Assembly (NCBI RefSeq): GCF_004010195.1
Contig: NC_057749.1
Span: 19,151,538-19,215,537 of the forward strand
Direction of reading: 5' to 3'
Source: Chiloscyllium plagiosum
Taxonomy: Eukaryota
DNA: 64,000 nucleotides
Below, one piece after another: positions 1 to 64,000 of this stretch (the stretch's first letter is position 1; every line of letters starts with the position of its first letter). Under the pieces are notes generated by a model. That model did not search any database. It was not told the DNA's origin and saw nothing but the letters and a program-made list of their open reading frames with translations. The position numbers were made by a program, and so were the translations under genes.

Positions 1-1989
1 ACCCAGTACTACCCAATTTTAATGCATCAGACTTCATATGACTCCAGAGTGTAAATTTGCAGGTACAGAAGATCCATTGGGCAGACTTGAGGAATGGAAT
101 GGGTTAGTTTTAGTTCTTGATTGGGGGTGGGGAGGGTATGTGGCAAGGTCGGCAAATTGGAGTTGAGAGTTGGGGGAAGTTGATGGAAAAGGCAGGATTC
201 CTCAAAATAAAACTTAAACATTTATTTTTTTACGCACTTATAGTATTTTGCAGCAGCACTCGTGCTTATGAGAGCACTGCAGTATGCCAGTTGAAAAAAA
301 CAGCTATTTAAAGGCTTGAAGCTGTTAGCCCTCACTCACTTGGCTGCTGTTATTCCTCTGAGCATGACACTCTAAAATCCTATCTTAGGATTCCTCCAAT
401 GATATAACACAAGAGTTTTTGAAATACTAATTTAAGGGTTGTCTTAAAAAGAGCAAAGCGCAGTAGAAAAGTGCAACGTGGAACTCTGTAGTTAGGCTTT
501 GTGAAATCCATGCTGTTCCATTCTCTTTGCAACATGCACTGAAACATTTTTAAAAACGTGACGGGCGAAATTTATAAAGGGGTTAGCTGGATTTGAGTTG
601 AGGTGGTATATATTGTTTGGTCATCTTTAAACCTTCCTTCAAAAAGTGAGCAATGTATGTCAATCTGGTGAATTACTGCCATTCAATCCAAAGAAAGCAC
701 ATGGCAGGGGTTTATACCTCATTGGACTCTCTTCAGGTTTGTGCTTTTTGAGGGCTGTATTCATCCAGTATTTCATTCTGTTATTCTGCTGTTAGCTTGT
801 CGTTCAACTTTGATTAGCTGATAATGAACTGGTAAATTACTTGATGACACTAAAGCTAAATTTTAGTGTGAAACAACTACCCAACATAATAAAACTGCAT
901 AAAGCATTTCAACAGCCTCCTTAAACAGAAACTGTTAAGGTTATTTCTAAAACTTTAATAGTCTTGATGTTTGTCAAAATTGAAATATTGTCACTTTTGC
1001 TGTAGGAATATTGTTGCTGAATGACCGGCATCAAAAGTTGTACTAATAGTTACAATGGTGTTCTTTAGTAATTACTGAAGTGTTTATTACATTTTTTATG
1101 ACAGTATAAGAACTTGACTGCTGAGAATGAAGTAGATGAGTGCAGTAGACTTAGGAAGTTACCCCATATAATTCAAAGTTCCAATTTAAAGTTACAGTAG
1201 TATGTTTATGTATAAATACTTTGTGTTATAATGAAGTTTGAAAATGTATTAACATGTTTACTTTTTGTTTATTGGTAAGACACAATTCTGCTAATTAATC
1301 TGTGATTTTTGGGATTGCATCTCTTATTTGAAATCAAGGGAAACATTATCAGAGGGTACAGAGATGGGGGTGAGGAAAGGAAATTCACCAGTACAAGAAA
1401 AGGCATGTTACTCAATCACTCAGACGAGCATCTCTAGTTAGAATGCATGTCTGTCAAAAACCTTTTGGGCACTCCAGCATTTTAGTTTCCAACAATAAAG
1501 CCAATAAGGATGAAACCCTTTTTAAAAGTTAGATTTGGGTGGAATATCATGGTTTGCAAGGTGCCATTTTGTGCATTCCTGCCTCTGAAATATAACCATG
1601 CTGCCTTCATCCTGTCTTGTTCCAAGTTCCCATAATTCTAGCCCTACCTATATTTGTTTCTGTCTATGAATGTATTTTTAAAAAATCCTCATTCATAGGT
1701 CCTTTTGTAGCTTTCCCTTTTTCTGTCCTGCTCTTCATTTCCTCATTCTGGCTGCTTTGTAATACTTGGCAGAGCATTCAAACCTCCACACTTCAACTCA
1801 TTTGGCCTCTTCCTCATGTTCAGAAGCCTATTCAACCTTTGGGCACTTTCCAGCTTGGCATTTGTTTTTTCCAGATCCCCTTGTTTAAAAGAACATTGAA
1901 TTGGTTCACTACTACACGAAAGACAGTATATAAGTGGACATTGTAGTCCAGTAACTTCAGAATTTTTTTTATGTTTCATGTTGTTTCGC

Positions 1990-2263
1990 GCAACTGCCTG
2001 TGTGGCATTTGCACATTCTCCCCGTGTCTATGTGGGTTTCCTCCGGATGCACTGGTTTTCTCCCACAATCCAAAGGTGTACAGGTTAGGTGAATTGGCTG
2101 TGCCAAATTGCCCATAGTGTTCAGGGATGTATGGGTTGAGTGCATTTGTCAGGGGTAAATGTAGAGGGGTTGAGGAATGGGTCTGGGTGGGTTACTCTTC
2201 AGAGGGATGATGTGGACTTGTTGGGCCAAATGGCCTGTTTCCATACTGTAGGGATTCTATATT
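1990..2263 (+). mobile_element. HE1/V-SINE-type SINE, 5'-truncated
   Basis: V-domain TGTGTGG..TTTGCACATTCTCCCCGTGTC..GTGGGTTTCCTCCGG and CR1-like tail ending GGGATTCTAT. Confidence 0.85.
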
Positions 2264-2329
2264 CTGGAGCGATTGTAAAAATTTACATTCTAGCCCTGAG
2301 AACGAATGTTGACACTACATTCAAGAATT

Positions 2330-2650
2330 TGAGTGCTCACTGTCGGTTAACACTTCAACCTGAGAGAGTACTTAATTGTCAGTGGTACTATCTATCGGTT
2401 GAGGCATTAAACTGAGGTCTTGCCTACCTATTACAGTGTATGTTACTCAAAGAAAAGTCAAGTTTTCTTTGCGTATCCTGGAGAGTCTACCTCGCAAAGT
2501 CAATTAGAGGCACAGATTAATTGATCATGCATCTTAGTTGCTACATTATGAATCTTGCTGCCTTTATTAACCTACAAATTACTGTGACTGCATCTTAGAA
2601 ATAATTAAATGCTTTGAAATCATCTAATATATGATAAAATGCTATAGAAA
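2330..2650 (+). mobile_element. Degenerate Deu-domain SINE (SacSINE1-like)
   Basis: Resembles the clearer copies at 46400-46800 and 57690-58060. Confidence 0.55.
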
Positions 2651-5420
2651 TGGAGTCATTTGGCCATTTTCTTTCAACATTTTAAAATATTGGATGTGGC
2701 TAATTTGTAATGCAATGGAGTGTGGTGTATTTCCTTATCAGAATGGAGAACAAGATTAGCCTTTGTCAGTAAAATTTTATCATGAATGTGCTATAGTTCT
2801 TATTTTCTTAAGTATGCCATGTGCAAACACCCTGTTTAGTTGAGATGACCCTTAAGCCCACGGTTCCAAATAATCACTGCACAATGTGCACTGCAATCTT
2901 TGGCAAGAAAATAAAAGTGACATGGGAGTATTAATTATCTGTTCAGGACAACACCTGGAACTTGCACTGTCTTTTATTGGTTGCTTTGTATTTTTGTTTG
3001 GAGCCTGCCTTAGAAGAATAAAATGGATTCACTGAAGGTACTGGACCAAGTTTATCATCAATATTAGATAATAAAGCATATACGATATTTAAAATACATA
3101 TAGAGTACAGCCCCCGGCCTCTCTTTTTTACTCATCCTTGAAACAAATCTGTTTCTGCTTTCTTCGTAGCTGCTTCTGATATTTGGTGCTTGAACAAACT
3201 GATTCTCTTTTAACCACATCCCAAGTCAGGTGTCTCACAGGATGTAAAAACAATAAGTAATATTTCTTCCATTCATTAATCCATTTCCTTGGCAACCCTA
3301 GATCAGAGATTGAATCATGGTAATACTTTAGAGCACTTTTTTCAAAGGAAACCTAATGTCATTTGGTAACAGATTCTATAATACAAAGGGTAACTTTGAA
3401 GGAGGATCTTTGAGATTTGTTAATATTGAAATGAACAGGGTAAAGCCATGCTCAGAACAAATGTACTCTCATCAGGCTTACAGTTAAGGAGACCTGTGTA
3501 AATAGCATTTTTTTTCTCATAGTGTTACATAACCTGTGATGAACGTTGTAGCTTATTCAGTCTGTCTAAACTTGCCACTAAAAGTAAAATCCTGGATAAA
3601 CTAGTACATGGAGGTGGGATATCTGCGCATGTGTTTAAAGGAGTTATGGATGGGTTTTATTTCAGAATGTTTTGTGGACTACTTAAAACAGCTTCTGATT
3701 CGGTTCATTTAAGTGTAAAATATTTGAAAGCAATAACTCCATTCAAAGACATTGAGTTGTAAGGAACCGTTGGTGAATGTTCTTTCACATTGTAAGTAAA
3801 AAGGATGCAGCAGAGCAGACAGAAATATATCTATCCTATTAAAACATTTGTGGAATAGACAGAACCCTTTAAAGAATGACCAGTTTATGACCACCTCTAA
3901 CAGACTAGCGCCTGGAGCACCAACCTAATATTGGTTGCATTTTCTGGTCTTCTGCATTCTACTTATTCACATGTACAAATTAGTGTGAACTGGAGGCCTG
4001 ACCTACCTCTGCAGGAGGAAGAGAAAGTCAGAGTATGATTTAGATGTTCTGGCAACAACATTGAGGAAGCTTGGAAGCTTGCTGCCATTCTTCACAAGGT
4101 AAAGCTCATGCAAGGAGAGGAAGAAGTTTTTCGAAGTTACAGGTGTACATATCTTTATTAATAATGGGAAAGTACGCTGAGGGACTGTGTAGAATGTAAT
4201 TTAGAGTTTTATACATAGTCTTCAAAAGTTATAAAATGTTATTCTCAGAAATAAAAGTTAAAATTATTTGATTTAAAACACCATTTTAAATTGAATTCTG
4301 ATGATTTCATCAGCAAAATAATCTCTTATATATTTATTTGTTCGAGCTGTGGACAAAGGCAGTGTTGGCATCAGTGCATATACTTTTCAGGATGAGGGCT
4401 TAAGTATCTTCAGAGGCCACACTCTCAGTCAGTATCTCCATTAAGTGATATGTTTGATATTTGCTGCTTAACTTAAGGTTTCACATGATCTAGAAATGCA
4501 ACTGAGAAGAAGCTGTAAACAATGAGGTTTTTAGTTTTTCTGTTACTGACCCTCCTTTACCACTTTGTGATTTGTGCTGATATTACTGATGTTGCAAAGC
4601 TTTGATGGTATTGCATTACTGCCAAAGTGATCACAATATTGGAGTTACTGTTCTTTTTGCAAAGATCAAAAAGATCACTACCTGAAAGTGCTGCAACATG
4701 CTGGGATGTTCTGTCTATTCAAAAATGAACTCATGTCAGAAGTGTCAGAAATTGTAACTGTTGCAGTTTGTTACAAAGGTCTTTTTTTAGGTACGTGATG
4801 CTACCAGTCATTCAGCGAATGTGTTTTGAATAGAATTTAGCAAAACGTCTGTGTTGGTTCTGTAATGTTGACCATTGATTCATCTTTAATTATATAAAAA
4901 TCCTTAAATGCTTGAATGTTGCATAAATAATGTCTGTATTTAGTTGACGTTTATTTTTATCCCTAGAGTAACAAGTATTTGAACTACTGAGCTATTATAA
5001 TACACTTTCATCCTGTGAATTTACGTTCCGCGTTTTGGTGTAAGTTCTGGAAATTTGTGAACTAGATTCGCTTTCATATTTTTAAAATTTAATTTGGCTT
5101 GCATATGCTTTCTGCTTTGAATTGACACTTGTTTCTAGAAATTGAGACTCTTTTTGCAATGTCTTGCAGTTGGTTGTGTCTTGTCATACCATACATCGGT
5201 CCTTAGTGAAACTAGCTCATTTTATCGTACTGTTCAGCCTCAGCCACTGGCACTCTAAATTCCACAATGAAGTTGACTTGAATTCCCAGGGAATAGGGTG
5301 CTAGTCACACGTGGAGGGGTTTATTAATGTAGAGAACTGGAAGACAATGAATGTAGACAGAGCTGAAAATATGTTGCAGGAAAAGCGCAGCAGGTCAGGC
5401 AGCATCCAGGGAACAGGAGA

Positions 5421-5455
5421 ATCGACGTTTCGGGCATAAGCCCTTCTTCAGGAAT
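5421..5455 (-). ncRNA. Minimal hammerhead ribozyme motif (family A), core intact
   Basis: Reverse complement reads TTC-CTGAAGA-A-GGGC-TTAT-GCCC-GAAA-CG-TC-GA. Confidence 0.75.
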
Positions 5456-5568
5456 GAGGAAAGTGTGTCCAGCAGGCTAAGATAAAAGGTAGGGAGGAGG
5501 GACTTGGGGGAGGGGCGTCGGAAATGTGATAGGTAGAAAGAGGTCAAGGTGAGGGTGATAGGTCAGAC

Positions 5569-6171
5569 NNNNNNNNNNNNNNNNNNNNNNNNNNNNNNNN
5601 NNNNNNNNNNNNNNNNNNNNNNNNNNNNNNNNNNNNNNNNNNNNNNNNNNNNNNNNNNNNNNNNNNNNNNNNNNNNNNNNNNNNNNNNNNNNNNNNNNNN
5701 NNNNNNNNNNNNNNNNNNNNNNNNNNNNNNNNNNNNNNNNNNNNNNNNNNNNNNNNNNNNNNNNNNNNNNNNNNNNNNNNNNNNNNNNNNNNNNNNNNNN
5801 NNNNNNNNNNNNNNNNNNNNNNNNNNNNNNNNNNNNNNNNNNNNNNNNNNNNNNNNNNNNNNNNNNNNNNNNNNNNNNNNNNNNNNNNNNNNNNNNNNNN
5901 NNNNNNNNNNNNNNNNNNNNNNNNNNNNNNNNNNNNNNNNNNNNNNNNNNNNNNNNNNNNNNNNNNNNNNNNNNNNNNNNNNNNNNNNNNNNNNNNNNNN
6001 NNNNNNNNNNNNNNNNNNNNNNNNNNNNNNNNNNNNNNNNNNNNNNNNNNNNNNNNNNNNNNNNNNNNNNNNNNNNNNNNNNNNNNNNNNNNNNNNNNNN
6101 NNNNNNNNNNNNNNNNNNNNNNNNNNNNNNNNNNNNNNNNNNNNNNNNNNNNNNNNNNNNNNNNNNNNNNN
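5569..6171. other. Assembly gap (603 N)
   Basis: Run of N inside the Penelope-like element. Confidence 1.
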
Positions 6172-7367
6172 GCGGTCCTTGAAGAAGGGGGCCATCTGTG
6201 TTGTACGTATTTTGAACTGGTCCTCCTGGGAGCAGATGCGGCGGAGACTAAGGAATTGGGGGAATGGGATGGCGTTTTTACAGGGGTCAGGGTGGGAGGA
6301 GGTGTAGTCCAGGTAGCTGTGGGAGTCGGTTGGTTTGTAGTAGATGTCCGTGTTGATTCGGTCGCCTGAGATGGAAATAGAAAGGTCGAGGAAGGGGAGG
6401 GAGGAATCTGAGACTGTCCAGGTGAATTTGAGGTCGGGGTGGAAGGTGTTGGTGAAGTGGATGAACTGTTCAACCTCCTCGTAGGACCACGAGGCGGCGC
6501 CGATATAGTCATCGATGTAGCGGAGGAAAAGGTGGGGTTGGGGCCAGTGTAGTTGCGGAAGATGGACTGTTCCACATATCCTACGAAGAGGCAGGCATAG
6601 CTGGGGCCCATGCGGGTGCCCATGGCTACTCCTTTCGTTTGGAGGAAGTGGGAGGATTGGAAAGTGCCCTGGATGCTGCCTGACCTGCTGCGCTTTTCCA
6701 GCAACACATTTTCAGCTCTGATCTCCAGCGTCTGCAGACCTCACTTTCTCCTCAATGAATGTAGACAACAGATCAGGGTGAGTAGGTTTCCATTTTAAAG
6801 TCATACATGATTTATTTTCTCACAATATTTTTATTTTGTAGTAGTCATAAAGCTTTGCAATAATGTAAACGAGGAAAAGTAGCAGCAGAGGGTTTTATAT
6901 AACTCAGGCTGAGGCATACAAAATGGGTGAGCTATGGCTCAATTACTGATGAGAAGGTGAAATTGCAGTATGACAAGTTTATATAGACAGTTTGCATTAT
7001 AAATGTTGACATAAGAGTTCACAATGTAAATTTGCAAGAGATATTTAAAGGTAGAAGATCTTTTAGTATGTTACCAGGCATTTGATAGGTTAGGGGCAAA
7101 CACCAACTGTCACTTTTTTGTTTACATAGAATAATTCAGGATGGAAGGTCTGGTGTCATGATTCACTATTGTATATTTAGTGTTTACTTATCTTTACTGA
7201 GCTCATTTTAAATATAATCCAAAGCAATTTGTTTTCTTTCTGATGGTTGGTTATGCCAATTTATATGCTATTAAAAAAAAAACTCTCAGGGATTTGTTCT
7301 TGGTTATCTCAAAGCTTCAACCCTACTGAACAAGGGTTGAGATAGAGTTTTGGCATATTGCTTTGAG

Positions 7368-7850
7368 CACAAGTCAGGAGTGTGATGGAATACTCCCACT
7401 TGACTGACAAGTGCATCTCCAACCACACTCCAGCTCGATCCTATCAAGACAGGACAAGGCAGGTCACTTCATTGACACCTCATCCATGAGCTTCCACTCC
7501 TTCTACCACCAAATTTCAGTAGCAGCAGTGTCTATCATCTAAAAGATACACTGCAGAAAGTCCCCAAAGATTTTTAGACAGCACCTTCCAAACCCATGAT
7601 CATTTCCATCTCAAAGGACTTGGGCAACAGTTATAATGGGAACACCATCACTTGAGGTTTACCTCTTGCAATCTTGATCTGGAAATATATTGCTATTCTT
7701 CACTGTCATTAGGTCAGGATCCTAGAATTTCCTTCTTCACAGAATTAGGGATCAACCTACATCACATGGTTTGCAGTGATTCAAGAAGGCAGCCTTTCTT
7801 GAAAAGCTTCACCACCCCTTCTCCAGGAAAACTAGGGATCAGCAAAAGAT
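7368..7850 (+). mobile_element. Non-LTR retrotransposon 3' fragment (second copy at 33545-34050)
   Basis: CAAGTCAGGAGTGTGATGGAATACTC (QVRSVMEY, post-RT region) through ACTAGGGAT tail; colinear with 33545-34050. Confidence 0.7.
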
Positions 7851-8644
7851 GTTCATTTTAAATTTTTTAAATAAGGGCATTATCGGAATCAACTTCACAT
7901 TTATTCAACTGTTAGACTGATGAAGCTCCTGGACTTAATACAATCCATTCTACAGACAGAATGGGAATAGAGAAAACTCAGAGCAAATCCCACATTTAAT
8001 GCAAGCAGGATTTATAGAAGCAGCAACTGCATGAGAAATGTTCCAGTGAATGAGAAGCATTTCTTGTTGTTTGTGAACCTGTATGGTAGAGAATGAACAA
8101 TTCATGTTGAGATCCATGCCAGACTGTGTATCCATTGAATACTAATCAGTGTGCCTCATCCCCAGATCTCACCATAGCTTTTGGCTTCTTGGGGTTTGAT
8201 ATCCAGTGCTGGTGGGGATTTTTTTCACTCAGTTGCCTTTGGAAACAATATGTTGTGATGGGTCGGTAAATTCTTTGGTCTCTGGATCCCTGCGGAGAGT
8301 TTAATTTGTTCCTCATTACACCTGGCCAAGGTTGACTGATGTACACTGGGTAGTTCAGTTACGATCTAACCTTCTACATGTTCTTGAAATGACTATATCA
8401 ATTTGAGTCATTTGATACATTGCATATTGTTAGAGGGCTTTATACTGTTAGTGAAGCCACCTGCGGTCACTTGGGGAAAATTATGTAACAATGAGTTAAG
8501 TGCAGTGAACAGTGAAAACAGTTTGTGTTGCTTTCGGCCTTGTGTATTTCTTTGGCCCTAAAGAAATGTCGGTGTGTAGACCATACCTAAGTTAATAGTG
8601 TCTCTATACTCTGCCTTTCTCTAATTTTAGTGTGAGAAAAGGTT

Positions 8645-10108
8645 AGTCATCGAGTCTTACAGCATGGAGGCAAGCCCTTTGTCCCAAACTGGGCCATGCT
8701 GACCAAAATGCAAATCCCATTTCCCTGCACTTAGTCCATATCCTTCTAACCTTTCCTATCCATGTATTTGTCCAAATGCCTTATGAATATTATTAATGAC
8801 TCGACTCAACCACTTCCGCTCACAGCTTATTCCATATGCGGACCACCTTCTTTAAAAAAAAAGTTGCCCTCAAGTTCCCTTTTATTCTTTCCCCTCTCAC
8901 CTTGAACTGTTGCCCTCCAATCCTTGATTTCACAACCCTGGGAAAAAGACTGAATGCACTCACCCTATCCATGCCTCTAATAATCTTATACATTTCTGCA
9001 GGTTCCCTCCTCAGTCTTGTATGCTCTTGGACAGTCCTAGCTTGTCCAACCTCTCCCTGTAACTCAGACCCTTGCGTCTGGCAACATCCTTGTAAATTTC
9101 TTCTACGTTCTTTTCGGTTTAATAACATTCTTCCTATAGCCAGATGACCAAAACTGAATACAATCATCCAAGTACAGCCTCACCGTCCTGTATAATTGCA
9201 ACATAACTGCCCAACTTCTATACTGAATGCCCCGAATAATAAGGCCAGTGTGCCAAAACTGTCCTTCACTGCCCTGTCTACTTGTGACTACACTTTCAGA
9301 GGACTGTGAACCTGAACTCCAAGGTCCCTCTGTTCCACTGTACTCCTTAAGGCCATAAATTCATCATGAAACTCTGACCTTGATTTGACTTTACAAAATG
9401 CAAGACCTCACGCTTAACCATATTAAACTCTATTTGACATTTCTCGGCCCACTTGCTCAGCTGATCGAGGTCTTGTTGCAATTTCTGATAACCTCCTCAA
9501 TGTTCACAACTCCCTCTATTTTAGTGTCATCAGTAAACTCACTAATTATACCTTGTACATTCTCATCCAAATCATTGATATAGGTAACAAACAGCAAGGG
9601 GCCCAGCACTGACCCCAGAGGTACTGCACTAGTCACAGGCCTCCAGTCCGACAAGCATCCTTCCACAATTAACCTCTGGTTCTACCATCAAGCCAATTGT
9701 GTATCCAATTTGCCAGCTCCCCTTGGATTCCGTGCGATCTAACCTTCCAGAGCAGCCTACGATGTGCAACCTGATCAAATCCATATAGACTACGTCTACC
9801 ATCCTGCCCTCATCAACCTTTCTGGTCACTTCATCAAAGAACTCTAACAAATTTGATCTCCCACTCACAAAGCCATGCTGACTACTCCTAATCAAACCCT
9901 GTCTTTCCAAATGCATGTATATCTTATCCCTCAGAATCTTCTCAAGTGATGTACCTACCACAGATGTTAGGCTTATTGCTCTATAGTTCCCAGGCTTTTC
10001 TTTGCAGCCCTTCTTGAATGAGGGTATAACATTTGCTATTGTCCAGTCTTCCGGGACCTCACCTGTGGCTAACAATGATGCAAAGATATCAGCCAGGGCC
10101 CCTGCAAT
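8645..10108 (-). mobile_element. CR1/HER1 LINE, 5'-truncated, frameshifted ORF2
   Basis: VPEDWTIANVIPSFKKG..PGNYRAISLTSVVG, SQHGF, VPLGSVLGPLLF, FTDDTK; short-repeat tail at ~8645. Confidence 0.92.
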
Positions 10109-11454
10109 TGTAGACATTTTGATGGCAAACCCATTTGATTTAGGCCATATGAGCCCAGAAATTACTATTGGACATAAAATCATGATCATGAAATTGTAAA
10201 AGATTCTACTTCAAATCTGATTTTTCAATGCTGATTTCAAACATTTGTACTTACTTAAAAATTGGTCAGAGAATCCTTCTTAAAAATAAGCTGTTTCTGT
10301 TCTCTTAATGCTGAGCATGTTTTGGCCAGTGTATTATGGACCTAATTACTGTGAGGTGGATGATAGAGGTTTGGTTTTGGTCAGTTTCCACTTTCAGACA
10401 GGTGGACTGGTCCCTCTGGGAAGTACAAAGACAGTATGAGATTTGTTCTTTTTGACAGAGATTCGTGGTTGGGATTTGTTTATTTTAAAATCCAGTATCC
10501 CTCAAGTTATTGTTGCAGGTATTGATCACTAATTCATTCTAAATCTGTTCATTTCTCAATCTCAAGTTTTAGTCAAGGCATTGCTCAATTATAAATAAGC
10601 ATGAGTCAAACTAGTGGACAGAGAGATGTTACATATAAAAAGTAGCTTTCATCCTCCACTATTCCATTCAGACTTGACATTTTAGATGCTTTCTGAATAC
10701 AGGCAGTCCCTGGGTTTCAAATGGGTTCTGTTCTTGATTTCATTTGCAGATCGATTTGGATGTAAGTTGGAATACAATGCAGGACAATATAAAGTAGCTG
10801 CTTATAAGTACAGGAAGTGTTCATATGTCTGATCTTTAAAATTATATCCCTGTATGGGATTGCGTTTGTAAGTAACAGCATTCACAAGTTGATGTTCATA
10901 AATCATGGATCCCTTGTATGTTGAAATTTGAATGTGGTGGAACATTTTAATACATGGTAATCTGTCTCTGAGATTTCCTGAAGTAGTGTTAAGTACTAGT
11001 GATGTATAACAGGGAGAAGTGTGACTGCACAAACACACTCTCAGGAAATACATGATTGACCTGTATTCACCGTAGTAAGTTGTGCTTGATGGCAGGTGAT
11101 AATATACACAAGGAACACCCCAGAGAATATTATGGTATTTTGTGTCGTTTCAAAGAGAACAACCTGCTACTCTGCTGTAAGTGTCGTATTAGACTGTATC
11201 TATATTTAGTGTCACTAATAATTAGTATTCATATAGTAACTCTAACAATTTGCAATGTCGTTAAATATGTCCATTTAAAGTGTCTGTGCAGTAGCACAAA
11301 TTAAGTTTTTCCTCCCAAGCGTGACTTGGAAAGAAAATAAAACTTCATTTATATAGTGTATTCCACAATCTTCGGATCTCTAAGGGCTTTACAGTCAATA
11401 CTTTTGAAGTGTTGTCACGTATGAAAAACTTTAAAAGAAACATGAGCATCAATT

Positions 11455-11665
11455 TCTTTACATAGAGTAGTTAGTGTATAGAATGAACTTCCAGAGGAAG
11501 TGATGGATGTGGATACAGTTACAATGTTTAAAAGATATTTGGATAAGTACGTGAATAAGAAATAAAGGCCAAGCGCAGACAGGTGGGACCAGTTTAGTTT
11601 AGTATTATGGTCAGCATGGACAAGTTAGACCGAAGGGTCTGATTCCCTGCCATATGACTCTATTA
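11455..11665 (+). mobile_element. CR1/HER1 3' tail nested in a minus-strand Deu-SINE remnant (~11330-11720)
   Basis: GAATGAACTTCCAGAGGAAGTG...CCGAAGGGTCTG...TATGACTCTAT. Confidence 0.7.
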
Positions 11666-12229
11666 CTTTCTGAACTGCAGCAACCAGTTTACTAAGAACA
11701 AACTCTCAAAGACAATAATGAATCATGTGTTTGGCAAGTCACAGAGGGAGTTACATTGAGGTAAATGGAGATGTATGTCATGATTTCTGCAAACTATCTT
11801 AATGGTGTAATGCCTTGGTGCTTTCTTGTCTGTAATCATAGAGGGTGATATTCACCTGAGATAACATTTCACAGTCATCTGGGCAGGTAAGACTTGTTGT
11901 GAACATGCAGAGTAAATTCTTTATTGACAACAATGTGGAACAGTTCCTGTTAGCCTGTCATGCTCTTTCCTCCCTTCCCATTGTGGAGTCTAAAGACTTG
12001 GCCAAGAATTTTGCACTGAAATTTGAAGAGATAAAAATGGATGAAAACAATGAAGTGTAGTAATGTTAAAACAGTTGAATAATGGGGCAAAGAGGGAATG
12101 ATAGGTGCAGCATACTGTAGATCACACTGTCCAACAGAAGTCAATGGAAAATATTAAAGCAAACAGCAGCACTAGAAAGTCGAGATTGTAATGAGGGCTA
12201 GTTAGAACATGAGGGTATATTGACCAAAT

Positions 12230-12259
12230 GAGGAGAAAGTGAGGTCTGCAGACGCTGGA
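12230..12259 (-). mobile_element. 30-bp Penelope pLTR tip with 8-bp TSD
   Basis: Exact reverse complement of 6724-6753; GACCAAAT at 12222-12229 and 12260-12267. Confidence 0.85.
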
Positions 12260-12599
12260 GACCAAATACTAGCTGTAGAATTGTGAAAATCAGCTTGTGA
12301 CCTGCAGGGAGCATGTTGCACACAATTAGGAATATACTGATTAATCAAGGTTTAACTTGGTTAGAATATACAGCAAGATCAATATTAACTGATTTCCAAA
12401 ATAAATTGCAGAAGTTTATACATAAACCAGACTCATGATGTCAACAGATTGTGAAAGAAGGATATTCTTATCTATTGTGTGGTGAGTGCTCTCATCTAGT
12501 TCCATTTTTAATTATCTAATCATAGCCGAGAATCACGTGTAATTACTTCTGTCCACTCTCCTGTAATATTTCTGCTGTGCTCCAGGATTGCATCCTGCT

Positions 12600-14260
12600 T
12601 GTTAATATTGCTGCCGCATGGCGATATCATGTAAAAGTGCAGCATTAATTTTAAAATGATGCTGACAATATCCAGCTCTACCTCATCATTGCCTTTCTGG
12701 AATCCTCCACACTTGCTAAATTATCAGATTGCTTATCTGATATTCAGCACTGGATGAGCAAAAATTCCTTCAATTAAGTATTCAGAAGACTCTGTTTTCA
12801 GTGTCCATTCCAAACTCCCATTCCCTGGTTCATGAAAGTATTCCTCTCCCTGGCAACACTGAGACTAAACTATTCTTTCACAGTTTTGGTGTCATATTTG
12901 ACATCAGGACGACCTTCCAACTCATCCTTGCTAATGCTGAGGCCATCTAATTTCATCTCTCTGACATTGTCTGACATTGCCTCTGCCTCTGCTCACCTAT
13001 TGAAATAATTATCCATGCCTTTCTCACATTCTATCATTTGTAAACTTGAAATCACACAAAATTCCATTTCCCAGGTCGTGATTTATGTCAAGTCCTGTTC
13101 ATCTATCATTGCTGTGCTTGAAGACTTACATTAACACCTGATCAAGCACTACCTTGAAATTAAAATTCTTAACTTTGGTTTTCAAATTGCTTCATGGCCT
13201 TGCTCCTCTCTATCTCTATAATTTTGTTTCGATCCACAAACGTCTCAAATATCAACACCTCCTGGATTCCTGAGCATCCCTGATTTAAACAACACCCTCA
13301 TGTCATAGAGTCATAGAGATGTATAGCACTTTTTAAATGTTGCAATTGTACCAGCCACCACCACTTCCTCTGGCAGCTCATTGCATACATGTACCATCCT
13401 CTGTGTGAAAACGTTGCTCCTCAAGTCTCTTTTATATCTTTTCCCTTTCACCCTAAACCGATGCCCTCTAGTTCTGGACTCCCCCACCCCAGGGAAAAGA
13501 CTTTATCTATTTACCCCATCCATGCCCCTCATGATTTTATAACCTCTATAAGATCACTCCCTCAGCCTTGACACTCCAGGGAAAACAGCCCTAGCCTATT
13601 CAACATCTCCCTGTAGCTTAAATCCTCCAACCCTGGCAACATCCTTGTAAATCTTTTTTGAACTCTTTCAAATTTCACAACATACTTCTGATAGGAAGGA
13701 GACCAGAATTGCACACAGTATTCCAACAGTGGCTTAACCAGTGTCCTGTACAGCTGCAACATGACCTCCCAACTCCTGTAATCAATACTCTGACCAATAA
13801 AGGAAAGCATACCAAACACCTTCTTCACTATCCTACCTACCAGCGACTCCACTTTCAAGGAGCTATGAACCTGCACTCCAAAATCACTTTGTTCAGCAAT
13901 ACTCCCGAGGACCTTACCATTAAATGTATAAGTCCTGCTAAGATTTGCTTTTCCAAAATGTAGCACTCGCATTTATCTAAATTAAACTCTCCATCTGCCA
14001 TTCCACCACCCATTGGTCCATCTGTGGCTGTGTCTTCAGTTCCTGAGACCGCAAGCTCTGGAATTCACTCCCCATATGATTGTCCATCTATTCCTCAATT
14101 TCTTGCTTTAAGGCACTCTTAAAACCTACCTTTTTGACCAAAATTTTTTTCATTTAGCCTACCTTCTCCTTATGAGACTCTGTTATGTTTAGTTTAATCA
14201 TGCTCTTTGAAGCACTTTTGGGTCTTTTTAATTTTTCCTCATGACAATATAAATTTTTGT
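12600..14260 (+). mobile_element. Old L2-clade LINE 3' part, split by a CR1 insertion
   Basis: GCTGACAATATCCAGCTCTACCTC (ADD-QLYL-like), CLSDIQHWMSKN; resumes at ~14024 with CTCTGGAATTCACTCCC...CTTAAAACCTACC. Confidence 0.7.
13302..14023 (-). mobile_element. CR1/HER1 LINE 3' fragment
   Basis: ORF 13562-13972: LYRTLVKPLLEYCVQFWSP...ERVQKRFTRMLPGL; tail GTCATAGAGTCATAGAG. Confidence 0.92.
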
Positions 14261-17187
14261 TGTTGAGTGCTGCCGCTCAATGGGTCATGTTTAAGATGCC
14301 TTGCTAGTTTTGCAGAGTTCATAAATTTTGCTTTCTCATTCTGAAGTACATATTTTCATCCCAGTGCTCTCCATAAAGACAAGACTGCAGTTTCTCAATA
14401 TTTTCGTCATGGTGATCACTCTCGACTGATTGTTCTTTGGCATGACTTATTTCATTTTATTGCTTCTTCCTGCAGTGAGTGCAATTATGAGAGGTTTGTA
14501 TACATGTTAGGTCTTGGATCAAACTTCTTTCCCTCTAAAATTGCCAAAACATCAAATAAAGGGCCACAGGTGTTCTGTGTCTGACCTTCTTTATTAACCA
14601 TACTTCAGTGCAGATAGTTTACATGTGTTCTGTAGTAGTTAATCTACCTCGGGGAAGGTCCTTGGTTCATTTGCTTTTTTTACCCCTTGTGGTCATGTCT
14701 TTTCAGTTGCCTGTAAACCTCCCATTTTCAGTTTCAGTGAGCAATATCATTATGTGGGCTCTAGCAGTGTTCAAAAGAAGTGGCTAGTTTAGCTGAAAAG
14801 AGACCATGTTATAAAGGGCAATATCCTAAACAAAACAAGCACTTGCAGCAAAGAAACACTGGGAGACCCTAATACTTTCATGGTGTCAACTATGGAACTC
14901 ATTGACACTGTCACATTCCCAATTTGGATAGCCTGCAATGTATCAAGAACTATTAATTTTAAATATAGTATGCCACCCATTGTAAAGCTATTGCATCTGT
15001 AGCTTTTCCTGAATTGGAACCTCTACTGCCTTTCCCTTGCAGTTTTGCCTTTACAATGATGTCACATGAATTTACACTAGTCACTGTGAGTCAACACTGG
15101 TTTTTATGAAAGATTCCGATTTTATGGAATGGTGAACTCTTTATCTAGGATGCATCGTGGATGAGAAACTGCACTATGTGTGAGATCATTATATATACAG
15201 TGACTGATTTGAAAATTAGGATCTGAGGAAAGCAAAGACTGCTGATACCAGTACCCATGATACTTATAATTTATAGGTTTCATTGTGTGCATTTATAAAA
15301 ATAATGCAGGTGCACTTGCTGAATCTCATTTACTTTCAATAATACTTATGTGGATTCCTGTTGTTGAGAAATGTCTGTTGTGTTAACAGTATCCAATGAT
15401 TCTTCATGAGAGATAATTCTTGCTCCTCTACTCTGTCATTAGCAACAGAAGAAGCTTTCACTTTTGTTAAGATTTGAAGTTTGACACCTGGGAGCTGTTG
15501 CATGAATACAGAGAGAGTTGAGCTTGTGCATTCACAAAGCAGACAAGGTTCAAATTTAACTGGGTCCATCAGATGTGGTAGAAGTACATTTGAGTGAAAC
15601 ATCTATCTACCTGTGTCTTCTGCAGGGGGCGGGCAGGGAATGCACTAATGCACTGTGTTGTCCGGTGTTTGTGTCCATCATTAAGTTAAACTACATTTTA
15701 TAGAGCTTAACTTTATTTTAATGTAATTTTCAAAAATATCTTTGAGAAGGCAAATGTGTGACTAATGTCGAAGGTTTATGTAAGTTCAGTAAAGTTGCAA
15801 GACAATTTCCAGTTAGATATGTGCATCCGAGGACTTGAAGTCAGAAAGGAAGCAGAGGTTAACAGGGTGTAGCCTGCACAAGACTTTAATGTTTATTCTC
15901 TTGCACTTGTACAGGCAGTGTTGAATTTTTAATAATACAGTTCTTCTTTACTGGTTCATTGAAACCAAAGTTCAGAATTCGGAAAAAGGAAAGAATTTCA
16001 GTACCTTGTTGTAAAATGTGAATGAGTAATTGAATCCTTACAATGGGTTACTCAATGAGAACAGATACACATGTTTCTCTCCTGCTTGCTAATTGTAATA
16101 TATGCAGAGCACAGACTATAAGAGAGAGAACTTGCATTTATACAGCATCTTATGTCACTAGGAAGATAACATGACTTATAAAATGACTTGTTTGGAGCAC
16201 TTCTGTGTGATTGAAGATTGTGTAACAGCAGCGAGGACTATAGGATAATATTGGAGTTCCCCTTAAGCGTCACCCACACTGCACTCTCCCACCCACTGTC
16301 TGAGTTAGATTGATCTTTCAGCCAGGAGTTTTTTAAAAAGACAATGTTATAACCACTGGCCAACTTAGGTTTCTAGGACTTGTGAAAGTTGATACGACTT
16401 TGTGCTTAAACCTCCTCAGAAATTGATATGCTTTTTAACAACTGAATCAAAGGAGGCTTTTTATTTTACAAAGTGTTGAAAGTACTTTGAACCCTTTTGC
16501 TCAGTATTTGAATATAATTTGCACTTGTTCAGTCCTCCATTTTTTTCACAATACTTCTGCAGCTGTTTCTCCTTTTGACCACTCCTTCACCTCCACCTTT
16601 GATATGCTTGTGGTCTCATTAAACAAGTCTTTATTCAATCCCATCTTGGTTGATTTTCCTGATGGTATCCCCCATCTCAGCTGTCAGAAATCCAGGGGGT
16701 GAACACAAATGAATTGGTTTGCTTGCTGTCTCTTAGTTTGACCTTCCATCACCAGAATTAGCTAAGCAACTTCTCAAGGTTCATAAGTTAACCCCATCTT
16801 ATTTTAGTCACTCTCTTCTCCCCATTCACTTGATTTTCACCTCGAACAAGGAGCTCACATACATCTTTATCACTAAGGTGGAAACCCATCTATATAGTTG
16901 GCTCAGTTACTTCTTTTCTGTGATGCTGTACTTTTTCTCTTGCTTTTAAGATTCTGCTTAAAGTCCACCTGACTTAAGAGTTTTCTCCTCCCTTTGTTGT
17001 TTTGTTCTTTGGCTTCACTACGTTTCTTTGACCACACCTCTGTGAAGGATCTCAAATTGTCTCTCTATTTAAAAGATGCAATACAAATACATGGTGTTGT
17101 AAAGTAAATAAATTAATGGAATAAACAATTACATTGTGTGTATTTAATGGTCCACTTCCTGTCCAGATTTATAGGGCTCCCTTGAGT

Positions 17188-17199
17188 ATGAACACATAA
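17188..17199 (+). promoter_or_regulatory. Minimal uORF ATG-AAC-ACA-TAA overlapping the SIN3A start (TAATG)
   Basis: Read directly: gagtATGAACACATAATGaagcgc; lies downstream of both candidate acceptors, so it is exonic. Confidence 0.7.
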
Positions 17200-17384
17200 T
17201 GAAGCGCCGACTGGATGAGCAGGAAACAGTTTATGCGCCTCAACAGCGTCGGATTGCAAGCAGCGCTGAAACGTTTTCACACCAGCATCGGGTGCTGGCC
17301 CCAGCACCCCCTGTCTACGAAGCGGTATCAGAGAATATGCAGCCCACTGCTGGCATTCAGTACTCAGTCGCCCCAGGATACCAG
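17199..17384 (+). CDS. SIN3A: SIN3A coding exon 1 (62 codons, MKRRLDEQE...APGYQ)
   Basis: ATG at 17199; acceptor candidates CAG ending 17166 or TAG ending 17174; donor CAG|GTACTT at 17385; phase 0. Confidence 0.95.
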
Positions 17385-17728
17385 GTACTTTATTATCTTT
17401 GTCGGGAATTTTTTAAGCTGGTCTTTAAAGTGTGCTGCGATGGAATGTCCAAAAACCCTTGACACTGTAGGCAAGTTTAGATGGTAGTTTGCTACTGGTC
17501 TTTGTCAAGCACACATTAGTTCAGAGCTCATCTCCTGTAGTTTATGACTACATGAAGTAAACTGATTTCATTTTATGTTCTGGCCTCACTGAATGAAGTC
17601 CAAGTACTGGCTAATACAAGAGCATAAGATTAAAAAAATCTGATGAACTCAATCATGAATGTTTTCAATGACATGGCCCCTATTGTTCTATAATGAAGAG
17701 AGCTCCACAGACAACTGACCATCTGAGA

Positions 17729-18012
17729 GAAAAAAAATCTTCAATGTTTAATCCTCAGCACGAAATAATATAACGTTAAAGCATGAGCGGCACGGTGGCA
17801 CAGTGGTTAGCACTGCTGCCTCACAGCGCCAGAGACCCGGGTTCAACTCCCGACTCAGGCGACTGACTGTGTGGAAAAAAAAATCTTCAATGTTTAATCC
17901 TCAGCACGAACTAATATAACGTTAAAGCATGAGCGGCACGGTGGCAAGCACTGCTGCCTCACAGCGCCAGAGACCCGGGTTCAATTCCCGACTCAGGCGA
18001 CTGACTGTGTGG
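17729..18012 (+). repeat. Tandem duplication (~145 bp x2) of flank plus SINE head
   Basis: GAAAAAAAATCTTCAATG...GACTGTGTGG occurs at 17729-17873 and 17874-18012. Confidence 0.9.
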
Positions 18013-18230
18013 AGTTTGCATCCCCGTGTCTGCGTGGGTTTCCTCCGGGTGCTCTGGTTTACTCCCACAGTCCAAAGATGTGCAGGTCAGGTGAATTGGC
18101 CATGCTAAATTGCCCGTAGTGTTAGGTAAAGGGGTAAATGTTGGGGAATGGATGGGTTACGCTTCGGTGGGTCGGTGTGGACTTGTTAGGCCGAAGGGCC
18201 TGTTTCCACACTGTAAGTAATCTAATCTAA
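17931..18230 (+). mobile_element. HE1/V-SINE, near full length
   Basis: tRNA-like head (B box GGTTCAATTCC), V domain, (TAATC)n tail; TAAAGYATGA flanks as likely TSD. Confidence 0.92.
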
Positions 18231-19904
18231 AGTATGAAAATAGACACTTTTCTCTTGATTCCAAACCCATTGCTTTGCTGTAAAAGTGGCATAAGTTGAA
18301 TATCAAGTATTCTCTAAGTGTAAATTCACCAAAAAAAAACAATATTTGGCAAGTAAATTAGAGTGGAGATGAAGACTTTCTTTTGTTGTCACAATGAATT
18401 GTTATGACCTTGAATGCACTGCCTGAACAGGCGACAAAAGTGCATATAATGGTTGGGAGTTTATGAAACCATCAGAGATTGCTGTCATTACACCTCCAAA
18501 TCAAAACATGAGTTCAGGGTTCCAATGCAAGTGCAGACTAACGCATATATCTTAAATGTTGAGGGAGTCAGTTTGCTCCTTTTTTGTGTGTGTATGAGGT
18601 TTTTTTATCTTTTACAGCTCTTAATATTGTTGTTAGGAACTCTATGAAAAGTTCTAACTTCTTCAGAGCAATATTTTTAATGGTGAGCTGAGCAGTATTC
18701 TTACACAACTTTAGTTTGGCCATGAAGGAGTTGTAGAAAATTAAGTTTTTTCATTATGATTCTGAAACAGTGCTTTCTAAATGATTTACAAAAATTGTAA
18801 ATAAGTTTAATTTTTAAGACTTAAGACTTTTTTTAGCATAGCCTGACATGTTACGCCCCTTTTTTTAAAGTTTTTTCTGTGAAAATTTTAGAAAGTTATT
18901 TTCATTAGTGGTTTTAGATTCCTGTTTTGCTGTCTGTGATGACTTTGATGTGATTGACTGTTTAGCTTGATGACATTACTGCAGGGTATCTCACTGGGCA
19001 ACACTACAGACAATCACACAAGAAAAGAGCTAAAGTTATCACCACAGGTTACTAGGGCTTTCAATGTAACTTTCTATGAGATCAGCAATGATTGCCTTTG
19101 CTTCAATGCTGAATTAAGACTAGCAGCCAGTAGCTTCCAAAAAGGATATATGATGTTAATTGGACAGCTCTTTCAAACCTTCTGTTCTGTATCATTGTGT
19201 TTTAAAAAGCAGGCTCTAACCATTAAAGGTATTTCTAAAAGATACTTCTGAATTGAAACTTTAATTTTGATGTTGGGGTGTGTGTGGTCAATAAGTACTT
19301 CAGTTGGTGGAGATTTCCATAGTTGTCGAGGCATTTTGCTTGTGGCTCTTATTTTATCTGGATCTGTTGGGGAGATCATTGAGCATGATACGTGGGAGTT
19401 CTTTTGGCGTTTTCTTTGATATGTAGTTCCTTGTATGAGATTGTGCTGAAGAGGACCAGGTTAATGCAGACACCTGCTTTAGAATCATAGTCAACCCTTG
19501 AAAATTTGCATACAAAAGGAAGCCATTTGACCCTTCAGTTGTACCAGCTCTCTGCAAGTGCAACTCACCTTTTCTACTACTCCACCTTTTCCCAATTTAT
19601 ATCTTTCTACTCTGTCTAGACTTCTCACTATTTTGCACCATGATCCTGTTGTTGTTCTTCAAAGAGAGCAGTCTCTACTTTTCCAATCTATCCATGTAGC
19701 TGTAGTTCTTCATCACTGAAATGATTCTTGTGAATCTTTTCCCTGTCCTCTCCAATGCCTTCACAAACTTCTGAAAATGTGGTATCTGGAATTGGAAAAA
19801 TAAAAGTATTTATGTATTTTATGAAATCATAAATTTTATCATAAGTTTATACATTTTGAATGATAGCTTTTTTCCAAAGGTTTCCTTTTATTCATCGTCA
19901 TTGA

Positions 19905-20570
19905 GGCTGAATAGGCTAGGGCTGTTTTCCCTGGAGTGTCAGAGGCTGAGAGGGGAACCTTATAGAAGTTTGTAAAATCACGAGTAGGGTGAATAGTCAA
20001 GTAGGGAAGTCCAAAACTCGAGGGCATTGGTTTAAAGTGAGAGGGGTGAAATTCAAAAAGGACCCAAGTGACAACTTTTTCATGTAGAAGCTGCCTGAGG
20101 AGGTGGTGGAGGCTGGTACAATAACAACATTTAAAAGGCATCTGGATGAATAGGAAGGGTTTAAAGGGATATAGGCCAAATGCTGGTTAATGGAATTAGG
20201 TTCATTTAGTAGCACTGCTGCCTCAGCACCAGGGTGCCAGGTTCAATTCCAGCCTCGGGTGACTGTCTCTGTGGAGTTTGCACATTCTCCCCTTGTCTGC
20301 GTGGATTTCCTCCCCGTGCTCCGGTTTCCTCCCACAGTCCAAAGATGTGCAGGTCAGGTGAATTGGCCATGGTAAATTGTCCATAGTTTTCGGTGCATTA
20401 GTCAGAGGGAAATGGGTCTGGGTGGGTTACTCTTTGGAGAGTCAGTGTGGACTGGTTGGGCCAAAGGGCGTGTTTCCACACTCTAGGAAATCTAATCAAT
20501 ATCTCATCAGCAAGGATGAGTTGGACTAAAGGGTCTGTTTCCATGCTGCACAACTCTATGACTCTGTGAT
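19905..20570 (+). mobile_element. CR1/HER1 3' end interrupted by an HE1/V-SINE (~20208-20497)
   Basis: LNRLGLFSLE-coding segment and 3'UTR run into a SINE head/V domain, then the CR1 tail resumes (AAGGGTCTGTTTCCATGCTG..CTCTATGACTCT). Confidence 0.85.
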
Positions 20571-21384
20571 TCAATGGCACAAGTAACAATAGTTGTGCTG
20601 TTCGGCATCGGTAAATTGAACTGACCCATAGCACTTTGGGAGCAGGTGTTGGTTTGCTCAGTTCTTGATATAGTTTGTAGATTAGAAGTTGTGTGTTTGC
20701 TTGCATCATTTTGTAAACTATCACTGAATACTTAGCACTCTAATGCACGGTGTGTCATGAGTTATGTTATCCTTTATGCTTTCATCCATCACACGTCACT
20801 TATAGCCTAAAGAATGGGCAAACTATCTCTGCCTGGATGCGTAAACGTTTGCTTTCGCACCAGTCATAGAAAGAAATCTGTATTCATGGGATGAATAGCG
20901 TGCTGATTTGAAAACAAGTAATGTGTGTTGCCACAGTGGAGAAATGTTGCATCTCTTTATACATGCAGTGAATTTACAGGTGTACTCCTGTTTTCAGAGT
21001 TCAAAAACCAAATATTCCTCCAGGGCATTTAGCAACCTGCTAATGACAGGTGGCTGTGTATGTGGATTGGTAATGTGACATTGCAAATTACTGTCTGCAG
21101 TTATGGCACATGTTAGCCCAAGCAACAGTTTATGTTTATCAAAGTCATGTCGAAGCAGTCTTCCTCCATTAACAAATTGGAGCTGAGGGGCTGTTCTTTT
21201 CTGCTTAACCCATGCCCCTTGCATGTCGTGTCTAAAATGAATGAATTTGGAATTGGCTGAAGATGCTTTTATACTATAATCGTATCATTGCAGTATCACA
21301 CTAATGACTCTTGGCATTCCCTGCATAATATTTTACTGTCATCAGCAGTACAACTGGAAGCTGGTTAAAATCAATGAGTGCTCT

Positions 21385-21492
21385 TGTGGCACTGAGGTAG
21401 TGTCCCTATCTCTGAGCGAGGGGCCTGGTTCAAATTACACCTGCTCCAGAGCTGTACCATAATATGTCTGACCAGATTGATTAGAAAATATC
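21385..21492 (+). mobile_element. Short tRNA-derived SINE-like element (second copy ~45343-45448)
   Basis: GTGGCAC..G.T.GTGTCCCT...GGCCTG.GTTCAA...GATTAGAA shared by both copies. Confidence 0.55.
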
Positions 21493-22345
21493 TATTTCAT
21501 TGGCTAATGTTCTACCCATCATCCTCCTTGCAGCCTAAGAACCCCAAAGGAGACAAGTTGTAGGCTGGCTGAGTGTATGGTCCACTTGAATATGTTACTG
21601 AATATGGGAAGGTGCATTCAAATCAAACAGAAAAAGGGGTTTGTCTATTGTGCTGCCTTTTGGATGTCTCCATTGTTAGACTAAAGAATCATTTAGCTGG
21701 TATGTTGCTGTCAGCCCTTTTAAAACATAAAACTAGGCACCAAAAAGTTATTTGCTTTTGTCAGGACTTCTGTCCAGTATGGACAAAGATCGGCAATTGG
21801 AAAGGTTAATATTACAGCTCATTTGAATCATTCATTCATAAAAGCGAATTAAATAGGAAATGACTCAAAAATCAATTCAGTGTTAATGCCCTAGGGCCAG
21901 TAGTAGCATCTGATGAGCAGAACCTCTGGGACATTGTGTGTGTGTGAAGTCTTTCCTTATCCACCTGTTCCTTAGCATATCTAGGGATGTGGAACCAAGC
22001 AAAATTAAAGCACTGTTTGTCTGTCTTCCTAAGATGTAAGACTGTGCTAATTTATCTGCAGTACTTCAACTTAGCCAACTCCATGGCTGCTTTTACTTAC
22101 TTTCTGCTGTCAAAATCTAGGTGGTTAGTAGTTACTCAGTGAATATTGCAATTTTACAATACAGGCTACAATGCAAATACTTGCTTAGAGAACTCCTCAA
22201 GAATTGTGTGGTAGCCTCATGAATGAGTAGAAAAGATTAAGTTCACAGACAGACATTCAGCATACTCAATTTGCCACTTTTCAATTTTAGATTCATTTCC
22301 TGCAAATTTAATATTTGCTTCACAAAAATACACAAACTATTACTG

Positions 22346-22700
22346 TTCATAGAATCCTTACAGTGTGGAAGCAGGCCATTCGGCCCATGGAGTCCTCGCT
22401 GACTCTCCGAAGAGCATCCCATCCACACCCAATCCCCTACCGTATGGGTTTCCCTAGGTTTCCCATGACTAATCCACCTAACCAGCACATCCCAGGATAC
22501 TATGGACAATTTAGCATGGCCAATCCACCTAATGTGCATGTCTTTAACTGTGAGAAGAAACTGGAGCACCCAGAAGAAACCCACGCAGACACTGGCAGAA
22601 CTTGCAGACTCCACGCAGACAGTCGCCCAAGGGTGGAATCGAACCTGGATCCCTGGTGTTGTGAGGTAGCAGTGCTAACCACTGAGCCACCGTGCCATCC
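22346..22700 (-). mobile_element. HE1/V-SINE, full length
   Basis: Reverse complement has GGCACGGTGGCTCAGTGGTTAGCAC A box, GGTTCGATTCC B box, V domain and tail. Confidence 0.92.
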
Positions 22701-23229
22701 TGAACCCTGCCTCTTAATGGAACAGGATATGTGGTAGTAGCAACCCAGTCCAGTTCAGCACTTCTTGTATTTGTATGTCTGGCAAAGCAGTTATAGTTCA
22801 GTTGAAACGAACAGTCCATTGATCAGCTTCATCTGAGATATTGTAATTGGTTGTGATGCCACCAAGCATGGATCGTTCAGGCCACAAGTTCAGTCTCTGG
22901 GTGATGGTCTCATTTGGATAGCTGCAGTCACAATTTGACCTCTTATTTCACTTATGGAACAAAAGGCCTTATTTTCCTGGGTTGTCCTCAGACACTTGAG
23001 GATTATCCTGATTTTCTGCAGAATGTTGAAACCTGCAACTTACCACTTGTGTCCATAATTAGTTTACAGTTGGTGAAGCATGCAGTTAACCAGGAGGTCT
23101 AGAGTTGAGAGTTAGGGCTGTCATTAGTTAGTGGGGGTTGGATTCTGTTTCAGTAGGGACAGTGTGATTTCAACTGTGTGCATGGAATTTTTTTTGACGT
23201 CCTGTGTCAGTGGAAATGCTTCGTTGGCT

Positions 23230-23582
23230 CTCATAGTCATACAGCACGGAAACAGACCCTTCAGCCCAACTTGTCCATGCTGTCCAGGTTTCCTAAACTG
23301 AACTAGTCCCATTTGCCTGCATTTGGTCCATATGCCTCTAAAACTTTCCTATCCATGTACCTGTACAAATGTCTTTAAATGTTGTAATTGTACTTGCTTC
23401 TACCATTTCCTCTGGCAGATCGTTCTATATACACAGCATTCTGTATGTGATAAAGTTGCCCCTAAGATTCCTTTTAAATCTTTTCCCTCTCACCTTAAAC
23501 CCATGCTGTCTAGTTTTGGACACTCTTGCCCTGGAGAAAAGACCTTGGCTATTCAGCTTATCCATGCCCCTCATGATTTTGT
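23230..23582 (-). mobile_element. CR1/HER1 3' tail
   Basis: Same 3'UTR as 24553-24837, 43268-43785 and 63527-64000. Confidence 0.85.
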
Positions 23583-23971
23583 GTGGCTTTGCTTCCTTCC
23601 TTGTGATCTGATGTTCTGCAGTGATTCTAGGTAAATCCCATCAGTCCTTGCTGTTTTGTCTGACCTGGTTACTATCAGGGTATTGCGTGGTTATCACTTG
23701 GTTGCTCCCAGACTGGATGGCAGATGCCATGCTTTTTGGCTTGAGTATGTGAAGTCAAACAACTTTGGTTCCTGCCATCTGGCATCATTGAGGAAAGGGA
23801 CGTGAAGAGTATTATTGCCACATCAGTGTCTTAATTTTCCCCATATTCCTCTTGGAGTAATTCACTTTCCAGGATCTTCAGGCAAGGCATTTTTTTTCTG
23901 GAGACCCAAGAACCGAATTTGGTGGTTGCCAGCATGAGGTGTTGAGTAAAGAGGTGTAGATCATCTACCAT

Positions 23972-24255
23972 GAACATCAATTAGCCACTAAATGCCATGA
24001 CCAGCTGTTTCTAGAAGCATGACACTCGCTGACTCCATCAATAAACACATTGACCTCGACTGGATATACCGACCACTGCAACGAGCAACCAGAACCAGTA
24101 ACTGGAACCAGTGGGAACGAAACCAAATAAATTCCAACTGACATAGTAAAGCAGCGCTTCACAGGAGGCTCCACTGCACTGAGGGTGTCATCTAGAAAGG
24201 GGACAAAACATCTGTAAACCAGCATGGCAAACATATCCACAAAAACTGCGAGGTG
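23972..24255 (+). mobile_element. Penelope-like 3' fragment with degenerate hammerhead
   Basis: Related to 27709-28156 (ATAAACACATTGACCT..GA); CA-CTGAGGG-TGTCATCTAGAAAGGGGAC-AAAA-CA-TC-TG at ~24177-24214. Confidence 0.6.
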
Positions 24256-24552
24256 ATAGATTTTGGGGAGGGGTGAGATCTGGTAAGTGATAGTATCTGC
24301 AGTAGGCATCCTGACTGCCTTTTGCAGATTTCAGCATTTGATATTTATAGATAATTTGATATTTATAGATTTTACTACTGAGCCCAATTTCTAATGAGTT
24401 GTTGGCGATGTTCATACTGGGGCAGCATGACTGACTACTGACGTGCTCCTGATCGTTGCTTTCATGGATCATGAAGCAAAGATCAGGTAAGTAGTTGGCG
24501 GAATAAAATGTGAAAGGCTGCTTTGCATCATAGATTTGTTTATGCCACGTAC

Positions 24553-24837
24553 AGAGGTCATAGAGATGTACAGCATGGAAACAGACCCTTTGGTCCAATC
24601 CGTCCATGCCGACCAGGTGTCCCAACTCAATCTAGTCCCACCTGCCAGCACCCAGCCGATATCCCTCCAAACCCTTCCTATTCATATACCCATCCAAATG
24701 CCTTTTAAATGTTGCAATTGTACCAGCCTCCAGCACTTCCTCTGGAAGCTCATTCCATACATGTACCACCCTCTGCGTGAAAAAGTTGTCCCTTAGGACC
24801 CTTTTGTATCTTTTCCCTCTCACCCTAAACCTATGCC
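24553..24837 (-). mobile_element. CR1/HER1 3' tail
   Basis: NFFTQRVVHVWNELPEEV...FKRHLD ORF2 C-terminus plus 3'UTR. Confidence 0.9.
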
Positions 24838-25439
24838 CACTGCTGTCTTGCAGTGTTGTTGCTGGAGTATGTGCTGTTAGCTATTGAACTTACCAGTTTG
24901 GATGGTTAGAGGTTCTGCAGGTAGATAATATTGGATCACGTCATTTGGTGGCTGTAGAGGCTTGTCAAGATCAGCTTTTCTACTCTGGGGTTTAAATAGA
25001 TGTCATCTAATTTTAGGTGTCATGTGTCTTTGGTGAGGCTTTCCTGGATCTAGGTGGCTATCCTGTATGTTTTATTATCCCTTCTTATTGTGAGTTTGTA
25101 CTCGGCAATATGGGCTCATCAGCTGGAAAGGTCTGTGTGGTGCGTTTCCTACAGGGTGACCATGTCCACCTTCCTGTCCAAGGTACTGTTGGAAGGAGCT
25201 CAGGTCCGCCCGGATAGGCTGTTGATATTGAACCTCTTTGATAGCATTAGTTTGGAGATTTTCAGGTTGGAAAATTGACTCTAACAGGAGAATTGCATAG
25301 CAGCTGCTTACTCCCTCCCATACCACAAGTGACAGGATTTAATTACCTGTCACTGTCTTGAAGCTTGGGTGGTGAGAAGGAATATTTAAAATTGAATGGC
25401 ATGGAATTCTGTTCTTGAATTAGACTCGTATCTGCATCA

Positions 25440-25905
25440 AGAATATGACAATGAAGTTTGACATTATCACATCAATATGAGAAATAGAAAAGCAGAATAA
25501 TTTTCAGATGCTGAGACTGGGAAATGTGCACATTCAAAGGGATCTAGTTATCCTTGTACAAGAATCATTACAAAGATAAATTGTACATCAGCCTTTGTTA
25601 CAAGGAGATTGGAATAGAGCAAAGAATTCATACCACAATAGGACTTTGATGAGGTTACACCTAGAATACAATGTGCTGCTTTGGACTCATTCCCTAAGGA
25701 AGAATACACATCCCCTCAAGGGAATACAACAAAGATTTTTGGGATGGTAGGTTGTCTTATGAAGAAAGTTTAAGTAGACTAGGTATGGAGATTAGCATAA
25801 TGAGAGGTGATCTGACAGAAACGTATAAAATGAAAGGGCTAGTTTGGGTAAATACTGGGAAAAAAGTTTTTGACTTTTCTGGCAATTTAGAACATGGGGG
25901 TCAGT
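25440..25905 (+). mobile_element. Old CR1 fragment
   Basis: Degenerate RPHLEY..FW..and GDL.ETYKI-coding segments. Confidence 0.6.
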
Positions 25906-25914
25906 GCACCAAAT

Positions 25915-27012
25915 AAGAGTCAATGTTCCATCTCCTTTCACTCCCCTTCCCTTCAACTTGGCTGTCTTCATTTCTGGGGATTGGCTGTCTACTAATATAT
26001 ATCACAAGCCCACTGACTTCCACAGCTACAAACTACACTACTCAACTACCTCACACCCTCCACCTATTAAAGATTTAATTCCATTCTCCTAGTTTTTCGA
26101 TCTCTTTTCCACCCATCAGCCTCCACATTCAACAATCATCTTTCAACATTTTTGCATCCGGTACAATGCAATCACCAAACACATTTTCCCCTCTGTCAGT
26201 GTTCCAAAGAAACCATTTTCACCCCAAACACCTTCTATCCCTTTCTATGGTTTGTGGGAGATGTAACACTTACCCAATTATTTATTTCTCTCCTCACTGT
26301 CCAAGACTTCAAAAGTTCCTTTCAGGTGAAATAGTAATTTACTTTCAATTTAGTCAACTATATTCACTGCTAACAGTGCGGCTCCTCTATATTAAGGAAG
26401 CCAAGTGTAGATGGGTGGCGCCGTTGTGGAATATCTCTCTACTCCATATTTAAGTGTGGTTCCAAGCTTCCAAATATTTTAATTCAGCATCTTGCTCTCG
26501 CACTCACATCTCTATCCTTGCTCTGCTATACCATTGCACTGAAGCTAAATCCCTGGTTGGGTTCTTTACAACAATCATTAAATCCAGTAATTTTTGAAAT
26601 TGGACCCTGCCTTTTATTTTTAATTCTTTTATTTTCCATTGCCAGTTTAAATTTTAATTTTTTTTTCCTTTTCAGACAGAACTGTTAATCGTTCCGGCAT
26701 TTACGCTCACTGGATACTTTGTTTCTTCACTAGAACAATTACTACTTCCTTTGCCGTTTGTTCCAGGACATTTTTGCACTGTTGGCATTTAATCTCTCTC
26801 TCAACCTCTTCTTTATTCCGTTTTGTGCTTTCTCCAGCGCCCCACTTTTGACAGCATGAACCCTATCATATTTCAGCCACCCTACAGTTCTAAAGAATAG
26901 CCCTATTTGAACCATAACATAAACTCTGCTTTTCTCTCCACTATGTCGCCAGACTTACTGAGAAGTTGCAGTACATTGCATTTTTATTTCAGACTTCCAA
27001 CATCTGCAGTAC
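25915..27012 (+). mobile_element. Old Penelope-like element (RT C-terminus, GIY-YIG remnant, pLTR)
   Basis: LPFNLAVFISGDWLSTNIYHKPTDFHSY parallels the RT at 6180-6660; LLYIKEAKCR is a YIG remnant; ends TTTCAGACTTCCAACATCTGCAGT. Confidence 0.7.
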
Positions 27013-27341
27013 TTTCACTATCGGAGTAAGTGGCTAGCTATTTAAGACTGAGATGAGGAAAATTTTTTTCATTCCTAGGATTGTAGATCTTTATTGCAGA
27101 AAGTGTGGATCTTTGTAATTGAGAGAGAGATCAAGAGTTTTTGTGACTGAGATAATTTAGCAGTATGGAATAGTAAGGAAAGTTAGAGTTGATACAGAAG
27201 GTCAACCATGATCTTATGTGATGACAGATCAGACTTGAAAAGTACAGTTCCTACTTCTCAATTTCTAGAATGGGCTATTAACTTTCTGAATACCAATGCA
27301 TATTTTCCTCTGCTTCTTGCAAATGCGCTGAAACTAGTTAC

Positions 27342-27463
27342 CTGATGAAGCAGCAGTGCTCTGAAAGCTAGTACCTCCAAATAAACCTGTTGGACTATAA
27401 CTGTGAGATTTTTAACTTTGTCCCACCCCAGTCCAACACTGGCACCTTGACATCATGGCTTTC
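27342..27463 (+). mobile_element. Solo pLTR-like insertion, family B, starting at a hammerhead core; 8-bp TSD
   Basis: TAC-CTGATGA-AGCAGCAGTGCTCT-GAAA-GC-TA-GTA; CTAGTTAC at 27334-27341 and 27464-27471; homologous to 46841-46945. Confidence 0.75.
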
Positions 27464-27708
27464 CTAGTTACGTGATCAAGTCAAAGGTGACTTGCAATTG
27501 ACTTTCACAATGCTGATCTTGCTTAAGAAGAGCATTTTAAAACAATATTTCCACTTATTTAAAAACAAGTCTGCAAGCTAATTTTTGGTTCAGAAGCCAT
27601 ATTCCATCTGAATAAACCTGTATTTTGTCAGGCTTGAGTTGTACCAGTCAAAGGGGTTGCAGAATGCATACTAAGACTACACCCACTGCCACCTAAAATT
27701 TGATTTTT

Positions 27709-28156
27709 GGGCGTGGGTTTGCTCCCTGAGCTGGAAGGTTCATTTTCAGACATTTCGTCACCACACTAGGTAACGTCTTCAGTGAGTCTCCGAATGAAGT
27801 ACTGGTGGTGTAGCCAGCTTTCTATTTATATGCTTGGGTTTCCTTGGGTTGGTGACATCTTATCCTATGGTGATGTTATTTCTTGTTCTTTTTCTCAGGG
27901 GGTGGTAAATGGGATCCAAGTCAATGTGTTTGTTCATAGAGTTCCGCTTGGAATTATTGTGCGTACGTCTGTTCGGCTTGTCCTAGGATGGGTGTGTTGT
28001 CCCAGTCAAAGTGGTGTCCTTCCTCATCCATGTGTAAGGATACCAGTGAGAGTGGGTCATGTCTTTTTGTTGATGTTCATGTATCCTGTTGGCTAGTTTT
28101 CTGCCTGTTTGTCCAATGTAGTGTTTGTTACAGTTCTTGCAAGTTATTTTGCAATG
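27709..28156 (-). mobile_element. Penelope-like 3' end (GIY-YIG endonuclease remnant plus pLTR), family C
   Basis: CKITCKNCNKHYIGQTGRKLANRIHEHQ; possible TSD TTGATTTTT at 27700-27708 and 28157-28165. Confidence 0.85.
27746..27785 (-). ncRNA. Minimal hammerhead motif (family C)
   Basis: Reverse complement TCA-CTGAAGA-C-GTTACC-TAGTGT-GGTGAC-GAAA-TG-TC-TGA. Confidence 0.7.
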
Positions 28157-28371
28157 TTGATTTTTATATTGAACGTTCCTATCTTTGTGATGGGGCTGAT
28201 ACTTTCTCCCCACCTTTCAACCCAGAAAGAAATGTTGTAGATCAGTGGAGCGTGGTGACTTTCTAGGTTCAGGGTGGAAGAAGAGCCATAAGCAGTGCCC
28301 AAACACTTCATTTTTTGGCCTGGGAAATCAAAAGCTATGTTACTCTGGATCTCTCTGCAACTGTTTCACAT

Positions 28372-28451
28372 TCTGGATCAGTGGTGTTGGAAGAACACAG
28401 CAATTCAGGCAGCATCCGACGAGCAGCAAAATCGACGTTTCGGGCAAAAGC
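28372..28451 (-). mobile_element. pLTR fragment of a family-A relative, truncated within hammerhead stem II
   Basis: Reverse complement GCTTTTGCCCGAAACGTCGATTTTGCTGCTCGTCGGATGCTGCCTGAA. Confidence 0.7.
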
Positions 28452-28606
28452 ATTAAAGTAACAGCAAAGGCAGCATTTCTCTTTGGTAGTCCTTTGAAAT
28501 GAGGATGATCCTTGCTCATTGAATGAACCTGCTTGTGGAATTTTTTAATATGAGAAGATGCTGTTACACGACAGCTATCATACCATACTGACTAACTAAG
28601 AAACCC

Positions 28607-28741
28607 ATTCATTCCTGAAGAAGGGCTTATGCCCGAAACATCGATTTTCCTGCTCCTCGGATGCTGACTGACCTGCTGCGCTTTTCCAGCACCACACTTT
28701 TCAACTCTGGTCTCCAGCATCTGCTGTCCTCACTTTCTCTG
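28607..28741 (+). mobile_element. Solo pLTR (family A) with hammerhead motif and 13-bp TSD
   Basis: CTGAAGA(28615)-A-GGGC-TTAT-GCCC-GAAA-CA-TC-GA; AACTAAGAAACCC at 28594-28606 and 28742-28754. Confidence 0.88.
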
Positions 28742-29304
28742 AACTAAGAAACCCTCTCTGACTCTCAACTCCCTATCATAGGCATATTGGAAAACTTTCC
28801 TAGTTGATGGTCAACCTGTTTAATTGCATTTTGACACAATTCCTTTGGTCATCAAGTCCTGAGGTGGAACTTGATCCAAGAGCTTCTGGCTTTGAGGGAT
28901 TCCTTTGAACAAAGGAACCAGTTCTTCCTTTTTCAAAATTTTTACATCACAGTCAGTAATGCACATAAGACAACCCCAGCCACTCCCCCACAGTCACATG
29001 CCACTGAACACACAATGCAGTGACGTGATTATCTCCAGAAACAACATAATGTAAATCATCTCCTAATGGCAAGATCTGGTGTGAATTGTTTTTTTTAACT
29101 GTAGGGAGTAGTCAGAATTTCAGTGTTCTTATTGATTCTGAATAGGAGATGATAATGTAAATTTACTCTGAATTATAGGAGATGTGAATGTAAATTTTTT
29201 TACTTTGTACCTGTGATATAGAAACATACCACTCTACCCCCGGGGGCATCCAATTTCTTGAAGGTCAGCAGAGCAAAGTAACTCCTTAACATTCAACAAG
29301 AGCA

Positions 29305-30575
29305 GAATTGGGCATTTGGCCCATCAAGTCTGCTCTGCCATTTGATCGTGGCTCACATGTTTCTCAATCCCTTTCCCCTGCCCTCTCTATAGAATCTTTA
29401 ATCCCCTTTCTAACCAAGAAACTGCCTGTCTCTGTCTTAAATACAGTCAATAATTTAGCCTCCACAGCCTTCTGTGGCAATGAATTCCACAGATTCACAA
29501 CCCAGTGGCTGAAGAAATTTCTCCTCATTTCGGTGCTAAAGGGCTATCCCTTCACTCTGAGGCTACACCCTCAAACCCTAGTCTTTCCTACTGGTGAAAA
29601 TATTTTATCTGCGTCCACTCCATCCAGGCCTGTCTGTATTCTATATATTTCAATAAGATTCCCCCACCCCCATCCTTCTAAATTCCAAGTATAGACCTAG
29701 AGTCCTCGACCACTTCTGATATGACTAGTCTTTCATCCCAGGGATCATCCGTGTAAACAGCCTCTGGAAACCCTCCAAGCCATTGCATTCTTTATTAGAT
29801 ATGTGATCAATACTCCAAATGCAATCAGACCAAAGCCTTGTGTAACCTCAGTAGTATGTCCCTATTCTATATTCTAGCCCTCTCACAATGAATGCTAACA
29901 TCTCATTTGCCTTCCTAACTGCCAAGTGCACCTGCATAATAACCTTAACACTCTCATGAACTGGGACTCTGAAGTCCCTTTGTGCTTTTGATTTACAAAG
30001 CCTTTCTCCATTTAGAAAATAATCTGCCATCTCTATTCTTCCTACCAAAATGCATAACCCCTCATTTTCTCTCATTGTATTCCATCTATCATTTCTGTGT
30101 CCACTCTCCTAGCCTTTCAAGTCCTTCTGCAGCTTTCCACCTCCTCAAAACTAACTGCCCATTCATCTACCTTTATGTCATCTGCAAACTGAACAACACT
30201 GCCCTTAATTACTTTGTCCAGATAGTTAATGTATAACCTGAATAGTTGTGGTCCCAACACTGATCCTTGCGGAACTCCACTAGCCACTAGGCTGCTATCT
30301 TGAAAAAACACTTCTTTATCCCCCACTCTCTGCCTTCTGTCAGTCAGCGGACCCTCTATCCGTGCCAGTACCTTGCCCCTAACACCATGGCCTCTTATTG
30401 TATTGAGCAGTCTCCTGTACGGCACCTTGTCACAGACCTGGAAACCCAAGTAGGTCAAAACCACCTGCTGTCCTTTCTCTAATTTGCTCATTACTTCCGC
30501 ATGATCTCTCTGGACAAAGTCGTGCTGATTCAGATCTATCTTACCACACAGTTCCAAGTACTCTGCATTCTCATC
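29305..30575 (-). mobile_element. CR1 LINE (second subfamily), degenerate ORF2 3' half
   Basis: SGVPQGSVLGPQLF..YINYLD...FADDIK. Confidence 0.88.
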
Positions 30576-30992
30576 CTTAACAATGGACCCTCAAATTTTA
30601 CCGACAAGTACACTGACTTCATTTTTATTGATGGTTTGATTAACAGCCTGAAAATGTATGCTCAGTATCTTGTCTTCCTGGAAAGGTTTTCTGTACATTG
30701 TAAATGTCACCTATTTCAGATTGTGGCATGGAAATTGACATCAGTTGGTGTGAGATTTCTGAATTGTGATGAATGGGAAATGTTTTAGTACACTAGTAGA
30801 TCTCCTGTTAATATTGCTCATGGTGAGGCAGAGGAAGCTGTCTCAGAATAATGCTGTTAGCCTTTTGTGGGAAGTTGTTACAGGAAATAAAATAGAGGTG
30901 GAGTCTCGTTCCTGCTTTTGCATCCTCCTCCTGCCTCCATTTACATAGAACAGTACAACACAGGAACGGGCCCTTCGACCCACCGTGTCTGT

Positions 30993-31388
30993 TAGCGAAT
31001 TTTGAGAAGATTTGTACCTCAAGTTGAGGTTCTGGATATAAGTTTGCACACTGAGCTGGAAAGTTGGTTTTCAGATGTTTCGTCGCCATACGCGGTAACA
31101 TCATCAGTGAGCCTCCATGAAGCACTGGTGGTGTAGCCCGCTTTCTATTTATATGTTTGGGTTTCCTTGGGTTGGTGATGTCATTTGCTGTAACATCTGG
31201 AAAAAAAGAACAGGAAATGACATTACCCTAGGAAATGATGTCATTGGCCCTAGGAAACTCAAAGATATAATTAGAAAGTGGGCTATACCAGCAGTGCTTC
31301 TTTCAGAGGCTCACTGAAGATGTTATCTAGTATGGTAACGAAATGTCTGAAAATGAACCTTCCAGCTCAGCAAGCAAACCTACATCCA
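30993..31388. mobile_element. MITE-like element made of two inverted family-C pLTRs, nested in a CR1-type tail
   Basis: 31030-31165 is inverted relative to ~31265-31386; TSD CCACCRTGTCTGT at 30980-30992 and 31389-31401; hammerhead motifs at 31071-31110 (-) and 31311-31350 (+). Confidence 0.85.
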
Positions 31389-31765
31389 CCACCATGTCTG
31401 TGTCGACCATGATACCATTTAAAACTAATACCATCTTCTTGCACATGATCCCTATTACTCTATCCCCTGCTTGTTCATGTGTCTGTTTCAATGCCTCTTA
31501 AATATTGCTATTGTATTTCCCACACTTCCTACAATTATTCTTAAATTCAAAAGCTTATATTTTTGCTGGATATACGCTACAATCATTATTAACTAAAAGA
31601 TGGTATTAGGAGGCAGGATTTACAATGCGAGTCACACACTCAAATATTGATTAAGTTCCATTTTCACACCATATGCAATTTGACATTTTCCCGATAGATG
31701 AATGTGAAGGGTTAGTGTTTAACTTTGGGTATCAGTGTATCAGTCACCACCTTTATCTGCTGCAG

Positions 31766-31945
31766 GTTTCAGCTATGCCTCAGAGCTCTGGCAGTCACAG
31801 CCATACTCCAGCTGTACACAGTGGGCACCATCACACTGCATCAGTTCAACCTCATGGACAGCAGGTGGTACCCCAGAGCCATGCCCATCCTCCAGGAGCA
31901 CCAACCACTCCGGTCCAAGGTCAGCAGCAGTTCCAGAGGCTAAAG
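31766..31945 (+). CDS. SIN3A: SIN3A coding exon 2 (VSAMPQSSG...QFQRLK)
   Basis: TGCAG| acceptor, AAG|GTGAG donor, 180 nt, phase 0-0. Confidence 0.95.
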
Positions 31946-32772
31946 GTGAGTTCTCCTTATCATAACAGGCGTAGTATTTTTAAAAATAATCTAATTTCAA
32001 AGTTTAAGGTGGATTTATCCTAAAATTTATATTTGAAATAAGGAAAACAAACTGTCCTCCTGTAATTTGCGTCAGGAGATACATCCCATAAAAATAAGCT
32101 AACTTAATTGCATACATCTGTCATGTGGAGTTTCTTTCAGTGAAGAGAGTCATTTGTGTCTGCCTGTCACAGGCTAAGAGGTTAAAGACACATTAATGAG
32201 TTTTTAATGCGGTTCAAAAGGATTGTTAACATTAAAAATTGGAAATTTATTCTGCCTTCACAATAAGTCTTGAATACCAATATGGTTAATGCATGTGAGA
32301 AGGACATAACAACATGTCTGTGATATAATGAGTTAATTGTTAGAAAGCAAATATTTCACATCATCACTTAACGAATAAAGGAAGAAGTTCGGAGTTTTTT
32401 TAAATGAAGATAATTGACACTTGGAATCGGACACTAAGTATTAGTATTTCGAAAAGTCGCGTAAAACATTTGAAATGGATGGTTCCCTCAGAGAGTGGGG
32501 AAAATGGGCTGAATGGCCTTTGTTTCTGCCGTTAGATTCTGTCAAAGAATTCAGGTGATGATTTGAACCATACGAATGAAGAGAAAACAATTTGCTAACA
32601 TTATATGAAATTCTAACTTTGTGATAATATATTGATGGAGTTTATAGGTGCAGATTAATTCTGCTTTTGTTCTACCCTAAGTTACTATCATGATGGCTAA
32701 TTACTTTTGAATTAGTAACTTGTAGAACTGTTGGCTTTTCTATCATTGCATGCTGTAATGTTCTTTTAACAT

Positions 32773-32813
32773 TATATTGTTATATTTACAATATTGTTAT
32801 ATTTACAATATTG
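32773..32813. repeat. 17-bp tandem repeat (ATATTGTTATATTTACA) x~2.3
   Basis: Read directly. Confidence 0.8.
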
Positions 32814-33544
32814 CATCCTCAATATAATATCCTGCATTATTCTCGGACTTGTTACATTAATTGGTCCTAGAATTTATAGCTATGCCCATGGTATGTCAAC
32901 CTTACATTGTACCAGGGCTTGTCATTCTCTGCGTTTATATGATGAAATTACTGTTTTTTTGTAAAGGTTGATGTAAGCAATTTAAAAGGAAGTAACTGGG
33001 GGAACTCATCTTATTTTGCTGATACTTGCTTGTGTGTGAGGATTACTTGTGTGGAATTCGTTCCGGTGTGTGTAATTTGCAGAATCTGCTTATTTTTGAG
33101 TTTATTGCCCATGCTGTTTTTGTAGATTTTAAATTGGCACAGAATCTCCATCAATTTTGTTTGTGCTTTATCAGTTTGATTTTAATCTACATTATACAAG
33201 GGTTTCTCCTTCCAAAGTGATTCATTTATTATAAAGTAATGGGGTGATCTAAGGATTGAGGTTTTCTTTATCCTCTTGCTTTTTTTTCTTTTATCTCTTT
33301 TACACTCTCTTCTTTCACCCATTGTTCTTTGTTTCACACCCTCCATAACACACTTCACATTCCCCATCAAGTTTAATTAGAGGAATGTGGGAGCAGTATG
33401 AAACCATTACCTGGTAAAGCAGACCTATTAGAAAGTGATCCTATGAAAATGTAATCAGACATTGTATGATGAGATATCTGTTGCACTCTACCGTCATGAC
33501 AACATAATCCATTGTAGCACAGTCTGTCATGTACTCTGACTCCC

Positions 33545-34050
33545 CAGCATCTGTCCACTATCTACAAGACACAAATCAGGAAGTATGACGTATTACTCCT
33601 CAATTACCTGGATGGGTGTATCTTCAACAACACTCAAGAAGCTTGACACTATCCAGGACAAGGCAACCTGCTTGATTGGCACTACATCCACAAGTATTCC
33701 CTCCACCACAAGCGTTCCATAACAGCACTATGTACCATTTACAAGATGCACTGCAGAAATTATCCAAGGATCCTTAGACAATACCTTTCAAACCCACAGC
33801 CACTTCAATGTAGAAGGGCAGCAAATATGTGTGAAGACCATCTCCTGCAAGTTCCCCTCCAAGCCACTCACTATTCTGACTTGGAAATATATCACCATTC
33901 CTTCACTGTCGCTTTCCACCTGAACAGCATTGTGGGTCTTTCTATAGAACATGAACTGCAGCAGTTCAAGAAGACAACTCACCACCACCTCTTCAAGAGC
34001 AACTAGGGATGGGCAGTAAATGCTGGCCAGCCAACGATGCAGGTGCCCCA
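33545..34050 (+). mobile_element. Non-LTR retrotransposon 3' fragment (same family as 7368-7850); inverted tail pieces at ~34170-34375
   Basis: STTLKKLDTIQDKATCLIG-coding segment and GCAACTAGGGATGGGCAGTAAATGCTGGCC tail. Confidence 0.75.
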
Positions 34051-34863
34051 TGAGAGAGGGAAAAAAACCCCACTTATAGTAACAAGTGCCAGTACCAGTA
34101 TTTGTTTCTGAGTCTCCGGTATACCTTTCTGATGTTGTGTAGCATTTGTGGTGCAGAAATAGCATTTTAAAATTCATTCTTGAGTTGTGAGCAGTGCTGG
34201 CTGGGCCATTTACAACGCATTCCTAGTTCCCCTGAGGGTGGGCGTGAGCTACTTTCTTGAATTTTTCTTGAGCATTTATTGCCCACCCTTAGTTCCCCTT
34301 AAGTTGATCGTGAGCTGTTTTCTTAAACTGCACTTGTAGCTAAACCCACAATGCCATCAGGGAGAGAGTTCCAGCACAATGCTTTAAGATTTAATCTTTT
34401 ATTGATGGTTGAAATGTTGCTTAATGCCACACTGGTATTGCTATCCCTGATCACATTGTATTGTGAACAGGGATAGTGTGAATAGTGTTGTGCAATGTTA
34501 TAACAGCTGTTGTATCACTTGCCATGTGATGGTATTATTCTACCCTAGTGTGTTGCCCAAAAGTCTGAGTGTCATTGCTAATGTAGAGTATACATTTGAC
34601 ATTAAAAGCAATGCGGCATATGTATTTCTTTCAATGTCCTGGATGGTAATTAGTAATTCTGGTTCTAGTTCGACAGTTTGAGTGGCACCTTAATGAGGCA
34701 AGGCAAGGAGGTGACCTTCCAAGAAATTACCACATTTGGCATTGGGATTGAGCCCGTATTGTTGGTGTCATGTTGCATCACACTATACCCATCTTGCCAA
34801 CTGAGCTAACTGACTCCATCCAGGCTTGCCCTGTATGAATGTCACTTTTCATTGTGATTTTGA

Positions 34864-35139
<276 letters not shown>

Positions 35140-35399
35140 TGATGAGTGTGTAATCTGAACATTTGCTTTAGAGAAGAATTCTGACCACTATGTTCAATGA
35201 ATGCAAGAACCCTATAGAGGTGTTACAGCACAGAGGAGACAGTCAACCTGCTGAATCTATGCTTGCAATCTTTAGAACAATCTCACAGCCAGCTCTATGC
35301 TTGTAACTTTACAGTTTTATTTCCCTCAAGTGTTTTTACAATAATTGATTGTTTCACCACTCCCACAGGCAGCAGGTTTGATAAACACTTCTTGAACTG

Positions 35400-36624
35400 A
35401 AGGGTGTATGCTGCAGTGAATTCTATAAAGGCATGAACCAGGGCAAATACACTTTTTCTCTCTTTCTTTTTCTGAGATTAAATATGAAGCTGGAATAAAA
35501 GCAGGGCTTCTTCCACTTGGAGGGTTGGATTATCCTCAGCAATAATATTCTTTTCAGCTCAAAACATAAGGAGACACACTGGTAAATTTAAAAAAAAAAT
35601 TTGGGGCAGACATATCTTCCAGACTCAAACATATGGCCGCCATTTTTAAAAGGTTTCAGCAATTCAAGAAGCATATCATGAACGTTTCAGGGCAATTAAG
35701 GATTTGTAGTGCAAGTTGGTCCAGCCAGCATGAACAAATTTTAAAAAACAAAGAAAGTCAACAGATGTGTTAAAGTCATATTTGACTGAACCAATTGAAC
35801 TTTTCTGAAGAATTACCAGAGAAGGTTTATGTCAAAAATGCAGTTAATGTTATCTATATGGATTTTAAGAAAGTATTTAACAATGTTTCAAAAGCCAACA
35901 GGCTATACAAGTTGAACTGAAAGGATCATAATAACTTTGAAACATTCATTGTATTTCTCTCTCCATAGACGTCTGCTGAATTTCTCTAGCACTGCTTACA
36001 TCTGCCATGCCTGATCTTTATCATTTTTAAAATCCATGCTAATACTGACTGTCCAATTCTATGAGTCTTAATTTCGTTAACTTGTATAGCCTGTTGGCTT
36101 TTGAAACATTGTCAAATGCTTTTTAAAATCCATATGGACAACATTCACTGCGTTCTTGATATAAACCTTTTCTGGTAATTCTTCAGAAAAGTTCAATTTG
36201 TTCAGTCAAATATGACTTTAACACAACTGTGTTGACTTTTTGTTTTTTTAAATTTGTTCATGCATGCTGCTGGCTGGACCAACTTGCACCGCAAATCCTA
36301 AATTGCCCTGAGAAGTTCATGATATGCTACCTTCTTGAACTGCTGAAACCTTTAAAAAAATGGCAGCCATATGTTTGAATCTGGAAGATTGTGGCAGGCT
36401 TCAGAATTTCTGCCCCAAATTCTTTTTTTTTTAAAACTTAACTGTGTGTCTCATGTTTTGAGCTGAAAAGAATATTATTGCTGAGGACAATCCAACTCTC
36501 CCCAAGTGGAACAAGCCCTGTTTTTATTCCAGCTTCATATTTAATCTCAGAAAAAGAGAAAATCCTACCAAGTATATTTGCCCTGGTTCATGCCTTTATA
36601 AAATTCACTGCAGCATACACCCTT
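35400..36624. repeat. Long inverted repeat: arms 35400-35913 and 36079-36624, spacer ~165 bp
   Basis: AAGGGTGTATGCTGCAGTGAATT...CCAACAGGCTATACAAGTT versus AACTTGTATAGCCTGTTGG...AATTCACTGCAGCATACACCCTT; colinear throughout. Confidence 0.95.
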
Positions 36625-36678
36625 AATCTCTTATCATACTCTCGACCTGCCACCTGCCTTTTTGTAAGGACTGTGTGT

Positions 36679-36718
36679 GGGCTGGGGTTGGGTGGGGTGG
36701 GGTGGGGTGGGGTGGGGG
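36679..36718 (+). repeat. (GGGGT)n G-rich tract, G-quadruplex-forming motif
   Basis: Eight consecutive G3-G5 runs with 1-2 nt loops. Confidence 0.8.
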
Positions 36719-37343
36719 TGTGTGTGACTGCAAGGTTGGCCTTTGCCACTGATGGGAGTCCTCCATGGGCCACCGAATGCCAGGTCAGGAGTGTGTCACC
36801 TCAGCATATCTATCCTGCCTTATCCTGAATTCTCTCGGCTCAACACTATGGTAATAAAGTGAAGGAAACTTTAAGTTCGCGATAACTTAAGTAAATGAAA
36901 AACTTAATTGAACTTAAGAAAGAAAAATCAACACTTAATAAAACAAAAACATGTACCAACTAATTTTGTTATATAAACATTCTTGGAGTCTACAAGAACA
37001 GGAACGGAGGACTAATTGAATAACCCTTTCAAAGAGCTGGTACCTGTGTTATTCTTTCTGTACTGTAAAATTTGTCAGTTCTAACCACCACAGCCAATTT
37101 TGTGCAGAGAAAAGTCCAGCAAACACAATGGGGGTAGATGATTTAATTAATCAGAGCTGTGAATGCAGCTGTGTAAAGTTCGTAGGAATGATGACAACCT
37201 TATTAATGAGTGACATTAGTGGAAATATTTCAGGCTTAATGAAGACGTGCAGATAATAAATGCAATGGATTGATTAGATGGATTGAAGCTGATGAATTCC
37301 TCAGGGTTTTGAATTTTAATCTTCTCTTTTTAAAATGTTGCAG

Positions 37344-37623
37344 CATTGATACCCCCGGAGTGATCAGCCGAGTTTCCCAGCTCTTCAAAGGGCATCCTGA
37401 CCTCATCATGGGCTTCAACACCTTCCTTCCTCCAGGCTACAAAATTGAGGTGCAGACAAATGACTTAGTGAATGTGACGACGCCAGGGCAAGTCCATCAA
37501 ATCACACCTCAGCATGCTGCCCAGCCGCAGCCCCAGCAACAACATCAGCAGCAACCCCAGCAACATGCTGCCCCTGCTCCAGCACAGCCAGCACCACAAC
37601 CACCACCTGCCAAAATTCCCAAG
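37344..37623 (+). CDS. SIN3A: SIN3A coding exon 4 (PAH1 C-half plus Q/P-rich linker)
   Basis: TTGCAG| acceptor, AAG|GTGAG donor, 280 nt, phase 2-0; [35 protein letters not shown]. Confidence 0.96.
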
Positions 37624-37954
37624 GTGAGCATATGTAAAATGACATGACAAATTTCCTAACATTCTGAGAGTTGTGTAATCTGAGTCACTTTTAACTGCTG
37701 TTAGGTTTTCAACTTTTTTTTTCAACTGGCAGGATCAGAGGTTTCATCCTCCCATTATCTTTTGTGTAAACCTGCGTATACCAAATCACTGTGCCATCTC
37801 TCTGTATCACTCCAAGCTTACTTTTTGAATTTTCTTCCCCAATTGCTATTCTTTACCTTCATGGATCAGCCTTTGAATTGGGAGTAGCATCTTCACTTTG
37901 ATGCTAGCATTGGTTTTGGAGAGTTGAATAGAGGTGCCGCAAGCTAAGATGCCC

Positions 37955-38165
37955 TGTGTCACTCTGTGAAGTGGCTAGGCTGAACGTGGAGATGTTTCCA
38001 CCAGGAGGAGACATCAGAGTGAAGAGACAACCCTTTAGAACTGAGATGAGTTAGAATTCCTTCAGCCTGAGGATGGTGCATCTGTGGAACACTTTGCCAC
38101 AGAAGACTGTGGAGGCCAAGACATTGAGTGGACTTAAGACAGAGATGGATAGGTTCTTGATTAGT
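37955..38165 (+). mobile_element. CR1 3' fragment
   Basis: TTCAGCCTGAGGATGGTGCATCTGTGGAACACTTTGCCACAGAAG; inverse of the 29400-29600 segment. Confidence 0.7.
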
Positions 38166-39582
38166 TCTTGAATGTGTGGAAATGGCCAAGTGAACAGGTG
38201 GCAAACATATGTATGAATATTCCAGCAGCATATAAACTGAGGCAGGATGAATTTAGGCAAAGTTATGGAATTGGAAATAAATATTGCTTATGATGGCATA
38301 GATATGTGTTCTGAAACTCATCTAATCTTTGACACAAGGGATGTAAACAATTTAGTTTAATCTCAGACAGTTGCTAGGGGGTTTAGAGGGTCAATAGGTT
38401 TTTGAGGAAAAAGATGTTGACAGCAGATTTTAAAAAGGCTGGGCAACAGAATGTTTAGTATTTAACAATGATAGGTTGACAGGTGCTGAACAGAGTGATC
38501 AAAATGATAATTCGGTTCCATAGTTTTCACCTTTATTTGTCTTTTTAGAATACAGATATTCAAAACTGTGCATTTCTTTTTGTTTAAATCTGTTCTAAGT
38601 TGGGTATGCAACTCTAAAATAAATTAGTAAGTACTAAACTTTTGTTTGGAACTCACTTTGCAAACTATTGCTTGCTAGGAATAATGGCCATTATTTAATA
38701 GCCTCTTGTTAAATTGTGACTTAAATATTGTTCACCATTCTAATTGGATTTATTGATGCTAGCTTTCGTTTAAACAATGTTTATGGAACTCTTTCCAAGA
38801 GGGGAACTCTAAAGTGCAAAGTGTATGTATTTTATTTTATTACTAGTAATGGAACGTAGTATTTGGCAAATGTTCTGACAGTGATAGGAATCTTCTTCTG
38901 CACAAGGTACCTTGTTTGCCAGCTGGATTTGAATTTTCTCTGACAATCTCTCACCAATTTTGAGACCAGATCAAAAACAGGATTAAGAATTTTCAAATGT
39001 TGCTACAAGTATTCAAAACATTGGAAAAAGACCTGGCATAAAATGTTTGCCAGCCAACATTTAAGTAAAACTGCTTTAAGCAAAAAAGAACATGTACATT
39101 CTAATGGAATATCAACGTTACTGAGGAAACCAGCTGTCAAGAAAAATACAAGTTACATCTTCGATATCATACTCAGTCAGAGCAATGGTGTGGGAACAAC
39201 TATTGACAGCTCCTCCCATGTCTGACAGAGAGAGGCAGATTTGGCACTGAATGTTAGTTGAGCTTTGGGTTCCCCATTCCTGAATACTCTCATATTTGCT
39301 AGTGGCAAATACTTATAACTTTTGAATGATAATTCATCAATTTTAAATAAAAGTCCATTGCACCGTAAAGTGTGTCCAATTATCTCATCAAAATGACAGT
39401 TAATGTGTAACAATTTCCTAGGGTCATAACTGCATTTCAATATGTTGGAATCCGTAAACTCTCAGGAACTGTTTGTGGGCATGATTTAATTGACTACTTT
39501 TTCAGAGTTGTTTTTGGGAATTTTTGGAAAATGGAGCAGAATTCACTGCAAATCTATACAGTTTACTTTTCTTTGGTTGTAG

Positions 39583-39834
39583 CCACTACAGTCACAGACT
39601 CATACCCCAACCAGCCAGCCAAATGCATCACTGGCTCCATATGCCTCCCCTCGGTCACCTCCAGTGCAACCCCACACGCCAGTCACCAGTGCTCATGCTG
39701 CTACACCGCCCATGCAGAACAACCAGCCTGTGGAGTTCAACCATGCCATTAATTATGTCAACAAGATCAAAAATCGTTTCCAGGGACAGCCTGATATCTA
39801 CAAGGCCTTTCTGGAGATCCTGCACACCTACCAG
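39583..39834 (+). CDS. SIN3A: SIN3A coding exon 5 (PAH2 N-half)
   Basis: TGTAG| acceptor, CAG|GTAAGG donor, 252 nt; [38 protein letters not shown]. Confidence 0.95.
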
Positions 39835-40087
39835 GTAAGGAAGTACACAGCATTTATATTTCTCCCCTGTCACACTAATAGCAGTGGAAAATGTTTTAGC
39901 ATCTCTTGTTATCAACCTTATATGTTATCAATCAAGCAATTCTTTTCCTTTCTATCTATGTTTGCCACTTCTTCCTTTTTAATTGTGTTGGTATGACTAG
40001 CTGAATCCTTGTCTTGTGTAGCTTTCATGTTCTGCAAGAGACAAGAGTACTTAGTTTTTTGTGTGTTACCGTATGACTGGGTGAGAA

Positions 40088-40090
<3 letters not shown>

Positions 40091-40160
<70 letters not shown>
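40091..40160 (+). repeat. (GT)29(GA)6 compound microsatellite
   Basis: Read directly. Confidence 0.98.
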
Positions 40161-40204
40161 CTGTGCTTCATATACGATGCTCTGAAGTTTTCCTTCTGTT
40201 ACAG

Positions 40205-40357
40205 AAGGAACAGCGGAATGCAAAGGAGGCTGGTGGGAACTACACACCAGCACTGACGGAGCAGGAGGTATATGCTCAGGTAGCAAGACTCTTTAAAAAC
40301 CAAGAAGACCTCCTTTCAGAATTTGGACAGTTCCTGCCTGATGCCAATAGCTCTGTT
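40205..40357 (+). CDS. SIN3A: SIN3A coding exon 6 (PAH2 C-half)
   Basis: TTACAG| acceptor, GTT|GTAAGT donor, 153 nt; [11 protein letters not shown]...[16 protein letters not shown]. Confidence 0.96.
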
Positions 40358-41015
40358 GTAAGTATTATGTATTAATTAATTTTTGGGAAATTAATGGACA
40401 CTCTGCTCGCATTCTGCTGCTTTTCTTTTTTCATCTAAATTTGAACTGAGTGTCCAGGAATTCAAAATTACAAACTGTTATATTTCTTTACCAATATTTT
40501 CAAAATCATTGATAATTGGAGCTGGGAATGTTAATAGAAGTTAATTTATGACTACGTCTTTTGGGAAGGAAAGAGGCAGCTTAAACCATGGAACACTTAA
40601 TAGAAATAATTTGTGATGCCTTGGAAGAAATCTAGATCATACTCAGTAAAAGAGTCATCTATAATTATAATTTATTTTAGCTTTTGATATGAATGCCTCT
40701 TTCCCCACCTAGGCTTAGTCCACCCTAGTGAGGTGTAGCTTCCAGAATGCCAATTCTTGTATTTGCATTTCTGTATAAATTAATGGCAACTTCTGGCTGC
40801 TTTTTCCAGATAGGAGAGTCTTTTCCTCTTTTGGCTTCTCCTAGGACATGGTCTGCATGATGCTGCTACATGCTGCAAAGTAGCACATGTACTGTTTTCT
40901 CAGTGTAGTAATCTAGATAAGCATGCGTCCAAACTCTTCAATTGTTTTAACTTGTCTGAATTATAACACTTAACCTCAGAACTGAACTGATTGAAAGGTG
41001 TTTTCTGCACTGTAG

Positions 41016-41174
41016 TTGCTGAGCAAGACAACAGCAGAGAAGGCTGATTCTGTTCGGAATGATCATGGTGGCACAGTGAAGAAGCCTCAGCTGAACAATA
41101 ACAAGCAAAGAAGCAATCAGAATGGTTGTCAGATCCGTCGTCACTCAGGCACAGGAACCACACCTCCCGTCAAA
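41016..41174 (+). CDS. SIN3A: SIN3A coding exon 7 ([19 protein letters not shown]...TTPPVK)
   Basis: TGTAG| acceptor, AAA|GTAAGT donor, 159 nt; not in the ORF track, translated by hand. Confidence 0.93.
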
Positions 41175-42529
41175 GTAAGTACAGAATAACTATTATGTGA
41201 CTAAACAAGAGTTTGAACTCCTGATAAGGTAGTTCTGTGACAAATTTGTTTGCTATTGTATACATAACATCACATTCTAATGCAAAGATTGTAAACGTCC
41301 AGGTACAACAACATGCATTTACACAGTGCTTTTAAAGGTTTCGAACATTTTGCTGGATTTCACAAAGACATGATTGAAAGAATATTGGTCCAAAGTTTTT
41401 GATGTAGAGAAAAAATTTATGCTGTAACAATGAGTTTCTCTGGAAAGCATCTGCATGATTCCTGAAGAGAATAGCATGCATTGTTTGGTAAACATGCTTT
41501 TGATATCTTATGGTAGACTGATACTGTGCAGTTTAGTAGCACTTCTGTAGTCTTGGTCATGATAAGTCAGTCGATTAGCCTATTGAATGATTAAACTATG
41601 CATCACGTATATTATTCTATTACTAAAGTGTTTTAACATTTGTCCTTTTAAAAGAAGCATATCCGAGACTTTTGCGAGATGTTTAGATGTGTACCAAGAG
41701 GTCCTGGACCACACACGTACCTGCATGTCCTTGATAATTTGCTTTGCTCAAGCAGCTGGCATTAATAGATTTTGCTGTTTTAATTTAGGAATTATCCATT
41801 AATGAGGATGTAGCACTATGAACATTCTTTTCCAAACTTCAGAAACTGGAAGCCCAGGAAATACCATAGGGCAAGTAGATAAGTAAGAAACAAAAATCTG
41901 AATAGAACTGATTGACGTAGGTTTTGTGTCTGAATTGGCAGATTTATCCCAAGGGAAGTGATTTAGGCTCATAAAATTGGATTGTTATATATTAATGTGT
42001 CCTTTAAAATTAAAGGTTAATGGCTATTGATAAGAGAAGTTTGTAGGTTGGCAAATGCTTGTAAATTCTTGGAGCCAGGTTAGAAGACATAAAATGAACA
42101 TCATTAGTTTGTGTGTCAGATTTATTTATGACAAATTTGGTTTATTTTGTGGATACAAGTGACTTTATAATTAAGATCCCCTTTTGAAATTCCTTGATTT
42201 GTTGCTTTCCCTGATGTAAAGAAGCTCTGGTTATAAGTGTCATACTTGTGATATAAGCTGCTGCAAAAGCACTTTAAATTGATATCTTTCAAGTGGTCAT
42301 GTTGGGAAAGCAGCAAAATTTATTAGTTGTACATATGAGATGAAAGCAGCTAATATTATTTGAGAACTTGATGGAAGGGCAAATAAAATATGGACTGGTA
42401 ACCACAGTTCCACTTGGCAGGCTCCTGATCTTCAGTTATCTGCTTAGCGACAGGCTGCCTCATTGTTATCAGAGACTGAAGATGAAGAACTATAGTAATG
42501 TGATCATGATGTTGCTAAATCTTCGACAA

Positions 42530-42712
42530 GTTTAGCTCAGTTGGCTAAATGGCTGATTTGATGCCAACAGCATGGGTTCATTTCATGCATCAGTTCAGGT
42601 CACCATGAACCTCGCTCGTTTCCTGAGATGTGGTGATCCTCAGGTTAAATCATCACCAGTTGTCTTTCCCAAATGAGAAAGCAGACCTATGGTCCAGTAG
42701 GACTATGGCAAC
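42530..42712 (+). mobile_element. tRNA-derived SINE-like element
   Basis: TTAGCTCAGTTGG A box, GGGTTCATTTC B-box-like; a similar minus-strand head lies at ~34740-34815. Confidence 0.55.
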
Positions 42713-42847
42713 CTGACTAGAATATTCATTTTGAACTGATGCAATATGCTGTACATGCTCTGCTCTTCATTCTACAATTGTTCAGAAAGGTCATCTAAAA
42801 TAAACGTAAGCCATCGGTGACCACAAGATTTTTCTTTTTATTTGTAG

Positions 42848-42937
42848 AAGAAACCAAAAATGTTGGCATTAAAAGACCAGTCCTTGGCTGAAGTCAGTAA
42901 GCATGGAGCTGGAACAGAAACTTTGTTCTTTGATAAG
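42848..42937 (+). CDS. SIN3A: SIN3A coding exon 8 ([11 protein letters not shown]...ETLFFDK)
   Basis: TTTGTAG| acceptor, AAG|GTAAGT donor, 90 nt; translated by hand. Confidence 0.92.
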
Positions 42938-43267
42938 GTAAGTGGGATTGGTTCCAAATCAGTGCACTGAAAGAGTTTGATCGTAGTCTCTTTTTCAAAC
43001 AAAATGTTCTTATAGTCATCGCTTTTATGTTTCTGGACTAATAATCTAGAGGATGGCTCAAATCTCTGCTACAACACAAACTTTTCAAATCTCTGATGTA
43101 TTAAATCATAACTGCATTCTCTGAATATGCTTATTATGCACAGACTGTTTGATTATGGACAACACTTGAAGGAAACTGCTCCTAAATAGGGTCAGATAGT
43201 ATTTTTAAAAGTACCCTTGGTTTCCTTACAATCCCCAAAAGACAGATTTGCTGTTTCTCTTACTTAC

Positions 43268-43785
43268 AGAGTCATAGAGTTTTCAGCATGGAAACTGACC
43301 CTTCAGATCAACTTGTCCATGCCAACCAGATATCCTAAACTGATCTAGTTCTATTTGCCAGCATTTGGCCCATCTCCTTCTAACCCTTCCTATTTATATA
43401 TCCATCCAGATACCATTTAAATGTTATCATTGTAAGCCCCTTCATCTCTTCCTCTGACAGCTTGTTCCATACGCACACTACCCTCTATGTGAAAAAATTG
43501 TCCTTTAGGTCCCTTTTAAATCTTTTCCCTCTCACCTTAAAGCTATGCCATCTAGTTTTGGACTCACTTACCGTGGGGAAAAGACCTTGGCTATTCACTC
43601 TATCCATGCCCCTCATGATTTTATATGCCACGACAAGATCACCCCTCAGCCTCCAACACTCCAGGGAAAATAGCCCCACCCTATTCAGCCTCTCCCGATT
43701 CCTCAAACCCTCCAAATCTGGCAACATTCTTGTAAATCTTCTCAAGTTTCACAGTGTCTTACCTGTAGGAGTGCAAACCAGAATT
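43268..43785 (-). mobile_element. CR1/HER1 3' fragment
   Basis: RFTRMLPDLEGL..RERLNRVGLFSLECWRLRGDL. Confidence 0.9.
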
Positions 43786-44629
43786 GTTAAGGAGTAATCA
43801 AAATCAAAAAGCTGGAAATAGTCAGCAGGTTAGGCAGCATCTGGAGGAAGAGATACAGAATTAATGGGCAGAATCTTGTTGAGATATCAGAGATCTTGTC
43901 TGCTGTTTGGTGAACTGGTGAGAGAACCACATTACCTCTTTTCAGGAATGCTTGCTGAACCACAAGCCAGTCAGGCAATGGTAAGGCCACTGGTGGGCCT
44001 TCCTTGGTATCAAGAGAGTGTGAAAGTTATTCCCACTGAGAGCTGCGAGCCAATCTGCTGCCAGAAGTTTCGGCATTGGAGAGTGATCTCAGAGGTGACA
44101 AGCTGGCTGATTAGGTGGATGTGTGCTAAATTGCCTGTAGTATCTATGAATGTGCAGGCTAGATGGATTAGCCATGGGAAATGCAGGGTAGAAAGGTGGA
44201 TTTGGGTGGGATGTTCTTTAGAGGGTCGGTGTGGACCCGATGGGCTGAATGGCCTGCTTCCATACACAGAACTGTACAGCACAGAAACAGGGCCTTCAGG
44301 ATTCTATATATGGTCTTGGATGTTGTGACTTTACTTGGCAACAGGCCAATCTGCAGCTGAGTTAATCCCAGCCACTGAAGAGAAGAAGCCCTTCAGTGAT
44401 TCTTAACTGACCACTTCAGGGCCTAATTTTTTGGCAGGGGATTTTGGGTCTTCTCACTCAGACCCGAATTGTAATTAAAATTTAATAAAGGCATGAAATT
44501 GTCAGGATTCAGATACAATATCCCACTTAATCACATATCTTTATTATCTTCAAATTTGCCATGTGGGAGAGCTGAAGATTCAGGTTGATCACTTTTCACC
44601 AGCATGAAAAAAAAGTTTGAGATATTATA

Positions 44630-45088
44630 GGCTTTTCAGAGGAGGTTCACTTGGTTAATCCCAGAGTTGAGAGGTTTGTCATATGAAGAGAGATTGAACA
44701 GTTTAGGACTGTATTCCTTTGAATTTAGAAGAATGAGAGATCAAATTGAGGTATTCAAGATGATAAAAGGTATGAATAAAATAGACGTGGAGTGAATGCT
44801 TTCTCTTTTGTGGCATTCTATGATGAGAGGTCATAGTCTTAGGATAAGGGGTAGCAAATTTAAAACAGTTGAGGAGAAACTACATATCCCAAAAGTGTTT
44901 TGAATCTGTGGAATTTGCTATCCCAAAGTGCTGTTGATGCTGCAACAGTGATTAAATTTAAGGAAGAATTGGTAATGTGTTGAAGGGTGTAGGGAGAAGG
45001 CAGGAAAATGGGAGTAAGGAGTATATCCATCATGATTGAATGTTGAAGTAGACTCAATGGGCTGAATGGCCTAATTCTGCTCCTATAG
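44630..45088 (+). mobile_element. CR1 3' fragment
   Basis: QRRFTWLIPELRGLSYEERLNSLGLYSFEFRRMR-coding segment; tail GGGCTGAATGGCCTAATTCTGCTCCTAT. Confidence 0.85.
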
Positions 45089-46399
45089 CTTATGAACTTT
45101 CAGCAAGTACAGACCGAGAATCAGGGAGGAGCAAGGAATAGAAGTGATGGTCTAAGATTGAATGGAAAGCAGAAGACAGAGATGATAGAAAAAAAGTTGA
45201 TGATTGCAAGATAAAAGAAGTGGCCGTGTGATGAGTGAATAAACAAGCCATTGACACTTGGAGTTCTTCTGGATCTATGGCAGAAACGTGCCTCATGCCT
45301 GGTAATGGGCGATAGTGATGGTGGTCTGAAATTGTGGACTGTTGTGGCACAGTGTTGGTGTCCCTGACCTTGAACCAGGAGGCCTGTGTTCAAGTCCCAT
45401 CTGTTTCTCAAGGTGTATTATGCATCTTTGAACAAGTTGATTAGAATATATGTATGATCTGAAATTACTGGCCTTGATACAAAAGAGAAATACTCTGGAT
45501 ACTGGAAATCTGAAATAAAAACAGCAAGATCCAGAAACACCCAGCAGGTCAGGCATTATTTGTGGAGAGATGAACACAGTAAATGTTTCTCTTTAGTGAC
45601 CTGTGACACTCATTTCTCTCTATTGCTGAATTTGACTTTGGGCACGTTACAATCGTCTAGACTCGATCAAAAGGTGAAGTGCTGTTTCTCAAACAGTGTT
45701 GAGCTTTATTAGAATATGTAGGAGGTTTGGAGTGGGAGTGACCCAGAAAATTAGCAAGCAATTGGAAACTTGTGTAGTGCTTGTGAAGACTGGACACCTT
45801 CCCATGACAGAGGTACATTGGTTTGTGCGGGTCTGAGATACCTTCGGGGACTCATGATGTGTTTAACACTGATTCTGCAACAAGCAATCAGAATGGTGCT
45901 GATCCTCATACAAATTAATACAAGTCATATCAGTGACCCGACTGCCAGATAAATCCAGCTAAGAATTTAATTTCTACACTAAAAGGTTTCCTTTTGAAAA
46001 GAACATTTGTGTTTGATGAAGGTGCAGATACAGATGCTGACTTTTTCACCCTTGTGTAATTACGGTTCCTGTATTAGTAATGTAGCAAAACATAACTTGA
46101 CCTAATCGTCATGGTAATACTTCCAGAATAGACACTGGCTGCCACATACACTCAGTGTAGGTAGAGACAGACAGTGCTTTTCTCTCTGTGGGAGTCAACT
46201 AGTGGCATCTGCTGTTTGATTCACACATTGCAATGAAATGTTATGGTTGGCCCAGCATCAATTTCAGACTCATTACTGGGACTGATCTATCTCAAATTAT
46301 TCTAAGTTTTTAAAGGGCTGATTTAACGACTGAGATACAATCAATTTTGTATGCATGGGCATGTTTGACATGAAGGAGATGCTGTGGAAAAGAGAATAA

Positions 46400-46800
46400 A
46401 AGTGTGACACTTTTCATGTCCCTTGCACATTTCAAAGCACTTTTCAGAAAGTATTCAATTGGCTGTAGAGTAATTATTGTTTTAATGTAGGAAACGTCAC
46501 AGCTAATATGTGCTCAATAAATTCCCACAAACAGCAATGTGATAGTGACCAGACATTCTTTTTAGGCATATTGATTAAGAACTAATAAATATTAGCTTGT
46601 TCACCAAGGACAACTGTCCTACTCCTCTTTGAAAATCTAAGTGAGTTTTTTACATTTGCCTGAACGTAATGCATGGTCCTCAGTCTAATGTCTCATCCAA
46701 ATGATGGCATGTCTCACTGTGCAGCACACCCTTAACACTGCATTGGAGTGATATATTTGATTTTTATGTTCAAGTTTACAGTAAGAATGCTGCTGTCAGA
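46400..46800 (-). mobile_element. Deu-domain SINE (SacSINE1/AmnSINE1-related)
   Basis: Reverse complement CACTCCAATGCAGTGTTAAGGGTGTGCTGCACAGT...GGATGAGACATTAGACTGAGG...ATCACATTGCTGTTTGTGGGA. Confidence 0.75.
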
Positions 46801-46840
46801 GCCACTTCTGAAATTGGGTGGAAATGCATATAAAAAAAGA

Positions 46841-46945
46841 TCGAGCCCTCAACAATCACCTTATGAAGGAGCGTCGCTCCGAAAGCTAGTGTGCTTCCAA
46901 TTAAATCTGTTGGACTATAACCTGGTGTTGTGTGATTTTTAACTT
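46841..46945 (+). mobile_element. Solo pLTR-like insertion, family B, hammerhead with core mutation; 12-bp TSD
   Basis: CAC-CTTATGA-A-GGAGC-GTC-GCTCC-GAAA-GC-TA-GTG (46857-46891); TATAAAAAAAGA at 46829-46840 and 46946-46957. Confidence 0.82.
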
Positions 46946-47279
46946 TATAAAAAAAGAGTTAGAGTACTTGGGATTTATTTTGGAGCTTTTTTGATTGCTC
47001 CACAATTTTATTTGGAAAATGAAGAGGTGTAAAATTTATGAAATATACTTTTTCAATATTTCATAACAGATCAAGTCACTTTTCAAGCACTTTGGAGTTT
47101 ACAACAATGTTGTTGGACTTTCATTAATTGGATCAGTATTATATAAAGATCCCAACAATCTTGATCCATGGACTGAATTGGATATAAATGTATACACACA
47201 AGCACCCCCTTCCAAAAAAAACTATTTAGTATGAAGGAAAGAATAACATAATTAAATATTCTTTGTTATCTGGTTTTAG

Positions 47280-47399
<120 letters not shown>

Positions 47400-48777
47400 T
47401 AAGCAGTGACTGAAAAAGAGTTCTGTATTCTGGTTAGGCAATTTAAACCTTGGAAGACCTCAATAGCCCTCAATAATGTATTACATCTCTTTTATTGTGT
47501 GTTTTGTGATTCAGTATATTTTCCTGATTCACAGATTCCATGTTGACAAATTCCAGGCAATAATGATGTGTAATACAGGAAGCTAGAGGGTTAGAAGCTA
47601 AATAGGAAAATCAGCTTTGGGTTATAAAGCAAGTAAACACTTGTCATTTTCAAAAACTGAACAGCCATCAAAATTTGCACCAAGTTTGTTAGTGTTTTGA
47701 GAAGTTTTTCTTTGTTTGGTGACTTGCTGCCAAAAAAGTTATATAAGAGCTTCTTTTGGTGGCACAGCCTGATTTGCACATTGCTATTATCTTTTACTTT
47801 AATGGTCTGAGGAACAAACTTGAAGTAAGAGGACTGGCAAACCCTTTCAAGAGGCTAGTGAGGAGATGCTGTTTGGAATTACTAGGTTAATGTACTGGCA
47901 AAATTTTAAGAAATATTAATACTGTCTTAACTCATCAGATTGTGCATCATTATCCACAAATACTTACACAGTTTCAAACTGGGCATTTCTGATCAGATAC
48001 ACTGAGCTTGCCAGTAACTTCCATAATGTTGTGCAAGTCGAATTCTAAAAGTTGTAGCTTTTTAAAATTGCTTATTGTCAGTTAGAGTAACCAAGCTGAT
48101 TTGGTTGTAGTCAGAGTAAAAATTACTTGTTCCAGCTCAAGTAATGTAATTTCATTAGTGCATTTTCACAGGGAAAAAGAATCTGCAAAACTAAATTTCA
48201 AACACCTGTTTTTGTGTTTTTTGGCTTCAATTAACAAGCACCAGTATTTGGGGTAGGCCCTCTTTAATTTACTGCTGGCCTGCAAGCTGTTTAATTTGGA
48301 CAAGCCATAATTTCCCTTGCCTGCTTCTATGATGTTTTCATCAATGAATGGCTACTCTGTCAATCCATTAAAAATAACAGTTCATTTTTTAAAAAAGGGC
48401 AATATATTCAGACATGGCTTAACAGATTAATTTAGAGGTTTGAAAACAAAATAAAATAGTCAAATCTACAGAGTAATTGTTTCTAAATATTATTGTTGAT
48501 TTACCTGCAGCCTTAGATTTATGCAGTCTATATTGTGAAACCTGTAAGAGTAGTCAAACTTGTAAATGGACCAGACAGAACTATTAGAGGTATATTTTAG
48601 CACATATTAAAACCTGTGCAATTCTGAACAGTGTAACTGGGAGATGGGTTTGAGCTAGAGAACCTCCGTTTGTGTCTATATCCCTACTACTGAGGAATAA
48701 GGGAAAAGTTAAAGGGCAAGTCATTCTGTTGACTAGATTGGGAAGCTGACTATTAAGCTAGAAGAAAGACAGATTGA

Positions 48778-49035
<258 letters not shown>

Positions 49036-49525
49036 TGAAATTATTCCATTGAATGTTAAATTCTGACGTGGCTGAATGTGTCTTCCACTGTCCTAGATAG
49101 GCAAATTGGAGTCTTAACTTTGAGGCTGATGCTGTCTGGAGCGGTTGGATTGGAGGCTGGGTCATTTTCAGTTTAAGAATTGGCAGAGTGAAGTATTACT
49201 TCGATTCCAGATAACTTTATTGCCCTAATGTTTCCCACTGCAGCACACTAGATGGTAAATTATTGTACGTGTCTAGTCACTGACCACAAAAGGAAATAAT
49301 ATTATGTTGAAAGGTTACCATTTCTTTCTCCATGCAATTTGTAAAATAATAATTTTAACTCAAACAAAGTGAGAGATGGAAGCTCGTGATTCAGCCCCGT
49401 TTTATCAGTTATAAATTTCACAGTTTAGATTGGGCAAAGATGCTGCCAAGTTTATATGTGGACATTGTTGAATCATTAAGTCTTTATGGATAATTTTGCT
49501 TTCTTAACTCTTTGTTGCTTTGTAA

Positions 49526-49687
<162 letters not shown>

Positions 49688-50214
49688 TAAGAAAAATACT
49701 TTTCATAAAAATTTGTAAAACTGTATTCCACTGTACAAATTGGACGTGACCGAAAGTGCTCACCTCTGAATCTGCACATTTTCATGTTGAAACAAATCTC
49801 TCAAGATCTGACTTGTAAGCAACTGCTGTGAAACTTCACAGGTTTTGAGCTTTATGGACTGGTTCCATTTTCTTTCTAGATTGAGGCTTTGGCATAGCAA
49901 AATATCATCTGAAGTAGCAGCAGAAAACTGAATAAAATCTGAGAAATGTTGCAGATGTGCTGTTAACTAAAAATCGGTGTCCTGACTTGCCTCTTGGACA
50001 ATTAACTTCTTATGCTTTCAACTTTGATGATCACCATCCACTCTTCTTTGTCATTAATTGATCAGTCCTTTTAAAGACTAGTAACATTTCTGTGCCAATA
50101 CACCAGTTTGGCAAACCCTCTTCGATGACCTCCCTTTGTGCAGCTGTGATACTATCCCTGATTAGGCACTCCTCCACCTCTGTAACTACACCTCTTCCCC
50201 TGCGATATCCAAAA

Positions 50215-50870
50215 CATTTGGACAGGTACATGAACTAGGAAGTTTTAGAGAGATATGGACAAAATGCAGGCAAATGGGACTAATTAAGTTTTGAATACCT
50301 AGTTTTCATGGATAAGTTGGATTAAAGGGTCTATTTCTGTCTCTATGACTATCTAAATGAACTCTCCTTAATTTGTCAGACATGTGTTTCACAAAACCAA
50401 AATGAGTGCCTGATTGAATTATGATTTTATACATGTCTATTATGGTTATTAACTCCTTAACAGTGGAGTTTGGCATTTTTCTGGTGACAAATGCTAGACT
50501 AAGTTGCCTTTTGTTTTCTGCTTTCTGTCTGTCTCCTTTCTCGAACACGGTGTTGTATTTGTGGTTTTCCAATCCATTGGCACCTTTCCAGATTCTGGGG
50601 ATTTTTGAAGATTATCAATGTAGGCTCTAAGACTCTAAGATGAGGCCATCGCATCTGGGAGACTTACTGACCTTTAGTCCCATTAGGTTTGGTAGTAATT
50701 TTGTCTCCAGTGGTAATGATTTTTTTTTAAGTCCCTTCTGTCCTTTCACCCCTGTGTTTTCTAGTATTTTTGGATTCTACTTTGTTTTTCCTGTGAAAAC
50801 TGATGTTGTTTCTTTGTTTCCCGTATTAATTCCCCAGTCTCCCCTTCTAAGTACCAGTGCTCAGTTTTGA
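50215..50870. mobile_element. CR1 tail (+, ~50215-50352) abutting an old minus-strand CR1 ORF2 remnant
   Basis: Tail AAGGGTCTATTTCTGTCTCTATGACT; minus strand FEKGDRQKAENKRQLSL resembles FKKG.R.K.GNYRP.SL. Confidence 0.6.
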
Positions 50871-51901
50871 TACTGTTTGCCATTGTAGAAGCTTTTAATA
50901 TCTGGTCTTATATTTTGTGTTAGTTTTCTTTCATACTGTGTAATCTAATTGAAGGTAGAGGAGCCTTAAGCTACTGAATGGCTTCCTCCTGTCTCTAATA
51001 CTTCCATGAAATGTGTGTGATCATTAGGCCTGTTAATGCTCAAAATTGAGGTCTATGCAAAAGGATTTAGTAATTTCTGTTGTGCTGTGGGATTTCAATT
51101 TGTTGAGTTACACACATTTAGGTTGCAATATTTAGACTTGAAATTGTAGACTTGTAGCACAGGACATGGGAGCTGGATTTGGTTTCTATGTTAAGTAACT
51201 GAAGTGTGACCTATGAGAAGTTATTGTTGTATCAAGATTAGGATTTAACCTGACTGCTTGTTTGTAATTTGTGCACTCTGGATCATGTGTACTTTCAACA
51301 TCAGAGTTAAAATGAATCGTAAATAACATTGTAACTCAGACTTATCCAGGCTATTTTGAGCTATAATTGCAGCTATAATACTTTGAAAAAAAATTATTTC
51401 TATAGTCCTGCCTGTTAAAATATACTTCTGTTTTAAGGTGTGTACTGTTTACTATTTATTCCTTTAATTCAATTTGACAAAATGTAAGCTATTTTTCCCC
51501 TTCCTACATCTCTCCTCAGTTTCCAGGGGTGTACTATATGTCTTTTATTTTGTCAAATGAGTGAATCACAGTTTGCACAGAGACCTCTCCTAACGTCACT
51601 CAGTAACTAGCCATGTGTAGACTGTGCAGGGCACACTTGTTTAGAATACTCCAAAAAGGAATTTTCACACCCTGGATATCCCACAAAGCACTTGCTTTGT
51701 TTCAGGAACACATCATGTGGGTCTTGCGATGCCTTGGTGTAACTGTGAAGTTGCTCTTCCTGGAAAAATAAATGCTGGGAATTTGATGTGGAACTTTGTT
51801 TTTCAAAAATTTCATAGCTTTTCTTCATAAAGAATTTGAAAACTTTATCGGTTACAATTAAAATAAAAGCAAGTTCCTTATTCTTGGATTTTTTGGCACA
51901 G

Positions 51902-52140
51902 CTTGACGTTGTCTTGGAAACGAACTTAGCAACGATCCGTGTCCTGGAGACTGTTCAGAAGAAATTGTCACGAATGTCAGCGGAGGACCAAGCTAAATTT
52001 CGTCTGGATAACACTCTTGGTGGTACTTCAGAAGTCATTCACCGTAAGGCCATTCAAAGGATATATGCAGACAAGGCTGCAGACATTCTTGACGGCTTGA
52101 AAAAGAACCCTGCAGTAGCAGTACCCATTGTGCTGAAAAG
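51902..52140 (+). CDS. SIN3A: SIN3A coding exon 12 ([19 protein letters not shown]...VPIVLKR)
   Basis: CACAG| acceptor, AG|GTAAAA donor, 239 nt, phase 0-2. Confidence 0.96.
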
Positions 52141-52954
52141 GTAAAATATATTCTGGCCATGTGCTATAAGAAAGTTTCATTTGTACTGTACTATATATTG
52201 AAATCTTTTAAAGTTGCTTGTTTTAATATGCAACAACATATATATTTGGCAATAGTTTCACAAGATAAAATGACTGTATAAGTCCTTGCAATGCTTTCCG
52301 TATTAATAATTATTTGGTAGTACAGAACTTGAGTATTTCTGAAAAATGGCATTTTATTGAAGTTCTTCCTCTTTTACCATTAGGTCAATACGCAATTATA
52401 CCAATTGAAAGGAAAATTACATTTATGAGAAGAGAGTGCTGATTATTTGATGTGAACTCTGATTGACAAAGCATTGCCATGGGAATGCACAAATTAATGA
52501 TTGACCTTAACTTCTGAACTTCATTTACAGCCAGCTATTTCACACTTGCGCTATGTAAGAGCAACACAATTGGTGTTCACCATTAATAAGATGCTGCCAT
52601 GAAGCCAAAAAGACATTCTTCCTATCACACAAATGAGCACTGAATTTCAGTGCTGGTGTGATGCCATGCCATGGTGTCAGCCATACATCCCAAAAATTAG
52701 CAGATCATATCAAAACAATATATCAGTTCAGGTATTCACAACAAACAAGGTACTGACCCAACCTGCCCACATTGCAACACAAGGTCCAACAATGGATGTG
52801 ATTCTGCAACTGGACAACATTTCTGAATAATTCTGAGTGTGCACAGAATTTTGCAGGCAGCCAATTTAGGATTGTCATTCAGGCCCATGGTATGATGCGC
52901 TTACATAGACTGGAAGCTACGTGTATTAATTTTTTTATATGTTACACATATTTG

Positions 52955-53272
52955 GGTGGCATGTGGCTCAGTGGTTAGCACTGCTTCCTCATAGCACCAG
53001 GGACCCAGGTTCAAGTCCAGCCTCAGGTGACTGTCATTGTGGAGTTTGCACAATCTCCCAGTCTCTCTGCAGGTTTCCGCTGGGTGCTCTGGTTCCCTCC
53101 AACAGTCCAATCATGCTAAATTGTCCATAGCATAGGCTAAGGAGATTAGCAATGGTAAATTTGGGGTTATGGGGATAAGTTGAGGGTTTGGGTGGGATGC
53201 TCTTTGAAGGGTCAGTGCAGACTCGATGGGCCATATGACCTCTTTCTTCACTGTAGGGATTCTATGATTCTA
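52955..53272 (+). mobile_element. HE1/V-SINE
   Basis: GTGGCTCAGTGGTTAGCACTGC, GGTTCAAGTCC, V domain, tail GGGATTCTATGATTCT. Confidence 0.9.
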
Positions 53273-53384
53273 ATACAGAGACTCTGTTCTGTGCAAACAG
53301 AGCATGTGCATTCACAGAACCTGTTTCAAATTAATCCCCCCCAAAAAGATGACGGCCATTCACTGGCTCATTGATTAGGTTTAA

Positions 53385-53572
53385 AATTTATCGAAGCTTG
53401 ACAGTTAATTATCATTCTTCGTGACAATCTCCTCTACCAATCAAGAGTTCACTTGCCAACCAATCAGTACTCTCCACTGATGCAGTATGAATATTGATTT
53501 GGTATTCTTATGAATTGTCCTGATGAGTGCAAGATGAAAATCTTCGACAAAATGTGTCTTTTTCTTCCAGCG
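53385..53572 (+). mobile_element. Short CCAAT-box-bearing repeat ending in a hammerhead (family D)
   Basis: Homologous in reverse orientation to 58905-59090 and partly to 52420-52510. Confidence 0.7.
53515..53550 (+). ncRNA. Minimal hammerhead motif (family D)
   Basis: TTGTC-CTGATGA-GT-GCAAG-AT-GAAA-ATCT-TC-GACAA: perfect 5-bp stem I closing a canonical core. Confidence 0.7.
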
Positions 53573-54866
53573 ACACTAAAGTTTCCACATTGTATTAAAA
53601 TGTGCATTGTATCTCGGTGCATAAATATCTCAAGTCTAGATATTGTCGTTAGCAATGTTAACAGATTTATACCCTCTGTTATTCTAATGCAGGAGCTTTT
53701 CCTACCAAACACCATTGAGAATAAGTTGGTTAGCATGTGTGAAAATGGCAGGCACAGGAATGTCCTGCAAACCTCCTAAACATGTGCTTGCCATCAATAA
53801 TTGCTCAGTTATAGTGTCTGCATAGTTATATAAAGCACTTGATAGAGAATTTGGTCTTTGTGCTAAAGTGACCAGTCCCAGCTGTGTTAGTGGCAGGATT
53901 CTGTTGCTGTCCTCTACATGACTGAATTGCAGAATGATTATAGCACATTATGGAGCTAGTCAGTGAGTCTGTCCAAATTTACCTGTTGCCCCTGAGAAGT
54001 GTCCTGGCTTCTTCCCATAGTCCCAAACACTCTCTCTCTCTCTCTTCCTTTTTAGATAACAAACCCTTTTGAATGCTGTGATTGAACCCTGTCTCTGCCA
54101 CATTGTCAGACAATGTATTTTAGATCTCAACCATTTGCTACATGAAAACATTCTCTTCATATCCCCATTGCACTTTTTGCTAATTCGCTCAAATCTGTGC
54201 CCTCTTGCTTCTAATCTTTCGTCTGTCAAATCTCATTTCAACCTTCTCTTTTCCAAGGTAGAGTCCCAACCTCTGCAGTTAATATATTTTAGCATTGTTC
54301 AGGCTGAAGATAACATTGTGATTTCCACTATTAGTTGCTGTCTACTGACTGTAAGGACACCTATGATCCTTGCAAAGCTAGTTCACAATTAAAGGAAGAG
54401 TTGGCAAAAGAGAGCCAATTCACACAAAATCCTCTGTGTCATATATTTTGTTCAGACCCTGGTACAAAGAACAGAAACTTGGGTCAGGGACTAGAGGGTT
54501 GTTAGTGCTTCTGAAATCACAACCCAGCAATAATCATATTTTTCAGGTGGAGGGAGAAAGCAGTAGAAAATATTTGAGAGGGCGCATCATAGATTGTAGA
54601 TATTCTGAAACAGGACTACCTTTCAAAAATAATTTTGAACATGCAGAAGGACAAAACATGGTATTAGAATGAGCTATTGGGCTGAATCCAAAGATCCATT
54701 ACTAAGGTTTCCTGCTTTTTTGCAATCCCCTTTCTTTGCCCCATCTCCCCAATCTGGAAGACAGAAAATGTCTCCCATAAGTACCAGTTAGAAACTTCTA
54801 GGAACTGTGTGGTTTTCCACAGTTTTTACTGTCCCTCTGGCATCAGTCTTGTGATTGAGAACTGCT

Positions 54867-56450
54867 TTCTCAAGACGTATATGGACTGTTTAGATGAATA
54901 CATGAAACACCACAGCATACAAGGCTATGGGCCAAGTCGTAGAAAATGGAATTAGAATAGTTGGATGTTAGAATAGATGGATATGGACATAGGCCCGGAT
55001 GAGATGTGCCCAAGGCTACTGTGTGATGTAAGGGAGGAAATTGCAAGGACTCCAACATTAATTTTAAAATGAGCTCTGGCCACATGAGGGGTACAGGACG
55101 ACTGGAGGATCGCTACGTGGAACTGTTTATCAAGATGGGTGGTAAAGTAAACTAGGAAACTACAGACCAGTGAGTCTAACATCTGTGGTATGGCAACTAT
55201 TGAAAAAAGTCCTGAGGGAGAGAAATAATCTCTGCTTGAAGATTTATTAAGGATAGTCGGGTTGTTATCTAAAGAGGAAAAGTGTGTTTTTGAGGAGAGG
55301 AACATAATTAACAAATTTGATTGAATTATTTGAGCAGATGATTTGGTGTGTAGCTGAGGAGAATGCAATAATCTACATGGAATTCAAGAAGGCTTTTGAC
55401 AAGTTCTCACATGGTAAACTGGTTAAGAAGCTTAGAACCCACAGGAACTGGGGCAGTTTGGCAAATCTGATCTAAAGTTGGCAGGAAGCGATGGGTGCTG
55501 GTCAGAGGTTACTTTTATGATTGGAGACCTGCATTCAGTGGTGTACCACAGGGTTCAGTGGTACCACTGGATCCATTGCTGTCTATAGTGTACATGAATG
55601 ATCTAGATATGAATGTAGGAGGTATGACCAGTAAGTTCATAGGTGACATGGAAATTGGTGCTGTGGTAAGTAGTGAGGGATAAAGCCTTAGACTACAGGA
55701 CGATATATTTGAGCTTGTCAGAGGGGCTAAATAGTGGCAAGTGGAATTTAATGCTGAAAATGAATGAGGTGATGCATTTTGTAGGGATTAACAGGTAGGG
55801 GAGTACATGTTGAATGGTAGCACCCTAAGAAGTACAGAGGATCAGAGGGACCTTGGTGTGCATGTCCACAGATCCTTACAGACACAGGACAGGTAGATAT
55901 ATTAAAAGCATAAGGGATACTTGACTTTATTAGTCAAGGCTTTAAGTGCAAGAGCAGTGACGTTATGATGGAGCTGTATATATTGTTTGATTAGACCACA
56001 GCTCTGGTTGTCACACTGTAGGAAGGTTGTGATTACAGTACAGAGCGTGCAGAAAAGATTCACCAGGATGTTGTCTTGGCTGGAGAGAAACTAGATGGGC
56101 TGTTTTCCTCCGAGCTGGAAAGGCTGACTGAGGATCTGATTGAAGTGTACAGACTTCTGAGGGGTGTAGATAGGGAGAAACATATTCCCTTTGCAGAAGT
56201 TTAGAGGGGATTCAAGGAAACATTTTCACTTCAAGAGTTTATGGGTACGTGGAACTCAGTGCCTGAACACGTAGGAAAGGTAGGAATTCTCAAGATGTAT
56301 ATGGACTATTTAGATGATTTTATGAAACACCACAGCATACAAGGCTACGGGCCAAGGAGTAGAAAATGAGATTAGAATAGATGGATATTTGATAACTGGT
56401 ATAATGGGCTGAAGAGCCTCTTTCTGTGCTGTAAAAACTCTATGACTGTA
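54867..56450 (+). mobile_element. CR1 ORF2 3' half with a ~100-bp direct repeat at both ends
   Basis: GPDEMCPRLL, SGVPQGSV..DPLL, KFIGDME; 54867-54984 repeats 56287-56388. Confidence 0.85.
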
Positions 56451-56594
56451 TAATTTTAGGTTTCAGCATAATGCAGTAACCAGTATTCTCCCCATTTCAC
56501 TGAAGCTGGATTTTGGTTTGTTCTCTCGCAGTCTTTGCTTCTGTCTCATTTGAAGTTTTTGTTAGAATTTCTCTTTTTTGCCTTTCCTTCTCAG

Positions 56595-56778
56595 ATTAAA
56601 AGCAAAAGAGGAAGAATGGCGAGAAGCACAAAGGGGTTTCAATAAGATTTGGAGAGAGCAGAATGAGAAGTACTACCTGAAATCTCTTGATCATCAAGGA
56701 ATCAACTTCAAACAGAACGATACCAAAACCCTGCGTTCTAAAAGCTTACTGAATGAGATAGAGAGCATATATGATGAG
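56595..56778 (+). CDS. SIN3A: SIN3A coding exon 13 ([15 protein letters not shown]...IESIYDE)
   Basis: TCTCAG| acceptor, GAG|GTATAC donor, 184 nt, phase 2-0. Confidence 0.96.
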
Positions 56779-57689
56779 GTATACAGCACATGTGCAACTA
56801 ATGTTTGTTTCTGGGAGAGGGGGAAAGCATCTCCAGCTGTGATTCAAGGTCCATTTGTCTACCATTTGTCTACTGTGATTATTTGTTCAGGACTGTTGAT
56901 CTGAGAATTTGATGAGAAGTGTGATGCAGTTTCAAAGATTGTGACTACACGTCACTGGGATTTTCTGACATTTTGCCTAGAAATTGCTGCCAGTAGTGGA
57001 AATTGTGACTATCTCTGTTTGTGAATCTCCCTTCCTTTCCCTTAGTATTTCTTCCTTAACTCCAGTTCACAATGCTATGTCCCACCCACTAGATTACACC
57101 CATATTATCCCGACTCAAGACTCCTGCAGTTAAACTAATTTCCTAACCAGGTCAATAATTTGCTTTTAATTCCAAGAGCTTTAGCCAACAGTCCATTCTT
57201 AAAGGAGTATTTTAACGTTTCAAGGAACAATGAAGCCTGTAACCTGTGGGAAGCCAGTTCTTGAGGCTTAGGCAATGTAAAGTTATTCAGTAAATAATTT
57301 TCCTGTAGCCCTTGGCAGGCGGTATTTTTGTGTCCTGTTGATAATGTCTGTTACCTGTCTGCAAAGTATATCCATTACAAACATTGGAGATTGGCTTAAT
57401 GTTCATTTCAGGCTAGTAACATGTGTTTGTGCATCACTGATCCTGCTAAATGTGTAGAAGGAAACTGCAACCTGTATTAATTTTGTAAGTGCATAGCTCA
57501 ACAGGAATCACCTTATACAGTTTCAATTCAGAATCCTGGCAAGTGAGATTTAATGCTTTATTTCACAGTTGGGGCAACATCATTGAGACATTAATGATAA
57601 ACTGTCCTTTGTTGGCAAGTTTAAATAACTTCTGAATTTTCTTTCATCTATTACAAAAATGCACCAACTGAAATATCTGGGTGTGTCAG

Positions 57690-58060
57690 TTTTGGTTCCT
57701 TGGTACTGAATCTAATGCTTGTGAATCCTCATTCTGGTGATTTGACCACACAATGCTGTGCTGGCATCTCCTGCAACCCTGAGGGAATGCTGCACCACTA
57801 GAGGTACCATTTGGGTGAGATTTTACTCCTCTTGGGCAGATGGAACCCTGTGCCACTCTTTTTAGGAGAACTATAGGAGGTCTCTTTGATTTTCAACTAA
57901 CATCACTAAAAATATAAGATCTTTAATGTCTGTGGGCTCTTATGAACAAATTAGTTGTTTCAATTCCAAACATTGCATCAGTGACCACATTTCAGAAGTA
58001 TTTAATTAGCACTTTGGAACATCCTGAGGCCATGAGAAGCATTGTATAAGTGAAGTTTTT
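57690..58060 (+). mobile_element. Deu-domain SINE; another remnant at ~59870-60100
   Basis: CTGAGGGAATGCTGCAC..AGAGGTACC...CATCACTAAAA...CACTTTGGAACATCCTGAGGCCATGA. Confidence 0.7.
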
Positions 58061-58201
58061 CTAGGAAAGTGAAATGGCTCAACATAGCACTAAGACAACA
58101 AATTGGATCTGGATTAAATTCTGTACTTATAAAATATAATTAAATCTTTTCAGTATATTTATGCCTAAATATTTCTCTTCTTTTATTTGTGGCATTTTTA
58201 G

Positions 58202-58781
58202 CGACAAGAACAGGCATCTGAGGATCACACACATGTGACATCTGGTTCTCACTTAACATTTGTTTACGAGGACAAGCAGATCATGGAGGATGCAGCCTCT
58301 CTCATTATTCATCATGTGAAGCGGCAGGCTGGGATACAGAAGGAAGATAAATACAAAATTAAACAGATAATTTATCACTTCATCCCAGATCTATTGTTTG
58401 CTCAGCGTGGCGAGCTGTCAGATGTGGAGGATGAGAAGGAAGATGAGGAGGATGAGGAAATGGACATTGACGAGAGCACAGGGACAACAAAAAAGCACAA
58501 TGGCATTGGCAGTAGCCCTTCCAAGCCAAAACTGATGTTCAGTAACACAGGAGCACAGAAACTGCGGGGCATGGACGATGTATATAACCTTTTCTTTGTG
58601 AACAATAACTGGTATATCTTCATCCGGCTTCACCAGATCTTGTGCTCACGACTTCTGAAGATCTACAATCAGGCAGAGAAGCAGATTGAAGAGGAATGCA
58701 GAGAGAGGGAACGGGAGATGCTGACAGGAAAGCGGGACAAAAGTGACAGTCCGGCTATTCAGCTACGACTGAAAGATCCGA
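58202..58781 (+). CDS. SIN3A: SIN3A coding exon 14 (RQEQASE...acidic tract...IQLRLKDP)
   Basis: TTTTTAG| acceptor, A|GTGAGT donor, 580 nt, phase 0-1. Confidence 0.95.
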
Positions 58782-58904
58782 GTGAGTATACACTGGAATC
58801 TCAGTAATCCTTCTCTCTTGGGAAATACTAAATACAGTCACTTTATTTTCCCACAACCAACAAACTGATAGTGATGGTCTGACAGGATCTTTTATGATAT
58901 ATTT

Positions 58905-59090
58905 TCTAATGCTAAAAAGAGACATGTTGTCAAAGCTTTTTGTCTAGCACTCATCAGAACAAACACAAGAATGCCAAATTGCAAATGATCGCAACAATTC
59001 ATACTATAGCAGGAAAAGGGTGCTGATTGGTTGGCAGGTAAACTTTGACTGGCGTAAGTACTGCCATGGAGAAAGCAATGATGCCCCATG
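58905..59090 (-). mobile_element. Family D repeat with degenerate hammerhead (58927-58962)
   Basis: Reverse complement TTGTT-CTGATGA-GT-GCTAG-AC-AAAA-AGCT-TT-GACAA. Confidence 0.7.
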
Positions 59091-61003
59091 GTTGCTGGTG
59101 ACATTGGTTGCTGTATTTTGGCATTTTTACTAATCTTTTCCACATTGAGAAATAGAAGACTGAATTTCAGTGTCGTATTTTTACAGACAAGGGAATCTCT
59201 GCAAGATTAATTAAAAATGACACTTAGATGAAATGCAGTTGGTAAACTGATGTAGTTTTATTTCTTCGTAGACTAAAGAGTGTGCATTTTTCTCATTATG
59301 AATAAATTTTTTTTGCTAATGAGCTGAGAGATAGTTAAAAGTAAAGCATGACTGTTGTTCTTAGTATAAGTAGAAAAAAAGAAATAAAGTTGGAAGTTAA
59401 CATTACTGTCCTTCCCAGTATTAAGTGAAAAAATAAGGAATAAAGATAAAAGTTGAACATTCTACAATGCATCGGTTGCAACAGACTTGAGTTAAAACAG
59501 GCTTACTAACTGTATAAAATCTGTTGCAGTAATTTTGATCCTAGTAAACTGTGGCTGATTTTGAATTTTGTTTTGCATGTTTTTGTTTGTCTTTCTTTGG
59601 TCTATAGATATGTATAGTGCTGCAGTAGCACTTCTAGTAATGTGACTGACTGGTTAACATCTTTCTGCGCTAACACAGTCTAGTAAACAGCAAGCATAAA
59701 TTGTACTGAGGAGAAGAGCCAAATAGAATCACTGGTAACCTCTTGAACCAAAAGGATGCAGCCCACTGCTGTGTGATTTGATCACATGATCGAAACTGTT
59801 GTTCAACTGCAATATTGAATATGTCAGCATGATTTGAAGTTGACATCCTCCTGATAAGACTTTAAAGTAAGGCCCTGGGTGTTGAAGATAACTATGGCAC
59901 TATTCCATGAAGAACAGTGGACACACCCACTATCCTGATTATATTTGACCAGCACTACTGGAAACAGATTGCTCATTCACCTAGTCGCTGTTTGTGGGAT
60001 CTTGCTTTATGATCACCCGTACAACAGCAACAATTTCACAACATAACTAATTCTGCATGAAATGCAGCAGAATATTCTTAAAACAGTTTGTATATGTACT
60101 GTTTCTAGTACTTAAAAAGCCAACAAAATATTGTCAGTGTTTCTATGATAGGCAGTGTTTAGGTTTGTTATTGAAATTATAGTCTTATGAAGCTATTTTC
60201 TCAACTTCACACTCTGTCTTGGGCTAGTCACTAATGAAGAGAATAGAACATAGTAATGAGGCAATGCTGAAAGAGTTTTCAGGCTAACAGAAAAATTCTG
60301 GGAAATGCTATAAATAAATAAAAGCTGAAATATTGCAGGTTGGCTGGAAGTGATGATTACGGTAACTTAATCACAAGCGAGAACTTAGAATGTCACTTTA
60401 AATCTGTGGTATTTTTGATGTTTTGACATGTTTCTCACATTGGATTTCCTCAGAAATCTTCTCCTTCAGGATAATTCATTTTAACATGTGATGTGATCTA
60501 AGGTTCCTGTAATAAAGCAGAAAAGTAATTGCATTAACTTTGTATGGGATGGTACAACACAGGAGCTATTTGGCATATTTTGAATGCTTTGAAAGAATTA
60601 TCAGTTAGTCTTATCCCCCTGTTCTTTGCCCTGCAAATCTAAGCATACTGCTATTCCCTTTTCAATGTTGCCATTGAGTCTACTTCCACCACCCTTTCAA
60701 ACTGCATTTCAGACCTTGTGTAATTTTGTAATACACAAGATGGGGAATGCATATTATATGAGGTGCTGTGTACCTCAGATGTCAAGAATGGTCATTTATA
60801 TGTGCACAAGCGTGGTGTAAGGAGCTGAGTTTTACATGTGGCAGCAGAGGTAAGCATTTTTGTTTTATGTATATGAGAGTCTTGTTTATTTGGGGTTGTT
60901 TGTAATACTTGCATTGCCATAAAATGCACAGGACAAAATGTGATGGGAATAACTTTGAATGTGCAAGGCTTGATGGTGTAACATTTTTTTAAACAAATTT
61001 CAG

Positions 61004-61173
61004 TGGATATCGATGTGGAAGACTATTACCCAGCTTTCCTTGATATGGTCCGGAACCTTCTGGATGGCAACATGGACTCATCCCAGTATGAGGATACACT
61101 TCGGGAAATGTTTACAATTCATGCATTCATCGCTTTTACAATGGATAAACTCATTCAGAGTATAGTCAGGCAG
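61004..61173 (+). CDS. SIN3A: SIN3A coding exon 15 ([17 protein letters not shown]...IQSIVRQ, Sin3 C-terminal/PAH4 region)
   Basis: TTTCAG| acceptor, CAG|GTAAGC donor, 170 nt, phase 1-0. Confidence 0.96.
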
Positions 61174-62499
61174 GTAAGCTGTGGTCAGTCAGAATTCTTG
61201 CCATTTCTTCCTAAGTCTTGATTTACAATCCTGATCTAAAACCACGATAAATTGAATCACAGTGTACCTCTCTCCTATCCATATTAAGCAGACCTTCAAG
61301 ATTCCCAAGGAGCTTCATATGTTTGCCCAGTGTCAAAATTGAAAACACAATTACACAATAAATGTTGGCCTTTTTCAATTTGTTCACACTTTACACGGCT
61401 TGATTGTTTATGGTAAAAGATATTGATAAACATTGGAGTTTGCTCTGGAAAATCTCAGTAACCATTTTTCACTTAACATGCTGCCTTCAGATGAGACTGC
61501 CACCTCATCATTGCAATCACATATGCTTTTGTGTGTTTTTGTGCTATGGTGCAAAATCCCAGAACAATTCAATGATTTTTGCAGTTTCAAGTGGGGAAAC
61601 AGATGTGTAAGCAGACAGGCAGATATTAATTGAACCCTTCAGGGTCATCAGAGTGAAAATCTTCCTTTTCTTCCAATGATATGTTTCATCCACTTTCCTG
61701 ATCTATGCCTCAAAATGCTGGAGTTTAGCCAAGTAGTTTTGTTAGCCTCGCTGCATGTGTGTATCTCAACTTCTGAAATCCAAAGTGGCTTTGTGTCACT
61801 TTCGCATCAAGGTGAGTCTATCCACTCCAGTTACTTCTTAAACAAAATATACTGATGTTGATATTTGGAGAATCCTTAAGAAGGGATGCATATTTGTTCC
61901 ATTGTTTATGACATATATGGTTATATTGACAAAAGGCTAATTTGACACTAAGCAGAAATGAGCTGCAGGTGGGAATTGATTGAGCATGTGGATGTTGAGA
62001 AGGTACATGAGGTTTAGGAGAGACGTTGCAAGGCTGAGACATTTACAAAGATATGAAGTGTAACATCATAATAGTTTCAACCTGGCTAGTGTTGGACTAG
62101 ACCATGCTGAAACTTAAAAGGTTTGGGCTGGGGATGTAGCTTGGCAGAGTTTGGACATAAGAATGTAGGCAAGTTGCAAAGAAACCCAAGTAGGACGAGC
62201 TTGCCCTTTTTGGAGCAGAGACAGGATTAACAGCTGTGGTAAATGAAGACTAGTCATAGAAATTAGGGATCTCTGAAGAGTTTTAGAAAGGTGAAGACTT
62301 TGCCACAGAGAAGAAGAGAGAATGAAATTAAATCTTATTCTGGAGAACTACTAGCTGTGAGTGAGCAGAAGGTAATGTCATAGAATTAAGACATCTGCCA
62401 GAAGAAAGGAAACTTAAGAATTGGGGTAAATTTGAAGACTTATCCAGTGGGGCACAGGTTTTATCCCTGTGATAACTCACTCTGTCTGACTCATTTTCT

Positions 62500-63045
62500 G
62501 TCCTGCTGTTGATGCCTCATGTTTCTTTGCCTACTCCAAGGGAGTTTTAGAAATGATGAATAATTCCTGCATGGCCTTCTGCTTCTTACCCTCATTAACT
62601 TGAGGTCATCCAAAACTCTGCCAATGTCCTGATTTGCCCTTGTGCACACTGACTCACACTGGCTCTCTTTAATCCAAGTTACAATTTTAAAATTCTTGCA
62701 CTTATTTTTAAATTCTTCTGTGGACTTGCCTCTCCCTGTTGCTATAATCCCATCCAGTCCCACAACCATCTGAGAAGTCTGTGCACTGACATCTTGATTT
62801 TCCACACTTGGCCATTGTTCATGCCTTCAGTGACCTGGGCCCTAATCTCTAGAATTCCCTTCCTACAAGAGTCAGTCTCTTAACCTGACTTTCCTCCTTG
62901 AAGATGCTCATTAAAATCTACCTCTTTGGCCAAGTTTTGGTCATCTGCTGTAATATGTCCTTATGTTACTTGGTTTCAACTTCTGTTTACGATGACAAAG
63001 CAATAACTTTTATGTTAAATACTCGATATAATGACAATTTATTGT
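62500..63045 (+). mobile_element. L2-clade LINE 3' fragment
   Basis: Colinear with 12990-13290 and 14024-14260 (TTTTAAAATTCTT..., CTCTAGAATTCCCTTCC, TTAAAATCTACCTCTTTGGCCAAG). Confidence 0.65.
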
Positions 63046-63526
63046 CATAATTTTTGCATGATTTGGAGTATGTTTAAATTGTCCTCTAATGATGTGTTAG
63101 TCGAAACATTTCATTATCCCTTTTATTTTTCTAAAACAATACTTTGTAAGTTATAGCTTTAAATTCAGTACCATTATTAAACAATTGCCTGTGGTCAGGT
63201 GCAGTTAGGATCGCTGTTCTGGTCCATAAAGCAAGGACAAATTTGTTTTACTTCTGATTTTACTTATGTTGTTTTAATTTCATGGGTTTGGAAATTCATG
63301 TGCCTTCTCAATAAATAACACTTATTGGTATGGATCTTTTTGAATTGCTTAGAAATGAATGAAAGTTGGATAAAAGTTTTTCTGTGAGCAGGAAGAATTC
63401 ATGGTGCACCTTATTACAGGGTAGTGGCAAAAAGCTTGGAAGCTGCTGCCATAGGCAGTGCATTTTAGACTGACAGTTGTATAAAAAGTGCCCGTGTAAA
63501 GAGAAAACCAGAGCCATTGGTAAGAC

Positions 63527-64000
63527 TCATAGAGTCATAGACATGTACAGCATGGAAACAGACCCTCCGGTCCAACTCGTCCATGCTGACCAGATTCCCA
63601 ACCTAATCTAGTCCCACTTGTCACACTTGGTCTATATCCCTCTAAACCCTTCCGAATCATATACCCATCCAGATCCCTTTTAAAAGGTGCAATTGTACCA
63701 GCCTCCAGCACTTCCTCTGGCAGCTCATTCCATACATGCACCACCCTCTGTGTGAAAAAGTTGCCCCTTAAGTCTATTTTATATCTTTCCCCTCTCACCG
63801 TAAACCTATGCCCTCTAGTTCTGGACTCCCCCACCACAGAGAAGAGACCTTTATCTATTTATCCTATCCATACCCCTCATGATTTTATAAACCTCCATAA
63901 GGTCACTCAGCCTCCGACACTCCAGGGAAAACAGTCCTAAGCCTATTCAACCTCTCTGCATAGCTCAAACCCATCGCCCTGGCAGCATCCGTGTAAAAAT
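63527..64000 (-). mobile_element. CR1/HER1 3' end, continues past window
   Basis: ESRTRGHRFTVRGERYKIDLRGNFFTQRVVHVWNELPEEV plus tail. Confidence 0.92.

What the first reader, a model, noticed from the sequence alone, without database searches (positions are those of the whole stretch)
5421..58962. At least four distinct repeat families have seeded minimal hammerhead ribozymes across the SIN3A locus
Seen in sequence: the architecture [stem I]-CUGANGA-[stem II]-GAAA-[short palindrome]-UH-[stem I'] recurs about nine times. Family A: 5421-5455 (-), 28611-28644 (+). Family B: 27339-27373 (+), 46857-46891 (+). Family C: 27746-27785 (-), 31071-31110 (-), 31311-31350 (+). Family D: 53515-53550 (+), 58927-58962 (-). 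A degenerate relative lies at ~24177. Stem sequences differ completely between families while the core and pairing persist. Established knowledge: Penelope-like elements carry minimal type-I hammerheads in their pLTRs, with a palindromic helix III thought to work as a dimer. Inference: this genome hosts a diverse, dense set of ribozyme-bearing PLEs and non-autonomous derivatives. Families A and C are directly linked here to RT and GIY-YIG remnants; B and D are not.
Basis: partly seen in the sequence, partly recalled or inferred. Interest (0 to 1): 0.8.

Follow-up and report, generated by a model that had tools for sequence, protein, structure and literature searches.

The report
Penelope-type minimal hammerheads in abundant repeats
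The small self-cutting-RNA motifs listed here are real relics of Penelope-like jumping genes, a kind already described, although this genome carries them in unusually large numbers.

Summary

- **Families A, B and C** are genuine repeat families. Their consensus carries every hallmark of the minimal type-I hammerhead of Penelope-like elements (PLEs): CUGANGA and GAAA boxes, an unpaired base after A9, a G10.1-C11.1 pair and a palindromic helix III.
- **Family C** flanks a decayed RT plus GIY-YIG element in the window.
- **Family A** lies about 160 nt behind a PLE endonuclease-type reading frame elsewhere in the genome.
- **Family B** is a roughly 520-bp non-coding unit with PLE insertion hallmarks.
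- **Family D** has the core, a 5-bp helix I and a 6-nt palindrome, but only a 2-bp helix II, so it stays doubtful.
- **Genome-wide core matches:** A 164,658; B 28,020; C 12,270; D 529. Reversed-pattern controls gave 0.

Most window copies are mutated; only A1 keeps every feature. RNA reads show transcription but no pile-up of ends at the cut sites, and cleavage was not tested.

The kind is known (Cervera and De la Peña 2014), and this scan has noted such motifs in other genomes. What is new here is the copy number and the family set.

The parts
5317..5568 (-). Family A copy, long form. Hammerhead A1 at 5421-5455 keeps all features (CUGAAGA, unpaired A, GGGC/GCCC, GAAA, ACGU, C17). About 110 nt of element 3' UTR lie upstream of it, running up to the N run.
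5569..6171 (.). Run of 603 N directly upstream (element sense) of A1. Whatever lies there cannot be read.
6664..6758 (+). Inverted partner of A1. It is 5'-truncated (starts at reference position 68), so it has no hammerhead.
24105..24247 (+). Decayed family-C-like copy. The core is mutated (CUGAGGG; GACAAAA).
27339..27419 (+). Family B copy of an older subfamily. Hammerhead B1 at 27339-27373: core intact, helix II GCAGC/GCUCU (one mismatch, one G-U), helix III AGCU, helix I UAC/GUA.
27705..28154 (-). 3' pLTR / terminal unit of the family-C element. Hammerhead C1 at 27746-27785, TATAAA at 27830. Helix III has decayed to AUGU.
27986..28216 (-). GIY-YIG endonuclease remnant of the family-C element.
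   Evidence: PF01541, 20 bits, E 8.7e-4, below the 22.6-bit cut-off
28381..28754 (+). Family A inverted pair nested in the family-C element. The reverse arm 28381-28451 holds half a hammerhead. The forward arm 28609-28754 holds A2 at 28611-28644, whose helix III has decayed to ACAU.
30120..30590 (-). Reverse transcriptase remnant of the family-C element.
   Evidence: PF00078, 30.6 bits, E 3.5e-7
30811..31227 (-). 5' pLTR of the family-C element, with TATAAA at 31153 and hammerhead C2 at 31071-31110. The frame opened by the AUG formed by A9, the unpaired U and G10.1 stays open for about 97 codons, down to 30811.
31200..31388 (+). Inverted 5'-truncated family-C copy lying head to head with the 5' pLTR. 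Hammerhead C3 at 31311-31350.
46837..46950 (+). Family B short unit in an intron of the SIN3-type gene, in sense orientation. Hammerhead B2 at 46857-46891 has G5 changed to U. It keeps AUUAAA.
52300..52470 (-).
53431..53583 (+). Family D copy. The hammerhead-like D1 at 53515-53550 has CUGAUGA, GAAA, helix I UUGUC/GACAA, and a decayed helix III (AAUCUU).
58914..59052 (-). Family D copy. D2 at 58927-58962 has G12 changed to A and keeps the AAGCUU palindrome.

Best explanation
Families A, B and C are minimal type-I hammerhead motifs of Penelope-like retroelements. They sit in the terminal repeat (pLTR) or 3' module of the element. The window holds dead, mostly 5'-truncated insertion relics of three such families, plus one hammerhead-like family (D). 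Shown: the motif anatomy, the repeat families, their copy numbers, the link of C and A to RT/GIY-YIG reading frames, the PLE insertion hallmarks, and transcription. Inferred: in source elements the pLTR promoter (a TATA box 38-50 nt before the core in B, C and D) starts the RNA just upstream of the hammerhead. Two hammerhead copies (5' and 3' pLTR of one RNA, or two RNAs) then pair through the 4-6-nt palindrome that replaces helix III. The resulting dimer, probably helped by the element's own protein as in the Anolis element PAc, cuts after C17, A17 or U17. In family C the cut falls 25 nt behind the AUG that opens the element's reading frame. Cutting would therefore separate cap and start codon from the body of the RNA, either trimming longer-than-unit transcripts or switching the RNA from messenger to template. 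Copies in this window are not expected to act: only A1 keeps every feature.
For: Motif:
- Searches give A = AUUC-CUGAAGA-A-GGGC/UUAU/GCCC-GAA-ACGU-C-GAU, B = CAC-CUGAUGA-A-GGAGC/GUC/GCUCC-GAA-AGCU-A-GUG, and C = UCA-CUGAAGA-U-GUUACC/UAGUAU/GGUGAC-GAA-ACGU-C-UGA.
- All three show the four features that Cervera and De la Pena list as not imposed by their search: families with different stems, a base between 9 and 10.1, G10.1-C11.1, and a palindrome at helix III (PMC4209133, parts 1-2 read).
- Chance is excluded in the window and in the genome, where reversed patterns gave 0.

PLE link:
- C flanks RVT_1 and GIY-YIG remnants.
- A lies about 160 nt behind a reading frame. Part of that frame (residues 120-215, 96 aa) matches a 902-aa protein carrying PF00078, PF01541 and PF26215: E 1.1e-9, 46% identity over 81% of the region searched.

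Insertion hallmarks named in PMC8557442 (passages):
- Graded 5' truncation: B copies start anywhere from 1136 to 1503 of the reference.
- Head-to-head inverted partners: 5 of 8 anchored A loci plus both window copies, and 14 of 29 B loci within about 360 nt.
- Two alternative 3' ends 35-45 nt apart in A, B and C.
- A 13-bp target duplication in L001.

Other support:
- In family C, ATG at A9/unpaired U/G10.1 opens the frame. This matches PAc, whose ORF begins at stem II and whose cut site lies 26 bp after the start codon (PMC11167929, passages).
- One compensatory change in helix I separates B subfamilies: C-G in the young copies, U-A in B1 and one older copy.
- Non-CpG hammerhead positions are slightly better kept than flanks in C, 0.946 vs 0.886 over 29 copies.
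- Both A and B are in poly(A) RNA of the same species (run X9).
Against: - No Rfam hammerhead model matches even at E<=10 in 1.4 kb. Those models expect a helix III hairpin.
- Helix I is very short: A has 2 bp, a U-U mismatch, then 1 bp; B and C have 3 bp.
- The laid RNA reads show no place where many molecules begin or end (table 6: none). Depth continues across the B cut site, so most of those RNAs are uncut. The library is poly(A) single-cell and poorly suited to the question.
- Published work reports low in-vitro activity of such motifs (PMC4209133), no effect of hammerhead mutants on insertion in vitro, and no RNA-seq ends at the cut site in Anolis (PMC11167929).
- Genomic copies decay like neutral DNA: both boxes are intact in 9 of 29 C copies and 25 of 29 B copies.
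- RNAcofold puts the A dimer into another pairing (a GAAACGUCGAUUC near-palindrome) rather than the hammerhead dimer.
- B and D were never seen next to an RT or endonuclease.
- Pfam itself finds no domain in the L089 frames. The link for A rests on one homology search.
Confidence: 0.85

Rival explanations
1. The motifs are hammerhead-shaped but do not cut in vivo. The conserved module would instead serve as a binding or start site for the element's protein, or simply ride along with PLEs (the 'parasite of a parasite' idea).
For: No ends appear at the cut sites in poly(A) RNA. PAc hammerhead mutants insert normally in vitro, and no RNA-seq ends were found at the cut (PMC11167929). In-vitro activity is low (PMC4209133). 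PLE clades without hammerheads proliferate well (PMC8557442). Helix I is very short here.
Against: Three families with unrelated stems keep every catalytic base and the pairing pattern. The PAc hammerhead does cut with protein present, and C3G/G8C mutants behave as expected for a ribozyme.
Confidence: 0.3
2. The short A, B and D units are non-LTR retrozymes: tandem, circle-forming non-autonomous hammerhead elements, rather than truncated PLE ends.
For: B is a roughly 520-bp non-coding unit with a uniform 5' end in 3 copies. A 2026 preprint derives vertebrate retrozymes from PLE pLTRs (10.64898/2026.07.22.740005, abstract and results read).
Against: No head-to-tail array lies at any hammerhead site in the window. 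The sampled copies are dispersed, 5'-truncated and paired head to head. Long A copies run straight into an endonuclease-type reading frame.
Confidence: 0.15
3. Family D is not a hammerhead at all. It would be a promoter-bearing repeat (two CCAAT boxes, TATAAAT, a splice-acceptor-like U-rich CAG) in which CUGAUGA and GAAA occur by chance, or a box C/D-like RNA.
For: Helix II is 2 bp at best and there is no unpaired base after A9. Monomer folding does not give a hammerhead. There is a weak snoRNA-like match at 53468-53552: 26.2 bits against a 70-bit cut-off, E 2.6.
Against: Helix I is 5 bp, the best of the four families. Helix III is a 6-nt palindrome, AAGCUU. Among the 100 listed genomic copies, the dinucleotide at 11.1/12 reads TG 56, CA 30, TA 11, CG 3. 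That is the mark of an ancestral CpG, meaning an ancestral C11.1 pairing with G10.1 and an intact G12. D copies also have inverted head-to-head partners. The snoRNA match is far below threshold.
Confidence: 0.55

Closest known systems
Minimal hammerheads (min-HHR) in the pLTRs of metazoan Penelope-like elements (Cervera and De la Pena 2014, PMC4209133)
   Same: Core boxes; an unpaired base between A9 and G10.1; the G10.1-C11.1 pair; helix III replaced by a short palindrome; short helix I; several consensus families per genome; most copies solitary or in opposite-strand pairs 100-700 bp apart; only a few inside full elements.
   Different: Helix II is 4-6 bp here, against 7-8 bp in Schistosoma, and helix I is 3 bp, against 4-5. 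Copy number is far higher: about 205,000 core matches, against roughly 4,000 (coelacanth) and 9,000 (Xenopus) in that paper. The counting methods differ.
Hammerhead of PAc, the Poseidon-type PLE of Anolis carolinensis (Frangieh et al. 2024, PMC11167929)
   Same: In family C, as in PAc, the hammerhead lies in the pLTR, the element's reading frame starts at the beginning of stem II, and the cut site lies about 25 nt behind the start codon. The alternative 3' ends 35-45 nt apart match the 'tail' that PAc's internal start of reverse transcription explains.
   Different: Nothing was tested at the bench here. Families A and B have no long reading frame starting in the hammerhead: B stops after 9 codons and A after 27.
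Non-LTR retrozymes of animals (Cervera and De la Pena 2020, PMC7229834, search listing only; Li et al. 2026 preprint)
   Same: Short non-coding units with type-I hammerheads, related to PLE pLTRs and found in lower vertebrates.
   Different: Retrozymes are head-to-tail arrays with canonical hammerheads. The units here are dispersed, 5'-truncated and head to head, with minimal hammerheads.
Rfam Hammerhead_1 / canonical type-I hammerheads (newt satellite 2, Schistosoma Sm-alpha; named from recall)
   Same: Same catalytic core and type-I topology, and a dimer requirement when helix III is weak.
   Different: No helix III hairpin, no loop-loop contacts, and no match to the covariance models.

Membership tests
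PLE minimal hammerhead (min-HHR) | Catalytic boxes CUGANGA and GAAA at the right spacing | tested here: met
   7 of 9 window sites. Family level: A 25-mer 164,658 matches; B 25 of 29 copies; C 9 of 29 copies intact, with an intact consensus. B2 and D2 fail.
PLE minimal hammerhead (min-HHR) | Unpaired nucleotide between A9 and G10.1 | tested here: met
   A: A; B: A; C: U or C. It is absent in D.
PLE minimal hammerhead (min-HHR) | G10.1-C11.1 pair closing a helix II of 4 bp or more | tested here: met
   A 4 bp, B 5 bp, C 6 bp. In D there are only 2 bp, and C11.1 is only inferred from the CpG decay pattern. D does not meet this feature.
PLE minimal hammerhead (min-HHR) | Palindrome in place of helix III, followed by H17 | tested here: met
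   Family consensus: ACGU-C (A, C), AGCU-A (B), AAGCUU-U (D). In the window only A1, B1, B2 and D2 still hold the palindrome. The others lost it at the CpG.
PLE minimal hammerhead (min-HHR) | Lies in the terminal repeat of an element encoding RT plus GIY-YIG endonuclease | tested here: met
   C: in the window. A: in L089/L001, through homology to a 902-aa RVT_1+GIY-YIG protein, although Pfam on the broken frames finds nothing. B and D were never seen beside such a frame.
PLE minimal hammerhead (min-HHR) | PLE insertion signature: 5' truncation, inverted 5'-truncated partner, 30-40-bp tail | tested here: met
   A, B and C show all three. For D only inverted partners were seen.
PLE minimal hammerhead (min-HHR) | Mg2+-dependent self-cleavage, as a dimer or with element protein | not testable with these tools
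   Needs a bench assay.
PLE minimal hammerhead (min-HHR) | RNA ends at the predicted cut site in vivo | tested here: inconclusive
   Run X9: 3,841 reads laid, and no place where many molecules begin or end. The library is poly(A) single-cell and is not made to catch 5'-OH ends. Run X10 gave 0 reads.
Rfam hammerhead families (types I, II, III, HH9, HH10) | Match to the covariance model | tested here: not met
   No hammerhead match at gathering score, nor at E<=10 on 64 kb or on 1.4 kb.
Non-LTR retrozyme | Head-to-tail tandem array of hammerhead units | tested here: not met
   Tandem Repeats Finder finds no array at any site in the window. Sampled loci show inverted pairs instead. The whole genome was not scanned for arrays.

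The most novel reading that the evidence does not exclude
In this genome the hammerhead-bearing end module of Penelope-like elements has become a SINE-like super-family of more than 200,000 copies, roughly one per 17 kb and an order of magnitude above published vertebrate counts. The hammerhead also occupies an LTR-like 'R' region. It lies between a TATA box 38-50 nt upstream and, in family B, a poly(A) site that is actually used, 12-15 nt after an AUUAAA and about 30 nt after the cut site. Every full transcript would then carry the ribozyme at both ends. The two ends could pair as the active dimer, which would release and perhaps circularise exactly one unit.
Probability: 0.2. Interest if true: 0.55.

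Novelty: new member of a known kind. Interest (0 to 1): 0.3.

Why it matters
It adds a vertebrate genome in which PLE hammerhead modules reach very high copy number. Two of its families (A and B) are young, with copies 94-99% alike, and are transcribed. That offers good natural material for the open question of what PLE hammerheads do: there are many near-identical copies, a family whose cut site lies just behind the start codon, and a family with a mapped poly(A) site. For gene annotation it matters that sense-oriented B copies carry a working poly(A) signal inside introns. One such copy, B2, sits in the SIN3-type gene.

Tried and rejected
- **Rfam:** scans at gathering score and at E<=10, on 64 kb and on 1.4 kb, gave no hammerhead.
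- **First descriptor:** my first version, without the unpaired base, found nothing and was replaced.
- **Pfam on L089:** the broken endonuclease-like frames gave nothing at E 0.01 or at E 10.
- **BLASTP:** comparing those frames with the window's GIY-YIG remnant gave nothing significant, E 0.37. A second comparison failed on my wrong coordinates and was not repeated.
- **Folding:** RNAfold/cofold of monomers and dimers gives the hammerhead fold only for the C monomer. The dimers fold otherwise, so thermodynamic folding neither supports nor excludes the dimer model.
- **Run index:** no RNA holder listed. Run X10 laid no read.
- **Further families:** a search in 273 kb of sampled DNA found only A, B and C, but that sample was chosen through these same families.
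- **Flank comparison for B:** the conservation figures for B flanks are biased, because truncated copies contribute non-homologous columns. I do not use them.
- **Literature:** a search for sharks, Penelope and ribozymes found no paper on hammerhead-bearing PLEs in cartilaginous fishes in the held library. Supplements of PMC4209133 and of the preprint, which may list further species and counts, were not read.

Full report
**1. What is in the window**

Window self-comparison confirms that they belong to four repeat families:

| Family | Matching stretches | Identity |
|---|---|---|
| A | 28609-28754 vs 5457-5317 | 81.6% |
| B | 46858-46946 vs 27340-27419 | 77.5% |
| C | 31042-31178 vs 27717-27855 | 86.3% |
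| C | 31200-31383 vs 27896-27713 | 83.2% |
| C | 31033-31388, inverted on itself | 73.6% |
| D | 58914-59052 vs 53563-53437 | 72.3% |

- Seven of the nine sites hold both catalytic boxes. B2 has CUUAUGA and D2 has CAAAAAG in place of GAAA.
- A strict descriptor of my own finds 2 sites against 0 hits in 200 dinucleotide-preserving shuffles.
- A relaxed one, allowing one mismatch per stem, finds 5 sites against 0 hits in 300 shuffles. Bare box pairs number 16 against 5.5 +/- 2.3.
- Rfam finds no hammerhead at gathering score or at E<=10. That is expected for motifs without a helix III hairpin.
- The 'degenerate relative' is a decayed family-C-like copy at 24105-24247.
- A third, decayed D copy lies at about 52300-52470 on the minus strand.
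- A SIN3-type gene runs on the + strand from about 34.9 to 61.2 kb (PAH, Sin3_corepress, Sin3a_C). Only B2, D1, D2 and the third D copy lie inside it.

**2. Anatomy of the motifs**

The family consensus of A to C, read from genomic copies, is:

- A: AUUC-CUGAAGA-A-GGGC/UUAU/GCCC-GAA-ACGU-C-GAU
- B: CAC-CUGAUGA-A-GGAGC/GUC/GCUCC-GAA-AGCU-A-GUG
- C: UCA-CUGAAGA-U-GUUACC/UAGUAU/GGUGAC-GAA-ACGU-C-UGA

All three have an unpaired base after A9, a G10.1-C11.1 pair, a 4-nt palindrome where helix III should be, and a short helix I. These are the traits that Cervera and De la Peña give as marks of PLE minimal hammerheads not imposed by their search pattern (PMC4209133, parts 1 and 2 read). The stems share no sequence between families.

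State of the window copies:

- A1 is fully intact.
- A2, C1, C2 and C3 have lost the palindrome at its CpG (ACAU or AUGU).
- C2 has one helix II mismatch.
- B1 has one mismatch and one G-U pair in helix II.
- B2 has lost G5.

**3. Family C is a Penelope-like element in place**

On the minus strand lie, in order:

- a pLTR with TATAAA (31153) and hammerhead C2;
- an open frame;
- an RT remnant at 30120-30590 (PF00078, 30.6 bits);
- a GIY-YIG remnant at 27986-28216 (PF01541, 20 bits, just under the cut-off);
- a second pLTR with TATAAA (27830) and C1.

C3 is the inverted, 5'-truncated copy that typically sits head to head with the upstream pLTR (PMC8557442, passages).

The AUG formed by A9, the unpaired U and G10.1 is in frame with an open stretch of about 97 codons, running down to 30811. 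In other genomic copies the same frame reads MLPSMVTKRLKMNLPAQ..., often closed by a CpG-derived stop. This matches the Anolis element PAc, whose ORF begins at stem II and whose cut site lies 26 bp after the start codon (PMC11167929, passages). In family C the distance is 25 nt.

Most genomic C copies are roughly 450-nt terminal fragments, corresponding to window 28154-27705.

**4. Family A**

- The 25-base core occurs 82,477 + 82,181 times with at most 2 mismatches in the 3.56-Gb assembly. The reversed pattern occurs 0 times.
- The common unit is about 110-150 nt, starting 4 nt before the core.
- 5 of 8 anchored loci, both window copies and L090 are head-to-head inverted pairs.
- L001 shows a 13-bp target duplication.
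- A few copies, A1 among them, extend upstream.
- In L089/L001 such a copy follows, after about 160 nt, a reading frame broken by a frameshift. Its last part matches a 902-aa protein with RVT_1, GIY-YIG and PF26215 domains (E 1.1e-9, 46% identity) and a 486-aa PF26215 protein (E 1.8e-25, 69%).
- Pfam on the broken frames finds nothing. The link of A to a PLE therefore rests on that one homology search and on the insertion signature.
- In the window, A2 is a separate inverted-pair insertion nested between the RT and endonuclease remnants of the C element.

**5. Family B**

- The 29-base core occurs 14,139 + 13,881 times; the control gives 0.
- Copies are 94-98% alike.
- The full unit is about 520 bp. 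5' ends are graded from reference position 1136 to 1503, and three copies start at 1136.
- 3' ends fall at about 1613 or, in 7 of 28 copies, at 1644-1657.
- 14 of 29 loci hold an inverted partner within about 360 nt.
- No coding partner was seen.
- Both boxes are intact in 25 of 29 copies.
- B1 belongs to an older subfamily. Its helix I pair 2.3-1.3 is U-A instead of C-G, a change on both sides that is shared in part by one other old copy.

**6. Family D**

- The repeat is real: 1,933 first-look candidates, and 267 + 262 core matches against a control of 0.
- It is old (about 77% alike) and short (150-280 nt), with inverted partners and no reading frame beside it.
- The consensus has two CCAAT boxes, TATAAAT, then GUC-CUGAUGA-GUGCAAGAY-RAAA-AGCUU-U-GAC.
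- Helix I is 5 bp and the palindrome AAGCUU is 6 nt. Helix II is at most G-C plus U-A, and there is no unpaired base.
- In the 100 listed genomic copies, by my hand tally, the dinucleotide at 11.1/12 reads TG 56, CA 30, TA 11, CG 3. That points to an ancestral CpG, meaning C11.1 and G12 were once in place.
- I rate D as hammerhead-like and unproven.

**7. Numbers in context**

The four patterns sum to 205,477 matches, or one per 17.3 kb. The window is therefore only modestly enriched. Published counts are about 4,000 for the coelacanth and 9,000 for Xenopus (PMC4209133). For retrozymes the maximum is 14,255, in the axolotl (preprint 10.64898/2026.07.22.740005, results read). The methods differ, so the comparison is rough.

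**8. RNA**

- No indexed holder of the stretch is on record as RNA.
- Two raw-read poly(A) single-cell runs of the same species label were laid on L090:405-2100, which holds a near-consensus A copy and a B copy.
- X9 gave 3,841 reads. X10 gave none.
- Depth over A is 241-286 and 418-455 in the two directions. Over B it is 314-1,066 against 35-192. Over the unique DNA between them it is 0-18.
- B is strongly biased to the direction expected for sense RNA.
- Poly(T) loose ends at 1931 and 1934 (415 + 335 reads) place a poly(A) tail 12-15 nt after the AUUAAA of the B unit. That is about 30 nt after the predicted cut site and about 30 nt before the end of the DNA copy.
- The tool lists no place where many molecules begin or end. 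This library therefore gives no sign of cutting.
- The same negative result was reported for Anolis (PMC11167929).

**9. How it most likely works**

Shown here: the motif, the families, the PLE context of C and A, the insertion signature, and transcription.

From the literature:
- Such motifs cut weakly as dimers (PMC4209133).
- PAc's hammerhead cuts only with the element's protein and is not needed for insertion in vitro (PMC11167929).
- The alternative 3' ends fit the 'tail' left by internal start of reverse transcription (PMC11167929, PMC8557442).

Inferred:
- The pLTR promoter starts the RNA just before the hammerhead. A TATA box lies 38-50 nt ahead of the core in B, C and D.
- Two copies pair through the palindrome.
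- The cut removes cap and start codon (in C) or trims longer-than-unit RNA.

**10. Verdict**

This is a correct spotting of a known kind. Families A to C are new members of the PLE minimal hammerhead class and D is doubtful. The copy number and the family B poly(A) site are the only points beyond what is in print. Earlier notes of this scan describe the same kind in other genomes; none concerns this genome.

Noticed in passing
L090:1931-1934 (family B copy on the minus strand); same element as window 46837-46950: Poly(A) RNA reads carry poly(T) loose ends here (415 + 335 reads). Family B RNA is therefore polyadenylated 12-15 nt after its AUUAAA, inside the element and about 30 nt before the end of the DNA copy. 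B2 sits in sense orientation in an intron of the SIN3-type gene and keeps AUUAAA.
   Followed up: partly
window 27830, 31153, 31266; family consensus of B, C and D: A TATAAA(T) box lies 38-50 nt ahead of the hammerhead core in families B, C and D. D also has two CCAAT boxes. pLTR-initiated RNA would therefore begin just upstream of the ribozyme.
   Followed up: partly
window 5569-6171; also L007 upstream of its second A copy, and L091: Runs of N lie next to repeat copies: upstream of long family A copies in the window and in L007, and about 0.9 kb upstream of the family D copy in L091. Either these are assembly gaps, which are common at complex inverted PLE insertions, or the stretches are withheld. 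I could not tell which.
   Followed up: no
window 63524-63997, 43262-43742, 24547-24841, 23231-23580, 13331-13905, 8645-9346, 11423-11673, 19903-20209: Another abundant repeat family is present, with at least eight copies in the window at 67-87% identity. It is unrelated to the hammerhead families. A separate RT remnant lies at 9460-10210 (-) (PF00078, 23.9 and 19 bits).
   Followed up: no
window 17730-18013: A 146-bp unit is repeated twice in tandem (93% matches). Related copies lie at 20210-20497, 22350-22700, 52954-53267 and 1990-2259.
   Followed up: no
family A consensus, GAAACGUCGAUUC: The stretch from G12 to helix I of family A is itself a 13-nt near-palindrome (10 pairs, 3 mismatches). 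RNAcofold prefers it to the hammerhead dimer, so it may compete with the active fold.
   Followed up: partly
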